Virus record (IMG/VR): IMGVR_UViG_3300027756_000004
Length of the DNA: 64,000 bases
Strand: one strand, 5' to 3'
DNA from: a virus
Positions 1 to 64,000 of the stretch are shown piece by piece (the stretch's first letter is position 1; every line of letters begins with the position of its first letter). A model generated the notes under the pieces. It searched no databases, had not been told where the DNA came from, and was given only the letters and a program-made list of their open reading frames with translations. The translations under genes and the position numbers were made by a program.

Positions 1-333
1 GGCTGTATACCAGCCATATATCTGTCGCACAAATTGGATATACCGCATCAAACATTGAATGTGAGCTTGCGAGATCACGCAGATACTCCAGATCTCCGCA
101 CATTGGAAAAGGTGTATGCTTGGCAGAAACGGGTGTTGATCTTGGATGATATCAATGACACAGGAGCCACTTGGAATTACATTATGAACAATTTTGGCAA
201 GCCTGAAAGACTGAAGTTTGCTGCCATACTGCACAACACTGCCAGCACCTATCAAGAAATAGATTACAAAGGTTATGTGATCAACAAACTGGAAGATCCT
301 AGATGGATTGTGTTTCCTTGGGAGCAATGGTAA
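1..333 (+). CDS. Phosphoribosyltransferase (type I, xanthine/guanine PRT-like), 5'-truncated by the window
   Basis: Frame is open from base 1 (GCIPAIYLSHKL...). PRPP-binding motif VLILDDINDTGAT and C-terminal WIVFPWE are typical of Gpt-like PRTases. Confidence 0.85.
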   Translation, partial: GCIPAIYLSHKLDIPHQTLNVSLRDHADTPDLRTLEKVYAWQKRVLILDDINDTGATWNYIMNNFGKPERLKFAAILHNTASTYQEIDYKGYVINKLEDPRWIVFPWEQW

Positions 334-334
334 C

Positions 335-715
335 ATGCACACCACAGACACTCTGGAACAAGCACAAAAAGAAGGCCGAGCTCCTTGGTCAAAAATAGTG
401 TATGATTTAAAAGATTGTGTGTGGTATGAAGATGCATATCCTGTCACAGAAGGACACGCACTCATAGTGCCTCGAGAAGCCAGTCAACAGAATATCACCA
501 AGTGTTTTGAATTGGCACTGAAGATTGGCAACGAAAACATTCAAAAAGGATTGATAGATGGTTACAACATTGGCATCAACATGGGAGCAGCAGCAGGGCA
601 GACTTGCATGTATCCACATGTACATTTAATTCCAAGACGCAAAGGGGATATGGTGGATCCCAGAGGCGGTGTGCGTCATGTGATCCCTCACAAAGGAAAT
701 TATAAAAATGACTAG
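335..715 (+). CDS. HIT-family nucleotide hydrolase
   Basis: YPVTEGHALIVP, GYNIGINMGAAAGQT and YPHVHLIPRRKGD motifs. ATG at 335 follows GGAG at 321-324. Confidence 0.85.
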   Translation: MHTTDTLEQAQKEGRAPWSKIVYDLKDCVWYEDAYPVTEGHALIVPREASQQNITKCFELALKIGNENIQKGLIDGYNIGINMGAAAGQTCMYPHVHLIPRRKGDMVDPRGGVRHVIPHKGNYKND

Positions 716-1535
716 AGCATTTTTCATAGGAGACAGTCACACTTGTGGATATGTCACTGTGCCTGACAAAACAGGTCCAGGCAGTTATACCTATTGGAAT
801 AATAACAACTATGCTGAAATTTACAACACAGTGAACAATAAACCTGTGTGCATCTATGCACATGCAGGCACAACCAATAGAATGTACACTGATTGGATGA
901 AACACATGTTTAATAAATTTCCAGACACAGATGAAGTGTTTCTTTGTTTAGCACCATTGAATAGATTTGTGTTGGCCTTTGACGAAAAACTCACAGATGA
1001 AGCATTGCCTTTGGATTATTTTGTGCATGAATGTGAACAGAGCACAGATGCAGTGAAAAAATATTTGGATCTATTGTTGAAAGAAGGCAGAGTTCAATTA
1101 TACAATAAACCCACAGCAGAAGACTACAATCGATTTCCAGGCTTGCAGATTAGTGAAACTGAAGGACTACAGAAGCCAGACATTAGAAAAAATACTTTTA
1201 TGGAGATCAAATTGTTTTTTGAATTGAACACACATTTAGAAAGACGTGATTTTTTACTGAATGTGTTTGCATGGGATAGGATATGTGGAGATCACAACGC
1301 CAAACTTTATGTGTTTAACTTCATGAACAGATTAAAATGGCCCAAAAGTTTGGAATATTATGGTCAATTAAAACACACTACCGTGGCAGAAAAAACCATT
1401 GAACAATACATGTTGGATATAAATGTCAATCCTGTTGATTATCTATTGCATGACAAAGAACATTATAACTTTGATTATCACAAGTTGATTGTGGAGAAAT
1501 ACATACCATGGATAAAAAGTCAAAAAAAATCTTAA
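708..1535 (+). CDS. SGNH/GDSL-like hydrolase or acyltransferase
   Basis: N-terminal FIGDSH block I and C-terminal DKEH (DxxH). Confidence 0.55.
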   Translation: MTRAFFIGDSHTCGYVTVPDKTGPGSYTYWNNNNYAEIYNTVNNKPVCIYAHAGTTNRMYTDWMKHMFNKFPDTDEVFLCLAPLNRFVLAFDEKLTDEALPLDYFVHECEQSTDAVKKYLDLLLKEGRVQLYNKPTAEDYNRFPGLQISETEGLQKPDIRKNTFMEIKLFFELNTHLERRDFLLNVFAWDRICGDHNAKLYVFNFMNRLKWPKSLEYYGQLKHTTVAEKTIEQYMLDINVNPVDYLLHDKEHYNFDYHKLIVEKYIPWIKSQKKS

Positions 1536-2125
1536 TCATAGGTGACAGTTTTGCTTGTGATTGGCCCAACAGCAGCACTGGTTGGCCCAGTCAGTTGGCC
1601 ACACAATATGATGTGACCAATCTTGCACAGGCAGGTGTGAGTGAATACAAAATACTGCGACAGCTGATGGATTTTACCCAAACTAATCCTTGGTGGCAGC
1701 ATGATTATAACTGTGTGATAGTGAGTCATACCAGTCCCAGCAGAGTACACACTCCACGCCATCCCATACATCAAGAAGGACTGCACAAAGATTGTGATCT
1801 GATTCTTAATGACATTGAATCTCGCAACAGTTGGTTTAATAAAAGTTTAGACACTGCCAAAAATTGGTTTAGATATCACTATGATGATCAATACCAAAAA
1901 GATATCTATAGATTAGTAAGAAGAGAAATACACAGAAGATTGGAACAAGTGACCAGTCTGCACATAGACAATTTTGGTATCAGTAACCATTTTGTAGAGG
2001 AACACAATCTGTTGGACTTCAGCATGATATGGCCTAACTACAGAGGGGAGATTAATCATTACAATGATGAAGGCAACCAAATTGTGCTGGCGCAAATTGT
2101 TGACAAACTGCAACAAATCTGTTAA
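1508..2125 (+). CDS. SGNH/GDSL-like hydrolase or acyltransferase
   Basis: ILIIGDSF, NLAQAGVS and C-terminal NHYNDEGN. Confidence 0.6.
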   Translation: MDKKSKKILIIGDSFACDWPNSSTGWPSQLATQYDVTNLAQAGVSEYKILRQLMDFTQTNPWWQHDYNCVIVSHTSPSRVHTPRHPIHQEGLHKDCDLILNDIESRNSWFNKSLDTAKNWFRYHYDDQYQKDIYRLVRREIHRRLEQVTSLHIDNFGISNHFVEEHNLLDFSMIWPNYRGEINHYNDEGNQIVLAQIVDKLQQIC

Positions 2126-2128
2126 AAT
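2100..2128 (+). promoter_or_regulatory. sigma70-type promoter upstream of folE
   Basis: TTGACA (2100-2105), a 17-nt spacer and TAAAAT (2123-2128), with an extended TGn. Confidence 0.7.
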
Positions 2129-2148
2129 AAAACAATATAAGGATTATA

Positions 2149-2835
2149 ATGAAAACATCTGAAAAGATAAGACAAAGATTGATTGCTGCTGGAGCAAATT
2201 TTCACGCCAATGACAATATTTCAGCACATATTGAACAGGATGAATTGAATCAGTTGGAACAGGAAGTCACTGAATCATTTGCGTCTGTGTTAAAAAGTCT
2301 TGTGATTGACACAGACAACGATCCCAACAGCAAGAACACTGCCAAACGATTGGCCAAGATGTATCTTACAGAATTAATGAGTGGTAGATATGAAACCAGA
2401 CCCGATGCCACAGCATTTCCCAATGTGGGCACAGATGCCTACACAGGCATGTTGGTGGTGCGATCTGAACTGAAGTCAGTGTGCAGTCATCATCATCAAC
2501 CAGTGAGCGGCGTGGCATACATTGGAATCATTCCCAATGGCCAAGTGATAGGTTTGAGCAAATACACTAGAATTGCACAATGGTGTGCTAGAAGAGGCAC
2601 TCTGCAAGAAGCATTGTGTAATGATATTGCTAATGAAATTCAAAAAGCCACAGGAGCCAGAGATCTTGGAGTTTACATACAAGCCACACATGGTTGTTGT
2701 GAAAACCGAGGCATAATGGCACACAGTTCACTCACACAGACTACTGTGCTGAAAGGCGCTTTTAAAGATGATGCTGGCACTAAAAAAGAATTTATGGATA
2801 ATATTAACCTGCAACAACAATTTGCACCAAGATAG
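2149..2835 (+). CDS. folE: GTP cyclohydrolase I
   Basis: SVCSHHHQP, GLSKYTRI, RRGTLQE and HGCCENRG motifs. Confidence 0.95.
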   Translation: MKTSEKIRQRLIAAGANFHANDNISAHIEQDELNQLEQEVTESFASVLKSLVIDTDNDPNSKNTAKRLAKMYLTELMSGRYETRPDATAFPNVGTDAYTGMLVVRSELKSVCSHHHQPVSGVAYIGIIPNGQVIGLSKYTRIAQWCARRGTLQEALCNDIANEIQKATGARDLGVYIQATHGCCENRGIMAHSSLTQTTVLKGAFKDDAGTKKEFMDNINLQQQFAPR

Positions 2836-2843
2836 GAGAACAA

Positions 2844-3050
2844 ATGAAAACTAAAGATGGACCATTCTACGCAGCATTTCAAGGAGATACTGCAAACGTG
2901 ATTAGACAAGAGTTAATCACATACAAGATTCGAGATGGCATTATGATTAAGGAAACTGTGCAGAGAGAATACAACAAATCAGGTTTAGATTACACTGATT
3001 CATCCACAGCAACGCCATTGGGAGAAATTAAAGATGAACATACAGCCTAA
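2844..3050 (+). CDS. Hypothetical protein
   Basis: 68-aa ORF with an AGGAG RBS, in operon order. Confidence 0.7.
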   Translation: MKTKDGPFYAAFQGDTANVIRQELITYKIRDGIMIKETVQREYNKSGLDYTDSSTATPLGEIKDEHTA

Positions 3051-3201
3051 AGACAACAGCCGAGGACATTTTTACATATCACTGATCAAAAGTGGATTTA
3101 GAATCATTGCAGGAGTAGCATTGATATACGGACATTTTATCACAGCAGGATCATTATTGATAATAGCTGAACTGTTGGGAATAGCAGAAGAATTAGTATG
3201 A
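3034..3201 (+). CDS. Small membrane protein (55 aa, absent from the ORF track)
   Basis: Manual translation MNIQPKDNSRGHFYISLIKSGFRIIAGVALIYGHFITAGSLLIIAELLGIAEELV. GGAG at 3021. Its TGA overlaps the queE ATG (ATGA). Confidence 0.75.
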   Translation: MNIQPKDNSRGHFYISLIKSGFRIIAGVALIYGHFITAGSLLIIAELLGIAEELV

Positions 3202-4058
3202 GCAAGATTAAGATAGCAGAATTATTTTACAGCATACAAGGTGAAGGACGCTACATGGGAGTGCCTTCGGTGTTCTTGAGAACATTTGGCTGTAATTTTA
3301 CTTGTGCTGGATTTGGCCTAACCAAAGGCATGAGAAGTGATGAGAATGACAGAGTATTTGAACAACACAAACTGCATCCATTCAAAGATTACAAAGAACT
3401 GCCTTTGGTGAACACAGGCTGTGATTCATATGCATCTTGGGATCCAAGATTCAAGGATCTATCTCCCATGCTGACATCAGATGCCATTGTGGAAAGAACA
3501 ATGGAGATATTGCCTCATAAAAAATGGGTGGATGAACATTTCATATTCACAGGCGGAGAACCTTTGTTGGGTTGGCAGAGAGCATATCCTGATCTGTTGG
3601 AACATGTGAAGATGCAGGATCTAAAAGAAATCACATTTGAGACCAATGGCACACAGAAATTGCATGAGGATTTTAAAAAATATTTGAAAGAATGGACACA
3701 ACGCAACAACAGAAACAAAGACAGTGTGACATTTTCTGTCAGTGCAAAATTAAGTGTGAGCGGAGAAAAACGTGAAGAAGCCATACTGCCTGAAGTGGTG
3801 GCTGAATATGCCGAAGTGGGTCATGTGTATTTGAAATTTGTGGTGGCAGATCAAACAGATGTGCTGGAAGCCATGGAAGCAGTGAAAGATTATCGTAAAG
3901 CAGGATTCTCGGGATCAGTGTATCTGATGCCTGTGGGTGGAGTAGAAAGTGTCTATCATATGAACAACAAAACAGTGGCAGAACTGGCAATGAAGATGGG
4001 ATATAGATACAGTGATAGATTACAGGTGCCTCTGTTTAAAAATGCATGGGGCACATAA
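3198..4058 (+). CDS. queE: 7-carboxy-7-deazaguanine synthase (radical SAM)
   Basis: ELFYSIQGEG, VFLRTFGCNFTC...GCDS, TGGEPLL, ETNGT and RLQVPLF. Lies next to folE. Confidence 0.9.
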   Translation: MSKIKIAELFYSIQGEGRYMGVPSVFLRTFGCNFTCAGFGLTKGMRSDENDRVFEQHKLHPFKDYKELPLVNTGCDSYASWDPRFKDLSPMLTSDAIVERTMEILPHKKWVDEHFIFTGGEPLLGWQRAYPDLLEHVKMQDLKEITFETNGTQKLHEDFKKYLKEWTQRNNRNKDSVTFSVSAKLSVSGEKREEAILPEVVAEYAEVGHVYLKFVVADQTDVLEAMEAVKDYRKAGFSGSVYLMPVGGVESVYHMNNKTVAELAMKMGYRYSDRLQVPLFKNAWGT

Positions 4059-4447
4059 TGGAGAAAAAAGACATGGGTATATTTGACAAAGTTAAAAAAA
4101 TATTTAAGAAAGATGATAAAACTGAACTGATGAGTGAATCACATCAAGCATTATTGCGTGAAAAAGAAGCAGCGACCAAAGCAGGCAAGCCTTGGGTGGC
4201 AGTGCTGGAAACTCACATCAACAAAGAAAACATTAGAAACGGTTTCTTTGAACTGGACTGGAACAATGCTTTCATAGAAGAATTGATCACAGCAGGATAC
4301 AAAGGTGAAACCAATGAAGAGATAGTGGATGGATGGTTTAAGGAAGTCACAAGAAATGTACTACAGGAACAAGGACAGGACCCCACACGTGGCGCTGGAT
4401 ACATCAATGTGAATAAACTTGGAAAGGATAGATCAGAAATTAGTTAA
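4058..4447 (+). CDS. Hypothetical protein
   Basis: TAATG coupling with the queE stop and with the next gene. Confidence 0.7.
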   Translation: MEKKDMGIFDKVKKIFKKDDKTELMSESHQALLREKEAATKAGKPWVAVLETHINKENIRNGFFELDWNNAFIEELITAGYKGETNEEIVDGWFKEVTRNVLQEQGQDPTRGAGYINVNKLGKDRSEIS

Positions 4448-5448
4448 TGACTTACTTGCTTGTGGATCTTGCTAACGTATTTTTTAGATCACGTCATGTG
4501 ACCAATGGAGACGTGTCGGAGAAGATAGGCATGGCTTTGCACATCACTCTAAATGGTGTTAGAAAAGTTTGGAAAGACTTTCGTGGAGATCATGTGGTAT
4601 TTTGTTTGGAAGGACGCAGTTGGCGCAAGGATTTTTACGCACCCTACAAACGCAACAGATCAGATGCACGTGCAGCACTCACAGCCAAAGAGAAAGAAGA
4701 AGAAACAGTGTTTTGGGAGACATTTGATAATTTTAAAGAATTTATTCAGAACAAAACCAATTGCACAGTGTTGCAAAATGCAAGATTAGAAGCAGATGAT
4801 CTTATATCTGCTTGGATACAAGCACATCCTAGAGATCAGCATGTGATCATCAGCACTGACAGTGATTTTGCACAGTTAATTGCACCCAATGTGAAACAAT
4901 TTAATGGTATTTCTGAAGTGACAATCACTCATGAAGGATATTTTGATCAAAAAGGCAATCCAGTCAAAGACAACAAAACAGGAGAGAATAAAACAGCACC
5001 TGAACCTGAATGGCAACTGTTTGAAAAATGCGTGAGAGGTGACAGCACAGACAACATATTTTCTGCATTTCCAGGAGTGAGGACCAAAGGCACCAAGACC
5101 AAAGTGGGATTGAGAGAAGCATATGAAGATAGAACCAACAAAGGATTCAATTGGAACAACATGATGTTGCAGAGATGGATGGATCACGAAGGTGTGGAGC
5201 ACAGAGTATTGGATGATTACAACAGAAACGTGATACTGTGTAATTTACGAGCACAGCCAGATGAAATTAAACAGATTATGTCTGCAACTGTGGCACAAGC
5301 AGCCCAACCCAAAGCAGTGGAACAAGTGGGAATCAAATTGATCAAATTTTGTGCCAAATGGGACATGCAAAGAATTGTGGACCAAGCACAGAGTTATGCT
5401 GAACCATTGAATGCCAAATATAAAATTAAAGAGGAGGTCACTGCATGA
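4447..5448 (+). CDS. rnh: T4-type RNase H / 5'-3' exonuclease (FEN-like)
   Basis: LLVDLANVFFR, SWRKDFYAPYKRNR, EADDLI, IISTDSDFAQL and RGDSTDNI motifs. Confidence 0.88.
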   Translation: MTYLLVDLANVFFRSRHVTNGDVSEKIGMALHITLNGVRKVWKDFRGDHVVFCLEGRSWRKDFYAPYKRNRSDARAALTAKEKEEETVFWETFDNFKEFIQNKTNCTVLQNARLEADDLISAWIQAHPRDQHVIISTDSDFAQLIAPNVKQFNGISEVTITHEGYFDQKGNPVKDNKTGENKTAPEPEWQLFEKCVRGDSTDNIFSAFPGVRTKGTKTKVGLREAYEDRTNKGFNWNNMMLQRWMDHEGVEHRVLDDYNRNVILCNLRAQPDEIKQIMSATVAQAAQPKAVEQVGIKLIKFCAKWDMQRIVDQAQSYAEPLNAKYKIKEEVTA

Positions 5449-5945
5449 CAGTGATTGCTAAACCCATATTGGACGGCAAATTTTGGATACTGGAATCAGA
5501 AGGTATCAAGTTGGGCACCCTGTGTCGTCAAGAAGATCACAGATACATGTTCAGTTGTGCCACTGGTACAAAAATGTTTGACACTGAACAGCAATTACAA
5601 CAAGAATTCAAAGGTGATTGGTTGTGGGGCAACACCACTGTGACTGTGTCACAAGAGTCCACTGTGGACTTCAACACAGTGTATGGATATCCCACCAAGT
5701 TTGAACCTTGCAATCCAATATTTGATGTGCAGAAAAAATTGCCTTTGTTCACCAAAAGTAAAAAATCCAAATCACTGTACTGTGCTGGATATTACATTAT
5801 CAAATTTGAAAAAGGATGGGTCAAAAGTTTTTGCCCAAAACTGTTGACCATAGATAGATATCCCAACAGAGGACCATTCAAAACACTGCTGGAAATGAAA
5901 CAGGAACTCAGCAGTGCCAACAAACAACAAGGAACAAATCAATGA
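5445..5945 (+). CDS. Hypothetical phage protein
   Basis: 166-aa ORF with ATGA overlap and a GAGGAGG RBS. Confidence 0.7.
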   Translation: MTVIAKPILDGKFWILESEGIKLGTLCRQEDHRYMFSCATGTKMFDTEQQLQQEFKGDWLWGNTTVTVSQESTVDFNTVYGYPTKFEPCNPIFDVQKKLPLFTKSKKSKSLYCAGYYIIKFEKGWVKSFCPKLLTIDRYPNRGPFKTLLEMKQELSSANKQQGTNQ

Positions 5946-6169
5946 CCACACCCATCAACACAGCACCCTTGCAGCAATTGATCCAGCAGATCAAAGTGGC
6001 TGATCAAAGCAATCAAAAAGAAGTGAAGATAGACATTACCACTGCCAAAAATGTGGCCTATGCTTTGGGCATTGTGATGAGTAGATTGGCTGGTGATTAT
6101 GAGAATCTATTGGTCAAAAAGGATCAAGCAGATCCCATACAAATACAGATGGATGGAGGAAAACTGTGA
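5942..6169 (+). CDS. Hypothetical protein
   Basis: 75-aa ORF with ATGA overlap. Confidence 0.65.
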   Translation: MTTPINTAPLQQLIQQIKVADQSNQKEVKIDITTAKNVAYALGIVMSRLAGDYENLLVKKDQADPIQIQMDGGKL

Positions 6170-6381
6170 GCATCAGTGACAAAGAAATAGAGCAAATAGC
6201 CAACACCACACTGCCCAACAACCATTTTAATCCCTACATGACTGCTCCTGAATACTTCCAAGAAGAAGGCGAAAACATGTGGATTAGATTCAAATTGAAG
6301 GCGTTTTTTCCCTTACTATGCATCAGTGGCGCATCCACACTAAGCCTACTGTGTGTGCTGTTTTACACCCTGTTTAAATAG
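6166..6381 (+). CDS. Small hypothetical protein with a C-terminal hydrophobic segment
   Basis: GTG start after GGAGG and a hydrophobic C-terminus. Confidence 0.55.
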   Translation: MSISDKEIEQIANTTLPNNHFNPYMTAPEYFQEEGENMWIRFKLKAFFPLLCISGASTLSLLCVLFYTLFK

Positions 6382-6432
6382 CAATCTCACACCACTAGCA
6401 GTAGTCTTACCAAAATATATTTTATCAAAAGA

Positions 6433-6440
6433 CATAAATA
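6433..6440 (+). promoter_or_regulatory. Putative late promoter (T4-late-like)
   Basis: CATAAATA about 30 nt upstream of the ATG at 6472. The same motif recurs before many genes. Confidence 0.5.
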
Positions 6441-6471
6441 TGTGTGCTTAATTCAGTTCATAAGGAGATGC

Positions 6472-6762
6472 ATGAGCAGACCCAAGCCTACAGTTCTTTT
6501 GGAGAACATTAATAAAAAAGACTACAAATCCGAACAGGTTTTGGATGCAGAAGCCATATGGGCCGTGTTTTACAAGAACAAACCATTCAATCTCAAATCA
6601 TCCAACATGACCACCAATTATCCTGGCCCCAAGTATAAGAAAGTATCCTTTTCAAATCCAGGACATGCGTTCAATCTTGCCAAGAAACTCAACACTCTTT
6701 TCAATGTGCAAGATTTTACTGTGGTCAAACTTACCCAAGGTGAAACAGTCACAGAAAAATAA
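6472..6762 (+). CDS. Hypothetical phage protein
   Basis: AAGGAG RBS before ATG 6472 (MSRPKPTVLLE). Confidence 0.7.
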   Translation: MSRPKPTVLLENINKKDYKSEQVLDAEAIWAVFYKNKPFNLKSSNMTTNYPGPKYKKVSFSNPGHAFNLAKKLNTLFNVQDFTVVKLTQGETVTEK

Positions 6763-7148
6763 TGGACTGGAAAAATACCTACACTAAAATATTCCTCCAG
6801 CAGGCTAATATAAGCATCACTGAAACTACCATAAAAGAATACCTACCCGTTTGGTGGAAAAACAGTAGAGTAAAAACTGAAGGAGGTTTGAGGCTCACTG
6901 AAGAAGGTCTTAAATTTGTGCAAGAAAGACTGCAATTACAGACTTATGATGTGCCTTTTCCTTTAGAATTCACCATAACCACACAAGTGTTGATATTTTT
7001 GGACAAATTCATAGATTGCCCATACTATCTAGCAGCGGATGGCATTGTGGTGACCAATGAGAAAAAGGCCATGGAACTTCACTTGTTTTCAGGCGACATA
7101 CGCAAGTATGGATTAATTAAGGCCATGAGTAGACCATTAGAATCTTAA
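6762..7148 (+). CDS. Hypothetical phage protein
   Basis: 128-aa ORF with TAATG coupling. Confidence 0.7.
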   Translation: MDWKNTYTKIFLQQANISITETTIKEYLPVWWKNSRVKTEGGLRLTEEGLKFVQERLQLQTYDVPFPLEFTITTQVLIFLDKFIDCPYYLAADGIVVTNEKKAMELHLFSGDIRKYGLIKAMSRPLES

Positions 7149-7213
7149 ATTATCCACAATTTTCAAGTGTTTTTAAACTGTTGAATCTGAACACTTTTTT
7201 CTTTCAAAAAAGT

Positions 7214-7242
7214 TTGACTTATTATTCTTCAGATGCTATTAT
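7214..7242 (+). promoter_or_regulatory. sigma70-type promoter for the AAA+/vWA operon
   Basis: TTGACT, 17 nt, TATTAT with extended TGn, and A/T tracts upstream. Confidence 0.7.
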
Positions 7243-7287
7243 GTAATAACAATAAGGCACTGAAACAAACTAAAAAAGGAGTACATT

Positions 7288-8400
7288 ATGGCAAAGTCAG
7301 ACAAAGACAGTCTAGCAGTAAGACAGATTAGTCCCAACAACGCAAAGAGAAGCATCACACACGCAATCAACAAACAACGTCCTATATTTTTATGGGGAGC
7401 ACCTGGTATTGGTAAATCCGATATAGTGCATCAGATTGCAGACAGCATAGATGCCAAAGTGATCGATATCAGATTAAGTTTATGGGAACCCACAGATATC
7501 AAAGGAATTCCCTACTACAATGCCAAAGAAAACAATATGATTTGGGCCGCTCCCAGTGAACTGCCTACAGAATCAATGGCTAATAATCATAAAAAAATTA
7601 TACTATTTTTGGATGAAATGAATTCAGCCGCACCATCAGTGCAGGCGGCAGCATATCAATTGATTCTCAACAGAAGAGTGGGCACATACAAACTGCCTGA
7701 CAATGTGGTGATTATTGCCGCTGGTAACAGAGAAGCAGACAGAGGCATCACATATAGAATGCCTGCGCCATTGGCCAATAGATTCATACACATTGAAATG
7801 AAAGTGGATTTTGAAGATTGGTTTCAATGGGCTGTGCAACACAACATACACAAAGATGTGGTGGGTTTCCTCACATTCAGCAAAAAAGATTTATACGATT
7901 TTGAGCCCAAGAGTTCAGGCAGATCATTTGCAACTCCTAGATCTTGGACATTCGTCAGCGAATTACTTGGTGACGAAATAGACGAGAGTACCACAGCCGA
8001 CCTAGTAAGCGGTGCTGTGGGTGAAGGACTCGCAGTAAAATTCATGGCTCATAGGAAAGTAGCTAAGGACCTACCAAATCCGTCTGACATCCTGTCAGGG
8101 AAGGTAGAAAAAATGAAGACCAAAGAAATCAGTGCCATGTATTCCTTGACGGTCTCCCTTTGCTACGAACTGAAAGACGCATGTGATAAGAAAGATAAGA
8201 AGTTTAATGACAAGGTCAATAAGTTTCTTAGATTTTCTATGGATAACTTCGACACTGAAATAGTGGTGATGGGCATTAAACTTGCACTCACACAGTATCA
8301 GTTGCCAATTGATCCAGACAGTATCAAATGCTTCGATGAGTTCCATGAGAAGTACGGCAAGTATGTGATTGCCGCACAAAAGGTCACTCCAAAAGAGTAA
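7288..8400 (+). CDS. MoxR-like AAA+ ATPase
   Basis: Walker A GAPGIGKS, Walker B ILFLDEMN, AAGNR, PLANRF and TPRSW. Confidence 0.9.
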   Translation: MAKSDKDSLAVRQISPNNAKRSITHAINKQRPIFLWGAPGIGKSDIVHQIADSIDAKVIDIRLSLWEPTDIKGIPYYNAKENNMIWAAPSELPTESMANNHKKIILFLDEMNSAAPSVQAAAYQLILNRRVGTYKLPDNVVIIAAGNREADRGITYRMPAPLANRFIHIEMKVDFEDWFQWAVQHNIHKDVVGFLTFSKKDLYDFEPKSSGRSFATPRSWTFVSELLGDEIDESTTADLVSGAVGEGLAVKFMAHRKVAKDLPNPSDILSGKVEKMKTKEISAMYSLTVSLCYELKDACDKKDKKFNDKVNKFLRFSMDNFDTEIVVMGIKLALTQYQLPIDPDSIKCFDEFHEKYGKYVIAAQKVTPKE

Positions 8401-8404
8401 CCAT

Positions 8405-8430
8405 ATTGGGGCACTTTAGGGTGCCCCAAT
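8405..8430 (+). terminator. GC-rich stem-loop between the ATPase and vWA genes (weak terminator or mRNA stabiliser)
   Basis: Perfect 10-bp stem ATTGGGGCAC/GTGCCCCAAT with a 6-nt loop, and only a short T tract after it. Confidence 0.55.
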
Positions 8431-8438
8431 TTCATTAA

Positions 8439-9683
8439 ATGATTATGAACACAAAACAACAAGAAAAATTAAACAAAATACAACAAGAAGTGTTGGATAA
8501 AATTATTGTGGCCAGAGTAGGATTGTTGTTGAGACATCCGTTCTTTGGCAACATGGCCACTAGATTGGGCATTCAAGAGTGTGATGAATGGTGTCCCACA
8601 GCAGCCACTGATGGCAGAAATCTTTATTACAACACAAAATTTTTTAGCAAACTTTCTTCAAGAGAAATTGAATTTGTGATAGCACACGAAATACTGCACT
8701 GTGTGTTTGACCACATTGGCAGAACTGAACAAAGAGATAGACAGATCTACAACGTGGCCTGTGACTACATTGTGAACAACACATTGGTTAGAGACAACAT
8801 TGGTGAAAAGCCCAAAGACATACCCATATTCCAAGACTTCAAATATGAAGGTTGGAGTTCAGAAAAAGTCTACGATGAAATTTTTAAAAAATACGATGAT
8901 AAAAGTTTAAAGAAATTAGGACAATTGTTGGATGAGCATTTGGATTGGGGTGATGACAATGGTCAAGGACCCAGCAAAGATGACAAAGACAAAGACAAAG
9001 GCAAACAAAAAAAGCCCGCATTCAGCAAAGAAGAACTGAGAAAAATCAGAGACGAAATCAAGGATTCCATACTGCAATCTGCACAGGCAGCAGGTGCAGG
9101 AAACCTACCCAAAGAAGTGGAAAGAATTGTGCAAAGCATGACCAACCCCAAAATGAATTGGAGAGAAATACTACAAACACAGATACAAAGCACTATCAAA
9201 AGTGATTACAGTTTTATGAGACCCAGCCGCAAAGGATGGCATTCAGGGGTGGTATTGCCAGGTTCGCAGTTTGAGCAAACCATAGATATTGCTGTGGCCA
9301 TTGATGCCAGTGGATCCATCAGTGAAAAACAATTGACAGTGTTTTTGAGTGAGATTAAATCCATCATGGATCAATACAGAGATTACAAGATAAAAGTTTG
9401 GACATTTGACACACAGGTTTACAATGAACAAGATTATGGTCCCAATGATGGTGACATCAGTCAGTACAGCATTACGGGTGGTGGTGGCACAGATTTCATG
9501 TGCAACTGGGAATACATGAAGGAAAATGACATTGTGCCCAAAAGATTAATCATGTTCACAGATGGTTATACCTTTGACAGTTGGGGAGATCCCAACTATT
9601 GTGACACAGTGTTTGTGATACATGACAATCACAACGACAGAGTGGAAGCGCCATTTGGTATCACTACCAAATACGAAGACTGA
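8439..9683 (+). CDS. Metallopeptidase-like + vWA domain protein (MoxR partner)
   Basis: TAATDG, HEILH (HExxH), MIDAS DASGS, GGGTDF and FTDG. Confidence 0.85.
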   Translation: MIMNTKQQEKLNKIQQEVLDKIIVARVGLLLRHPFFGNMATRLGIQECDEWCPTAATDGRNLYYNTKFFSKLSSREIEFVIAHEILHCVFDHIGRTEQRDRQIYNVACDYIVNNTLVRDNIGEKPKDIPIFQDFKYEGWSSEKVYDEIFKKYDDKSLKKLGQLLDEHLDWGDDNGQGPSKDDKDKDKGKQKKPAFSKEELRKIRDEIKDSILQSAQAAGAGNLPKEVERIVQSMTNPKMNWREILQTQIQSTIKSDYSFMRPSRKGWHSGVVLPGSQFEQTIDIAVAIDASGSISEKQLTVFLSEIKSIMDQYRDYKIKVWTFDTQVYNEQDYGPNDGDISQYSITGGGGTDFMCNWEYMKENDIVPKRLIMFTDGYTFDSWGDPNYCDTVFVIHDNHNDRVEAPFGITTKYED

Positions 9684-9967
9684 TGTTGCAGAAAAATGGT
9701 GAGCCCAATGCTCTAAATTTTTTTGGTATTAGAAAAGTTTCCAAACCCTTGCCACATTTCACCTACATGCAGATCCGATTTGATTATAGTTTGCAGGACA
9801 AACTGGATGACTGGATACGCATACATCTCAAAGGCAGATTCTACACAGGAAAAATGGTACTGAACTCCTATGAGCAAAAGGTGGACTATGCTATCAAAAT
9901 TGGTTTTGAAGACGCCAAAGAACTCACTCTATTCACTTTAGGTTGCCCTTATATCATCAACAGTTAA
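9683..9967 (+). CDS. Hypothetical protein
   Basis: 94-aa ORF with TGATG coupling. Confidence 0.65.
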   Translation: MLQKNGEPNALNFFGIRKVSKPLPHFTYMQIRFDYSLQDKLDDWIRIHLKGRFYTGKMVLNSYEQKVDYAIKIGFEDAKELTLFTLGCPYIINS

Positions 9968-9999
9968 ATAACTGCTGTATATACAAAGGAGAAACCATA

Positions 10000-10293
10000 A
10001 TGAACGAACAAACAAAAACTGCAGTCGCGCCTGAACAGGCCAAAGCTGCAACTCCTGCTGGAGCTCCTGACAATAAATCAGGTGATCTCACTGTGCAGGA
10101 TTTAAACACAATCAAAGCCATCATAGATGTGGCATCACAAAGAGGTGCATTCAAAGCACCAGAAATGCAAGCAGTAGGCACCACATACAACAAATTGGAA
10201 GCATTTTTAAATGCTATTCAAGCTCAACAACAAGCAGCTCAAGCAGCAGCAACTCCACCAGCCGCAAAACCAGTCACTGGAGATAAAAAGTAA
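10000..10293 (+). CDS. Hypothetical protein with Ala/Pro-rich termini
   Basis: AAGGAG RBS before ATG 10000. TTAAATA motif at 9964-9970. Confidence 0.7.
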   Translation: MNEQTKTAVAPEQAKAATPAGAPDNKSGDLTVQDLNTIKAIIDVASQRGAFKAPEMQAVGTTYNKLEAFLNAIQAQQQAAQAAATPPAAKPVTGDKK

Positions 10294-10871
10294 TGAGTGA
10301 ACTAAAACATCTAGGTAGATTTAAAGATACCAAAGAGGTAGTGGGAGTGGCATATAGAGTGTTGCCCAGTGATCCTGAATATGCGTTGGTGATACCCACC
10401 AGCAATTTAGAATCTGATGAACACACAAGATTGATGGATCTAATCAACAGTGCTGCCAGTCAAACTTCATATGAGTTGGCAGAAGCAATGGCCCGCACAC
10501 AATTGGGTGATGGTTCCATCATGCTGGCTAGATTTCATGTGAAAGGATTGATGAAAAAAGTCAAAGCTGATCAAATAGAAATGACTCCAAACGTCAATAC
10601 CACAATCAGTTTGGATGCTTTGAATGCTGCCATAGCACAGCAAAAAGGTTTGAAAATTGCTGAGTTGGCCATCACACCCAGTGTGGAACAAACAGACAAC
10701 ACACAGGCTACACGCATAATAAATCCAGTGATGGAATCTTTGAAAAAAGAAACTGTGATGACTGATGAACAATTGGCTGCCAAGTTGAGAAGTGATGCAG
10801 ACAGATTGTACAAAGAAGCAGCAAGATTACGCAAACAAGCAGACGAGCTCAAACTCAAACCCACTGAATAA
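10293..10871 (+). CDS. Hypothetical protein with a C-terminal coiled coil
   Basis: 192-aa ORF with TAATG coupling. Confidence 0.7.
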   Translation: MSELKHLGRFKDTKEVVGVAYRVLPSDPEYALVIPTSNLESDEHTRLMDLINSAASQTSYELAEAMARTQLGDGSIMLARFHVKGLMKKVKADQIEMTPNVNTTISLDALNAAIAQQKGLKIAELAITPSVEQTDNTQATRIINPVMESLKKETVMTDEQLAAKLRSDADRLYKEAARLRKQADELKLKPTE

Positions 10872-10880
10872 CGGCACAGT

Positions 10881-11195
10881 ATGGTGATATTTGGCAAGAA
10901 AAATTTGCCCAAAAATGTTGTGGATCATTGGCCAGAAGTGTTCAGTGATGTCACTGTGCGGGCCATACCCATACAGTATCTGCTGGCCATCAAGGTCACT
11001 TTCAAAGATGGTAAAAAATGGGACATCAAGGTCAAAAATAACACCAAAAAGCTCACCAACAACAACCTAGAACAAACATTAAATGAGCTGTTTAAGACCT
11101 ACACAGACAGCATCAAAAATGTGGATTTTAGACTGGACACAGAAAAGGTCAAAAAAGACATTGAAAAACACACCAAAAAGTTCTTTAAAAAGTAA
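10881..11195 (+). CDS. Hypothetical basic protein
   Basis: 104-aa ORF in operon order. Confidence 0.65.
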   Translation: MVIFGKKNLPKNVVDHWPEVFSDVTVRAIPIQYLLAIKVTFKDGKKWDIKVKNNTKKLTNNNLEQTLNELFKTYTDSIKNVDFRLDTEKVKKDIEKHTKKFFKK

Positions 11196-11225
11196 AATGT
11201 TCAAGGCCATAAACTCAATTGTAGA

Positions 11226-11233
11226 TATAAATA
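11226..11233 (+). promoter_or_regulatory. T4-type late promoter TATAAATA
   Basis: Exact match to the T4 late consensus, 32 nt before the fibre gene ATG. Confidence 0.65.
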
Positions 11234-11265
11234 CACAGTAATACACACAAGGAGCAACACAGCAT

Positions 11266-12639
11266 ATGGCATTAAGAATTAGACGTGGCACAAACGCACA
11301 AAGACTGTTGATCACTCCATTGCAGGGAGAACTAATCTACACCACAGATACCAAACAATTGTTTGTGGGTGATGGTTCAACAGTGGGCGGCACAGCCGTA
11401 GACACTGGCTCCGTAGCATTTTCAGGTATTACCACCGACGTAACTCCAGATGCAGACAACACACGTGACATAGGCGCAGTGGGCAACCGCTGGGCAGAAG
11501 GTCGTTTTGTAAACATCTTTGGAGCATTAACAGGCAACGTCACAGGAAATTTAACAGGCAACGTCACAGGCAACACAGCAGGAGTTCACACAGGTGCAGT
11601 GGTGGGCAACGTCACAGGTAATTTGGCAGGTGATGTCACAGGAGATCTCAACGGGTCAGTGTTTGCAGATGACTCCACAGCAATGGTGGATGGCATACTA
11701 AAAAGAATCAAAGCAGATGTGTACAGCACAGCAGGCACATTATTATTGAGCACCAACCCTGCCACCAATGTGATGAGCAATGGTGATGTGGTGATCACTG
11801 ACAATGTGATCACACTGTTGAACAGTTTGGACAAAGTACAATTCGGCACCAATACTTCAGCACTGGGAGTAGGACTTGCTATCAAATCACCGGTGATTGC
11901 CAACAAAGCTATCCAGATGAATGCATTGACAGATGGTTTGAATTCCAACAGTTTTGAAATAGAAGTTTCCAGAGGCACTCTCAGTGTGCCCACAATAGTT
12001 CAACCAGGTGATTCAATATTTGGCATAGTGGCCAGAGCACACGATGGCACTGCTTATAGATTTTCCAGTGCATTAACTTTTGATATTGAAACTGACACAA
12101 ACCATCCAGTAGGTCCAGGCACAACACCTGGCATGGTTGGTTTTGCTACTTCTCCAGATGGTGGCGCAACCATTAATAATTTAGTGTTTGATTCTTTTGG
12201 ACAACTGGGTGTGGGCGTGATTGCTCCCACTGCCAAATTATCAGTGGCAGGCAATGCATCTTTCAACACTACAGCTGGTGTAGAAAAAGTTTCTACCGGA
12301 ATGAATTCAGGCACATACACACAAGTGACCAGCAGCACTCTGGAAACCTACACAGCATTGACTTATGCTCACGCAATTTACAGAGCAGCCAAAGTGACCA
12401 TTCACGTGCATTGGAGTACCAATGACAGCTATATTGGAGAATTTTTGATTGCGAACGGTACTGGAGCAGCCAGCATACAATCTATTGCATCCACATTCAC
12501 CGGCACTAACCCAGTGAATGCAGTCACAGCTGATATCAGTGGAGCAAACGTGAGATTAAGAGTGCAAACGCCTAACACATTTGTATCTGGCACGGTTTTC
12601 AAATACGAAGTACACTTCTCTAACTTCGTAGCATACTAA
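11266..12639 (+). CDS. Virion fibre/appendage protein (Mtd/hyaluronidase-like N-terminus)
   Basis: MALRIRRGT...GELIYTTDTKQLFVGDG N-terminus, GNVTGNLT repeats, and a Gly/Thr/Val-rich beta composition. Confidence 0.7.
   Translation: MALRIRRGTNAQRLLITPLQGELIYTTDTKQLFVGDGSTVGGTAVDTGSVAFSGITTDVTPDADNTRDIGAVGNRWAEGRFVNIFGALTGNVTGNLTGNVTGNTAGVHTGAVVGNVTGNLAGDVTGDLNGSVFADDSTAMVDGILKRIKADVYSTAGTLLLSTNPATNVMSNGDVVITDNVITLLNSLDKVQFGTNTSALGVGLAIKSPVIANKAIQMNALTDGLNSNSFEIEVSRGTLSVPTIVQPGDSIFGIVARAHDGTAYRFSSALTFDIETDTNHPVGPGTTPGMVGFATSPDGGATINNLVFDSFGQLGVGVIAPTAKLSVAGNASFNTTAGVEKVSTGMNSGTYTQVTSSTLETYTALTYAHAIYRAAKVTIHVHWSTNDSYIGEFLIANGTGAASIQSIASTFTGTNPVNAVTADISGANVRLRVQTPNTFVSGTVFKYEVHFSNFVAY
11527..11618 (+). 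repeat. In-frame tandem repeat encoding (L/V)TGNVTG units
   Basis: TTAACAGGCAACGTCACAGG at 11527-11546 and 11551-11570, with a partial copy at 11605-11618. Confidence 0.85.
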
Positions 12640-12645
12640 TCAATT

Positions 12646-13794
12646 TTATTTTTTTAACAATTTAGATTGTTTACTCTTGTGGTCAGCCCAACTGCGATTG
12701 GTCCATGGAGATTCTTTGTATTCCACGTTTTTGGCTTTGATCACATAACGATCAGGCACAGTGTCATGCAATATCATTTTTTTATTCACCACAGCATCTC
12801 GCAACATGATCTGATGTAAAAAATTTGTCACAGGTTTACCAGGCACAAAGTCGCACCAAGGTCCACACTGCAGTTGTTCCAAATCAATGGTCTTAGGATC
12901 ACTCCATTGTATAATTCTATGAGTTATGCCATTGATATTCACCATGTAATGATAAAGATTATCATCTGCTGAAGTTTTCTCCCAAGTCCAACCTTTGCGA
13001 TCACAGATAGATTTTATCAATGCCACGTGATCACTGAGAAAGAATCTAGGTTCATTGGGAGATCTGCCTATGTCGGAACCTGCTCTAATCCTATACTGCC
13101 AACTTTTTTGACCCAAAGATTGAATTTCTTCCAACACCTCTTCCATATGATCCAAACTTTCCAATGTATATCCCACATAGTACACAAATATACCTTCGGC
13201 AATACAGTTGTCTATGCCTTGCAGTTGTTTCTGATGCACTGTGTGACCTTGATATGTGTGATGATTAACACCGATCATCACCATGTTGGCACCAGCAGCA
13301 GCGATCTCTTTGACCCATGATTTATCAGATAATTTTACTCCATTGGTGAGTATGCACACATCTGTGGGTCTCCCTAATCTTTGCAATAATTTTTTTATTT
13401 CTGCTATAAGTTCAGGAAGATCCTTACGCACTGTGGGCTCAGCGCCTGCCAATATCACAGCACCAGATTCTGCATGAAATTTTTCTTCAATTTGTTCACA
13501 GATACTTTCTATGGATCGATCCGTTAGTTTGTTATCAGGTTTATGGTAACAATGAGGACAATTTAAATTGCATCGATCAGTGACCTCCACCATGATGCCA
13601 TGTGGTATGGTGTATCCTTCCACATCATAATGCAGTTGCTGATAAAATTCAATATCTCGTTCCACCATGTGCTGCATCACTCCATGTTCTTCGCAGGTTT
13701 TTACAAGATATACTCCGTCCGCACGTGTGACACGTTCTGCTGCACAATGTCTATAACAAGTTTCACACAAACTGATTGTTTTGATATCTTCCAT
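12646..13794 (-). CDS. Radical SAM protein with an N-terminal CxxC..CxxH metal-binding domain (Tes/MJ0619-like architecture)
   Basis: SLCETC...VYLVKTCEEHG, then EVTDRCNLNCPHCY, GAEPT and TNG. Confidence 0.8.
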   Translation of the reverse strand: MEDIKTISLCETCYRHCAAERVTRADGVYLVKTCEEHGVMQHMVERDIEFYQQLHYDVEGYTIPHGIMVEVTDRCNLNCPHCYHKPDNKLTDRSIESICEQIEEKFHAESGAVILAGAEPTVRKDLPELIAEIKKLLQRLGRPTDVCILTNGVKLSDKSWVKEIAAAGANMVMIGVNHHTYQGHTVHQKQLQGIDNCIAEGIFVYYVGYTLESLDHMEEVLEEIQSLGQKSWQYRIRAGSDIGRSPNEPRFFLSDHVALIKSICDRKGWTWEKTSADDNLYHYMVNINGITHRIIQWSDPKTIDLEQLQCGPWCDFVPGKPVTNFLHQIMLRDAVVNKKMILHDTVPDRYVIKAKNVEYKESPWTNRSWADHKSKQSKLLKK

Positions 13795-13796
13795 GA

Positions 13797-14486
13797 TTAT
13801 TTGTACAGTGCTATGGCAGCATCTATAAAATCCTTAGGATAATTGTTTCTAAAACTTTCTAAACATAAAATTTGTAATTGATTAAAGTCTGTGGGTGTGT
13901 GCATGTCAATGTGTAGTTCTTTCATCTTAGGCAGCAAAAACGTTCTCCTGTCCAGAGATATGTGACTGAAGTGATCCTGCACTGTGATGAATGGTTCACT
14001 CTTGTGATAACAGAAGAAATAATTAACACTTTTTAATTTGCCTTTCACCACAAAGTAACTGCTAGGGTGTAGACTATATTTGTATAATCCTAATGTTTTG
14101 TGTGCTTGCAGTATCTCCAGCATTTGTTCACGCCAGTTGGGCAGCACTGCATCCATGCCCTGTGTGTGACTCTGTTCCCAAAAATCCACGCCATCAACAC
14201 CAAAGATAATTTTTTTATTGTCATAGTCCAGTTCCAAAATGTCAGGAATGTGTTCTGGAAAATTGTGATGCATCATCAGCAGCATGTCCACTTCTCTCTG
14301 CCATTTTTGTTCCATCAGAATGGGATCCATCACTTCGTTTTGATCTCTGTGATACTCTGTGTCGTTGTGAAACCATTGCACAAATTCTGTTTTATTTTGA
14401 TTGATGAGACTGGTGTACACAAGATTGTTCCTGCACAATCCTTTGCCTGGCACGTCGTTGTAATAGTAATGATAATTTGGTTTCAT
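13797..14486 (-). CDS. Protein-kinase-like fold protein with degenerate catalytic motifs
   Basis: WQREVDML, IPDILELD and LGLYKYSLHPSSYFV. Similar to 24095-24733. Confidence 0.45.
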   Translation of the reverse strand: MKPNYHYYYNDVPGKGLCRNNLVYTSLINQNKTEFVQWFHNDTEYHRDQNEVMDPILMEQKWQREVDMLLMMHHNFPEHIPDILELDYDNKKIIFGVDGVDFWEQSHTQGMDAVLPNWREQMLEILQAHKTLGLYKYSLHPSSYFVVKGKLKSVNYFFCYHKSEPFITVQDHFSHISLDRRTFLLPKMKELHIDMHTPTDFNQLQILCLESFRNNYPKDFIDAAIALYK

Positions 14487-14507
14487 ATTAGAGCGTGTTT
14501 GTGTAAG

Positions 14508-14558
14508 TATTTATGGTCATTCAAAAGGTTCAAAAATAAATGTTTTCACGCATAAGTA
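14508..14558. promoter_or_regulatory. Divergent putative late promoters
   Basis: CATAAATA on the - strand (14508-14515) and CATAAGTA on the + strand (14551-14558). Confidence 0.45.
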
Positions 14559-14565
14559 ATGCATC

Positions 14566-15273
14566 ATGTCGGACAATAAAAAATTATTGGTATTTCATTC
14601 CATTGGCTGGTTTTTATTTTTTATCAGTCTTGTTTTTTTACCACTTGTCACACTGATATGCTCTTTGATTATTGGCTATTTGCTGGCAGTGTTTGGACAC
14701 ATCATAGGATTACACAGGTACTTTACTCATAAAAGTTTTGACACAAATAAATTTTGGCATTATTTTTTACTTTTCTGCAGCAGCATAGTCACTCTGGGTT
14801 CCACTGTGGCATGGACTGCTGTGCATCTCAAACATCACAGATTTTCTGACACAGAACAAGATTCACATTCTCCCAAATACAAAGGACATTTTAAAGTATT
14901 CTTTGGATACTTCTTTGATGCTTATGATGTAGAGCCTAGATATGCTGCACGACTTTTAAAATATCCTGAACACAAATTTGTTCATAAACATTATTTTAAA
15001 TTGTTATCTTTTTATATTGTATTGTTGGCTGTGATTAATCCCATACTAATATTTCCTTTATGGGTATTTCCCACAGTATTGAGTGTTGTCATGGGTGGCA
15101 TAGTGAATGTGTTTAATCATTGGAATGGCGAAGTGTCTGACAGCAAATTAATTGCATGGACTGTGGCTGGTGAGGGATGGCACAAATATCATCACATCAA
15201 TTCCACTGCGTGGCGTAACCCTTCACCGGATTTGTCTGGATTTTTTATAAGACTTATAAAGTCCAATCAATAG
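14566..15273 (+). CDS. Membrane fatty-acid desaturase (delta-9-like)
   Basis: Three His boxes (HRYFTH, HLKHH, GEGWHKYHH), DSHSP, and transmembrane segments. Confidence 0.88.
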   Translation: MSDNKKLLVFHSIGWFLFFISLVFLPLVTLICSLIIGYLLAVFGHIIGLHRYFTHKSFDTNKFWHYFLLFCSSIVTLGSTVAWTAVHLKHHRFSDTEQDSHSPKYKGHFKVFFGYFFDAYDVEPRYAARLLKYPEHKFVHKHYFKLLSFYIVLLAVINPILIFPLWVFPTVLSVVMGGIVNVFNHWNGEVSDSKLIAWTVAGEGWHKYHHINSTAWRNPSPDLSGFFIRLIKSNQ

Positions 15274-15826
15274 GCCATCTGCCGTATTGATCCAATTGTT
15301 GATAGAACACTTCTACATTCACTTTCCAAATGGTCTGTTCAGTTCCTCTGTAAAACATTTCACCACAGTTTTCCAAACAACCTGTTTTGGCTAATATGGG
15401 AGCCCAAGTTCTGTGGACTCTTTGTTGAGTACCCCAACTATTTTTGTTTGAAGTGATATAAAAATTTTTATCTTTGCCAGCCCATTCTATACCAGCAGTC
15501 ATAAAAAATTGAGGACTCACATGCTGATGTTCTACAATGCCTGTTCTGGTTCTTACTCTTTTTATGGGCATGCGATCTGTGAACGCACAAGATCTCACAG
15601 CAATACGAAAACAATTTGGTCCCATTTCATCAAAACTGTGAGCAGCAGTGGTACCAACTATTTCATTGTTGTAATAGAGAATCCAAACACGTGAAAGTCT
15701 TTCTGTGGAGACACTATCCACCAACATTTTTTTGCTGCTGTTGTTTTTAAATCCTCTGGATTCTGCTTGAAGATAAAATTCTGTCAAATCAATTGATTCA
15801 GAATATGGTACCAATTTGTAATTCAT
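15254..15826 (-). CDS. Hypothetical protein, possibly GNAT-like acyltransferase
   Basis: 190-aa ORF. VWILYYNNEIVG..FRIAVRS pattern resembles GNAT beta strands. Confidence 0.45.
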   Translation of the reverse strand: MNYKLVPYSESIDLTEFYLQAESRGFKNNSSKKMLVDSVSTERLSRVWILYYNNEIVGTTAAHSFDEMGPNCFRIAVRSCAFTDRMPIKRVRTRTGIVEHQHVSPQFFMTAGIEWAGKDKNFYITSNKNSWGTQQRVHRTWAPILAKTGCLENCGEMFYRGTEQTIWKVNVEVFYQQLDQYGRWPIDWTL

Positions 15827-15842
15827 AAATTATTTTGTCCAC

Positions 15843-15862
15843 AATATTTAACACTAAATATT
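15843..15862. promoter_or_regulatory. Back-to-back divergent late-type promoters (inverted repeat)
   Basis: AATATTTA-acac-TAAATATT between divergent starts at 15826 and 15866. Confidence 0.55.
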
Positions 15863-15865
15863 TGG

Positions 15866-16672
15866 ATGATTAGAGGAATTGGTGGCCGACCATATATTGA
15901 CTTAACTCCACATTTGGACATAGAAGGTTTCAAAAATTTGCATCCTGAAATCTGCAGAGGTTTTGCCTTGGCTAGAGATTATGCCAAAGAAGGCACATGG
16001 ATGTCACCAGGATTCAACATCAAAGACATGAGTTATACTCTCAATTGGAAACCAATTTATCAAGCACTCACAGAATACAAGGCGTTGCCAGAAAACCATC
16101 CCATAAGACAGCACGGCGATGATTTGATGAACAATATCAAAGACTACCGCACACGCAATCAATTCACACGCTATCTCAAAGCAGTACTGGGTGCAAAAGA
16201 TCCTTATATCTATTATTTCCTATGGAATGAAGGTGACTGGGATCATAGGAACACAGAAAGACATTTAACAGAAGAAAGCAAACATTTTCCTGGATTAGTC
16301 ACATGGGTAAAAAATTTAGTCACACAGAACATAATCAGTCAGATAGGCAGAGTGATATTCTTTCACTGTGAACATGATGGACAACCTTTTGAACACAGAG
16401 ATCTGGATGGCAAACTGGGTGATCAACAGGGCTACAGTGCTCATCGCAATGAATTCATACACATACGTCACAATACCAAGAGAGGATTTTACATTTGGGA
16501 TCCTGAAACAAAAAACAAAACCTACATCAATGCCAATGCAGCTTTCTGGAACGATCAAGACTGGCATGGTGGAGAAATCAATCGTGAACAAGAGTATGGA
16601 TTGAGAATTGACTGTGTATTCACCGATGCATTTAGAAAAAAATTAGGCATAGAACATCTACACAATTACTAA
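15866..16672 (+). CDS. Putative 2OG-Fe(II)/DSBH oxygenase
   Basis: GRVIFF..FEHRD (HxD), distal WHG and LRID. Confidence 0.55.
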   Translation: MIRGIGGRPYIDLTPHLDIEGFKNLHPEICRGFALARDYAKEGTWMSPGFNIKDMSYTLNWKPIYQALTEYKALPENHPIRQHGDDLMNNIKDYRTRNQFTRYLKAVLGAKDPYIYYFLWNEGDWDHRNTERHLTEESKHFPGLVTWVKNLVTQNIISQIGRVIFFHCEHDGQPFEHRDLDGKLGDQQGYSAHRNEFIHIRHNTKRGFYIWDPETKNKTYINANAAFWNDQDWHGGEINREQEYGLRIDCVFTDAFRKKLGIEHLHNY

Positions 16673-16679
16673 AATCTTC

Positions 16680-17291
16680 ATGTATCATCGCTATATTAAA
16701 TTACCAGTCAGCCATAAAAAGCCCATGTGTTTCGATACACAGCCCACTGAGCCCACAGTGATATTTGTGAATAAAGAATATATCGATTATAGCGTGGTAA
16801 AATGCATAGAATCTTTTGGAGCGATTGTATCCAACGTGACTGAGGGTATCTACACACCACCTAATCATAAAAAATTACATATTCATAATGATACAAATAC
16901 AATAACAAATGCCACTAAAATAAATTTTACTTGGGGACCTAACAACAGTGTTACTAGGTGGTGGAAGGTTAAAGATAAGATGTCACTCAAAATAGATGTG
17001 ACAGATAGTACCCATATTTTACAATCAGTTGATCCTGATATTGTTGGCAGTTTCGATGCACAAAAAAACCACAGTGAACTTTATTGTGAAGATGAGAACC
17101 TTTGCGATCTTGTGTGTGAAAGAGTTATTGATCGCCCCAGTTTAATTAATGTGGGACAACTACACTCCACTTACAATCCACACGCTACAGAGGGGCGTTG
17201 GACACTGTGTTTTTTCTTGTTAAAATCAGACTACACACACCTACAGTTTGATGAAGCAGTAGAAATATTTAAGGACATAGCACATGAATAA
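16680..17291 (+). CDS. Putative 2OG-Fe(II)/DSBH oxygenase, tandem paralogue 1
   Basis: IHND, INFTWGP, NVGQLHS and RWTL. Confidence 0.6.
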   Translation: MYHRYIKLPVSHKKPMCFDTQPTEPTVIFVNKEYIDYSVVKCIESFGAIVSNVTEGIYTPPNHKKLHIHNDTNTITNATKINFTWGPNNSVTRWWKVKDKMSLKIDVTDSTHILQSVDPDIVGSFDAQKNHSELYCEDENLCDLVCERVIDRPSLINVGQLHSTYNPHATEGRWTLCFFLLKSDYTHLQFDEAVEIFKDIAHE

Positions 17292-17910
17292 AAACATGTA
17301 TCACAGATATCTAAAGATTCCATTTGAACACATTAAACCTGTTTGTTTTAGTGAACAACCTTCAAAAATGCGTGGGACTAATTGGCATGAAGAAGTTATT
17401 ACACAGGAGCATTGGGATATTCGCTTTGTTGAATGGTTAAACAATTACAATTTAAAACCATCTAATATTTGTGAAGCATTTTATAATAGTCCTTCTGGAG
17501 GAGGATTACCAATTCACAATGATACACCAGATATAAGCAATTCCGTAAATATTAATTTTACTTGGGGTCCACTCACCAGCACCACTAGATGGTGGAAGAT
17601 TAAAGATGAATCTTTAATACAACTAGAAAAAGATAATACGGAATATCATAAAGAATATCTCAAAGGTATACCAGCAGATATACCTCAATACAAATTTTTA
17701 CACGCTGATGAAAAAGAGTGTGATCTAGTGTACGAACAGGTCATTAATAAACCCAGTCTAATGAATGTAGGACAACTACACTCAACCTATAATCCACATT
17801 TTAGCGAATGTCGTTGGACTTTGAGCTATCACATACTGAGCCAAAAAGATGGTCGGCACATTCAGTTTGATGAAGCACTAGAAATATTTAAGGACGTTGC
17901 ATATGAATAA
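17284..17910 (+). CDS. Putative 2OG-Fe(II)/DSBH oxygenase, tandem paralogue 2
   Basis: Same motifs, with an ATGAATAA overlap. Confidence 0.6.
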   Translation: MNKNMYHRYLKIPFEHIKPVCFSEQPSKMRGTNWHEEVITQEHWDIRFVEWLNNYNLKPSNICEAFYNSPSGGGLPIHNDTPDISNSVNINFTWGPLTSTTRWWKIKDESLIQLEKDNTEYHKEYLKGIPADIPQYKFLHADEKECDLVYEQVINKPSLMNVGQLHSTYNPHFSECRWTLSYHILSQKDGRHIQFDEALEIFKDVAYE

Positions 17911-18511
17911 AAACATGTATCACAGATACCTTACTTTGCCTTTTGAGCACAGCATGCCCAAGTGTTACAATACTGAACACAATGATGTGGATTATCACGT
18001 GCAATTTGTACAAAAAGAATGGTGGGATCTGCGTTTTGTTGAATGGTTAAAAAAATATCAACTTAAACCTTCAAATGTATCTGAAGGTTTTTATGTAAGG
18101 CCCAATGGCGGTGGATTACCCATTCATAATGACAGTGCTGTGCTGAGTAATATTGTTAACATTAATTTTACTTGGGGTCCACTCACTAGCACCACTAGAT
18201 GGTGGCAACTAAAAAATGGATCATCATTTGAGATAGAGTTGCCAGAAAACACTCACATCACAGAGCAAAAAATTAAGCCCGATGTAAATATTAAACAGTA
18301 TCTTAGAGCACGTGAAGAAGAGTGTGACCTAATGTATGAACAAGTGATTCATACACCCAGTCTAATGAATGTGGGACAATTACACAACACCCATAATCCT
18401 GATACAAAAATGGGTCGCTGGACTCTAAGCTACATTATACTCAAATCTGACAATACGCATTTGCAATTTGAGGAAGCGTTAAAAATATTTAAGGATGTAG
18501 CATATGAATAA
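17903..18511 (+). CDS. Putative 2OG-Fe(II)/DSBH oxygenase, tandem paralogue 3
   Basis: Same motifs. ATG at 17903 in an ATGAATAA overlap. Confidence 0.6.
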   Translation: MNKNMYHRYLTLPFEHSMPKCYNTEHNDVDYHVQFVQKEWWDLRFVEWLKKYQLKPSNVSEGFYVRPNGGGLPIHNDSAVLSNIVNINFTWGPLTSTTRWWQLKNGSSFEIELPENTHITEQKIKPDVNIKQYLRAREEECDLMYEQVIHTPSLMNVGQLHNTHNPDTKMGRWTLSYIILKSDNTHLQFEEALKIFKDVAYE

Positions 18512-19106
18512 ACACATCTATCATAGATACTTAAAACTTCCTTTTGAATATAAAAAACCTAATAGGTTTAATTGCAGTTACGTTCATCCTAATATAATTG
18601 TAGTATTGCGAGAGGAAATTGATGATACAATAATTAAATGGATTGAATCGTTCAATCTACATGTGTCCAACGTGATTGAAGGATTTTATACTCCAGTGAA
18701 TGGTGGAAAGATACCCATGCACAATGACACTCCTACACTGCGCAATGCAACAAAAATAAATTTTACTTGGGGACCTAACAACAGTGTGACTAGGTGGTGG
18801 CGTGTAAAAAATTTAGAATTTTTAAAACCAGTTAAACCTGACAATAGTCACTTGTATGAGACAGGAATAAAGCCTGACATTGTGGTCACAGATGCATTTA
18901 CAGCACGTGAAGAAGATTGTGTTATGGTGCATGAACAAGTGATTAATCGACCCAGTCTAATGAACATAGGTCAACTGCACAGCACATACAATCCTGATAT
19001 GACTGAAGATCGTTGGACATTGTGTTTTACTTTGCTGCACCCCAACGGTCGTCATGTGGAATTTGAAGAAGCACTTGAAATATTTGAAAGTTTTATTGAT
19101 GAATAG
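18504..19106 (+). CDS. Putative 2OG-Fe(II)/DSBH oxygenase, tandem paralogue 4
   Basis: MHND, INFTWGP, NIGQLHS and RWTL. Confidence 0.6.
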   Translation: MNKHIYHRYLKLPFEYKKPNRFNCSYVHPNIIVVLREEIDDTIIKWIESFNLHVSNVIEGFYTPVNGGKIPMHNDTPTLRNATKINFTWGPNNSVTRWWRVKNLEFLKPVKPDNSHLYETGIKPDIVVTDAFTAREEDCVMVHEQVINRPSLMNIGQLHSTYNPDMTEDRWTLCFTLLHPNGRHVEFEEALEIFESFIDE

Positions 19107-19641
19107 AATTATTAGACTCACGTGTCCCAAACACAGTGATAGAAAATACATGTCCGCACAAAATGACAACTACATCAATAAATTAGAGGTGTATCATAAC
19201 ACACAAAAAATATTTGCCAACATCAATGATGCTGAGGAAAATCTACCTATCATGTTGGAAAAATCAATTGTGTTGGATGCAAATCACACACAGATGTTTG
19301 AATTCAATTATTTTATACGTTTTCATTCTGTGGAAGAATATGCCAAAATAAAATGGACTATTAAGCCTGTTAATTATTTGTATGAAAGTCATATTCAGTT
19401 GCTGAGATTGAACCATGTGGAAGGCAGCGAACATGTGTCAGACGACTATTGTATCACTGTGCGTTGCAATCAGTTTGTTTATAAAATTGGCAAAGAATAT
19501 CATCAAGCAGTAAACCCAGCAATTAATTTCAAAGATCTAGTGGACGTCAACGGATACTGTTGCTTCAGTGTGGAAACCAAAAAAGTGTTTAAAAATTCAC
19601 CCATCACCACATACGATCATTTGCAATTGGAAATACTATAA
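19099..19641 (+). CDS. Hypothetical protein
   Basis: ATG 19099 overlaps the previous stop (ATGAATAG). Confidence 0.65.
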   Translation: MNRIIRLTCPKHSDRKYMSAQNDNYINKLEVYHNTQKIFANINDAEENLPIMLEKSIVLDANHTQMFEFNYFIRFHSVEEYAKIKWTIKPVNYLYESHIQLLRLNHVEGSEHVSDDYCITVRCNQFVYKIGKEYHQAVNPAINFKDLVDVNGYCCFSVETKKVFKNSPITTYDHLQLEIL

Positions 19642-19649
19642 TTACTGCT

Positions 19650-20750
19650 ATGACACTGAAAGGATTGATTCCAGGCAAACAGCAGCCCACACACCCATCT
19701 GATAAGCATTGGCAATTTGGTACCATTAAAAACGAAATCAAAATGGTGGATCCTTTGTTGCATTATGGTTGTTTTACTTTGGGATTCAATAGAACAGACA
19801 TCATTCAACATGTGTGTGATGCCATGCAAAGTATCAAACCAGAGATAGCAGAATCTATTGTACATGCTGAAGATTTAAAATTAAACCCTGCAAGTTATCA
19901 ACTCAGCAATAAGTTGTTTGAAATGAGTGGCGGATATAGAAGTTTCTTTGCACTGTCAGGCAGTGACGCCAATGAGGGAGCAATTAAATTATCTTCTGCC
20001 TATCATCACGTGAAGAAAAATTATCACAAAACACAAGTGGTAAGTTTTGTAGGCAGTTATCATGGCAGCACTTTTCTCAACAGCAATCTTGGAGATCTAC
20101 TGATGGATAATCCCATGTACACCATGGAAGGATATCAAGGCGCACTTAGACTTGCTAGAGATTTTGACATAGACCAAGTGGATTGGAGCAAGGTAATGAG
20201 CATCATTGTGGAACCTTGTTCTTATGGAGGAGATATGACTCCCAACAGTGATTGGTTTTGGAAAAAATTAAAATTTGTACAAGAAGAATTTGATGTATTG
20301 TTGATAGTGGACGACATTTTTATGGGCGGAGGCAAGACTGGTGATTACTTTGGTTGGCGCAATTTGCCCATACAACCTGATATTTGCACCATGGGTAAAG
20401 CTATCACAGCAGGATATTTTCCTTTGAGTATGACATTGTACAATGAAAAAATACATAATACATTGCCAGCAAATTTTGATTGGGATCATGGTTACACATA
20501 TAATTTTTCACTGGCAGGCATAAACAGTGCATTAAAGTATCTGCAAATATTAGAACAAGAAAAAATATTAGACAAGTTTCACACCATACAACACAATGCA
20601 TGCAATTGCTTTCTTGCCACTGGTTATGAAATAATCAATAGTTTTGGTTGCCATTATGTAATCAAACGCGGCAACACACAAAGTTTATATGTGATTCCAT
20701 TGAATGCAACTGAAGAATATTTTTCAGTACTGAAACAAAATTTGAAATAA
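19650..20750 (+). CDS. Class III PLP-dependent aminotransferase
   Basis: SGSDANEGAIK, SYHGST, LLIVDDIFMGGGKTG and PDICTMGKAITAG (PLP Lys). Confidence 0.88.
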   Translation: MTLKGLIPGKQQPTHPSDKHWQFGTIKNEIKMVDPLLHYGCFTLGFNRTDIIQHVCDAMQSIKPEIAESIVHAEDLKLNPASYQLSNKLFEMSGGYRSFFALSGSDANEGAIKLSSAYHHVKKNYHKTQVVSFVGSYHGSTFLNSNLGDLLMDNPMYTMEGYQGALRLARDFDIDQVDWSKVMSIIVEPCSYGGDMTPNSDWFWKKLKFVQEEFDVLLIVDDIFMGGGKTGDYFGWRNLPIQPDICTMGKAITAGYFPLSMTLYNEKIHNTLPANFDWDHGYTYNFSLAGINSALKYLQILEQEKILDKFHTIQHNACNCFLATGYEIINSFGCHYVIKRGNTQSLYVIPLNATEEYFSVLKQNLK

Positions 20751-20751
20751 T

Positions 20752-21339
20752 ATGAAAATAGTTGATAGTTTTTTTGACCCACACATTCTAAAACAACTGA
20801 AAAATGCTATCAAAATTGAGATAGCAGATGAAAGCTGTATTTTAAATTACGTAGAGCAAAGTGCAGATGCACCAAGCAGTGACGCTGCGTTGTCCGAAAA
20901 AGAACACTATGGACTGATCAACAGCAAGTATTATCTATTGAAAGGGCCAAGCGTTAATATTATTCTACAACAATTAATAGATAAAAAATATGCTGTTGCA
21001 TCTGTGATAGACAATTGGGATGGCATGTTGCGCTATCACGAAAACAAAGCGCCTTATGGAGCGCAATGGCATCTAGATGGATTGTATGAGAATAATAATA
21101 CCGCACTGGATTATGTAGGCATCACAATATTTTTAAATGATACATGGCACGTAAATTATGGTGGAATGTTTGTTTATAAAGAAACTAAAGAAGACACACA
21201 AGGAATTTTCATTGAACCCATAGGCAACAGAATAATTATTAACACCAATGACTTGTTACATGCTGTTACACCCATCACCAACAATGAAGTCACTAGATAT
21301 TCTTTGCAGATGTTTATTAATCACAAATATTTAATATGA
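20752..21339 (+). CDS. 2OG-Fe(II) oxygenase (prolyl-4-hydroxylase-like)
   Basis: WHLD, IFLNDTW..YGG, LHAVTP and RYSLQ. Confidence 0.85.
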   Translation: MKIVDSFFDPHILKQLKNAIKIEIADESCILNYVEQSADAPSSDAALSEKEHYGLINSKYYLLKGPSVNIILQQLIDKKYAVASVIDNWDGMLRYHENKAPYGAQWHLDGLYENNNTALDYVGITIFLNDTWHVNYGGMFVYKETKEDTQGIFIEPIGNRIIINTNDLLHAVTPITNNEVTRYSLQMFINHKYLI

Positions 21340-22406
21340 TATACACTGAATTCGATCCTTTACAAGAAGTTATAGTGGGAGATTGTTATGCTCCTGGAGA
21401 CATGGATCAATTCTTGCCTGCAGAAAGTGTGGCAAGTTTTAATAGAATATTGGAAGAAACCAAACAAGATCTAGAAGATTTATCTAATTTTTTACGTGCA
21501 TCTCAAATTCAAGTGCATAGACCTCAAGTTATAAAATACGACCATCCTATTTCAATGCCTAATTTCCAAGTGCAACTGCCAATATGTCCTATTGTGCCTA
21601 GAGATCAATATCTAATTGTGGGCAAACAGATCATTCAAACATATACTAGTTACACTGATAGATATTTTGACTCATTGAGTTACACAAAAATTTTTAACCA
21701 GTTGTTTCAACAAGGATACAATTGGATCTCACAACCTTTGCCTATGCTGGTTGATGCAGAAATAGATGACAATTGGTACATATCAGACAGTATCTATAAA
21801 GAAAGACTGGCAGATCAATTGTTGTGGCACACAGCTTCAGTGTTCAAAGCAGGTGATACTCTCATATACAATGGTAAAGGACCTGGCACACAATTAGGTT
21901 TAGAATGGCTCAAACGTAATCTTACAGAATACAAATACGTTGAAAACACAGGTGACACAGTGTTTAAAAACTACGGTCATATTGATCATGGATTTTTATT
22001 AATAGATGATGACACAGTGATTCACGCTGGTATAGAATGGGTACCTTTGGCTTTAAGAAATAAAAAATTAATAGATGTTAAGAATTACGTGGGCAAAGTC
22101 GTAGTAGACAACTACATTAAAGACTACACTGCTACTGCTGGCAAATATTCTAACGCTTGGTTAGAAAAATACCTTGCCAATTGGAGAGGTTACACTCAAG
22201 AGATATGTTTTGATCTTAATGTGTTAATTCTAGATTCAAAAAATATACTGTTTGGCAAGCATCTACCTGAACTGTTTCAATATTTAAAAACTTTCAATAT
22301 TAATTGTCATGTGGTGTCACAACGCCACGAGGTTTATTGGGAAGGTGGCACTCATTGCTGCACGTTAGATGTCAAACGTAAAGGCACCAAAAGAAAGATA
22401 ATTTAG
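21336..22406 (+). CDS. Amidinotransferase (pentein; glycine/inosamine amidinotransferase-like)
   Basis: TEFDPLQEVIVG, PRD, GHID and GGTHCCTLDVKR. Confidence 0.85.
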   Translation: MIYTEFDPLQEVIVGDCYAPGDMDQFLPAESVASFNRILEETKQDLEDLSNFLRASQIQVHRPQVIKYDHPISMPNFQVQLPICPIVPRDQYLIVGKQIIQTYTSYTDRYFDSLSYTKIFNQLFQQGYNWISQPLPMLVDAEIDDNWYISDSIYKERLADQLLWHTASVFKAGDTLIYNGKGPGTQLGLEWLKRNLTEYKYVENTGDTVFKNYGHIDHGFLLIDDDTVIHAGIEWVPLALRNKKLIDVKNYVGKVVVDNYIKDYTATAGKYSNAWLEKYLANWRGYTQEICFDLNVLILDSKNILFGKHLPELFQYLKTFNINCHVVSQRHEVYWEGGTHCCTLDVKRKGTKRKII

Positions 22407-22957
22407 ATTCTTCTTAGATCAATAGCACTGATATACAGATCACTGTTTAATATATAATCAACTGTTTTGATGATGTCATCTGCACTGCAACTGGGCTCGT
22501 TGGCTCTAGTTCCAGTTTTTTGTCCATAATTGGCTATTCGAAGCAGGGTAAATTTTGTCTGCTGACCAAACGGTTGCTGCATACTGCACTGATCATGCAC
22601 AGCATCAAGATGTTGTTTTTGTTTAAGATACAAAGGATCTATTCCAATAGTGTGCAACAACTCCGGGCTAATTTTCGTAGCCAGCGTGCCAAAAGTAATT
22701 ACATTTTTTAATGAATATGATGAGTTCCATTTATCAGTGATATGTTTTAAAATTTCGCTTTGTAAATCTCCTATGTGTGCTAAATTTAATAAACAATTGC
22801 TGTGCAATGCTGCTTCAATCATTTGTTGCATGTGAGAGGTATTGTATAAATCAAATCCATTACTTTTAGAAAATCCTACACATGTATGATCTTTATTCAA
22901 GTGTTCAAACAATACTTGACCTATGTTGGAAGTATGTCCTGTGATAGTTATTTTCAT
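22403..22957 (-). CDS. Short-chain dehydrogenase/reductase-like Rossmann protein
   Basis: ITGHTSNIG, LNLAH and YLKQK (YxxxK). Confidence 0.65.
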   Translation of the reverse strand: MKITITGHTSNIGQVLFEHLNKDHTCVGFSKSNGFDLYNTSHMQQMIEAALHSNCLLNLAHIGDLQSEILKHITDKWNSSYSLKNVITFGTLATKISPELLHTIGIDPLYLKQKQHLDAVHDQCSMQQPFGQQTKFTLLRIANYGQKTGTRANEPSCSADDIIKTVDYILNSDLYISAIDLRRI

Positions 22958-23550
22958 TTTATGGTAAATCTCACTCCTTGTATGAATCTGTGTAATTCGG
23001 ATGACACTCCATGACCAAACTCTTCAATTTCTAACAATATTGGAGTGTTGGCTTGCCAGGCGAATTCATGCGATGCTTTGTAAATTTTTTCTGCAACCAC
23101 AGTTTGATTCACTAATAGAGCTTCGCCATTGATTTTGAAGTGAAATTTTTCACAACCTATCAGAAATTTATTATTGAAATCATTCAATTCTGTTTTCAAC
23201 ACATTCATAAAATTGTACTCAAAATCAATTTTCCAAATATCTGTTTTCATACATGTTAGATCAATTATCGCAAACACATCTATGTTTTCTCCACTGGGTA
23301 TCCATGTTTGTCTGTTTAAAAATTTAAATTGATTTTTTTTGTTAAAAAATATGTCTATGTCTGCATTACGAATAATAGCACCCAGCTCCATGCCTTCCTT
23401 GCTTAATTCTATCTCAGGCCACAACAATTGTTCATTGTATATGACCATGAGAGTATCTTTCAACTCTCCAGACTTAACTGCTTGATTATCTCCATTATCA
23501 GTTCTCATTATGGGCCAATAATCAAATTGAAAGATCATTTTTTTATTCAT
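22954..23550 (-). CDS. Hypothetical protein
   Basis: 198-aa ORF in operon order. Confidence 0.65.
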   Translation of the reverse strand: MNKKMIFQFDYWPIMRTDNGDNQAVKSGELKDTLMVIYNEQLLWPEIELSKEGMELGAIIRNADIDIFFNKKNQFKFLNRQTWIPSGENIDVFAIIDLTCMKTDIWKIDFEYNFMNVLKTELNDFNNKFLIGCEKFHFKINGEALLVNQTVVAEKIYKASHEFAWQANTPILLEIEEFGHGVSSELHRFIQGVRFTIK

Positions 23551-23553
23551 TAA

Positions 23554-24102
23554 TTATCCCCAAATGTTGAATATATATTTGGGAATCAATCCTGCATTGG
23601 ATCCTGCATGCCAAGCAGTGCGTCTAGGCCACTTCCAAGTGGCACCCATCTCTTGATTGTATAGACAATGATCTTCCACAATTAATACATGTCCTGGAGC
23701 AGGTGCGCTGATGTGACAGTGATATCTCACAATTTCTTTATTGTGTGACAAAGTTTCTTCATCATCGGTGATATCCCAATGCCAAGGCGCCACGTCACCA
23801 GGCTTAACTCTACTAATCCATGCATTGATATAATTTTTCATTCCCACCCATTCACAAAATTTGTCCACTATTTTTTTATCAAAATTTGTGCCTGGGAGAT
23901 ACATGTCCCAACTAGCATTGCCGCCTTCATGTTTCATTTTATAGCCAGCTTCACGCAATGGTTTGGCCACTTCTTCCACGCCTGGCACTTGATGGCCTAC
24001 ATCATGTCTTGGCCCTATGTAAGCACTCTGTTGATCTTCAATGCTTTTTATTACTGTGTGCCAATCTATTACGTTCTTGCTGTTGCCGATGTATTCAAGC
24101 AT
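23554..24102 (-). CDS. 2OG-Fe(II) oxygenase, Asp/Asn beta-hydroxylase-like
   Basis: ISRVKPGDVAPWHWD and WHAGSN. Confidence 0.7.
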   Translation of the reverse strand: MLEYIGNSKNVIDWHTVIKSIEDQQSAYIGPRHDVGHQVPGVEEVAKPLREAGYKMKHEGGNASWDMYLPGTNFDKKIVDKFCEWVGMKNYINAWISRVKPGDVAPWHWDITDDEETLSHNKEIVRYHCHISAPAPGHVLIVEDHCLYNQEMGATWKWPRRTAWHAGSNAGLIPKYIFNIWG

Positions 24103-24733
24103 TTAAAAAATCTCCTGGCCATCTGCCATAGTTCATTTTGACAGTCAAATCATACAATTTAAAAGTGTCATACACATCACCCATCACGCTTTGTGCGAAT
24201 CTTGGGTGGCTGGGATCATGCACTATAGAACTTAACAATGCTTTAGGAGCATACCTATCTTCGGAGCTGCTGCAGCCATATAGATCCATGATATGTATTT
24301 GATTTTTGTCATCCATGTAAAAAGTATGAGGGTATAAATTGGATTTACGTATGTCCTGTGCCAACAAATCTGCTAGAATATCTTTGATCTGTTGTTTCCA
24401 ATTTTCTATCTTTTCAAGTTGACCATAGCGCAACAAAATATTTACACTGCGTTCATACCATTTGAATTCAATTATTCTTTTTTCTATATCTATATGGGTC
24501 ACTTCAGGAGCATATGGTTTATTTTTTAATATTTCTATGTATTTTATTTCTCTTTGAAACCATTCAGTTCTTAAATTTTCAGTCATGTTAGGATTTACAA
24601 AATATTTGTTGTTGTTAAAATTCATTCTAAATACATTAGGTTCTGGTATACTCACAAGTGGTTCATACACATGGTTGGCTACTGACCAGCTATCTAAATC
24701 ATTTTTGTACCATTGACGCCACTTGTTATTCAT
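24095..24733 (-). CDS. Protein-kinase-like fold protein (degenerate)
   Basis: FQREIKYI, YAPEV, KSNLYPHTF and IMDLYG. ATG 24733 in an ATGAATAA overlap. Confidence 0.5.
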   Translation of the reverse strand: MNNKWRQWYKNDLDSWSVANHVYEPLVSIPEPNVFRMNFNNNKYFVNPNMTENLRTEWFQREIKYIEILKNKPYAPEVTHIDIEKRIIEFKWYERSVNILLRYGQLEKIENWKQQIKDILADLLAQDIRKSNLYPHTFYMDDKNQIHIMDLYGCSSSEDRYAPKALLSSIVHDPSHPRFAQSVMGDVYDTFKLYDLTVKMNYGRWPGDFLNA

Positions 24734-25397
24734 GTTGAATCTCCACATTGAATCCGCAACTGTTTTTTAATTTCATAATTTGTGGCAAGTGAGTGTGTTC
24801 AATTTCAAAAGTTATTTCTGTTTCACTTACTTTTTTAAATTTATTCATGCAGCCTTGCTTGTTTAATCTGTTTAACACCATGCTAAAACTGTTATCAAAC
24901 AGATATCTTAAATTGTAAGGAGGTTGGCTCACAATCACTTTGACTCTACAAGGGTCTTGCAGTGTTGTTTGGTTTAATAGTTTGCGTATAACCAACTGAA
25001 TGCGTGATTTGTAACCTAGATTAGCAGCAGAATGTATACGACCAGCATCCATGAGATACACTTTATCGTCTACTGCAGTTACATGCATTTTTAAATTTTT
25101 TAAATCATACAAATAACTGTGTTCAGCCTGTAGTGTGAGATGATATCTATCATCTATGTCAGCATGAGCGCAATAGCTCTCACCTGGCTCCAGCACAATT
25201 ATTCTTGCTTCACCCACAGATCCCAGTTGAGCAAAAAGATCCAAAATAGCAGACTTTTTAAATTCGTCTTTCAATTGCCAAGCATCATAGAAAAAATCTC
25301 CAGTGGGCACATTCAATTGAGTTTTTGGTAAATTCAAAATTGGTAAACTGCTGAAAATTTCTTTGGCAGAGCAATTAACATTTATTTGGTCAAGCAT
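24726..25397 (-). CDS. Asp/Asn beta-hydroxylase-like 2OG-Fe(II) oxygenase
   Basis: ARIIVLEPGESYCAHADIDDRYH, IHSAAN and RIQLV. Confidence 0.75.
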   Translation of the reverse strand: MLDQINVNCSAKEIFSSLPILNLPKTQLNVPTGDFFYDAWQLKDEFKKSAILDLFAQLGSVGEARIIVLEPGESYCAHADIDDRYHLTLQAEHSYLYDLKNLKMHVTAVDDKVYLMDAGRIHSAANLGYKSRIQLVIRKLLNQTTLQDPCRVKVIVSQPPYNLRYLFDNSFSMVLNRLNKQGCMNKFKKVSETEITFEIEHTHLPQIMKLKNSCGFNVEIQHE

Positions 25398-25402
25398 GTT
25401 TA

Positions 25403-25446
25403 TACTTATCGTAAAATATTACGTGGCCATTTGATATAGGTAAATA
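25403..25446. promoter_or_regulatory. Divergent putative late promoters
   Basis: GATAAGTA on the - strand (25403-25410, 5 nt from the ATG) and GTAAATA on the + strand (25440-25446). Confidence 0.45.
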
Positions 25447-25459
25447 TTCAGTCCATACT

Positions 25460-26281
25460 ATGTCTAATTACGAGCAAATAAAAACGCTTTACGAAACCAG
25501 TGTCTTCAAAAATATCACTAATCTGATTGATGAAGTGTATGTACCATTGTCTACCAAATGGAAAAATATTGGTATCAGTGTGAGCGGTGGAGCTGACAGT
25601 GCTTTAATGACATACCTGTTGTGTGATTTGATTGTAAAAAATAAATTGCACATCAACGTGCATATCATTACCAATGTAAGATGTTGGAAAACTAGACCTT
25701 GGCAACGTCAAAACAGTTTGGAAGTTTTTAATTATATCACTAATAAATTTAAAGAAATACAATTCAAAAGACATGAAAATTTTATTGCTCCAGATTTGGA
25801 GTGGGGATCCAAAGGACCTAGTATTGTGGATGAATATGGTAGATTAAAAAGCGGCAATCAAATAGAACTGCGTGCTCACGCTGAATATGTTGCCCACACA
25901 GAAAAACTAGATGCTTGGTATTGCGGGGTGAACCAAAATCCTGATAAAGAATTTGATCAACGTCTCACAGATAGAGATGTGTTTATTGACACAGTTTCTG
26001 ATGCTCTGTTGGACAAGTTAATCAAAGCACACATGGGCGGCTATGCTTGTCACCCTTTCACGTATGTGAAGAAAGATTGGATAGTTGCTCAATATAAAAA
26101 ATTAGGCATAATGGACCTATTCAATCTTACTCGCAGTTGTGAAGGTGACCGTGACACATCACCTCAAATCTTTGGAGACTTAGATTACAGGACTTATGTG
26201 CCGGGCCAGCCCGTGCCTGTGTGTGAAAAATGTTTTTGGTGTCAAGAGCGCCAATGGGGAGTGACTCAATGTCAAGATTAA
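25460..26281 (+). CDS. QueC-like PP-loop ATP pyrophosphatase
   Basis: ISVSGGADS PP-loop and C-terminal TRSC...CEKCFWCQER zinc motif. The central region diverges from canonical QueC. Confidence 0.75.
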   Translation: MSNYEQIKTLYETSVFKNITNLIDEVYVPLSTKWKNIGISVSGGADSALMTYLLCDLIVKNKLHINVHIITNVRCWKTRPWQRQNSLEVFNYITNKFKEIQFKRHENFIAPDLEWGSKGPSIVDEYGRLKSGNQIELRAHAEYVAHTEKLDAWYCGVNQNPDKEFDQRLTDRDVFIDTVSDALLDKLIKAHMGGYACHPFTYVKKDWIVAQYKKLGIMDLFNLTRSCEGDRDTSPQIFGDLDYRTYVPGQPVPVCEKCFWCQERQWGVTQCQD

Positions 26282-26901
26282 TCGTATTTGGTTGTTCATA
26301 TGCATATGGCACTGGATTGCCTGATTGTGAAAATTGGTTATTTGACACTATACACAATCTAAAACCAAGTGAATTGGGATGGCCTAAATTGCTATCTACA
26401 AAATTAAATTGTGTATTAATCAACGAAAGTTTTCCTGGTTCAAGTAACACTGAGATATTATACACTTTGTTAAAATTTAAGTTGCAAAAAGATGATAAAG
26501 TCGTAATTATGTGGACTCATTATGCTAGAGATATGCTGTTTAATTATCCACACAAATTTGCTTTTTTTAGAGATAGATTAGGACCATGGGGTAAAACACA
26601 TCAAGAACGCAAATGGGCAGAATATTTAAACGAAAAAGATTATGCTATGAAAAGTTGGTTGAACATACATCATGCAGATTTATATCTACGCAATAAAAAT
26701 ATTCAATACATTCATTATCCAGCCACGCCTGAGGAGTTTGACAAAAATAAATTAAATTTTATTAAGGTAAACAACTATTATAACAATGGTATTAGTGTGT
26801 TGGACAAAGCTGCAGATGATTTGCATCCAGGCATACAAAGCAATAATCACACTGCAAACACAATTTATAAAATTTTTGAAAGATACAATGACAGATCATA
26901 A
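26269..26901 (+). CDS. SGNH-like protein
   Basis: LIVFGCSYAYG, PGSSN and DDLHPG. Confidence 0.6.
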   Translation: MSRLIVFGCSYAYGTGLPDCENWLFDTIHNLKPSELGWPKLLSTKLNCVLINESFPGSSNTEILYTLLKFKLQKDDKVVIMWTHYARDMLFNYPHKFAFFRDRLGPWGKTHQERKWAEYLNEKDYAMKSWLNIHHADLYLRNKNIQYIHYPATPEEFDKNKLNFIKVNNYYNNGISVLDKAADDLHPGIQSNNHTANTIYKIFERYNDRS

Positions 26902-28306
26902 TGAATATTGGATGAATCCAGAAGATTCACAACTGGGCAAATGGCAGAGAGAAATAGAATCAGTCACAGGAACTCCCACTTATTGTATATTGCCTTGGAT
27001 ACATTTTGCCACCAGACCCAACGGTGACATGAGATTGTGTTGTTCGGCCAATGCCAGTGGTGCTGGCTCCAATCACACAGTGGGCATTATTAAAAAAGAA
27101 GATGGCACACCTGCCAACTTTGGAGTAGACACTCCTATGAGTGCTTGGAATAATGATTATATGAAAAGTGTGCGTACCACCATGCTGAAAGGCGAGATAC
27201 CTTCCAGTTGTACCAAGTGTTTTGATGAAGAACGTGTGGGAGTGGTCAGCAAAAGAATTTGGGAGACTGGCACCTGGCATCGTGATGGGGTGGATGTGCC
27301 TGAATTGATACGTCAAACCCAAGAAGATGGCACAGTGCCTGAAAAATTGTTGTATCTAGATTTGCGTTTGGGTCACACTTGTAATATTAAATGTGTGATG
27401 TGTTCTCCACATGACAGCAGCAAGTGGGTGAATGATTGGCAACAGTTGATGCCACAATTGCAAAACAAAGAAGTTAAAGATCAAATACAGTGGGATCGCA
27501 AAGAATTCAATAACTTCTGGCATGAGAAAGATAGCTTTTGGCAAGAAATGTACAAGCAGATACCCAATCTCAAACAGGTTTATTTTGCAGGTGGCGAACC
27601 TCTTATGATCAAAGAACATAAAACATTTATAGAGGAAATAATACGTCAAGGTTATCAAGATCGTATATTGCTGCGTTATAATTCCAATGGCATATTAATA
27701 GATGAAGATCTAATTGAACTATGGAGTAAATTTAAGAAAGTAAAATTTGCTGTCAGCATGGATGCCACACATCAACGAGATGAATATATTCGATTCCCCA
27801 CACAATGGAGCACTGTTGAAAAAAATCTTCGTATGTTGGATAATAGTCCTGACAATATTCAAACCAGTTTGGCCACTGCCATACAAATTTTTAACATTAA
27901 ACACTTGCCGGATTTTATGAAATGGAAGATACAAAGCGGATTTAAAAAATTAAACGCAGGCACTGTACCTGGTGGGGTGCAAATGGGTGGTGGATTGGTC
28001 AACATGCATCTACTTTACATACCTACTTTTTTAAGCATACAAATATTACCCAAAGAAGACAAACAACAAATCAGAGAAATGTTTATGGATTTTAAAGACT
28101 GGTTATGGCACAATTACAGACAAGACGATGATTTTTGGAAGATTAATCCTTATGGTTGGCAGCGTTGGGAAGCAGTGTTGTTGCACATGGAGGCCAAAGA
28201 TCACTCAAGACTGTTGCCCGGATTTAAAGAATATGTGAACAAATTGGATGCTATCAGAGGATTGAGCGCTGCTAAAATTTTTCCAGAATTAGGACATTTA
28301 CTATGA
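26888..28306 (+). CDS. Radical SAM protein with an N-terminal twitch/SPASM-like domain
   Basis: CILPW..NGDMRLCC..CTKC, then CNIKCVMC and FAGGEP. Confidence 0.88.
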   Translation: MTDHNEYWMNPEDSQLGKWQREIESVTGTPTYCILPWIHFATRPNGDMRLCCSANASGAGSNHTVGIIKKEDGTPANFGVDTPMSAWNNDYMKSVRTTMLKGEIPSSCTKCFDEERVGVVSKRIWETGTWHRDGVDVPELIRQTQEDGTVPEKLLYLDLRLGHTCNIKCVMCSPHDSSKWVNDWQQLMPQLQNKEVKDQIQWDRKEFNNFWHEKDSFWQEMYKQIPNLKQVYFAGGEPLMIKEHKTFIEEIIRQGYQDRILLRYNSNGILIDEDLIELWSKFKKVKFAVSMDATHQRDEYIRFPTQWSTVEKNLRMLDNSPDNIQTSLATAIQIFNIKHLPDFMKWKIQSGFKKLNAGTVPGGVQMGGGLVNMHLLYIPTFLSIQILPKEDKQQIREMFMDFKDWLWHNYRQDDDFWKINPYGWQRWEAVLLHMEAKDHSRLLPGFKEYVNKLDAIRGLSAAKIFPELGHLL

Positions 28307-29262
28307 TAACACAGGTGTATAATCCCCAACCCAAAGACGTGTTGCGGCTGGAGTTTATGATAGGCAACACTTGCAATTACAGTTGTTGGTATTGCTTTGA
28401 AGGTTCGCATGAAGGCACACATCGATGGACCAATGACTTGGATCAATTGGTAGCAAACTTTGTGCATCTATTTGATAGATACAAAGCCATTGGCAAACGC
28501 AAATTAGAATTACATATAGTGGGAGGTGAACCCACTTTGTGGCCACAGTTGGGAGAGTTTGTAGAAGAAATACGCAAACAAATTCCGGCTCATATCTCTA
28601 TCAGTAGTAATGGCAGTAGAACGTTAAGATGGTGGGAGCAATACGCTCATGTGTTTGATAAAATTTTATTAAGTTGTCATCATCAACAAGTGCAAGTGGA
28701 AGATTTTATTAAAGTGGCCGACATGTGTCATAAAAAAGGAAGAAGTCCCACAGTTATGATGTTAATGGATCCTACTGCATGGCAAAAATGTTTGGATTTG
28801 ATAGAACAATTGAAAACCAGTAGGCACAAATGGTTCATAGTGGCTATGGAAGTCATGCATAAAACTATTGCATTTACAGATGAACAAAAATTGTTTGTGT
28901 CCAAACCAATCAAACGCATGCCTAATGTGTGGACTTTGTTGCGTCAGTCTAAACACATGAAAGGATCACCCAAAGTAAAATTGCAAGATGGTTCCGTGAA
29001 AACTGTGAATAGAAACTGGATTGTTTTGAATAAACAAAATGATTTTTATGGCTGGATGTGCAATATTGGTGTGGACAGTATGATGATAGACCCTGCAGGT
29101 ATCATCACAGCAGCATGTAGAACAAAGTTATTTGAAGAATACAATATCTATGACAAAGATTTTGTCTACAAATTTAATCCTGATATAAAACCTAAAATTT
29201 GCGATAAAAAAAACACCTGCATGTGCCAACCTGAAAGTTTATTGGATAAATTTAAACTTTAA
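28303..29262 (+). CDS. Radical SAM protein with a C-terminal twitch-like domain
   Basis: CNYSCWYC, GGEPT, SSNG and a C-terminal Cys cluster. Confidence 0.88.
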   Translation: MITQVYNPQPKDVLRLEFMIGNTCNYSCWYCFEGSHEGTHRWTNDLDQLVANFVHLFDRYKAIGKRKLELHIVGGEPTLWPQLGEFVEEIRKQIPAHISISSNGSRTLRWWEQYAHVFDKILLSCHHQQVQVEDFIKVADMCHKKGRSPTVMMLMDPTAWQKCLDLIEQLKTSRHKWFIVAMEVMHKTIAFTDEQKLFVSKPIKRMPNVWTLLRQSKHMKGSPKVKLQDGSVKTVNRNWIVLNKQNDFYGWMCNIGVDSMMIDPAGIITAACRTKLFEEYNIYDKDFVYKFNPDIKPKICDKKNTCMCQPESLLDKFKL

Positions 29263-30148
29263 TTTTTGTAATATTGATATCAGCAGCACACGTACACCAG
29301 GTACGAGTGCAATCAATGGGATTAAGAGGACGCACAAAAGTGCCTTGATAGATGTTACCCAAACTGCCACCCACTCTACATGTGGCTCTGTGTACTTCAC
29401 CATCCCAATTGATCATGAGACTTTCCATTCCAGCCATGCAACTCCATCCTTGGAATTGATTGGTCTTGTTGATCAACAGATCATTCACGTTGCATTCCAC
29501 AGTGTCATCTATGATAGTGTTTTTTGGTGGAGTATGATTGCTGACTGCCAAAAATTCTTTTTCTTCTTCACTGTAATGAATCATGTCTTCAAAATCGTCA
29601 TGTGTTTTGGTCCAACGTATAGGTCTTAATGCATAGGGTATGTTGTGTTCTAAAAGAGCCTTGCAAGCGTCTTTAACGTCTTTTAAATGCCCTGGCAGCA
29701 TCATCATATGCACTAGAACATTTTTGTTGGTGGACTGTTTATAAACCTTGATAATTGTGTTTATGACCTTCAGCCAATCAGATTCAAAATGCACACTGAA
29801 CACAATGTGATTGATTTGATTTTCCAAAATATTTTGATAGAATTCCACAGTTCTAGTGCCATTAGTGGTGATGTTAATCCAACCAATTTGTTTTTTGGCA
29901 TGTTGTAATAACTGTTCTATGTCTGGATGTACACAAGGTTCGCCGCCTGTGAAACTGATTCGCACATTGGGTATGGCTCCTAAAATATCCACAGTGCGTT
30001 TTAATATCTTTATGTCTGTGTGTTCACTGTGATTGTCATGTATTTCCGCTGGACAATAACTACAATCCAAATTGCATCGTTTACCAAGATTCCATTCCAC
30101 TTTGACGCTGTTTCTAATGTGTGTGTGTAAGTGTTGAATTTTAAACAT
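29252..30148 (-). CDS. Radical SAM protein with a C-terminal SPASM/twitch domain
   Basis: CNLDCSYC, TGGEP, TTNGT and C..G..C..GNI...C....C.C. Confidence 0.88.
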   Translation of the reverse strand: MFKIQHLHTHIRNSVKVEWNLGKRCNLDCSYCPAEIHDNHSEHTDIKILKRTVDILGAIPNVRISFTGGEPCVHPDIEQLLQHAKKQIGWINITTNGTRTVEFYQNILENQINHIVFSVHFESDWLKVINTIIKVYKQSTNKNVLVHMMMLPGHLKDVKDACKALLEHNIPYALRPIRWTKTHDDFEDMIHYSEEEKEFLAVSNHTPPKNTIIDDTVECNVNDLLINKTNQFQGWSCMAGMESLMINWDGEVHRATCRVGGSLGNIYQGTFVRPLNPIDCTRTWCTCAADINITKIKV

Positions 30149-31409
30149 AATCAGCAAACTCCGGATTTATTTTTTCAAATGGACCTTGATTTCTTGTGAT
30201 GTCTAATTTGCGATTAAAGTCCACACAATCCGCCCAGTATTGATTAAGATCTCTGGCTTTTAAAAAATTAATGTTGTCCTGTATTTGTTGTAAAGTAATT
30301 TTTTCCAATATTGGATGTTGTTTAATTAAAGCATAGTCTTTTATTAGAGGTTTCATTGCTTCCAGTTTGTCTATCACTTGATTTTTTAATTTTGTAGGTA
30401 ACACTTGTGCATTCAATGCTCTGGGATAAGTGACTCTATGACTGTAAAACACAATGCCCAAATCATTTAAAAAATAATCAATCACACGGTCTATTTGCAA
30501 GATATTATTGGCTTGCACTGTGAATGCTCCCACTATTCTGCTCACTGTGGGTATTTGTTTTATAATTTTGATGTTGTTGACCACATCCATAAATTTGCCA
30601 TTGCCTCTTATATATTCGTAAGTGTCAAAGATTCCATCAATACTCACATTCACTGCTACACTTTTAAACTTGGGCCAATACTCTTGTATGGTTCTGCCAC
30701 CTTTGATGCCCAATATTGTGCCGTTGGTGGCATATTTAAGTTCAATGTTGGATCCATTGGTGCTCAATAAATCTAATATTTTGTAATGTGTGGGATCCAT
30801 CAAAGGTTCACCACCAGCAAACTCAACACGTTTAAAATGAGGAATAAGTTTTTTTAAATTGTCCCAAAAATGTGGCTTGTCTTCAAACAGATCCACATGC
30901 GGCGCTTGTGTCAAACCTAGATCCTCTACGGCCTTAACCAAATAATTGCCTTCTTTTTTGTAGTGATCCACTATGCTGTTCCAATCTTTCCATTGTGTGC
31001 TGTCCAGTGGATTACACATACGACATTTTAAATTGCAAAGATTGTTAATTTTAATTTCCATAGTGGGCAATTCAAAAGGCATGGAGTAATCTTGCTGTAA
31101 ATTGTCCAATGCAGTGGGATATAGATTAATTCTTGATTCTGGTGTAGCATCACTGATGTGTCTCAGTCTTAAACTTTGCACTCCTTGATCTTCTAAATCA
31201 AAGCAGGGCGCACACACATCTGGTTTTTCATTGTTTAGCACTTGACGTCGAACCTGTTTCATTTTTTCATTGTTCCATGCTTGTTCCATGGTTTCATGCT
31301 GTATGTTGCCAATAGGCAAACTTCTGCAACACACTTTAATAGCACCATCTTCTCTAGTAGCAAGACCTGTAAATGGATGCATGCAAAATGTACAACTGTT
31401 ATTTTTCAT
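30141..31409 (-). CDS. Radical SAM protein with an N-terminal twitch domain
   Basis: CMHPF..DGAIKVCC..CAPC, CNLKCRMC and FAGGEP. Confidence 0.88.
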   Translation of the reverse strand: MKNNSCTFCMHPFTGLATREDGAIKVCCRSLPIGNIQHETMEQAWNNEKMKQVRRQVLNNEKPDVCAPCFDLEDQGVQSLRLRHISDATPESRINLYPTALDNLQQDYSMPFELPTMEIKINNLCNLKCRMCNPLDSTQWKDWNSIVDHYKKEGNYLVKAVEDLGLTQAPHVDLFEDKPHFWDNLKKLIPHFKRVEFAGGEPLMDPTHYKILDLLSTNGSNIELKYATNGTILGIKGGRTIQEYWPKFKSVAVNVSIDGIFDTYEYIRGNGKFMDVVNNIKIIKQIPTVSRIVGAFTVQANNILQIDRVIDYFLNDLGIVFYSHRVTYPRALNAQVLPTKLKNQVIDKLEAMKPLIKDYALIKQHPILEKITLQQIQDNINFLKARDLNQYWADCVDFNRKLDITRNQGPFEKINPEFADYV

Positions 31410-32010
31410 TTTTCTTTCCTACAATCATAAATCTTTTGTATTTCTCTGTTTGTAATTCACTGGGTTCTACTATAGGATACAATTTACTTTGTGCAACAAA
31501 CTGATTTAAATCTTTCATAGGATTCACATGTTCAGGAATCACATAGTCATTGCTTTGCAACACTATAATTTTATCATTAGGTATCAATTTGAGCCATTCA
31601 TTGTATTGTTCTTGGGTGAGATGTTCGCACACTGTGTTGATAATCATGTCATAACGATCATAATCTTTGTATGAAAGCATATTGGCAGTAATGGCATTGA
31701 ACTTGCCTGAAATTTCATACTGTTTGTTCATGGTATGAGCAATGCTTTTACATTTATGGTCTATGTCTATGCTGGTAATCTTGTTCACATACAGATCACT
31801 GTTGAACAACAGTGTGGCCATCACACCATACCATCCGCCACAGATTAAAATGTCCATGCTGTGTGCTCTGGGTAATTTTTTTAATTGTTCAATCAACCAT
31901 ACTTTGCTGTTGATTTGACCTTTCCAGAAACTTTCCAGTGTGCGATATCTATCATCAGACTGTCTGATAGCATCCATCCAAAATAAAACGTCTTGTATAT
32001 TAATTTTCAA
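31399..32010 (-). CDS. Class I SAM-dependent methyltransferase-like protein
   Basis: ILICGGWYG motif I, SIDID and INTVCEH. Start uncertain (TTG 32010 proposed). Confidence 0.65.
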   Translation of the reverse strand: MKINIQDVLFWMDAIRQSDDRYRTLESFWKGQINSKVWLIEQLKKLPRAHSMDILICGGWYGVMATLLFNSDLYVNKITSIDIDHKCKSIAHTMNKQYEISGKFNAITANMLSYKDYDRYDMIINTVCEHLTQEQYNEWLKLIPNDKIIVLQSNDYVIPEHVNPMKDLNQFVAQSKLYPIVEPSELQTEKYKRFMIVGKKNEK

Positions 32011-32989
32011 CAAATTGCGCTCCCAGTTTATCAAATGAACCACATTGTTTGGTGCATTCTTTCAATCCCACTGTGCCCCATTGGGATTCGATCTTACTAA
32101 AATAGCCACTATCAAATATTTCCTCCAGCGTTTGACGATGTAAGTTAGGAAATTGCGAAATTTTTTCCATGTAATCTATTCTTGATTCTTGCATAGGGGG
32201 AATCCATTCCATATCCAACCAACAGCAAGGCGACACATTACCACAAGCACTCACATATATCTGTTTGTGCTTTTGTGCTTTACACACTATGTGTGGTCTT
32301 ACTTCTTTTTGTGATTGTTCAATCAATGGAATCATATCAAAACTGGTTTGAGTGGGAGCAATCTTATGTGTGGGTCTACCTTGTTCATCCAACACTTGAT
32401 GAAAATCTGTTTTGAATCTACTAGTGTGCTTGATACTGAAATCTGCAAAGCCCATTTGTTTGCTCATAGCTCTTGCTTGTTCAATTTGATGTTCGTTGTG
32501 AGCAAACACCAACATGTGCCATTTGGCCACTCCCCCTGCTGCGATAAATGCCTCAGCATTCTGCATGATCTTGTCAAAATCTGTGCTGATCCTGTACAAG
32601 TGATTGGTATCTTTCAAACCATCCAATCCAAATGTAACTTTTACCTTTAATTGTGCCAGTCTCTTCCACCAGTCAGTGTCTCTAGCACTGCCGTTGGTGT
32701 GCATGGCCAATCTAATGTAAGGATTAGTGTCTCTAAGATACTGGTAAATTTCCAAAGTGTCTTTGGACACTATAGGATCTCCCAAATTACCACACATGAA
32801 CAAACTGTGTAATTGTTTTACAAATTTTTCTGTGAACCATTGTTTAAATTGTGCCACAGTGATCTCTTCCAACTTGATAAACGGATTCAAAGGACCTCCA
32901 TTGATTCTTCTAGGACACATAGGACATTTGGCCTGACACTTGCTGGTTATTTCCAAGTGAATATCTCTTATGTCTTCATATCTATACAT
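32000..32989 (-). CDS. Radical SAM protein with a C-terminal SPASM/twitch domain
   Basis: LEITSKCQAKCPMC, GNLGDP, HTNG and PCC...C...C. Confidence 0.88.
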   Translation of the reverse strand: MYRYEDIRDIHLEITSKCQAKCPMCPRRINGGPLNPFIKLEEITVAQFKQWFTEKFVKQLHSLFMCGNLGDPIVSKDTLEIYQYLRDTNPYIRLAMHTNGSARDTDWWKRLAQLKVKVTFGLDGLKDTNHLYRISTDFDKIMQNAEAFIAAGGVAKWHMLVFAHNEHQIEQARAMSKQMGFADFSIKHTSRFKTDFHQVLDEQGRPTHKIAPTQTSFDMIPLIEQSQKEVRPHIVCKAQKHKQIYVSACGNVSPCCWLDMEWIPPMQESRIDYMEKISQFPNLHRQTLEEIFDSGYFSKIESQWGTVGLKECTKQCGSFDKLGAQFVEN

Positions 32990-33983
32990 GTCGAGCCTTA
33001 GGTATTTTGCTATCTGCAGAACTCACACAAGTGGGAGTCACACAAATTTTTGGTTTATCAAACAGTTTAAACCCTTGTTCTATACTGCCCAGTGGCTCAT
33101 CATGGCAACTGTAACTGCGTTTGATTTCTCCGCCTGGCTCTCTAATGATACAACTTTGATATCCAGCATTACAGTACCAGCCTTGAAACTTGTTGAAACC
33201 AAAAGCATTAAATCGCTCTGCCTGATCTAGATAGTACTTATTGCCTTGTGCGTCTTGCATTTCGATTTGAAATAGATCCTTGTATTTTTCACCTTCCTGT
33301 ATGCGTTGTGGAAATCCTGTCTGCAATGTGTTCAATTGTGCAGCACTGTAACCCTCTACCACATGACTGGCAGTGGGATCACTCTGTGGTTTCAGCGTGA
33401 CGTTGATGCCTCTGGAATGGAATCTAGCACATCTGTCATAGTATTCTTCAAATCTATTGGGCACCATCACTTGATTGATTGTGACAAACACATTGTTCTT
33501 CATCAACAGCAATATTTTATCTCCAAATTTTTGTTCGTCTGAAAATTCTGCATGAAAACTGGCAGTGATGCTGCGACGGTTCAATGACTTTGTAGCTTCC
33601 AACCATCGATGCCACCATTTTTCCGAAGGACTAAGGTTGGTGGTCATGTGAATACTCTGATATTCTGGAGCAGTATCAGCACTGTAGTGTTTGATCAACT
33701 GTAAAAAATCTTTGTAGGCAGTGGGTTCTCCGCCTGAAAAACTGAAATGATAGTCTGTGAATCCATTCTGTCTAGCCTGTCGTTTGATTTCATCCACCAC
33801 TGCTGTGTAGACAGCCAGTGGTCTGTGGTCTTTTTGCTTGCTCTTGGCATAAGGCCAACAGTATGAGCAATCATAGTTGCAAAATCTTGCTAGTATCCAG
33901 CTCACAGAAAATAATTTGCTGTGCAACATGGTGCGTTGTCCAAAGTTTGTGATGCGATCAAATGGAATGTTGGTGTCTATCAT
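32982..33983 (-). CDS. Radical SAM protein with a C-terminal twitch-like domain
   Basis: CNYDCSYC, SGGEPT, TTN and C-terminal Cys residues. ATG 33983 overlaps the upstream TGA. Confidence 0.88.
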   Translation of the reverse strand: MIDTNIPFDRITNFGQRTMLHSKLFSVSWILARFCNYDCSYCWPYAKSKQKDHRPLAVYTAVVDEIKRQARQNGFTDYHFSFSGGEPTAYKDFLQLIKHYSADTAPEYQSIHMTTNLSPSEKWWHRWLEATKSLNRRSITASFHAEFSDEQKFGDKILLLMKNNVFVTINQVMVPNRFEEYYDRCARFHSRGINVTLKPQSDPTASHVVEGYSAAQLNTLQTGFPQRIQEGEKYKDLFQIEMQDAQGNKYYLDQAERFNAFGFNKFQGWYCNAGYQSCIIREPGGEIKRSYSCHDEPLGSIEQGFKLFDKPKICVTPTCVSSADSKIPKARHV

Positions 33984-34684
33984 AAAATTTCTTTCTCCAT
34001 GTGAGGAAATTGTCCCACAAAAGTCAATTTTAACCATTCAAAGTTGTTGATCATTCTCAGTGCTTGCGGATCCAATTGATGTTGCGTTCCATACACTCTG
34101 CCTGCCAATGCTCCTGCTATGGCATACTCCCCATAAGGTTGATCTGCTCCAACAGTGCACCATACATTGAGTCTTTTTTCAGTTTCTTTGTCCACCTGAC
34201 GATCAATCACTTTGCTGCTGAGCTTGACACACTCTCTAAAAGCACTTTTCCAAGAAGCAAAAGGATCTGTGTTGAAGGCAGTGACGTTGGAAATTTCTGG
34301 TATGGCTTTGAATCTATCTGTGATGCTGGTGGTCATGTCTATGCTGTTAACGTTCATCTGCATGGTGAGTCTTTTGGGCAACAATTTTACTCCTCCATAT
34401 CCATATTCTAATTCGTTGATAGGATTTTTGCTTCTCCACACATGCACCACCTCTTGATTGTATTGGTCTGGTGCATAGTCAAAACAAAAACTTGGTTCTA
34501 CCAGTGCATCTGCATCAACCACCCAAAACATCTTGGTCAAAGCCAGCGTGGCTGCAGCAATATGTGCCTGTTGTATGCCTCTCACTCCATGCACTCTCTG
34601 TGATATAGCAAATCTTTGTTTCAACTGCCTATAATTTTGTTCAGCACTGGATTCATTGTAACTGATAAAAAAAATATCGTACAT
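33980..34684 (-). CDS. GT-A fold glycosyltransferase-like protein
   Basis: DIFFISYNE and FWVVDAD (DxD). Paralogue of the next gene. Confidence 0.6.
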   Translation of the reverse strand: MYDIFFISYNESSAEQNYRQLKQRFAISQRVHGVRGIQQAHIAAATLALTKMFWVVDADALVEPSFCFDYAPDQYNQEVVHVWRSKNPINELEYGYGGVKLLPKRLTMQMNVNSIDMTTSITDRFKAIPEISNVTAFNTDPFASWKSAFRECVKLSSKVIDRQVDKETEKRLNVWCTVGADQPYGEYAIAGALAGRVYGTQHQLDPQALRMINNFEWLKLTFVGQFPHMEKEIL

Positions 34685-35592
34685 TATATGGTCTTTCTAA
34701 TAGTTCTAGGTGTATTCACATACAAGTTTTTAAAAAATTCACTTGCTTGAGCATCCAATGGTTCAACGGGAAAGTTCATTTGATGTTGTTTTTTAATTTT
34801 TTCTCCATACAATAAGCATAATTTTTTGGCATCTTCTATATTACACTTGTCATTATTGCTCACACTGCCCCACATCTGATCTAATATTTTAAAATCTCTC
34901 ACTTCTTTAAAGTGCCATGGCGTACATAGTGTCCTATAGCAGCCTTCTCTAGCACCAGCTATGGCCCAAATGCCGTTTTCTACATCCTGACCCACAGTCA
35001 TCCATATCAATAATCTGTGATAGTTCTGCCACCATATGTCTTTGAGGTCTTTGATTCTTAAATTTTTATTGATGCTCATCTTAACTCCTTCTCTAAACCC
35101 TGCTCTCCAGGCCTGTTTGGGAGAACCATTGATATAACTGGTGCTGTAGTTTTCATTGAATTGATATAGTTTATTGAAATAACAAAATTCTACTTCATTA
35201 CTGTCATTACCTGTGTAATTTTCATGGGTTTTCATCTCTTTAACAAATGTTCTTGTCCAAAGTTTCAAACTGCCATTGCCATATTTGAGTCCATTCACAT
35301 TAATATGACCACTCCAACTGAATATCCAACTGGAGTCCATGCCCATTGATTCTAAATCCAATACCACATCTAATATCTTTGGATTAATTTGAGTGTCCCC
35401 ATCCACTGTTAAAAAATATTCTGTGTGAGACAGTTCAGCACAGGCTTTGTGTGCTGTGTCTGATCCTTCTACACCATGCACTCGCTTGGCCCAAGGCACT
35501 ATTTGTTTAAGTGCTGCATAATTTTTTTCGCAGTTGGGCTCGTCATAACTTAAAAATATAATATCACAGTCCTTAATAGCAATCTTATTCAT
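34684..35592 (-). CDS. GT-A fold glycosyltransferase-like protein
   Basis: DIIFLSYDE and FLTVDGD (DxD). ATG 35592 in an ATGAATAA overlap. Confidence 0.6.
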   Translation of the reverse strand: MNKIAIKDCDIIFLSYDEPNCEKNYAALKQIVPWAKRVHGVEGSDTAHKACAELSHTEYFLTVDGDTQINPKILDVVLDLESMGMDSSWIFSWSGHINVNGLKYGNGSLKLWTRTFVKEMKTHENYTGNDSNEVEFCYFNKLYQFNENYSTSYINGSPKQAWRAGFREGVKMSINKNLRIKDLKDIWWQNYHRLLIWMTVGQDVENGIWAIAGAREGCYRTLCTPWHFKEVRDFKILDQMWGSVSNNDKCNIEDAKKLCLLYGEKIKKQHQMNFPVEPLDAQASEFFKNLYVNTPRTIRKTI

Positions 35593-36160
35593 ATACCTTC
35601 TCCAATGAATAATCAAAGATTTTTTTACAATAGATATCCACTTCATGCATAGGTTGATAATCAATGTTTATACTATTTTGATTAATTAAATCAAAAAGAT
35701 TAATTTCAAATACTCTGTCCAACTGAGTAGCATCATACTTTTTGCAACTGTAAAAATTATGTATTCTTTGATTTTGCTCTGACACAATTGTTTTAAGTGT
35801 GTTTTTGAAATCTTCATCCACTGAAAATTCAATCTTGCCTTGTTTTTCAAATATTCTTATAAGGATACCTGTATGATTTGGTGATTTTATAGGCACTCTA
35901 TAAACATCTTTGTTAATTATGGGGTCAATATTATTTTTAGTTAAGCTATTTGCTTTATCTACCACTCCATGCTTGCGAAATTTATAGACTCCTTCGCTGT
36001 ACTGCACTATGTAATTGCTCATAGATTCAATACCCATAATAAATTTTTCTCCCAGTGCCACATCTATAGCAATAGCGTTTAAAGATTTTTGTACAGAACA
36101 TCCTAATATTTTTCCTGATTCAGGATTAAATGTCACATACATGTTATTTGACTCTTTCAT
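35585..36160 (-). CDS. Hypothetical protein
   Basis: ORF in operon order. Start is 36160 or 36142. Confidence 0.6.
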   Translation of the reverse strand: MKESNNMYVTFNPESGKILGCSVQKSLNAIAIDVALGEKFIMGIESMSNYIVQYSEGVYKFRKHGVVDKANSLTKNNIDPIINKDVYRVPIKSPNHTGILIRIFEKQGKIEFSVDEDFKNTLKTIVSEQNQRIHNFYSCKKYDATQLDRVFEINLFDLINQNSINIDYQPMHEVDIYCKKIFDYSLEKVYE

Positions 36161-36992
36161 AATATTTTTTTTCAATAGTTTTTAACAAGTCGTTGCTTAA
36201 AAACTCATCTTCAACATAGTGCAAAAGACCAGTTTGACTGAAATTGCCAATTTTAATATTCATTTGTGCATCAAAGTACACATTTACTTTTTCTAACCAG
36301 TTGTTAGGCACATAATCCCAATTTTGTAAATGTGGTTTCATGTGTGTGAAAGTGATTGAAGGATGTTTGCTGGTAATTTTTCCTGTGACTCCTAATATTT
36401 TACTGGTCAAAGCCACACTGACATCCATGCTGCACCAAGTTTGTTGATCCTTGGGTGTAAATTCTTTATAAAATAAATTAGGATTCTTTACAATGTGAGA
36501 TAATAGATCAACAAATTTATAATTTTCTTTGTTGTGATGATAATAATGCATGCCACAATACAGGTTGGGTAAATCATTGTGGGTAAAAGTTTTGCGATAA
36601 AAATCACTTTCACATGATTCTCCTCTGTAATTTTCTACTTGGCTGGGAAAATACATGGGATAATTTTTTAAATAATTCCACCAATAGCTGATATCACTCA
36701 ACAGCAGCATGTCAGCATCTAAGATTATGGTACGTTCGAATGGTGTGCATTGATATATCTTGTATCTATTCTGAATTTTCCAATCTTGATCTGCAGCTTC
36801 ATCATTGCCTGGAATATCCAACACATGGTCAAACACTTTGTGCATGCTGGGAGTAATGTTTGAATTGGTTATGAGGCATACCTTACTGGTGGGCATTTGA
36901 ATTTTGATGCTCATAGCCAAAGCATAGGCTTGTCTGGCATAGTCTGTGCTGTCATTGTGTTGTGCAAAAATACAAAAGCCCTGTGAGGTCAT
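36144..36992 (-). CDS. Glycosyltransferase-like protein (GT8-like)
   Basis: AYALAMSIK, TPFERTIILDADML (DxD) and THMK. Confidence 0.65.
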   Translation of the reverse strand: MTSQGFCIFAQHNDSTDYARQAYALAMSIKIQMPTSKVCLITNSNITPSMHKVFDHVLDIPGNDEAADQDWKIQNRYKIYQCTPFERTIILDADMLLLSDISYWWNYLKNYPMYFPSQVENYRGESCESDFYRKTFTHNDLPNLYCGMHYYHHNKENYKFVDLLSHIVKNPNLFYKEFTPKDQQTWCSMDVSVALTSKILGVTGKITSKHPSITFTHMKPHLQNWDYVPNNWLEKVNVYFDAQMNIKIGNFSQTGLLHYVEDEFLSNDLLKTIEKKYYERVK

Positions 36993-37840
36993 ACAAAAAT
37001 CTCCTGGTTAATGATATGATCTAAACTGAACTTGTTCATCACATGCAAATTTATGTTTTGGGCTGCTGTCTTCATGTATGCTGAGCCAGTGAACAATGAC
37101 AATTGCCATCTACCTTGATTAAAACTGTCTGCTCTGTCACGATCTGTGATATAATACAATGAATCAGGCAGTCTACGAGGCCATGATCCTTTGGAATTAC
37201 CATTCAACATGTGAATTGCCATGCTAAAAGCAAAGTCATTTCTAAAATTTTGTTCAGGAATCTGCCAGATAAATCTATAATAGGCCCAATGCTCCTTAAT
37301 GTGTGCAATCAGTTCAAACATTTCACGCACTCTATCTGTTTTTTTAAAATAAAACACAGTGGCCCAATACATCTCCATGCCTGTGTCACTGATGTATTTG
37401 ATTTTCCATTCAGGTTTATTAAAATAATTAATATAGATGGACTGTTGGTGTATCAAAAAATCTTCTTTGCTTTGGAAACATTTGAGTAGGTTTTGATTGC
37501 CCACAATATAATCAGTGTCCATCACAATGGTCTCATCATAAGGAGACAGTTTATATGCGGTGGAGCGCAAATGATTCTTCCATAGATCATTAATTTTTGT
37601 TTCAGCACCATTGTAAAAATCTCTATTTTGAAAAATTAATGGTTCTGTCACTGTGATCACTGTGTCAAACACCTGACTGTATTTTTTGTACTGAGTGTGA
37701 AGATGTTCAGTGTTAGAAGTAATTAATGTTACGGGTTTTTTTAAATATTTTTTAACTTGGATTGCTGAAAATATACTTTGTTTGACATAATCCACAGTGT
37801 CATTGTTGTGAGCAAACATCACAACTCCTTGAGATGACAT
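36989..37840 (-). CDS. Glycosyltransferase-like protein (GT8-like)
   Basis: SPYDETIVMDTDY (DxD) and RNDFAFS. Paralogue of the adjacent gene. Confidence 0.65.
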   Translation of the reverse strand: MSSQGVVMFAHNNDTVDYVKQSIFSAIQVKKYLKKPVTLITSNTEHLHTQYKKYSQVFDTVITVTEPLIFQNRDFYNGAETKINDLWKNHLRSTAYKLSPYDETIVMDTDYIVGNQNLLKCFQSKEDFLIHQQSIYINYFNKPEWKIKYISDTGMEMYWATVFYFKKTDRVREMFELIAHIKEHWAYYRFIWQIPEQNFRNDFAFSMAIHMLNGNSKGSWPRRLPDSLYYITDRDRADSFNQGRWQLSLFTGSAYMKTAAQNINLHVMNKFSLDHIINQEIFV

Positions 37841-37844
37841 ACTG

Positions 37845-38183
37845 TTATATCTTTCCTTTATTAGTGACTAAGGTCCGATACTCCATGTAAAATTGGTTAA
37901 GATTTTTTTGATATAGATTCCAAGCATCATCATAAAATTGTGTAAGGTCAGCAATCATCACAGGATTTCTAAAGTTATCCAACAGTATCACGTCTGTGGT
38001 CCTGTTGAGATCAATGTAGTTCTTACAAATTTGCAATAATGTGTGATCCACAGTGAACTGTGATCCTTCACTGTATATAATGTTGCTATCAAGTAATTGA
38101 TCTTTCAGTAATTTCAATTGATTGTTGAAATTCATCATTTCTATACTTTTTTGATAATGTTTTTCTAATTCTATATTTTTCAT
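37845..38183 (-). CDS. Hypothetical protein
   Basis: ATG 38183 lies just downstream of a sigma70 promoter. Confidence 0.65.
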   Translation of the reverse strand: MKNIELEKHYQKSIEMMNFNNQLKLLKDQLLDSNIIYSEGSQFTVDHTLLQICKNYIDLNRTTDVILLDNFRNPVMIADLTQFYDDAWNLYQKNLNQFYMEYRTLVTNKGKI

Positions 38184-38198
38184 AGCTGTGATATTCAA

Positions 38199-38242
38199 AT
38201 TATATTACATTTACTGAGCAAAGTCAATGACTGTGTATTTAG
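38199..38242 (-). promoter_or_regulatory. sigma70 promoter plus late-type motif
   Basis: On the - strand: TTGACT (38227-38222), 17 nt, TATAAT (38204-38199), and CTAAATA at 38242-38236. Confidence 0.75.
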
Positions 38243-38280
38243 ATTAATAAGTTTTTGATTGTAAAGGATTTGGTAAAGTA

Positions 38281-39183
38281 CTAAAGTATGCTGCCACTCA
38301 TAGCACCAAAAGTTGGTTCAGCAATAGTGATTGGATCAGCCAGTGCTCCGTTGGCTATGCGTCTGTTCACATTGATGTTAAGATTACCATTAACATCTTC
38401 GTCTATGTTAGGATTACCAACGGCTGCATCATTCAAAGTGATTTGAAATTCGATCTGTGTGTTGGCTACACTGAATCTTGCTTGAATATCGAAGTTATTG
38501 GCTGCGTAAGTGCCTGCTGCAGAAGTATTGAACACAGTTTGAAAACTGGTGGTTAAAGTTTGAAAAGCAATTGATCCTGATAGTGTTCCACCAGATCCTG
38601 ATCTAGTAGAAGCAAGATTGGCAAATGTTAATGTGCCCATGTTGGTAGAAAATAATGAATTCCAATCATTCACTTTGGGTGTGGTGCTGACTGATATGTT
38701 CATGTCAATCTGCACAGCTCCGCCTGTGTTAAAAAAATGTCTAGCAGCATTGTTGCTGCCAAAGGTCACTGTGAAATTTCCTACACGTGTGCCATTCCAA
38801 GTGGCTGTGCGAATATAACTGGCAGCAGTGTTGCCTGTAGTCAATCTGCTGGCACTGATGGTGTTTCTATTAGTTTCTATGTTAGTGGCTAATGTTTCAA
38901 AAGTCACATAAGAATTACTAGTTGCATTGGTATCGTCCACTGTGTTGGCACTGCTGACTATTGTTAATGTGGGATAAGAATTATTTTGATGCAAAAATGC
39001 TTTACGTATATCCAATCTTAAAGTGTTCATGTGATCGTCTTCGATCAACTGATTCTGTGCAACTTGATTGCTTTGCAGTGCTTGTCCATATCCAGAATTG
39101 CCAGATCCAGTGCTCAGCACGTTGGACACTTTAGATTGTATAATGTTGTATCTTGCTGCTGTAATTAGATCACCAATAGCCAT
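38281..39183 (-). CDS. Virion structural protein (tail-associated)
   Basis: Thr/Ser/Asn-rich composition, located in the tail module, with CTAAATA at 39203-39209. Confidence 0.6.
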   Translation of the reverse strand: MAIGDLITAARYNIIQSKVSNVLSTGSGNSGYGQALQSNQVAQNQLIEDDHMNTLRLDIRKAFLHQNNSYPTLTIVSSANTVDDTNATSNSYVTFETLATNIETNRNTISASRLTTGNTAASYIRTATWNGTRVGNFTVTFGSNNAARHFFNTGGAVQIDMNISVSTTPKVNDWNSLFSTNMGTLTFANLASTRSGSGGTLSGSIAFQTLTTSFQTVFNTSAAGTYAANNFDIQARFSVANTQIEFQITLNDAAVGNPNIDEDVNGNLNINVNRRIANGALADPITIAEPTFGAMSGSIL

Positions 39184-39255
39184 AAATTATTTCCTATACG
39201 AGTATTTAGTTGGGATATATTGGCCCTGAGATATTTTTGACATATTAGATTGAAT

Positions 39256-40692
39256 TTATTTGATGTAGCACTCTACCAATTTTGAACTAGACCCACTGTG
39301 GGATTCCAACGCCACAGCAAAATAATCACCTTCTGTGACTTTGATACCAATTCCTGCTGTGCTGCTGACTCCAATTTTGTCACCTTTGACCACTGTGCCT
39401 GTGATTAACACTGGTACCCTGCCTTTGAGTGCCACTGCTGTGCCACCTATCAATTCTGAATTCATTAATACTGCAGGAGCTCCGCTGACCACTCCCACCA
39501 CTATGCTGCCCACAGTGGCCTTTTGAATTTCTTTTACGCCGCCTATACTCATCACTGTGCCAATGGGCCAATTGCCATCTGCCAAATATTTCTCTGCTAA
39601 GTCTGCATATCTTGCTTGAGTGGCAACACCATTGAAAATGTTGGCTGTCAAATTGCCTGATGCGTCTCTTAGAGCAGTAGTGTTTACTCCTGCTGTGGTA
39701 GAACCGTTGTATGCTGTGGCTCCTAATTTAATTGCTGTGGCTTCTGATGCCAGTCCTGTAAAGTTGGTGGCGTGAACATTGGCAAATACGTTGCCTACTG
39801 CGCCCAAAGCGTATGTGTTGGTGGCAGCGGGAACCACGCCTGTGGCAGTCACGCTCACAGAGTGAGTGTTGGTGGCACCCATCTTGATCACAGAGCCTAC
39901 TTCATTTATGATACGACCTTCGTTGCCGTTGATGATACTAATTCTTAAATCGTTGCCTGTGCCCACTGTGAATCCAGCATCATCAAAATTGGTGTTGCCA
40001 CCCACTTGTAAAAAGTTGGCTGCTGGTATTCCACCTAATTTTAGTGCGTTGGCTGCAGTGCCCCAGAATCTATGATCTGTGGAAGTGACACCACCTGTGG
40101 CATTTAAAGTGTTCACCATGGTGATACCTTTTTTCACGCTGTCAAATCCTGTGATAAATTGTGTTGGATCCACTGTGTTGATAGTGAATTGACTGTTGCT
40201 GATTAAAAATACTGTGACATCATCTATGATGCCTTCTATAATGGGTTGATTGGCATTTAGTGTGTCTTTGACTGTGCGGCTTTTCAATTGAGTGGTTGTG
40301 GCTCCTGTTCCCTGTGGTCCTACCAATGTGAATGAAGCACCATTGAAAGCATACAATTGTTCATTGGCTGTGTCCCACCAAAAATCACCAGTGGTTAAAC
40401 CTGCTGGTTGGGAGGTGCCTACTTCTGCTCCACCTGTGGTTCTAAATTTTACACCATCATAAAATTTTAATTTGTTTTGTGCTGTGTCAAACCATATCTG
40501 TCCACTTAATGGTCTGCTGGGTGAATTGTTGCTGGCAAAGTTCTCTAATAAATGTAAAAAGTTTTCGTTTTGAATTTCACCATAGCCTGCATAGTTTCTG
40601 CCCACCAATTTAAGATTAGTGGTTTGGTCAATTGTACCATCTTGTATGGTGGTCAGCAATGTTCCGTTTGTTTTATCTATTTGATATGGCAT
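39256..40692 (-). CDS. Tail fibre protein with a C-terminal chaperone/autocleavage-like domain
   Basis: Shared fibre N-terminus (ENFLHLLENFA..GQIWFDT) and C-terminal YADLAEKY...ALKGRVPV. Confidence 0.7.
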   Translation of the reverse strand: MPYQIDKTNGTLLTTIQDGTIDQTTNLKLVGRNYAGYGEIQNENFLHLLENFASNNSPSRPLSGQIWFDTAQNKLKFYDGVKFRTTGGAEVGTSQPAGLTTGDFWWDTANEQLYAFNGASFTLVGPQGTGATTTQLKSRTVKDTLNANQPIIEGIIDDVTVFLISNSQFTINTVDPTQFITGFDSVKKGITMVNTLNATGGVTSTDHRFWGTAANALKLGGIPAANFLQVGGNTNFDDAGFTVGTGNDLRISIINGNEGRIINEVGSVIKMGATNTHSVSVTATGVVPAATNTYALGAVGNVFANVHATNFTGLASEATAIKLGATAYNGSTTAGVNTTALRDASGNLTANIFNGVATQARYADLAEKYLADGNWPIGTVMSIGGVKEIQKATVGSIVVGVVSGAPAVLMNSELIGGTAVALKGRVPVLITGTVVKGDKIGVSSTAGIGIKVTEGDYFAVALESHSGSSSKLVECYIK

Positions 40693-40722
40693 ACTTTTTT
40701 TCCTTTTACAAGTTTATTTATC

Positions 40723-42915
40723 TTACACAGTGGATGTTAAATCACTGTGGAATGTCCAAGCACCCCCTGAAACTATGAATTGTTTTAATCCTCTGCTGAC
40801 CACAGCATTTACAGTGCCAGTAACAGTGCTGAAAGCCACATCCTGCAGCACAGTTTTGTTGGAATTACCCAACTGAGGTGTTCTAGAAACAGTGGCACTT
40901 GATGTGTTGTATAGCGCACCACTCACTGCATTAATTGTGGGTATGGTGGCAGAAACGTTGATGTCAAATTGTGTGCTGGGCACAGCATTTTCTATCACTT
41001 TGGCCACAGTGTAGGTGCCATCGAATCCTGTGGCAGCAAACACTCCTGATCCATTACAACCTGCAATGGTCACTGTGTTGCCCACTTCATAAAAATGTCC
41101 TGACGGAGTGGTAATTCTAATATGTCCTGAATCCAACAGTGCTGCACCACTGAGATAGGTCTGAATGGTTTGCACTGTGTTGGGAGCAGCATTTAAAGTT
41201 TGATCCACTGCTGTGAATGATTCATCCAATGCAGTGTTTAAATTTGCTCCAGGAATATTCACAGCTAAAGAACCTGACTGCACTGTGTGTACTCTGGCTA
41301 TTCTACCTGTGGCACTTGAGGGTATTCCCAATCCTGCTGCTGAATATCCTGCCACTGGATACAAATCATTTAATAATCTTATGATGCTGCCATTTACTCC
41401 GCCTGCCAATGCAGAAAATCCTGTGATGTCTGCCACTAAACTGATGGGCAAGTATCCATCCACATAATCTTTTCTTACAGCATCTGAAGCTGCGCTGGGC
41501 AAACCAATTCCTGTGATCCGAGCAGAGCCTTGCACGCTGATAATGTTTGTGCTGGCTTGCAGTTGTAAATTTCCTGTGGCACTCAGTGTGATGCCTGACA
41601 GTGATAAATTGCCCACATTCAAACTGGTCAAAGTGCCTATGCTGGTCAAGCCAGGTGCACTGATCACTGTGGCACCCAATGCTGTGTTGCTTAATACTGT
41701 GACTCCGTTTATTTTGTATTCTTTGCCAGTGGCCAAATTAAAATGTTCTGAACTTTTTAAAGAAGATGTGGAATTTTGCCACAATAATGTTTTGTTTGTG
41801 GCTGTCGATTTGATCACAATGCCGCCTCCATCTATGTAGGCATCGTCGCCCAAAGCTGTGCCGGTGATTGTGGCCAGTTCTATGGTTTTGTCTTCCACTC
41901 TTAAATCTTCTGCTGTGACTGCTGTGCTGGTGCCGCTGGTGATTAAATTGCCTTGTATTCGCACATCTCCTACGATATCCAAAGGATATGCTGGAGCTGT
42001 ATTGAATATGCCCACTCTTGCTGTGTTGGCTTTTACAAATATTGCTGTGTACTCTGCAGGATTTTTGGCAGTGATGGCAAAGTCAGCATTGCTGACATTG
42101 TTGGCAATGATACTGGTGTTGGGCAATGATGCACTGGAAAATTTCAACGTCAATTGGTTGGCCAATCCCACAGTCAATCCTAAATTGTTCTGCACAGTGA
42201 GAGTGCCTGTGGTCACATCGTTGGCGTCACTGCGCAACAATGAATCAGCCAATATGGTATTGCCTACTCCATCTATTAGTCCTTCTGCCAATGTGGCTAC
42301 ACCTCTGTATTTGTATGTGTTACTGGTGAGATTAAATCCTGGAAAAATTATGCCTGTAGGATTGGATCCTGTGATTAGTTCTGCAATCACCTGCGAAGCA
42401 ATAGGAGTAAATTGTGCTGCACTCCAAACACCTACTAGAGTGTTTTGTACAAAAAATTTTAAAACTGTTTTGGTTTGATTTTGTGTGTTTAATATGCTTT
42501 GCGCCACAAATCCTGACACTCCTTGTGCAGCAGTGTGAGTTGGGCCAACCAAAACTAAATCAGTGCCATCAAAGAAACTCATCTGATTGGTTAAACTGTT
42601 CAGCCATATGTCACCTGTGGTCAATTGAGGTTGAGTGCTGGACACTATAATGCCGTTGGTGGCAAACGCTGTGCCATTGTAAACTTTTAATCTATTTTCT
42701 GATGTGTCATACCACAATTGGCCTCTCAACGGATTGGCTGGTGCAGATGAACTGGCAAAATTTTCCAGCAGTTTTACAAAATTTTCGTTGATTAGTTCAC
42801 CAAACCCTTTGTAATTTCTACCGATCAGTGTGATGTCAGATGCTGATGTGTTTATACTGCCATCCAGCAAATCCACCAACAACGTTCCATCAGTTTTATT
42901 AATTTTATAAGCCAT
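40723..42915 (-). CDS. Tail fibre protein
   Basis: Shared fibre N-terminus, RVGIFNTAP..LDIVG, and DAVRKDYVD. Confidence 0.7.
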   Translation of the reverse strand: MAYKINKTDGTLLVDLLDGSINTSASDITLIGRNYKGFGELINENFVKLLENFASSSAPANPLRGQLWYDTSENRLKVYNGTAFATNGIIVSSTQPQLTTGDIWLNSLTNQMSFFDGTDLVLVGPTHTAAQGVSGFVAQSILNTQNQTKTVLKFFVQNTLVGVWSAAQFTPIASQVIAELITGSNPTGIIFPGFNLTSNTYKYRGVATLAEGLIDGVGNTILADSLLRSDANDVTTGTLTVQNNLGLTVGLANQLTLKFSSASLPNTSIIANNVSNADFAITAKNPAEYTAIFVKANTARVGIFNTAPAYPLDIVGDVRIQGNLITSGTSTAVTAEDLRVEDKTIELATITGTALGDDAYIDGGGIVIKSTATNKTLLWQNSTSSLKSSEHFNLATGKEYKINGVTVLSNTALGATVISAPGLTSIGTLTSLNVGNLSLSGITLSATGNLQLQASTNIISVQGSARITGIGLPSAASDAVRKDYVDGYLPISLVADITGFSALAGGVNGSIIRLLNDLYPVAGYSAAGLGIPSSATGRIARVHTVQSGSLAVNIPGANLNTALDESFTAVDQTLNAAPNTVQTIQTYLSGAALLDSGHIRITTPSGHFYEVGNTVTIAGCNGSGVFAATGFDGTYTVAKVIENAVPSTQFDINVSATIPTINAVSGALYNTSSATVSRTPQLGNSNKTVLQDVAFSTVTGTVNAVVSRGLKQFIVSGGAWTFHSDLTSTV

Positions 42916-44942
42916 TATGGTGTTTGTCCTGAGTAAATTATATAATTGATAGTTAAAAATGGATTCATCACGTCCTGTGCTTGACCCAATGTTGCATTGT
43001 TTACTCCACCACTGCTGGCTATAGCAGAACCTTGTCCAGATCCTGTGGGTGCATCATATGTAATTGCTGTGACTTCTCCTGCGCCTATGCCTGGCACGTC
43101 TCTGATAGCATAATATTGAGCACCCGCCGCTCCTTGTAGATCATGTTCGTGTTCAGGTAAATTTTGTATTGGTATCACTTTGCTTTCTGTGCCACCAAAT
43201 CCGCCCAATGAATCTGCTGCTGTAGCTGTGACTCTGTTGGCTCCTGTGCCTCCCATGTTGTCACGTCCCAGAGGCATTCTGCCTCTGAAGTCTGGAATTA
43301 AAAAATGTGAACCTGTACCGCTGGGTGGTGCACCAAAACTGTGACCAATCACAGCAAACAATTCAGGAAACACACTTCTTAACACTTCTCTGCCGTCACA
43401 GAGTAACCAATATGGAGGTTCTATGTTGCCAGCATATGGAAAAATACTGCCTGCTGGAATTTGTGCTATGGCATTAAACAAATTGCCTCTGTTGATTTTA
43501 AAAACACCTGTGGTGCCAGACACTCTGTTGAATATAAATTCATCGCTGGGCAATGAAGATGCTTGTCCAGTTTTGTTGGCTATAAAACTGTTGCTGACTG
43601 CAGTCACAAAAGTCTTTGTTGTGCCACCTGTTTGTCCATCAAAAGTAAAACTTGCAGCACTGACGTCACCGCTCATAGCAAATGTAGTCAAACTGGTCAA
43701 TTTGTTGCTGGTACCTGAAGCACCACTCACAGTGCCCGTGATGTTGCCAGTTAAATTACCAACAAAATTATTGGCATACACATTTAAATATCTGTTGTTG
43801 ACTGCGCCAATATTGTATGTGTTGTTGGCATTGGGAGCAATGTCTCTGCTGGTGATATTGTCTTGAAATATGGCCGCTTCACCCACATATAATTTTTTTG
43901 CTATGCCAACTCCACCTTTAACTATTAATGCTCCAGAAGTAACACTGTTAGCATTGGTCACAGCATCCACAAACAATGCACCACTTGATTTAATATTACC
44001 AGTGACATCCAAAGCTTCTGACGGAGCCAAAGTATTGATACCTACTTTTGCGTCTGAATCTATTCTCATCACTGTACGAGTAACACCTTGATCATTCACT
44101 CTAAAATCTATGTTAGCACCTGAAGTCTTATGGCTGATGATTGCTGCTTGGCCTTCTATACCAATGTTTAGTGTGGCACTGTTGCCCACGTCCAATCCAT
44201 CATTGCTGTTGATTTTTAATGAAAAGTCAGCTATGTTGGCTTTGTCTTTTCTTAAAAATAAATTTCCTGCAACAATTTCGTTATTTGCAGCAATCAAAGC
44301 ATTGGCTTTTTCAGCGGTGCCATAAAATTGTCCCACACCTGCACCTTCAATATTTGCTGCACTGAGATTGAATCCTGGTTGAATGGTGCTGAAACCTGTG
44401 ATTGCAGCTTTGGGAGTGAATGCTTTGGTGCTGATGATGGCCACTGGTTTGGCTTGTACTTCCAACACCACAACTGTGTAAGTGAGGTTGTCTGTGCCAA
44501 TTATTTCTAATGGCTTACTGCCTGTGCTAAGTCCTTGACTGAATTCTGGTCCCACTAATACCCAGCCTGATCCTGTGAAAAGATACAATTGTTGATTGTC
44601 TGTGTCCACCCAAAGGTCGCCCACCACACTCTCGCCTGCCAGTGGTTGAGTTAATGCTTTTTTTAAACCACCTGAGGCCACCCATTGTGTGCCGTCATAA
44701 ATTTTTAATTGATCCACACCCACTGTGGTATCATACCACAATTGTCCTTCTACTGGATTTGCTGGTGAAGTGTTTTTTGCAAAGTTTTCTAATAAGTGTA
44801 AAAAATTTTCTGCTATAATGGTACCGTATGAAGTGGTGTTGCGTCCTGGCAATGCCAAACTGGTTTGCTGATTGACTGTACCATCGTCCACAGTAAGACT
44901 GCCTTTGTTGACCACATCTGTAAAGTTTACTGTGTATGCCAT
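42915..44942 (-). CDS. Tail fibre protein with a tail-collar domain
   Basis: PAGSIFPYAG..WLLCDG..FPELFAVIG..PDFRGR, LPEHEH and NPFLTINYII. Confidence 0.82.
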   Translation of the reverse strand: MAYTVNFTDVVNKGSLTVDDGTVNQQTSLALPGRNTTSYGTIIAENFLHLLENFAKNTSPANPVEGQLWYDTTVGVDQLKIYDGTQWVASGGLKKALTQPLAGESVVGDLWVDTDNQQLYLFTGSGWVLVGPEFSQGLSTGSKPLEIIGTDNLTYTVVVLEVQAKPVAIISTKAFTPKAAITGFSTIQPGFNLSAANIEGAGVGQFYGTAEKANALIAANNEIVAGNLFLRKDKANIADFSLKINSNDGLDVGNSATLNIGIEGQAAIISHKTSGANIDFRVNDQGVTRTVMRIDSDAKVGINTLAPSEALDVTGNIKSSGALFVDAVTNANSVTSGALIVKGGVGIAKKLYVGEAAIFQDNITSRDIAPNANNTYNIGAVNNRYLNVYANNFVGNLTGNITGTVSGASGTSNKLTSLTTFAMSGDVSAASFTFDGQTGGTTKTFVTAVSNSFIANKTGQASSLPSDEFIFNRVSGTTGVFKINRGNLFNAIAQIPAGSIFPYAGNIEPPYWLLCDGREVLRSVFPELFAVIGHSFGAPPSGTGSHFLIPDFRGRMPLGRDNMGGTGANRVTATAADSLGGFGGTESKVIPIQNLPEHEHDLQGAAGAQYYAIRDVPGIGAGEVTAITYDAPTGSGQGSAIASSGGVNNATLGQAQDVMNPFLTINYIIYSGQTP

Positions 44943-44954
44943 ATTTTATGTATG

Positions 44955-45557
44955 TTATAATCCTGAAAGACTTTGTATTCGCACTGTGTAATCTATCTGT
45001 ATTAATCTGTTTAAACTTTTTTGCACTGGATGGAAAATTACGTGTGTCAACAATCTTCCGGTGCCTGAACTGGAATAACTTTGTAAACCTAATTCATCAA
45101 ACACATAAAGATTTTCTGTGCCTGTGGCTGCGTCCACTGCGTCTTGTCCACTGGGTTCACCATAGTCTAGCAAACAAGTCACCAGGATGTCAGTGTAATT
45201 GGTACCACTCACGTGTCTAGTTTCAATTTTATTTCTCACTGGATCTGTGTTGCTAACTGATCTGTCATCAACCACTTTGCTGAATGTTTGATTATAAAGT
45301 GTGGCATTGGTGCCTGTGGAATTAGGAGTTAGATAGGTCACTATGCCTGTGGGATCAATGTAGGTACCACCTGTGCCGAACACCATGGAATTTATAAAAC
45401 CTTGACCTTCGTTGGCCAAACTTTCTGCCAATCCAATGCTCATGTTTTCATAATGAATAGCATTGCGTTTGTTCACCAGTATTTCACCAGTGGTTGGGTC
45501 TATTATCTTGATGTGTCCCTGTATCAGCGTGCCGTTGTGTTCATTAAAATTGTTCAT
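44955..45557 (-). CDS. Putative baseplate/tail structural protein
   Basis: 200-aa ORF between baseplate and fibre genes, with a late motif upstream. Confidence 0.6.
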   Translation of the reverse strand: MNNFNEHNGTLIQGHIKIIDPTTGEILVNKRNAIHYENMSIGLAESLANEGQGFINSMVFGTGGTYIDPTGIVTYLTPNSTGTNATLYNQTFSKVVDDRSVSNTDPVRNKIETRHVSGTNYTDILVTCLLDYGEPSGQDAVDAATGTENLYVFDELGLQSYSSSGTGRLLTHVIFHPVQKSLNRLIQIDYTVRIQSLSGL

Positions 45558-45580
45558 TCGATCATCCTTTTATCATGTAT

Positions 45581-48500
45581 TTATTGCGGCAAACTCACTT
45601 CTTTTGCACGCAAGAATCTTGCTATATCATTCTCTGTTTGACTCAATGCTGTGTATGCATTCCACACTCTGCCTAGTCTACGCACCACTGTAATACGGGT
45701 ATTTATAGGGGGAGCAACAGTTAGTGCTAAGGTAGTGGAACTGCCAGTCACACTGAATTCTGCTGGTAAAATTACATCTGCCTCTGGACTGTCCATGCCC
45801 AAAGTGGCATTATATTGCCTTATACTGTTTTTTCTCAATCTTTTGCCCGCCACAAACACTTCAAACTCATTTACCGATCTAGGTATCCAACTTAGCGTTA
45901 AATTTTCAGTGGATCCGTCACTATTAAAAACTTCAGTGACTGTTTCATCACTGTAAGGAACAGTTTGAAACGCAGATTGATCAAACACTTCAGTGCCCAC
46001 AGCATACAAAGATTTAATACCAGTACCCAGTGTACCGCGTCTCAACTGTGCCAATCTGTTGTCAAGTTTTAAAAAATATTCTATTCTTTCACCATCAATA
46101 AACAACACGCCAGGTCTGCCAAAGCTAGGATTCGGCACTGTTAATCCTTGAGTGTTTGCCAAGAATATTTCTTGACTGTACCAGTGAAGTGTTTGCGTAA
46201 GATAATATTTGTAATCATTACCTAAACGTTTAAAATGTGTTCTGTTCAACATGTCTTTAAATTGTCTAAATCCAAATTTCACATTGTATTTGGGTGCAGT
46301 AAAGTGAACAATATCTATCACATCATTCAACTGCAATGGTGTGTTAATTTTTAACAATTGCTGATCATTGGATATTTTGTAATCCACACTTGGTGCAAGA
46401 GTGGTACCATTCACAGATACCCAAACATATTGAGCATCCAAAGCAGGATCACGCAGACGTATTATGCCATTGGTTAAATTTTGATATTCAAAATAATCTT
46501 CACTGTTCACAGTCAATGAACTTCTTGCAACCACATCATAATTGATGCGATCTATTTGCTCCACATCATGATTGGTAAACTGCCATACTTTTATAGTTTG
46601 ACCTATAGTTGGCGCTGTGTCCAAAGTCAACACGTTGCCTACCACTGTGTAGTCACCATCTGAAATCACATAAACTTTTAATTTGTCCCCCACTGTGCCC
46701 ACGCCTGTTTCTAAAACCACGCTGCTGTTGGCACTTTCCCATCTGTATTCAGTAGAAGTAAGTTCTAGGCCATTCAAAAAGGCTCTCACATCAGTTCTTA
46801 AAACAGTGGCCGCCGGTTGTTGCCAATTGTTTAGAGCATATTCTCTTATAGCACTTACATCAAATCTTTCATTGTATCCAGCATTCAGCACACTGTTGCC
46901 TATTTTCACTATCACATTGTGTGTGAGTGGTTCTTGATTGAAAGGAGTAGGACTTAAAGTGTACACAGCAGTGCTGCCGTCACCCAAGAAGTCATCATAG
47001 GTTACTTCGCTGAAAGTTTTGGCTACACTGGCATATATCACATAGGTAATAATGCTGCCTTGAGCTGGTGGCACTGCAAAGTTGATCAATGTTTTGCCAG
47101 TGTATTGATATCCACTGTCGGTTTCTCCCAACACATATGACACAGTTTCTCCATTCACTTTCACATAAGATGATTGATTAGATGTGAATTTGGCTCTGGT
47201 CACAAATATAAATGTGCTGCCATCTCCCAAGAATTGATCAGTGTCTATTATACCTTCACCGTTAATGCTCATAGTGATAATATTGATCTGCGCATTGTTG
47301 GCCGGAGCAGAGTTGAATACCAATGTCTTGGATGGAAAATCTGTAGTGAAATTTGTGTTGCTCACTATTATATTGTTGACTTTGACAAATACAGAGTCTT
47401 GACTCTGTGGTAAAGAATCTATAGTAAATGTAGTGGTAGAACCATTGCCTTTGTAATTGTAGCTGTTAATTCTACTGCCAGTTTCGCCTGATCTGTCATA
47501 CACTTGTATATCCACAGTGTCCAACACTTGTCCTGGCACCAGTTCTTCTGGACCTTTGCTGGTGGTAGGTGTCACAAATCCATCACCATCCACAATGATA
47601 TCTTGAGCTAATATTCCTGTGGCTGTGTTGTAGGCAAGATTTCCACCTTGTAATAATGTGTCATAAGCATCAGGATCTGGCAAGAAACTACCATCACTGC
47701 TGGATTTACGTATCACAATTAGATCATTGTTCACAGTGGGAATAGTTTGTTCATTGATCTGTACCACTGAAGTAGATCCATCGCCAATTATGGTTTTCAT
47801 CAATGCATTCACGTTGGTTACTGGATTCACAGTGCCAAAGTTTGGATCATCTATTCGCACACCATTTTTGTAAATGTTGTAGTTTACACCTGCCGCTAAA
47901 GGTTTACTTAGATTGAAGGTGTTGGTGCTGCCATCCAATCTAAACACTTCGTCTTCAAAAGTTGTATCATAGGTATCCCATGTGGAAGTGAAAAACGGAT
48001 CTGCGTCCCAACCAGCGCCGCCACCAAACGAAAAACTACGCACCTCTACTCCACCATAATCTATACCTTCAATCAGCTGTCCTAAATCTTTGCCCAGTTG
48101 ACCTGTGACTGGATCATACAATAGATTCACTCTGTCTTGAGTCTGCAACACATTGGCATCTATTTCATATTGTATCTGTATGGTGCTGCCTACAGTAGGA
48201 GGTTGAAAAAACGTCACAAATCCTTTGGATCTTATGTAGGATTTGCTGGTGTCCTCTGCATTATTGTACACATATTCACTGAACAACGCTCTTCTTTGAT
48301 TCACTGTCACTGTGATTTTGTTAGATTTAAGATTGATAGGCCATTTTAATAAAAATTTAAGTTGATTTCCTGTGCCCACAAAATTTTCAGTTCTCACAAG
48401 ATCAGTGATCAATAATGTGCCAGTGGTTCTATCAAATTTTACTCTAATGTGCGTGGATTTAATCAAAGCTTCACCCAGCACAGCCACAGCAGTGGCAGTG

Positions 48501-51500
48501 TAACCACCCGCACTCACTGTGCCTTGTATGCTGATTGTTGGAGCTGATATGTATCCTGATCCTTTGTTGGTAATTTCAATACGTGTAACTCTTCCATTGG
48601 TCACGTATGCTGTTGCAGTGGCTCCTGTGCCGCCACCACCTGAAATATGCAACACAGGTATGCCCAAATATCCGCTGCCTGGATTGGAAATTTTAATTTC
48701 TTTAATTTTGAAACCTAAATTATTCAGCCAATGTTTATTTGGATAGGTATCGGCAAGATTATATCCAACCAATTGATCATTAATAATTTTTGCTACACTT
48801 GCTTCTATCTTATTGGTAGCAGCATTGTAAGTGGCTGGTAAATCAAAATCGGTTACGCCAACAGGATCATTGTCAATAGACTCATAGGCACTGATGTATT
48901 CCCTAACTTTGGTCTTGTAAGGTTTTACTTCACTGATGTAATCTTGATAATTTTCTAAATTATCATTTTTGTACACAACTTTTTGGGATAGTTCGCCAAC
49001 ATTGTGTTTGCCTTTGACAAAACTAGTTTTGAATGCCCAATCTACAAAAGACTGTTCATTGAATACATATCTCAAACTAGCAAAGAATAATTGATTGTAT
49101 TCTATTTCTAATTCATCAACAAAAATATAGTCTCTTATGGTTTCTAAAATTATTCTTGTTTCTGCAATGGGTTGAAAATCATAAGTGGCCAAGTCATAAC
49201 TGGTGCTGTTGAATCCTACTGTGACTGAAGCACTAAAATCATATAATTGTTTGGAAAATTGAATGGTACCATTCTGTCTACCCACAGTTTTATAATTTAT
49301 TGTGTAATCCACATTGAGTAGATTGGCTATTTTTTCAAGCAATATCCATCCACCAGTGCCTATGTTTTCAATCTTAACTATGTCACCAATTTCATCGTCT
49401 ATCAGTTGCAATTTGTAACTGTCTGAAACATTATAATTTATTTCAGTAAATTTTCCATAGCCTTCTGCATACCAGTCTATATAATTCCAAAATAAATTTA
49501 CGTTGTATGCTTGCAACATAGTTCTGTTATAAACGCCTTCTACATTGTCCCAACTGTAAATTGCCCATTTACCATTAACATTAGCATCGGATTCAATTAA
49601 CACACTGAATTTTCTTACTTCTATGCGGGTGCTTGTGCTGTAATTACTGCCGCCACGATTTATTAAAACATTGTTAATTTGTCCAGATACATTTATTTGG
49701 AGTGTAAAATCCGCACCAGTGCCTGTACCTGTGGGGTCTATTATTTTATAAGTTGGTGCTACTTTATAGCCACTGCCAGATGCAGTAATAATTACGTTGA
49801 TTATTTTTCCATCTTCAATTACAGGAATTAATGTTGCAGGGGTAACGTTTGCTGTTGCCACAAAAGATAGATCTGCAAATGAATCTCTAGTTAAATCGTA
49901 AAATCGTTTTACGCTGTTAGGTTTTTTTTCTGATTCAGACAACCTACTAATATTATTATTAAAAACTATTAAATTTTTACTGCATACTGCATTTACTCTT
50001 TCAATGGCTTGTTTTAATGCTTCCACACGGTTTACGAACCAACTTTGTCTTGGTTTTCTCAGTGTGCCATATTTGTATTTGACACTTAATTTTTCATCTG
50101 GCACTGTATTGTAATGTTCATCATAACCAATTAAACTATTAAACCACACAGCTTCTATTTCTTTTTTAGGTTTACTGTAGTTAACTCCGTCACTAATCAA
50201 TTGATATTGATTGTGTATGTTAATATTTTTATCTTCTATGTTCCAAAAACTAAAATTAATAGCCACATCTGTATTTTCTAACAAATTGCTTATGTTATGC
50301 AATGAAAATTTATTGTTATTCAATAATGTTACATATCTATAAAATTGTTTTCTTGGGTCTTCTATCAACTGAGCCACATCAAAAGCACTGAGTTTTCTGC
50401 CTTCCATGTTAGGCAATGTTTTTTTGTTCTTTACCCAAAAGTAATATCTATTACTGAAACTTTTGGAAACATAATCATACATACGTCTAATTGCATAAGT
50501 GCTATTATTGTACAATGCAGTACCACTGATGCCTGCCAATATAGATGCAGCCGAATTGCTGGCGCCCAATGTGTTATATTCTTGTGGAGTATAAATGGAT
50601 TCAACCCATTCGCAAACATCTATGGATGATCCTGGAAACATTTTGTTCCAATAATTGTTGGCAAATATAATATTATTTTGATATGCATTATAAAATTTTA
50701 CAGTGCTGAGATTCCACCAGAGTCTACCTACTTGTTCTTTGTTCCAACTGGTCTGTACATCTAATGTGACATCTGTTTGTGCTGCGCTGGTGTACACTGC
50801 TGGATCATAGTTTGTTTTGTAGTATAATTCTTGTTCAGCTGTGCCAGCAATTTTTCCTTGCACTGGATCCAGGTAATCTAGTCTAGAAAGAAGTTTTTTT
50901 GTTTTTACATTGTATAAAAATATTGATTTTACCTTGTTTACGTCTACAGGATACATGGGAGACTTGTGAGAAGCCCATGTGCGTGCATCTGCAGGTTTTC
51001 TAAAATTAATAATTAATCCTTCAGTGTTTGGTGATGCAAGATCATTTATATAATAAGGCAATGATGCATACACATGATTGTCAACTATTTTTAAATTTTT
51101 TCCAAATTCATTAAGATTGGTGTTGTTGATGCTGAATTCATCAGCATATATCAATACTCCATTATAATCTTCATACACGTATATGGATCCTGTGTTGTAA
51201 ACCTTGGTGTTGAATGTGGTGGCACCTCTGTCAAAATATGTTAAGCCTTGATCCAAAGTAAAATTCAATTCTGTGTCACCATTCAAACTGGACACCACTA
51301 AGGTACTGCCATCAAAATCTATGTTGTTTCCAAATCTTTCTGTGGCTTTGGGTTGAGGACTGATTAGTGTTTGTACTGATTGAAACACTCCATTAATTTG
51401 CTTATAAATGTATACTACCCCGCCATCTGTGGTGCTTTGATCTGCACGAGGACTGGACACAGCTAAAAACATTCCGTCGCTGCTGATAGCAATTTTACTG

Positions 51501-54500
51501 GCAAATTCTGTATTGTCTTCTCCGCTGTCTGGTGATACTATAGTTTGTGAAAACTGATATCTGTTATTGATCAATCTATAAACTATTACTTTCTTTTCAA
51601 TGGTGGAATCCAATTGATCATCAATTGACACTGCCAACACTGATCCTGAATCATTTATATCAAATGCCACTCCAAAAGCCAAAGGTGCTTGAATATTTTG
51701 AGTGCTGTCACCTTCAAGAGTAGGAAAGATAACTGGTGGCGATCCTGGAGCGATCCCTTGAGGCACGCCTGGTGGTACAAAACCTAAATAGTCTGTGCCT
51801 TCAGTTTGTGCTTCCCAAAATGTGGCATTAAAGCTGCCAGGTCCTTGAGTGGTTAAACTTTTAAATATGACATCATTATAGGCCACTAAATCATCTGTGT
51901 AATATGTGTCTGTGCTGTCAAATAATCCTGTGTAATTTGCATCCACACTCACTTGAAAATCAAGATTGGCTTTTTTAAAGAAATATAATCTACCAGCACC
52001 TGTGCCACCATTGGTGGTTGCTGTGCCCACAAAAAGCGTGTTCACATTGTTGTGTTGTCTCAGTTTGATGGATGATCCTAACCCTAAAAAATTACCTGCG
52101 CTTGATACTATTGCAGGTTGTGCTGCAGGCACTATAAAATTATTGGTCAAAACGTAGCTGTTGTTGCGTTGACGTTGATACACCAAAAATATACCTTGTT
52201 CAGTCAATCCTGAAGTGTAACCCACCCCAGCAGGTATGTTGAAAGTTTGTACATAATCTCTATTCACTTTGGATGGCACGCTGGCACCTCTGCTAATTCC
52301 ATCCTGCGTGATGTCTTGATATAGATAGTATTCCAAACCATTTATAAAGTGATAAGCACTGTTGCTGGTTGGGGTTAGAACAGCTCCAGCATCAAACACC
52401 AACAATGATCCAGACACTGCATTTTCTAATTCGCTTACTTGTATAATACCCACTGTTCTATTTGGAGTACCCACTAATATCAATGCTGTGCTGGGTCCTA
52501 AAGTGGATCCAAGACTGAACGGACCAGTTTTATTTTTGATGTATATTTGCAACAAATTAAAACCAATCACTTTTACATAGGCCACTTCTGCAGTGTGTCC
52601 TGTGTCATTATCCTGCACTGTGCTGCCTATGGTGGGAATATAGAATAGACCCAATCCATCTGGCTGTGCATCCACTCTTAAAAAACCATTCCACTTGTCA
52701 ATTATTTCATTTACACCATTGAGGTCATTGAAAGGTAAATCTAAAGCAATGGGTTCTATCACTGTGGCAGGAGTACCTGTTAGGATAGTGTTGAACCATA
52801 TACCCACTTCATCATAAGTTGCAGTGGGCAACACATCACTAAACTGTTTAGGCGCTCTCACTAAAAATCTATTGTCAAATACATCTCCCACAAATGTGCT
52901 GTAACCTGATATGGAGAATGTTTTGTAATAACTTAAGATACTCAACTGACTGGCTGAAGTGGCAGCCAACGGTAATCCTGCAGCCTGAGTGGCTATGGTA
53001 TCCAAACTGTTGAAGTAAAGAAAAGCTGTTCTTGGATCACCTGCTTTGATAATATCACGCACCACCAATGAACGCTTGTTGTCAAATTTACCTGAAGTGG
53101 TGCCTGGTGATGGCACATCTATTTTCCACCAACCTGCCACGCTGTCATAATCTTCCAATAAGATACGGGTATAATCCCCCACGGGCGTTGGACCTAATCT
53201 TATCTGTGCAGCGTCCACTAAATTACCTGTGACGTTTTTTAAGTATATGATAGATTGAGTGCCTTGAGTGAATATGTATGCCACTGTGCCATTGGCAGTA
53301 TCTGTGTTCAGCAAATTGCCCACGCTTGGTGCAGTGATTGTCAAATCTATATTGATTATTTGATCTATTTTTTCATCTATTACATGAGGCCCATCAATGA
53401 AAGCCTTGTCAATACCAACCGCATTGCCGCCGAAAGGCACGTTGCCTGTGGGATATTCAGTGGTGAGGTTGTTCCAATATAACACCAGTGTATCACCAAC
53501 TGCACTGCCTCTGTATTGATCTGTGGTGGCTCTTATCAATATATGATCAGCACCCACACCAGTGAAGGTGTAATTGCCTGTGATCATCTGTTTAATTTCT
53601 GGATATGTGCCCGTGCCTGCATCATAATGTGCTTCACTCCAAAAACTGGTGGCACTGAATGTGGTAAAGTCCACTGAAGGATCTTGTCCCAGCACTGGAT
53701 TTACCACACGCCACAATTGTTGTTTATGGAATACTATGTCTCCAATAGCATAAGATGCTGATATATTATATTGACCTTTATAATATGATTTTACGTTGGA
53801 TGCTTTGGGAGCTCCTACCACAAGAATTTTTCCATCTGGACTGATGTCCAATGTTGCGCCGAAATCTGCATTGCCGGTCCATATGTCTTGTGGCACGTCT
53901 ATCACTTGTCTCAGAGTGAATTGTCCAGAATTTGATCCGCGTTGATATACTAAAAGACCAATGTTTTTATCTGCAACCACCATCACATTGTTGCTGTCGT
54001 CCACTGCTATGCTTTGACCATAAGTACCGCTGCTGTTGGTGTTGTAATTTAAAATCTGTTGATGTTTTATAAAAGTTTTTTTATTTTTTAACACTGCCCA
54101 ATCATTTAGATTGTTGTTTTCTATCCAAAATAAATCATTGTCTTTGAATCCAATAAATTCTAATGCTTTTGCATTGATCGCTTGCAGATTACTTAACTTG
54201 GCACTGACAAACTTACCAAGGAATCCATATGAAGATCCGTCGTTGCTTGTGATTTGTGTAGCACCATTTTTAGCACACGTGATTTTGTCTAAGGCCACAC
54301 TTTTAACTTTGAACAATTGTGTGGAGTTTTGTTGTGGAATAGTCACAGAAATTATATCATCCACTGCTAACACAGCAGGCACATTAGTGTTAATAATAAC
54401 GTCATTACCCTGTTCGGCCACAGTGTATATTTTTAATTCTGTTTTCACGTGTTTGTAAATATTCCAGCTCTGTTTGAAAAATCCTATCCACACATATTGT

Positions 54501-57500
54501 CCAAATTTTAATTTGGTGGTATCTATGGACAGTATATCTTCGTATGTTTTCAATGTGAAATTTACATCTTCTGGATCCACGAATCCAGCTGTTTTAACGT
54601 ATTCCTCTTGGTTTAATTTCAAAGGAAATGGTCTGTGATTGTAGTTTATTGTGCGTAAGTAAGTTTCATCAGATTTAATACGTAACACAAAATCAGGATC
54701 TGTGGGACTGGCGTCATCAGTCAATAATACGGGTTGCGGATTTAATCTAAATTTCTTTTCATCCAATAGATACTCAAATTCATCAAATGATTGCGATGCA
54801 CCATACTGTCCAGTTCGGATGGCCCACTCCTCATAAAATTCTATGCTGTCTTTATTAGCACTAGCCAATGAATCAAACATCTTGCTGAGTGCATTCTTAG
54901 TGCCTTTGTCCTGTATGAACCCTTGATAGAATCTATATTGTGCCACATCATCATTGATAATATTTTGTAGATACTCTCTTTTTTGATAGCCTATTAAATG
55001 TTGTGCTAACTTCTGCTGACTTACATCAAAATTATCGGTGTCTAAGTCATAAAAATCACCAAATTGATTGGTTTTGTATTCAAAGTTAGGTCTCAACACA
55101 CTGACTGGTCTTTGATCCAGTTTGTTCCAAAATTTGTTTTCAAAAACATTGCCGCCTTTGACATTCACATTGGCACTGTAAAAAAATTCTTTGTATTTGA
55201 CCACATCACTCATGGAATAATCTGTGTACACTTGCCATTCTTTCACAATAACTTCATCGTACACAAAGCCCGGCACATCCAGTGATCCATTCCAATCGCT
55301 TACTACATATCCTATCACATTGATTCTCTCCTGTCTGTATCCTGGAGCAAGATCATATATTATATCGTTGAATACTGTGACGTTGTCTATCATCACCACA
55401 TGTTCTTTTTGAACCAATGGAATTTTTACAAAATAAATACCTTCGTTGGTATTTTTTGTCGTTAAACTAAAACTATTGCCTTGTCGAACAACCTGTAATC
55501 TTTGCGATATAATTTTCACGCCGTCCGCTCTCAACACTGCATAGTCATAAAAATTATCAAAGATATTATCTGCCACTGTGTATTCAGTTTTTAATTTTAA
55601 AGTATTTGCCGCAGGACTCAATGCCAACACTGCTCCTGATCTCCAATTTTGTGTGGTCCAGAATAAAAATTCTTGAGCACTTAAAAACCAATTTTCTATT
55701 GTGTTAATTTCTTTGTTAAACACATCAAATATAAAACCTTTGGACTCAAGGTATTTTGCATATCCCAATATAAAGTCCACTACTTCTTGCTGCGTGGACA
55801 TTACAGTGCCATAGTCAATTGTAGATACAGTGTCAGTAAAATTTTTGCTAAATGTAGCTACCACGCCACCTTCTGTTGGTAGTTCAGACAATTTTTGGAA
55901 TTTTTTTCCGTCAAATTGATTGTCACTGAAATGATCTATTTTAGCTGAATAAAATTGATTGCGAAATTGTACTATCTGTGTGGCAGTATAACGTTTGCCT
56001 GAGGTCCATATCACATATTGACTGCTGACTGCGCCAATTTTTTTTACTTGGTCATCTGTTTTTTTAATTGGTTCAAAATATTTAAATTTAGGATAGTTAG
56101 AATCATATCCTTTTATCACAAATCCTTTTGCAATTTTTTCAATCACTATGCCACTGTACACTAATACATCTACAGGAGAACTGACATTTAGATGTATGTC
56201 GTAATTTTCTTCTGGCACAAACACATTGCTTTTATTCAAAGGTGATCTACTATCCAGTAACAGTTTAAATTTTTGTTTTTCAGTGAATCCTTTCACTCTA
56301 AATCCTAACTGTTGTGTTAGATTCATCACAGATTCTTTATAATCTGTGTAATTTGTTAACACATCCGTTTTAATATAATTTGCAATGTAGTTGATTAACC
56401 CTGATGTTAACACAAGATTTTCATCGGCTCGACTGTTAGGAAAAATTAAATCTTTTAGAGCAATTCTTTTTTCTGTAACGCTATTCACTATTTCATTGGT
56501 GATATTTTTGGTAATTCTAGATACATCAAAATTTACTCCCATTGTGTATGCTGGTCTATTCAACATCATGGCTTTTAACACAGCGAAAGGATAGTTAGAG
56601 CTGCGTCTCCAAGCAGTTTCCACTGGAGCATGATCACCAAATTTAAATTTTTCAGTGGACAAAGTTAATATAAAATTTTTTGCGTAATTACTTTGTATAG
56701 GACTTAATAATTTTCCATCTTCATCCACAGGCAGATGATTTAACAAATTATCACGTTTGTATCTTTTATCGTAAACTAATTTTTTTCCTGGTTCACGAAT
56801 CACTCCTGCTTGTAAGTCTTCCCAAAGTATTAGATTATCTTTGGTATAAGGAGCAGGTCCGTACTGAGTGTTCCACCATGTAGGTTGTTCACTAAAGCCC
56901 AACATCTCCCAAGGATGACTGTGTGGTCTGTCTGTGTCATAGGCTTGTTTGTAAACGGCTCTCCAAAAACCTGGTAAACTTTTGCCTGTTGGCGACAGCA
57001 TGTGTGAATGATTAAAGGTAAAATCATTCAAACTATCATAGAAAAAGTTATCTGTGTAGTCTGATGCACCTGCTACACTATTCCATCTAATAAAATCATC
57101 TATAATAGATTGATCAATATTTTCAATTTTATAGACTGTGTCTCTGTATGTGCTTGGAATAAAATCATGCACGTTCCTTATATCTTTGTCGTATTGTATC
57201 TTAATGTTATTGTAGATTCTTTTTTCAAGTTCTAATAATAGATTATCTCTATAATCTCCATAAGCCACCATTAAACTGCCGTCATGCCCTTGCAACACTG
57301 CTACTGGGTTTACAAGAGTATCATCTTGATATATTACAGGTTTGTATTTAGGATACATTCCCAGTTTGGTTGGTGTGGCAGGCACATGGTTGCCAATTGT
57401 ACTTTCATATTCAAATATCTCCACTAAATCATTCTCTGATAACGATTTAGATATTACACAGAAATTTTCATTATTAAAGGTATAATCAGAGCCATGCAAT

Positions 57501-60331
57501 AATTGAGCTCCATTTAGATACACCTGCACTGCATTGGTGCTTAATGCGGACATGTTAAATGCTTTGCTTAAGGCAAAATATATGTTGCTGTTATCATAAA
57601 CTTTAAAAGATAATTTTTTTGCAGCTCCATACGGAATCATATCACTGAAATAAAAAGGCATATTAGAGTTTTTATCAGTGTTAATAGTTTGCATGATTAA
57701 GTCAACGTGTTCGCGTACTGTGCCTCCAAATCCAGAATTTTCTGCTGTTTGTAAAAATATTTTTTTAAATTTGTCATATTCTTTAGCAGCATACGCAATT
57801 GATTTAATTACGTTTGCTTGTTTTTCCGCTACATGATACAATGCTAAATTTATTGGTGCACTGTGCTGCACAAACTTAGTACCATATATTGTCATATTAC
57901 CTAGATCTCTTAGATTGTTGGATCCTGGACTGATGCCCGAGAATGTTTCTAAATTTTCAATTATGCTGTCCACGTGATTGTTGACTTCGCCAAAAGTAAA
58001 ACTGGAGATGTTGCTGTTAAAAGGATTACTCTGTAAATTAATAGGCATCTCATAATATCCTGCAGAAGTTTTTACTTCATTGCAGTGAGTCTTCAGTATT
58101 ATGGATTGATTTTCTTTTAATTTTTTAGACAGTCTCACATATTTGACATCATTCTTAACAAACGTGGTAAATTCATGTGACTGCAATAACTTTCTGTTGA
58201 CATAAACTTTAAGGATTAAATTTTGTATTAATCCACTGTTTTCATACTGATCAATGGCAAAGTCGTTGGTGCGTGCAGTGCCAACATACTGTCTTATTAT
58301 CATTTGTCTGCTGTTGTGTGCGGCCTTGCTCCAACCATGAGCATACACTTTTGTCGTTCTTGTGCTGAATTTTTTTAGATAACCTACATCTGTATTTTTA
58401 GATACTAATGCATCACCTGATTGATAACTGAAAGAATCTATCAATAAGTTAAAATCATATACTATGTCACCCACATTGTTGACATTTCTATAAGATAAAG
58501 GAAATCCCAACTCCGAGTCATTCACACCTGTGCCTATTTTGTAACTAAAAACTTTATTGCCTGTGAAACTAGAACTAAAATACTTTGTTTGATCAGCAAA
58601 ACTTACCCCTGCGCTGTCGCAAAGATCAAACAACGGTGCTTGATTAGGTTTGGTTTTTTCTTGAGCTTGTTTCCAAGTGGTTCCGTCATAATAAAACGTT
58701 TTACCTTTGTTAACTTGCCCGTTCAAAATTAAAACCACTTCATTTTCTAAAGGTTGTGAATCTGCAATCTCTTGCAAAGATATTTGCTTATTTGTTGGGT
58801 CACCATCGCCGCCAAAGTTGATAATTTGTACTTCAAATATTTTGTTTTTTACCAGTATGTCTGTATCAGCTGTCACCAGTATCCTCATGCCGTTGACCAA
58901 ATCCACTCCATCCACATTGTAGCCTGTGGCGCCCTCTATGGTGGAAAAAACATCTGTGGTGAATGTGTCAATCACATCCACATATTGTTTGGCAAATGTG
59001 CCAAATTGATACAATTTTAAACCAGCATCAAATTCAATAATGGGTCTTTGCGCTCTCAAAGACTCGTCCACTTCTAATGGCACACCATTGTATGTGGCCA
59101 CTGCCTGTATCACTGACTTGTGAGTCCATTTGTTGATTCTTGACCAAGGATTTCTGTCTGGTGAATTTTTCTTAATTACTATATAATCTTTCACATCTGC
59201 ATTCAAATCATCTATGTCAAATGTTGCTTTGTCAAAAAAGTCTCCTGCATTGTCAAATGCATCAAGATTATCATCCGCAATATCACTGGGCACAGCAAGA
59301 TCTTGTTCATTCACTAATACAATGGCTTCGCCAACACCTTCCACATACCAATCATTTTGTGCATATTGGATAGGAGTAACATTGCCTTTAAAATTAACTT
59401 TCATACCATTAGATAATGATATACCGTTGGTTAAAGTATAGTCTTTCTTGCCTAGAATTTCTTTTGACACATCTATTTCACTGTTTTCTTCTATGTTAGC
59501 AATTTGTATCAATCCGTAGGCATTGATATCATTGGCAGCTACATAATAAAGTATGTCTGGAGTGTTTGCATCCACCACAAAAGTTATTATGCCTTGCTCA
59601 ACATTTTGATCACTCACACCGTTGGGAGAGTCTACAAAATTAAAATCTGAATCTAAAGTTCTTGCTGTTTTGATTGTGAATGGCAAGCCTGGAGTATTAA
59701 TATCAAAACGATAGGTTATGCCTCTGTACAAAATAAGCGTAGCATTCACTGTTTGACCATCAGGTGTGATCATGTAGGCCACATTGTCTTGATTATCACT
59801 CAGCGTCACTGTATAAGTGCTTTGTACTTGCTGTTGTAAACCTGTGATGGTGATGGGGTTAGGGCCATAGGTCAACCAATAGTATTCTCTAAAATTTATA
59901 AACTTGTCCCAGTCTATATTGGGATTCCAACTGTAGTATTCTGCAGCATTTAAAACACTGTGGTTGTCCACAACACCACCCAGACTTTTTATTTGGTTGA
60001 TGTAATCCACATAATCTTTGTAAAACAAAACATTGTTAAGATTGTCTCTGCGTACTACCACAGGCTCTAATTGATAGTTTTGTCTATCATCACTGACTTC
60101 ATTGATGTAGTTGTCATTAGGCACAAACGCTTGGGCATTTTTTCTGCCATAAAATGCACTTACTTTTTCAACTGTACCAGGATTTAAAAGTTGATCTAAT
60201 GTACTGTATAAAAATTTTGTGTTGGTGGGAGTTCTAAAATATCTTGGCAGTAAATCGCTTGATTTACGACTTACAGAACCATCTGCTGATGTGGGAAGTG
60301 CTGACTCTTCTTGATTGTTATCGTATGCCAT
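45581..60331 (-). CDS. Giant (4916 aa) virion structural protein, probably baseplate wedge-associated
   Basis: Uninterrupted ORF directly downstream of a gp6-like gene. Contains FG-GAP-like repeats, GSGY repeats and GDGST repeats. Confidence 0.75.
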   Translation of the reverse strand: MAYDNNQEESALPTSADGSVSRKSSDLLPRYFRTPTNTKFLYSTLDQLLNPGTVEKVSAFYGRKNAQAFVPNDNYINEVSDDRQNYQLEPVVVRRDNLNNVLFYKDYVDYINQIKSLGGVVDNHSVLNAAEYYSWNPNIDWDKFINFREYYWLTYGPNPITITGLQQQVQSTYTVTLSDNQDNVAYMITPDGQTVNATLILYRGITYRFDINTPGLPFTIKTARTLDSDFNFVDSPNGVSDQNVEQGIITFVVDANTPDILYYVAANDINAYGLIQIANIEENSEIDVSKEILGKKDYTLTNGISLSNGMKVNFKGNVTPIQYAQNDWYVEGVGEAIVLVNEQDLAVPSDIADDNLDAFDNAGDFFDKATFDIDDLNADVKDYIVIKKNSPDRNPWSRINKWTHKSVIQAVATYNGVPLEVDESLRAQRPIIEFDAGLKLYQFGTFAKQYVDVIDTFTTDVFSTIEGATGYNVDGVDLVNGMRILVTADTDILVKNKIFEVQIINFGGDGDPTNKQISLQEIADSQPLENEVVLILNGQVNKGKTFYYDGTTWKQAQEKTKPNQAPLFDLCDSAGVSFADQTKYFSSSFTGNKVFSYKIGTGVNDSELGFPLSYRNVNNVGDIVYDFNLLIDSFSYQSGDALVSKNTDVGYLKKFSTRTTKVYAHGWSKAAHNSRQMIIRQYVGTARTNDFAIDQYENSGLIQNLILKVYVNRKLLQSHEFTTFVKNDVKYVRLSKKLKENQSIILKTHCNEVKTSAGYYEMPINLQSNPFNSNISSFTFGEVNNHVDSIIENLETFSGISPGSNNLRDLGNMTIYGTKFVQHSAPINLALYHVAEKQANVIKSIAYAAKEYDKFKKIFLQTAENSGFGGTVREHVDLIMQTINTDKNSNMPFYFSDMIPYGAAKKLSFKVYDNSNIYFALSKAFNMSALSTNAVQVYLNGAQLLHGSDYTFNNENFCVISKSLSENDLVEIFEYESTIGNHVPATPTKLGMYPKYKPVIYQDDTLVNPVAVLQGHDGSLMVAYGDYRDNLLLELEKRIYNNIKIQYDKDIRNVHDFIPSTYRDTVYKIENIDQSIIDDFIRWNSVAGASDYTDNFFYDSLNDFTFNHSHMLSPTGKSLPGFWRAVYKQAYDTDRPHSHPWEMLGFSEQPTWWNTQYGPAPYTKDNLILWEDLQAGVIREPGKKLVYDKRYKRDNLLNHLPVDEDGKLLSPIQSNYAKNFILTLSTEKFKFGDHAPVETAWRRSSNYPFAVLKAMMLNRPAYTMGVNFDVSRITKNITNEIVNSVTEKRIALKDLIFPNSRADENLVLTSGLINYIANYIKTDVLTNYTDYKESVMNLTQQLGFRVKGFTEKQKFKLLLDSRSPLNKSNVFVPEENYDIHLNVSSPVDVLVYSGIVIEKIAKGFVIKGYDSNYPKFKYFEPIKKTDDQVKKIGAVSSQYVIWTSGKRYTATQIVQFRNQFYSAKIDHFSDNQFDGKKFQKLSELPTEGGVVATFSKNFTDTVSTIDYGTVMSTQQEVVDFILGYAKYLESKGFIFDVFNKEINTIENWFLSAQEFLFWTTQNWRSGAVLALSPAANTLKLKTEYTVADNIFDNFYDYAVLRADGVKIISQRLQVVRQGNSFSLTTKNTNEGIYFVKIPLVQKEHVVMIDNVTVFNDIIYDLAPGYRQERINVIGYVVSDWNGSLDVPGFVYDEVIVKEWQVYTDYSMSDVVKYKEFFYSANVNVKGGNVFENKFWNKLDQRPVSVLRPNFEYKTNQFGDFYDLDTDNFDVSQQKLAQHLIGYQKREYLQNIINDDVAQYRFYQGFIQDKGTKNALSKMFDSLASANKDSIEFYEEWAIRTGQYGASQSFDEFEYLLDEKKFRLNPQPVLLTDDASPTDPDFVLRIKSDETYLRTINYNHRPFPLKLNQEEYVKTAGFVDPEDVNFTLKTYEDILSIDTTKLKFGQYVWIGFFKQSWNIYKHVKTELKIYTVAEQGNDVIINTNVPAVLAVDDIISVTIPQQNSTQLFKVKSVALDKITCAKNGATQITSNDGSSYGFLGKFVSAKLSNLQAINAKALEFIGFKDNDLFWIENNNLNDWAVLKNKKTFIKHQQILNYNTNSSGTYGQSIAVDDSNNVMVVADKNIGLLVYQRGSNSGQFTLRQVIDVPQDIWTGNADFGATLDISPDGKILVVGAPKASNVKSYYKGQYNISASYAIGDIVFHKQQLWRVVNPVLGQDPSVDFTTFSATSFWSEAHYDAGTGTYPEIKQMITGNYTFTGVGADHILIRATTDQYRGSAVGDTLVLYWNNLTTEYPTGNVPFGGNAVGIDKAFIDGPHVIDEKIDQIINIDLTITAPSVGNLLNTDTANGTVAYIFTQGTQSIIYLKNVTGNLVDAAQIRLGPTPVGDYTRILLEDYDSVAGWWKIDVPSPGTTSGKFDNKRSLVVRDIIKAGDPRTAFLYFNSLDTIATQAAGLPLAATSASQLSILSYYKTFSISGYSTFVGDVFDNRFLVRAPKQFSDVLPTATYDEVGIWFNTILTGTPATVIEPIALDLPFNDLNGVNEIIDKWNGFLRVDAQPDGLGLFYIPTIGSTVQDNDTGHTAEVAYVKVIGFNLLQIYIKNKTGPFSLGSTLGPSTALILVGTPNRTVGIIQVSELENAVSGSLLVFDAGAVLTPTSNSAYHFINGLEYYLYQDITQDGISRGASVPSKVNRDYVQTFNIPAGVGYTSGLTEQGIFLVYQRQRNNSYVLTNNFIVPAAQPAIVSSAGNFLGLGSSIKLRQHNNVNTLFVGTATTNGGTGAGRLYFFKKANLDFQVSVDANYTGLFDSTDTYYTDDLVAYNDVIFKSLTTQGPGSFNATFWEAQTEGTDYLGFVPPGVPQGIAPGSPPVIFPTLEGDSTQNIQAPLAFGVAFDINDSGSVLAVSIDDQLDSTIEKKVIVYRLINNRYQFSQTIVSPDSGEDNTEFASKIAISSDGMFLAVSSPRADQSTTDGGVVYIYKQINGVFQSVQTLISPQPKATERFGNNIDFDGSTLVVSSLNGDTELNFTLDQGLTYFDRGATTFNTKVYNTGSIYVYEDYNGVLIYADEFSINNTNLNEFGKNLKIVDNHVYASLPYYINDLASPNTEGLIINFRKPADARTWASHKSPMYPVDVNKVKSIFLYNVKTKKLLSRLDYLDPVQGKIAGTAEQELYYKTNYDPAVYTSAAQTDVTLDVQTSWNKEQVGRLWWNLSTVKFYNAYQNNIIFANNYWNKMFPGSSIDVCEWVESIYTPQEYNTLGASNSAASILAGISGTALYNNSTYAIRRMYDYVSKSFSNRYYFWVKNKKTLPNMEGRKLSAFDVAQLIEDPRKQFYRYVTLLNNNKFSLHNISNLLENTDVAINFSFWNIEDKNINIHNQYQLISDGVNYSKPKKEIEAVWFNSLIGYDEHYNTVPDEKLSVKYKYGTLRKPRQSWFVNRVEALKQAIERVNAVCSKNLIVFNNNISRLSESEKKPNSVKRFYDLTRDSFADLSFVATANVTPATLIPVIEDGKIINVIITASGSGYKVAPTYKIIDPTGTGTGADFTLQINVSGQINNVLINRGGSNYSTSTRIEVRKFSVLIESDANVNGKWAIYSWDNVEGVYNRTMLQAYNVNLFWNYIDWYAEGYGKFTEINYNVSDSYKLQLIDDEIGDIVKIENIGTGGWILLEKIANLLNVDYTINYKTVGRQNGTIQFSKQLYDFSASVTVGFNSTSYDLATYDFQPIAETRIILETIRDYIFVDELEIEYNQLFFASLRYVFNEQSFVDWAFKTSFVKGKHNVGELSQKVVYKNDNLENYQDYISEVKPYKTKVREYISAYESIDNDPVGVTDFDLPATYNAATNKIEASVAKIINDQLVGYNLADTYPNKHWLNNLGFKIKEIKISNPGSGYLGIPVLHISGGGGTGATATAYVTNGRVTRIEITNKGSGYISAPTISIQGTVSAGGYTATAVAVLGEALIKSTHIRVKFDRTTGTLLITDLVRTENFVGTGNQLKFLLKWPINLKSNKITVTVNQRRALFSEYVYNNAEDTSKSYIRSKGFVTFFQPPTVGSTIQIQYEIDANVLQTQDRVNLLYDPVTGQLGKDLGQLIEGIDYGGVEVRSFSFGGGAGWDADPFFTSTWDTYDTTFEDEVFRLDGSTNTFNLSKPLAAGVNYNIYKNGVRIDDPNFGTVNPVTNVNALMKTIIGDGSTSVVQINEQTIPTVNNDLIVIRKSSSDGSFLPDPDAYDTLLQGGNLAYNTATGILAQDIIVDGDGFVTPTTSKGPEELVPGQVLDTVDIQVYDRSGETGSRINSYNYKGNGSTTTFTIDSLPQSQDSVFVKVNNIIVSNTNFTTDFPSKTLVFNSAPANNAQINIITMSINGEGIIDTDQFLGDGSTFIFVTRAKFTSNQSSYVKVNGETVSYVLGETDSGYQYTGKTLINFAVPPAQGSIITYVIYASVAKTFSEVTYDDFLGDGSTAVYTLSPTPFNQEPLTHNVIVKIGNSVLNAGYNERFDVSAIREYALNNWQQPAATVLRTDVRAFLNGLELTSTEYRWESANSSVVLETGVGTVGDKLKVYVISDGDYTVVGNVLTLDTAPTIGQTIKVWQFTNHDVEQIDRINYDVVARSSLTVNSEDYFEYQNLTNGIIRLRDPALDAQYVWVSVNGTTLAPSVDYKISNDQQLLKINTPLQLNDVIDIVHFTAPKYNVKFGFRQFKDMLNRTHFKRLGNDYKYYLTQTLHWYSQEIFLANTQGLTVPNPSFGRPGVLFIDGERIEYFLKLDNRLAQLRRGTLGTGIKSLYAVGTEVFDQSAFQTVPYSDETVTEVFNSDGSTENLTLSWIPRSVNEFEVFVAGKRLRKNSIRQYNATLGMDSPEADVILPAEFSVTGSSTTLALTVAPPINTRITVVRRLGRVWNAYTALSQTENDIARFLRAKEVSLPQ

Positions 60332-60333
60332 TT

Positions 60334-63300
60334 TTAATAACCATATCCTCCAGAAGATCCAGAGCTTCCAGAAGATCCAGAGCCTCCGCTACTGTTAGAA
60401 CTGGTAGCAACACTGCTGGTGCCACTGGTGATGCCTGTGTTGATTGTGTTGGTAGCAGTGACCACAAAGCCATCTGCTCTCAATTTAGAAGCAGTCAATG
60501 CATCAATTATTTCCACATCCTGCACAGTTGCCCCACTGATGAAAATTTCATCACTTTCAGATTTAATTTCATACAGACTACCAAATGTTTGCACAGCCTG
60601 ATCAGGCACAATCACAAAAGTAACTATGTCTGGAGCCAGTTGAGTCATTACGTAGGTGCTTAGTTCTGAGAAATAAAATGTATCTCCAAAATCCCAATTT
60701 TCTAGATTAAAATATTGATTGATTGCCTGTATTACACGCACTTTGATATCATCATTGTTTGTGACTTCGTTTAGGTTTTTAACCAATTTAAATGTGGCTT
60801 GAAATTTAGATTCTGATTTGTCACCAAATAAAACTTTGTATTTCACTGGGTGATATATTACTTCATCACTGATAGATTTGATTAGATTAATTTGTTGCCC
60901 AAAATTCTTATACATATTATCTGAACTTAATGGCAATGGTTTGTTCTCTATTGTTCCATCCAACCATGATCTAAAAGAGATGTCGTATGATCTTGTTAAC
61001 AAAAACACATCTATAATATTAGTTACACTAGGATCTATTCTAGTAGCACTATCTGCACTGTGAACATATTGAAATTTTAATTGAGATCTGCCTAAATGTG
61101 CCTTATAGTTGCCAGTCACAGCAATAGTTAAAGTGGCTTTTGATAGTTTTTTAAATACATTTGTCACTGAATTGTAAAATACAGTGTCAGTATCATATGA
61201 ACTATAAGCTCCTATCTGATTTTCACTGGTTATTGTTACAATATTTTCTAAATCTGTTGATACATAATTAAAATCTTCCACTCCTGCTGTGGTAATTTTC
61301 TTCTGAAATATATAATTGTTATTGGCTACAATATTTTTGAAAGCGTCTGGATTATCCATCAGTCCATCATCATCAGAATCAAACTGAGTGACTTCAATTT
61401 TTTTGCTGTCAACATAGCCTTGAGTATCTCTGTACTCTTGCAGCACTTGCCAATCAACGTGGCTTTGCATAGGCGTAAGTATTCCTGGAGCATTGTTGAT
61501 AGATAGCACAGAAATTTTATCTTTAATCACTTTACCTACGTTAGCCACGTAATCTTTGTTGTTGCTGTCATAGAAAAAACGTATTTCTTTGTCACTTTCA
61601 AAAACATATCTCACTCCTCTATAGGTCACTGTGTATAAATCAGTGTCAGTGGTGAACAACAACAGCCAACTGGCATCCAGTTGTTGATTAGTGTTGTCTC
61701 CTGTTTTTCCTGTGCTAAAACTACCAAACAAATTTAAGTTAGTTTCATCAATCACCACCCAATCTCTCACAGCAGTGTTGTATCTTAAACCAAATACACT
61801 GTTAGAAAATATTTTATCCAACATTTGTAATTTGATATCACTGGATAGCACTTTTGAAAATTTTGCAATAATTTGTGTTAATATTGCTCCTGTAGGAACA
61901 ATATCATTGAATACGATAGGTCCTGTGCCATCCGCTTGAATTACTGTGCCACTGTCAATCACTCTAATCACTGTGGTCCATAGAAAGTCAGTAGCTCCTG
62001 GATGATTGGCAGACCCTTGCATCAGTGTGCCGTCAGGCATGAAATGATAGCCTATGGGCGCAACAAATTTACATTGTGCTTGTGGTTCTAAATATTTTAA
62101 AACACTTTGTGTGAATGTTCCCACTGCAATTTTTTTATTGTCCACATCCTGTAAACCACCTGTGGAGATATTGCTGCCTGAACTGCTTTGATACCAATAA
62201 TAATTAACATCTGTGGTTAATATTAATGGAAAATTGTCTTGATAAAAGTTAAAAAGTTTTTTTTCAGAAACCAAAGGTTCAATCACATTGTTGATCACTC
62301 CTTCTATGTCTGTTCTGCTGACATAACTGAACGTGATGCTGTTGTCTATTCTTTCTTTGTAAATGATTCCATCATTGCCAAATATGTTAGTGCTGCTGTA
62401 TTTGCTGGTGGCATCTAACAGGTCAAAATATCTTGAAATTCCACTGCTGGTTCTATTAACTGACTTAACTTTAATAATTTCTTGATTGGTTGACAATGGA
62501 GCCACATTGTAATCTTCACCTGTAATCATTCTGTTTTGAGTGTAATAAGTGGATGGAGCATTGCTTCTTATAGATGCTGTGGTTTCTGAATTGCTGGCAT
62601 TGTCAATGGTGTATTGCAATGACATAGCAATGGTGAGTGTTTCAGTTTTGCCTGATGCACTGAGATAGTCCACTTGAATTTCTATATTTGCCATATCGGC
62701 TGGCACTATTTTAAATTGTCTGTTATCACTCACTCTATAATAGGCTCTGAACCCGCCTTTGGGTAAATTGCCAAAAGTTCCATCTGCAAATTGCAGATTG
62801 ATTCTGTCTTCTGTTCTAGTAATCACACTGTAAATATTTCTAATACCTTTAGCAGTGCTGTTGTAAATCACATTGTTGCCCTCTGTGGCACTAACTTTGG
62901 TCCATAATTCTTGTTCTACTTTGTTGCTGTTCAGAGAATAAAGCCATACATCAGTTTGATTGATATTGTCAGCATCAATGCTCACTATTTGGTTGGGTGT
63001 GGATAGTGCCACATTAAAATCCCCTTGCTGCAGTACACCTTGTCTAAAATGAAAAAAGAATCCTGTGTGGCTGCTGGAGTATCCTTTGCCATCATCTTTG
63101 TACAAACAAGATAATTTATTTGTGGGTAATGGCGCCAATTCTTCAACGATGCCTGCATTCACATCCACTGATACCACTTCAAATTGTGTGTTTCTTCCGT
63201 CTATGCTTTTGGAAAAAGTAAACACTGGAGTTTCCTGTAAATTAGAATTGAATTGATATTGTTCCACAGGAACACCATCCACTGTGTCTTTTTTGTTGGG

Positions 63301-63816
63301 ACGACCCACTTTGGTGTTGACTGGTAGTGCAGCATTCATTACTTTTATAAATTGCTCATACCAATCTGGATTACTGGTATCATTCCATATTATGGTTTGA
63401 TTGGCAATGTTCACATTGTTGCTGTCAATGATTCCTTCTGTAGTGGAAATTGATTGCATTTTTAAAAGTCCATTGGCACACTGATTTCTTTTGGCATTGT
63501 AGCTCAGCAGTCTAGCCAGTCTCAACACAGATTCTCTGCGCTCTGCTAATTCAATAAAATTTTCTCTAGCATTGAGGTCAATTCTAAAAGCAATATTTTG
63601 TCCCAAGAAAGCAATCAAATCAATCAAGGCAAGGTATTCACTGCTTTCTAAATAGTCATTGAAATCTTCTGGATAATTTTGACGCAGATATCCAATCATG
63701 GATCTGCGAAGATTGTCAAAATCGTAGCTGGTAAAGTCAGCGTTTCTAAAGCTCTGATAGACCTTTCTCCAGTCTTCTGCCAGCAATAATTTATTCAATC
63801 TATCTGTGGATGACAT
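60334..63816 (-). CDS. Baseplate wedge subunit (T4 gp6-like)
   Basis: SYDFDNLRRSMIGYL, DFNDYLESSEYLALID, SVLRLARLLSY, LQFADGTFG and QNRMITGEDY. Confidence 0.8.
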   Translation of the reverse strand: MSSTDRLNKLLLAEDWRKVYQSFRNADFTSYDFDNLRRSMIGYLRQNYPEDFNDYLESSEYLALIDLIAFLGQNIAFRIDLNARENFIELAERRESVLRLARLLSYNAKRNQCANGLLKMQSISTTEGIIDSNNVNIANQTIIWNDTSNPDWYEQFIKVMNAALPVNTKVGRPNKKDTVDGVPVEQYQFNSNLQETPVFTFSKSIDGRNTQFEVVSVDVNAGIVEELAPLPTNKLSCLYKDDGKGYSSSHTGFFFHFRQGVLQQGDFNVALSTPNQIVSIDADNINQTDVWLYSLNSNKVEQELWTKVSATEGNNVIYNSTAKGIRNIYSVITRTEDRINLQFADGTFGNLPKGGFRAYYRVSDNRQFKIVPADMANIEIQVDYLSASGKTETLTIAMSLQYTIDNASNSETTASIRSNAPSTYYTQNRMITGEDYNVAPLSTNQEIIKVKSVNRTSSGISRYFDLLDATSKYSSTNIFGNDGIIYKERIDNSITFSYVSRTDIEGVINNVIEPLVSEKKLFNFYQDNFPLILTTDVNYYWYQSSSGSNISTGGLQDVDNKKIAVGTFTQSVLKYLEPQAQCKFVAPIGYHFMPDGTLMQGSANHPGATDFLWTTVIRVIDSGTVIQADGTGPIVFNDIVPTGAILTQIIAKFSKVLSSDIKLQMLDKIFSNSVFGLRYNTAVRDWVVIDETNLNLFGSFSTGKTGDNTNQQLDASWLLLFTTDTDLYTVTYRGVRYVFESDKEIRFFYDSNNKDYVANVGKVIKDKISVLSINNAPGILTPMQSHVDWQVLQEYRDTQGYVDSKKIEVTQFDSDDDGLMDNPDAFKNIVANNNYIFQKKITTAGVEDFNYVSTDLENIVTITSENQIGAYSSYDTDTVFYNSVTNVFKKLSKATLTIAVTGNYKAHLGRSQLKFQYVHSADSATRIDPSVTNIIDVFLLTRSYDISFRSWLDGTIENKPLPLSSDNMYKNFGQQINLIKSISDEVIYHPVKYKVLFGDKSESKFQATFKLVKNLNEVTNNDDIKVRVIQAINQYFNLENWDFGDTFYFSELSTYVMTQLAPDIVTFVIVPDQAVQTFGSLYEIKSESDEIFISGATVQDVEIIDALTASKLRADGFVVTATNTINTGITSGTSSVATSSNSSGGSGSSGSSGSSGGYGY
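60349..60383 (-). repeat. 18-nt period tandem repeat encoding the Gly/Ser tail of the gp6-like protein
   Basis: TCCAGAAGATCCAGAGC at 60349-60365 and 60367-60383. Confidence 0.85.
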
Positions 63817-63836
63817 ATATCTCCGTTATATGAAGT

Positions 63837-63844
63837 TATTTATT
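63837..63844 (-). promoter_or_regulatory. Putative late promoter
   Basis: AATAAATA on the - strand, 20 nt upstream of the gp6-like ATG. Confidence 0.5.
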
Positions 63845-63870
63845 AGGTTTGATTAAATGCTCTGTTAATT

Positions 63871-64000
63871 CTAGCTGATTAAACCCAGTTTTTCATCAAA
63901 TTTTAAACGCAGACTTTCTGATATATTGTATGTAAGATAGGTGAGATCGCACTGTATTTGTATGCCACTTTCGTAGGTGTCAACAGTTACACCATTTACC
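63871..64000 (-). CDS. 3' end of a probable baseplate protein (gp25-like), truncated by the window
   Basis: Manual translation ...VNGVTVDTYESGIQIQCDLTYLTYNISESLRLKFDEKLGLIS*, located upstream of the gp6-like gene. Confidence 0.5.
   Translation of the reverse strand, partial: VNGVTVDTYESGIQIQCDLTYLTYNISESLRLKFDEKLGLIS

Follow-up and report, generated by a model that had tools for sequence, protein, structure and literature searches.

A modular block of glycosyltransferase and radical SAM genes adjoins the tail-fibre genes of a freshwater jumbo phage

Results

The window analysed here, a 64,000-nt stretch of the viral record IMGVR_UViG_3300027756_000004, derives from a freshwater jumbo phage and carries a 25-kb block (12646-37840) of sugar-transferring and radical-chemistry enzymes adjoining tail-fibre genes (Table 1). 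HMM, profile or fold checks confirmed that the enzyme inventory is largely real, in keeping with the dense array of tailoring enzymes proposed in the initial annotation. All seven radical SAM proteins exceeded the PF04055 cut-off and contained CxxxCxxC, and two of the seven were of the N-terminal twitch type. Four glycosyltransferases (two GT8-like, two of GT-A fold), the aminotransferase, the amidinotransferase and the desaturase were likewise upheld. The proposed SDR, methyltransferase, QueC-like, SGNH and kinase-like assignments proved weak, and the eight proposed HxD..H oxygenases were reduced to four plus one firm cases, one weak case and one or two recognised by motif. About one-third of the block genes lack an assignable family, and TM segments are absent from all island proteins except the desaturase.

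The block comprises six transcription units of alternating orientation, and its proposed boundaries were correct. On the left lies a fibre-like gene, with TATAAATA 38 nt upstream, which belongs to the variable region and was found only in the close relatives L002, L004 and L005. On the right, fibre, giant-protein and baseplate genes extend from 39256 onward. Always situated between the fibres and the glycosyltransferase (GT) operon is g34, which is probably a structural protein and is covered over its full length by RNA-library contigs from two runs. When 19301-39300 is divided into 30 bins, such contigs from four lake metatranscriptomes cover 23-28 of them.

Table 1. Genes and features of the block and its borders
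Feature	Position	Strand	Assignment	Evidence
Left boundary	11266-12639	+	Fibre-like protein	Mtd_N N-terminus (Pfam 4.6e-11); GN[VL]TG repeats
g01	12646-13794	-	Radical SAM, N-terminal HMPTM-type zinc ribbon (MJ0619/Tes/TrsS-like)	PF04055 1e-18; CxxxCxxC; PF23545 1.9e-12
g02	13797-14486	-	Distant g17 paralogue	hhalign g02-g17 probability 72%; TAAATA at -27
g03	14566-15273	+	Membrane fatty-acid desaturase/hydroxylase family	PF00487 (FA_desaturase) 7e-11; TAAGTA at -13
g04	15254-15826	-		Divergent from g05
g05	15866-16672	+		Divergent from g04
g06-g09	16680-19106	+	Four tandem small 2OG-Fe(II) oxygenase paralogues	43-57% mutual identity
g10	19054-19641	+		Kept in L001-L005
g11	19650-20750	+	Class III (omega-type) PLP aminotransferase	PF00202 (Aminotran_3) 1e-38
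g12	20752-21339	+	2OG-Fe(II) oxygenase (P4H-like)	PF13640 (2OG-FeII_Oxy_3) 7.8e-9, above cut-off
g13	21336-22406	+	Pentein-fold amidinotransferase	Profile vs PDB: HsvA 3e-28, SxtG 1e-24
g14-g18	22403-25397	-	Leftward operon	TAAGTA at -11 of g18
g14	22403-22957	-	Short SDR/epimerase-like	Orthologue matches PF01370 (Epimerase) 9.5e-5; weak
g15-g17	within 22403-25397	-	g15, no label; g16, cupin/HxD..H candidate; g17, kinase-like g02 paralogue	
g18	24726-25397	-	Asp/Arg-hydroxylase-like	PF05118 5.7e-4, below cut-off
g19	25460-26281	+	PP-loop ATPase, viral QueC-like family	SGGADS and C-terminal Cys cluster; PHROG 1550 1.6e-6
g20	26230-26901	+	SGNH/GDSL-like by motif only	G-C-S, G-S-S-N, D-D-L-H blocks
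g21	26786-28306	+	N-terminal twitch radical SAM	NF033640 389.5 bits vs cut-off 170; PF04055; CxxxCxxC
g22	28303-29262	+	Small radical SAM	PF04055; CxxxCxxC
g23	29252-30157	-	Small radical SAM, second cassette copy	PF04055; CxxxCxxC
g24	30141-31409	-	N-terminal twitch radical SAM	NF033640 320 bits vs cut-off 170; PF04055; CxxxCxxC
g25	31399-32043	-	Class I methyltransferase-like	Orthologues match Methyltransf_25/31 at ~1e-3; weak
g26	32000-32989	-	Radical SAM with C-terminal SPASM	Pfam (PF04055); CxxxCxxC
g27	32982-34037	-	Radical SAM	Pfam (PF04055); CxxxCxxC
g28, g29	33980-35664	-	Paralogous GT-A-fold glycosyltransferases	31% mutual identity; invariant D88-x-D90
g30	35585-36175	-		Partly conserved, 14 loci
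g31, g32	36144-37840	-	Paralogous GT8 (glycogenin/LPS glycosyltransferase)-like	hhalign probability 99.7%
g33	37845-38198	-	Small conserved protein, first GT operon gene	19 loci
GT operon promoter region	38199-38241	-	TTGACT-17-TATAAT at 38227-38199	Scan 11/12; TAAATA at 38241-38236 just upstream
g34	38281-39183	-	Thr/Asn/Ser-rich	28 loci; TAAATA at -25

The left arm (g01 to g22) is confined to close relatives and keeps its gene order as one block in L001-L005 (42-97% identity). NCBIfam matches of g01 to TrsS and Tes, and of g11 to BioA/ArgD-like families, fell below cut-off. The kinase-like resemblance of g02 and g17 is weak, MAP kinases being their best PDB profile matches at a non-significant E of ~0.5. 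The desaturase-family protein g03 has five TM-like segments, and its gene was found only here and in L005. No Pfam or PHROG match was obtained for g04, g05 or g10; the 39-nt spacer between g04 and g05 holds two opposed TAAATA motifs (15845-15850, minus strand; 15855-15860, plus strand), which are kept in relatives. The g13 profile also matched AGAT and StrB1 (E ~1e-19 each), and its C-terminal HCC-T-LD aligned with the catalytic Cys region of HsvA.

The oxygenases g06-g09, present as a single copy in L002-L005 versus four here, share the invariant residues H69-x-D71...H162...R173. The AF2 model of the family (pLDDT 78) has the DSBH fold of 2OG oxygenases, and its fold matches (Foldseek, VIA) were all 2OG oxygenases, with a best Z of 9.0. 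The best Foldseek matches were MINA53 and NO66, which hydroxylate ribosomal proteins; NgTET1 ranked only 43rd.

The radical SAM cassettes vary between relatives from 0 to ~6 copies. The Atlas neighbours of g19 are viral QueC-like clusters, and no QueC match was found for it in the PDB. It is the first gene of a cassette that continues with an N-twitch and a small radical SAM gene, a trio whose order is the same in L001, L003, L004 and L007. Between g19 and g21 lies g20, a window-specific insertion: no orthologue was found in IMG/VR relatives, where g19 abuts g21, and MAG contigs L061 and L082 gave only weak 25% tblastn matches. The true start of g21 is probably near 26885, as orthologues align from residue 34. 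A second cassette copy, g23-g24, is convergent on g21-g22 (identities 26% for g21 and g24, 25% for g22 and g23), and the g24 family comprises 2881 clusters at E<=1e-10. The genes g25-g27 form a semi-conserved extension of the core, present in 25-31 loci; the annotated start of g25 is too far upstream, at a place where orthologues have stops.

In the GT operon core, g28 and g29 are the most conserved element (at least 8000 clusters) and occur as natural g29-g28 fusions in P0141 and P0170. They fall outside any Pfam family (AF2 pLDDT 75). Foldseek matches of g29 were GT2-type GT-A enzymes, namely K4CP, RmlT, SpsA, PBCV-1 A64R, SunS and TarP. The g31/g32 profile matched glycogenin (7e-6) over the nucleotide-binding half, with D92 near-invariant and D94 invariant. 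Neither g30 nor g33 had a family match; the real start of g33 is probably the ATG at 38183, and orthologue alignments begin downstream.

Several of these matches would suit the maturation of a protein or peptide, in which SPASM/twitch radical SAM proteins and JmjC/P4H-like oxygenases introduce cross-links or hydroxyl groups into virion proteins or a small RiPP-like peptide and the glycosyltransferases then act on the modified residues. MINA53, NO66 and the peptide S-glycosyltransferase SunS are among the fold matches, and the module adjoins fibre genes. However, these fold matches do not separate substrates, and the many peptide-maturase radical SAM/SPASM families among the weaker NCBIfam matches are all far below cut-offs. 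We saw neither a small ORF resembling a precursor nor a RiPP recognition element, and twitch radical SAM enzymes such as BtrN and MoaA work on sugars and nucleotides. We consider protein or peptide maturation highly improbable.

Gene order was compared across IMG/VR loci, MAG-binned phage contigs and the Ralstonia jumbo phage RsoM2USA, the only cultured phage with the GT module. The operon from g33 to g28, with its extension as far as g25, was found downstream of fibre genes in ~40 IMG/VR loci, several MAG contigs and RsoM2USA, in the conserved order fibres-g34-g33-g32-g31-(g30)-g29-[0 to ~6 radical SAM]-g28-(g27-g26-g25). Radical SAM genes lie between g29 and g28 in L011, L020, L044, L048 and others, L035, L037, L039 and L059 have nothing in the slot between g28 and the MoxR/VWA block, and other relatives contain extra 2.7-kb inserts. 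The linkage to tail fibres suggested by the initial annotation is thus borne out, with none of the scattering named beforehand as evidence against it, and so is its diversifying character, the block being variable between relatives. A single 25-kb pathway, as also suggested, is not what we find: the island combines a conserved operon with radical SAM cassettes that are mobile and with a left arm specific to the lineage.

In Bdellovibrionia contigs (one of 494 kb), g29-g28 are accompanied by radical SAM genes of the N-twitch, g26-like and g27-like types, at 37-54% identity. Fibre and GT8 genes are absent from these contigs, so the GT-A pair and the radical SAM proteins stand as a self-contained unit. 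On Bdellovibrionales chromosomes, three GT2 genes in succession end with the g29 homologue, which in one case is fused to the last of them; this layout is usual for sequential oligosaccharide assembly. The operon begins with, and overlaps, dnaB.

The variability between relatives raises the possibility that the block has no single product and is a hypervariable accessory-gene slot with unrelated cassettes. In that case the GT operon alone would be coherent, and the left arm would yield separate small molecules (guanidino/polyamine compounds, modified lipids) or alter host metabolism. The six alternating units, the slot left empty in some phages and the differing content of relatives (g03, g20, one to four oxygenase copies, 2.7-kb inserts) are consistent with this. 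The class III aminotransferase and HsvA/SxtG-like amidinotransferase resemble small-molecule pathways, the desaturase and Tes/MJ0619-like radical SAM protein suggest lipid chemistry, and mixed clusters of similar kind in cyanophages, read as secondary-metabolite or polysaccharide systems, provide a precedent (PMC7824862). The left arm is, however, syntenic as a block with one promoter-like motif common to all its units, and the radical SAM cassettes are tightly tied to the GT-A pair in phages and bacteria, which makes a slot of unrelated cassettes rather unlikely.

As initially annotated, TAAATA or TAAGTA lies upstream of every unit start and of the structural genes, but within the window these motifs are only modestly enriched (11 of 57 upstream windows versus 4.8 in shuffles) and the longest unit (g33 to g23) also carries a conserved sigma70-type promoter. 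TAAATA is kept before orthologues of the fibre gene 39256-40692 (13/13) and of 44955 (6/6). The sigma70-type promoter of the GT operon scores at least 10/12 (17-nt spacer) in 11 of 13 distinct relatives' sequences, against a baseline of 4.4% of random segments, and this promoter type is shared with the early-looking folE and MoxR genes. The GT operon is probably read additionally from upstream late-type TAAATA promoters. The late action claimed for the whole block therefore suits the left arm, which shares late-type motifs with the structural genes, but not the conserved operon.

Discussion

An early-type promoter would suit phage DNA as the acceptor. Here the four glycosyltransferases would put a mono- to oligosaccharide on a hydroxylated or hydroxymethylated phage DNA base, and the radical SAM, oxygenase, amine and guanidine enzymes would tailor the DNA-linked adduct, a scheme likened to T-even glucosylation and to GT-A plus GT8-like 'sequential GT' clusters. 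Phage pairs of GT-A (TarP/JGT-like) and GT8-like enzymes have been shown experimentally to glycosylate 5hmC in DNA post-replicatively, and such clusters adjoin structural genes, viperin-annotated radical SAM genes and APH-like kinases (bioRxiv 10.1101/2023.12.21.572611). This weakens the initial argument against DNA modification, that precursors are normally needed before or during replication, as does a second thymidylate-synthase (TS)-family gene in RsoM2USA. The best PDB match of this gene is the T4 dCMP hydroxymethylase (gp42-like; 1e-22 versus 1e-10 for ThyA), and its phage relatives include an SP-10 gene annotated as dUMP hydroxymethylase. Among five related jumbo phages that lack the GT core, none has more than one TS gene: four carry a single one (211-419 bits against the family model), and Atu_ph07 has none. 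The operon promoter is conserved and resembles that of folE in the window, FolE and a QueE-like radical SAM protein encoded there point to some DNA or RNA base chemistry in the phage, the Bdellovibrionales g29 homologue shares its operon with dnaB, and a phage-DNA acceptor would account for conservation of the core across hosts. Yet the RsoM2USA co-occurrence concerns one genome, and the dnaB link may be merely positional. No TS-family, Tet_JBP or C5-methyltransferase gene was found in the window, 15 IMG/VR fragments (13-60% complete) or the 335-kb MAG G016 phage contig, the sole TS match in that MAG being on an 11.6-kb contig. By Pfam, none of the oxygenases is TET/JBP-like, in line with the low fold rank of NgTET1, and no P-loop DNA kinase is present. 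Overall, we regard modification of DNA as somewhat unlikely.

The reading that we tentatively prefer, at close to an even chance, is a modular system in three layers that assembles and tailors a glycan on a non-DNA glycoconjugate. A modified glycan is the most economical product because glycosyltransferases and sugar-type tailoring enzymes occur together. The enzyme families, the gene order across genomes, the conservation of the promoter, the GT-A fusion and the cellular counterpart are observed, whereas we infer which substrates and acceptor are used and how the steps follow one another. The first layer would be the operon of g33, two GT8-like genes, g30 and two GT-A genes, usually followed by the g27-g26-g25 trio and expressed from the host-sigma70-type promoter. 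Its four soluble glycosyltransferases may build an oligosaccharide stepwise, with the two GT-A domains acting as a pair. The second layer would consist of exchangeable cassettes (PP-loop ATPase, N-terminal-twitch radical SAM, small MoaA/viperin-like radical SAM) that insert beside or between the two GT-A genes and may rebuild sugar or nucleotide-sugar donors. In the third layer, the lineage-specific left arm with its late-type motifs, the oxygenase array, aminotransferase, amidinotransferase, SDR-like, SGNH-like and desaturase proteins could add amino, guanidino, hydroxyl or acyl decorations, or make separate products.

Virion proteins whose genes lie next door, the fibre included, are a possible, if doubtful, acceptor for this glycan, and a glycan of the host envelope, remodelled in the course of the long infection, is an unlikely one. 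Several observations count against a glycan system. We found no nucleotidyltransferase, no classical NDP-sugar dehydratase and no DegT-type sugar aminotransferase, and class III aminotransferases such as g11 typically serve amino-acid and polyamine chemistry. Virion-only glycosylation would not need a promoter of the early (sigma70) type such as the conserved one, the existence of cellular homologues indicates that the family does not require phage fibres, and the fibres are without collagen-like or other obvious acceptor repeats. The host-surface route lacks a flippase, a ligase and any other part for export, and the core is kept in phages with necessarily very different hosts, which argues against a host-specific acceptor. 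The proposed tailored-glycan system has precedents in virus-encoded virion glycosylation and in the glycosyltransferase and radical SAM cassettes that marine myophages carry in their fibre region (PMC7029224, PMC12619734, PMC7824862).

Origin and gene content of the enzyme island

The source of the window is a large myovirus. Its genes include those for a gp6-like baseplate wedge protein, a virion protein of 4916 aa and three tail fibres that are paralogues of one another, and the wedge protein is ~35% identical to its counterparts in the jumbo phages Atu_ph07, SCTP-2, PA5oct and XaC1. A pelagimyophage or T4-like identity was dropped on this comparison. By megablast, the tail region had no match among GenBank phages and no close DNA-level relative there. 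Related IMG/VR contigs are 48-223 kb long and rated 13-60% complete, suggesting a genome of roughly 370 kb. The stretch containing the right end of the island was found full-length in 14 freshwater/lake DNA runs from 2017-2025. The 4916-aa protein is a single ORF, and its counterpart in the Ralstonia jumbo phage RsoM2USA, ORF361, has been found in virions (PMC8504454). The three fibres have a conserved N-terminal domain of ~130 aa in common, and the fibre bounding the island on the left contains GN[VL]TG pentapeptide runs that give repeated N-x-T sequons. A search for collagen-like repeats as acceptors for hydroxylases or glycosyltransferases found none.

We defined 33 genes (g01-g33) across the island, together with g34, a Thr/Asn/Ser-rich gene that is probably structural. 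For g25, g21 and g33 the longest ORF probably begins upstream of the true start, because orthologues show stops there or align only further downstream. Among the island proteins, membrane segments were predicted in the desaturase only, and none has a Walker A motif. About one third of the genes had no family after PHROGs and Pfam searches, even at E up to 10. Comparison of the unassigned families by hhalign linked only g31 with g32 and g02 with g17, and PDB profile searches gave no significant match for g29, g34, the g06-g09 oxygenase, g19, g02/g17 or g25.

Coordinates of features in the window and in related sequences
Feature	Sequence	Coordinates	Remark
GTP cyclohydrolase I (folE)	window	2149-2835	sigma70-like promoter (11/12)
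QueE-like radical SAM	window	3198-4058	21 kb from g19
MoxR/VWA block	window	7288-11195	
MoxR-type AAA ATPase and VWA/DUF58-type partner	window	7288-9683	
Same pair	L093	7535-9843	
Left-boundary fibre gene	window	11266-12639	
GN[VL]TG runs	window	11500-11640	residues about 85-130
Enzyme island, g01-g33	window	12646-38198	
High-depth RNA piece	window	25984-26202	inside g19
Longest-ORF start, g21	window	26786-26884	probably too far upstream
Longest-ORF start, g25	window	32011-32043	probably too far upstream
Longest-ORF start, g33	window	38184-38198	probably too far upstream
Stretch found in DNA runs	window	31399-39300	full-length
g33 operon promoter	window	38227-38199	TTGACT-17-TATAAT
g34	window	38281-39183	
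Three fibre genes	window	39256-44942	
Fibre gene with conserved TAAATA	window	39256-40692	13/13 orthologues
Gene with conserved TAAATA	window	44955	6/6 orthologues
4916-aa virion protein	window	45581-60331	phrog_10938
Tandem N-twitch radical SAM genes	L044	10924-16827	after g29 homologue
dnaB-GT2-GT2-GT2-g29 homologue	L095	5905-11002	1.1-Mb contig
RsoM2USA_10, gp42-like	RsoM2USA record	7607-8443	annotated 'hypothetical'
Same gene	L049	4608-5444	

A conserved glycosyltransferase operon adjoins a variable set of genes

Scans with three queries, the aminotransferase g11, g29 and the g29-family alignment A1, retrieved 81 related loci. The order fibres-g34-g33-g32-g31-(g30)-g29-...-g28 is repeated in distant relatives at 35-60% identity, and the same order is found in RsoM2USA (ORFs 354-347), where ORF348 and ORF350 correspond to the GT-A pair, ORF352 and ORF353 to the GT8 pair and ORF349 to an rSAM. 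In four loci (L035, L037, L039 and L059) the MoxR/VWA block immediately adjoins g28, indicating that g01-g27 occupy a site left empty in some phages. Synteny of the left arm, g01-g22, is limited to the close relatives L001-L005, where the oxygenase is present in one copy rather than four. The adjacency of the MoxR-type ATPase and its VWA/DUF58-type partner to the g28/g29 pair was seen both in phage loci of the minimal form and on a Bdellovibrionia chromosome. It may be functional or may be a mark of gene transfer.

Two pairs of putative glycosyltransferases

The assignment of g31 and g32, two GT8-like proteins, to the GT8 glycosyltransferases is based on profile comparison with 19 glycogenin chains (E 7e-6 to 7e-4 over residues 3-105, with the C-terminal half giving no match) and on a DxD motif in which D92 is near-invariant and D94 invariant. 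The paralogues g28 and g29 had no match in Pfam or PDB by sequence. Both have an invariant D88 and D90 (DxD), and their fold gave 23 Foldseek matches at E<=1e-3, those listed being GT-A glycosyltransferases or related sugar nucleotidyltransferases, at TM scores of only 0.2-0.35. On these models, g28 and g29 are predicted to be GT-A fold (GT2-like) glycosyltransferases. PBCV-1 A64R is among the g29 fold matches. The g29 family contains at least 8000 protein clusters and has no Pfam model; a homologue search returned metagenomic proteins only, and among 50,697 phage records g29 matched RsoM2USA only. Other phages encode g29 and g28 as one polypeptide (P0141 and P0170).

Radical SAM cassettes and other tailoring enzymes

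All seven radical SAM (rSAM) proteins reported in the initial annotation were confirmed, each having one CxxxCxxC motif and scoring 39.9-68.4 bits against PF04055 (cut-off 29.5). Two of them, g21 and g24, belong to the N-terminal twitch family NF033640 (389.5 and 320.2 bits; NCBIfam cut-off 170), for which we know of no characterised reaction. Their Pfam SPASM match precedes the rSAM domain, at residues 67-145 in g21 and 9-69 in g24. A search for g24 homologues returned metagenomic proteins only. A cassette pairing an N-twitch with a small rSAM occurs in two convergent copies in the window; one copy is headed by a PP-loop gene, and in L007 the other copy also has one. The number of N-twitch rSAM genes varies from 0 to ~6 among relatives, a frequent position being between g29 and g28. 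Five or six tandem paralogues directly follow the g29 homologue in L044, L068, L070, L071 and L080. We consider it improbable that the island is a set of unrelated cassettes without a single product.

The four tandem paralogues g06-g09 have H69, D71, H162 and R173 invariant across 7 sequences, and the top 50 fold matches of the model were mostly DSBH-fold 2OG oxygenases. They are therefore predicted members of the 2OG-Fe(II) oxygenase superfamily, an assignment that stops at the superfamily level because no Pfam model matches. None of the island oxygenases matched the TET/JBP family PF12851, and in a fold check of g06-g09 NgTET1 ranked 43rd (Z 6.2). A genome-level Tet_JBP search gave no match and was silent in control genomes as well. 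g13 matched the pentein amidinotransferases AGAT, StrB1 and HsvA (E 3e-28 for HsvA to 1e-19) in two segments spanning both ends, and its H340-C341-C342-T-L-D aligned to the catalytic Cys motif H-C-A-T-L-D of HsvA. Family assignments were also firm for a class III aminotransferase, one 2OG-FeII_Oxy_3 protein and one membrane desaturase. Thus, in the enzyme list of the initial annotation, the rSAM proteins, aminotransferase, amidinotransferase, desaturase and glycosyltransferases stand, whereas the SDR (orthologues match Epimerase at 9.5e-5), the methyltransferase (via orthologues), the SGNH protein (motif only) and the QueC-like enzyme are weak calls, as is an Asp/Arg-hydroxylase-like protein; for the two kinase-like proteins, resemblance to protein kinases was not significant in a PDB profile search. 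The QueC-like g19 has SGGADS and a C-terminal CxxCxxC, a PHROG QueC-like match (1.6e-6) and Atlas neighbours that are partly QueC-annotated; it did not match QueC in Pfam, NCBIfam or PDB. Elsewhere in the window, folE and a QueE-like rSAM gene form a pair of 7-deazaguanine pathway genes, near which no QueD or DpdA was recognised.

The conserved core has an early-type promoter

TAAATA lies 11-43 nt 5' of the annotated starts of g02, g04, g05, g19, g33 and g34, of the genes starting at 40692, 45557 and 63816, and of the left-boundary fibre gene; TAAGTA precedes g03 and g18. The motif is under-represented in the whole window (39 against 61 expected) and modestly enriched in the upstream windows (11 against 4.8). 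It is kept 5' of the orthologues of two genes to the right of the island (Table), and its core sits at -23 to -30 of structural genes. The T4 late promoter, TATAAATA, lies ~10 nt before the 5' ends of late transcripts and needs a gp55-type sigma factor. By likeness to it, TAAATA, the only part of that promoter seen here, is taken as a putative late-type signal. RNA contigs from two runs end 14-22 nt 3' of the g34 motif, a weak hint in the same direction.

The g33 operon is preceded by a sigma70-type promoter, equivalents of which matched at least 10 of 12 positions in 11 of 13 distinct relatives' sequences, compared to 4.4% of random segments. folE and the MoxR gene are preceded by the same promoter type, and none of the structural genes is. 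Sigma70-like and terminator-like sites showed no overall enrichment in the window, the g33 site alone being supported, by its conservation. In the relative PA5oct, host RNA polymerase transcribes from TTGAC/TATAATA promoters (PMC7318152). Given this precedent, the conservation of the promoter and its occurrence before folE and MoxR, expression of the conserved core is probably early, or both early and late. The pathway had been proposed to act late as a whole; the late-type motifs agree with this for the left arm, to which a purely late appearance looks confined, but the sigma70-type promoter of the core does not.

Contigs from lake RNA libraries cover most of the island, including the exact g34 span in two runs; such contigs indicate presence in RNA libraries rather than timing, strand or level, with DNA carry-over possible and uncovered bins uninformative. 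In two of these libraries, a ~220-nt piece inside g19, with a 2-nt variant, reached a depth of 340-400 compared to ~1-10 elsewhere. Rfam returned nothing credible at this spot. The piece could be a stable RNA fragment, a conserved segment that more abundant relatives also have, or an artefact.

A counterpart in Bdellovibrionia chromosomes

A scan of species genomes located the g29 family on contigs (up to 3 Mb) of Bdellovibrionia chromosomes, in two contexts. In the first, g29-g28 and three rSAM genes (N-twitch, g26-like and g27-like) lie beside MoxR and DUF58 genes, with 37-54% identity to the phage proteins and with fibre and GT8 genes absent. The GT-A pair and the rSAMs therefore make up an independent unit. 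In the second, found in three Bdellovibrionales genomes, dnaB is followed by three GT2 genes and a g29 homologue. The first glycosyltransferase gene overlaps the dnaB stop, and on a 3-Mb contig of one genome the last GT2 carries a g29-like domain as a fusion. JGT-like proteins of Bdellovibrio are mentioned by Pyle et al.

Product and acceptor

The co-occurrence of glycosyltransferases with sugar-type tailoring enzymes points to a tailored glycan as the product; peptide or protein maturation is very improbable. We give about an even chance to a glycoconjugate other than DNA. Within that reading, virion proteins are a possible but doubtful acceptor, favoured by the conserved adjacency of fibres and g34 to the module and by the late-type motifs of the left arm; the RsoM2USA virion study identified abundant bands only (PMC8504454). 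The host envelope is a distinctly unlikelier acceptor. It would fit the early promoter, the soluble sequential glycosyltransferases, as in O-unit assembly, and a latent period that is long in such phages (270 min for RsoM2USA; PMC8504454), and published work adopts it for marine myophages (PMC7029224, PMC7824862).

Phage DNA, as the acceptor of the glycan, is rather unlikely. In its favour, GT-A and GT8-like pairs have been proven by experiment to glycosylate 5hmC, sometimes beside structural genes (bioRxiv 10.1101/2023.12.21.572611), a g29 homologue is linked to dnaB in Bdellovibrionales, and RsoM2USA has a gp42-like hydroxymethylase, RsoM2USA_10, whose best PDB match is T4 dCMP hydroxymethylase (1e-22, compared to 1e-10 for thymidylate synthase). 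RsoM2USA also has a separate TS-family gene (242 bits against the family model), so that its DNA may contain a hydroxymethylated pyrimidine, judging by sequence. Five related phages lacking the module have at most one TS-family gene (211-419 bits). However, TS-family, Tet_JBP and C5-MT genes are absent from the window, 15 IMG/VR fragments and a 335-kb relative, all incomplete genomes. Clusters for sugar hypermodification of DNA combine glycosyltransferases with an enzyme making the hydroxylated acceptor base; no such enzyme was found at the module, and in RsoM2USA the gp42-like gene lies ~130 kb from the module, a distance that runs across both ends of the linear record.

Our tentative and on balance unlikely proposal, across both kinds of acceptor, is that the GT-A pair and the N-twitch/SPASM rSAMs form an undescribed, widespread module. 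The rSAMs would rebuild sugars and the GT-A pair would attach them to a phage-made polymer, DNA bases or fibres. Bdellovibrionia would have a cellular sister system, and the g29 homologue of Bdellovibrionales would be co-transcribed with dnaB. Were DNA the acceptor, abundant jumbo phages of fresh and marine waters, and possibly a predatory bacterium, would use a chemically new class of DNA hypermodification.

The analysis reduces the 25-kb island to a small conserved module: a GT-A pair, a GT8 pair and rSAMs of three types, under a promoter of defined class. Because the module is also present in cultured RsoM2USA and in bacterial chromosomes, the acceptor question is directly testable, and any answer (DNA, virion or host) would be the first function for a protein family of several thousand members and for the N-twitch rSAM family.

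Comparison with known systems

Glycosyltransferase and rSAM genes are numerous around the fibre genes of large aquatic phages, and to our knowledge nobody has shown their role. They are described at the annotation level, including four core moraphage glycosyltransferases (PMC7029224, PMC12619734, PMC5332604). The 'host recognition cluster' of pelagimyophages and cyanomyophages (PMC7029224) is likewise extensive and variable and lies among the tail-fibre genes of large aquatic myoviruses, and the moraphages, also aquatic, have four core glycosyltransferase orthogroups (PMC12619734). Both have GT8-type glycosyltransferases and movable rSAM cassettes, whose function is putative. In contrast, our phage is not T4-like, and its conserved glycosyltransferase operon, sigma70 promoter, GT-A fusion and bacterial counterpart are undescribed in those two studies.

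DNA glycan clusters (bioRxiv 10.1101/2023.12.21.572611) and T-even glucosylation resemble the module in their tandem soluble GT-A and GT8-like enzymes, structural likeness to TarP and PBCV-1 A64R, possible structural-gene neighbours and early-type expression. The neighbour that defines those clusters, producing 5hmC, 5hmU or 5hoC (C5-MT with 5mYOX, or a TS homologue), is missing in the window and its aquatic relatives; the hydroxylated-base enzyme occurs at the genome level in RsoM2USA only. We know of no radical SAM sugar tailoring in phage DNA glycan systems.

Virus-encoded glycans on mycobacteriophage capsids and tails (Freeman et al. 2023, as cited in PMC12619734) and the PBCV-1 A64R machinery also use virus-encoded cytoplasmic glycosyltransferases, and there the glycans are built on structural proteins. 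Compared to these, the island is known from genes alone, its core promoter is early-type, and its enzyme set is far larger and rSAM-rich. Tailoring of aminoglycosides and other sugars by twitch-domain rSAMs (BtrN, MoaA), together with streptidine-type amidinotransfer (StrB1), offers a further parallel: twitch rSAMs and a StrB1/AGAT-family amidinotransferase share a cluster with glycosyltransferases. In the island, however, the twitch domain sits at the N-terminus (NF033640), the aminotransferase belongs to class III rather than the DegT type and cyclitol enzymes are absent. As far as we found, the apparently new elements are the delimitation of the conserved module, the class of its promoter, the fused GT-A pair, the counterpart in Bdellovibrionia and the link to a tractable cultured phage.
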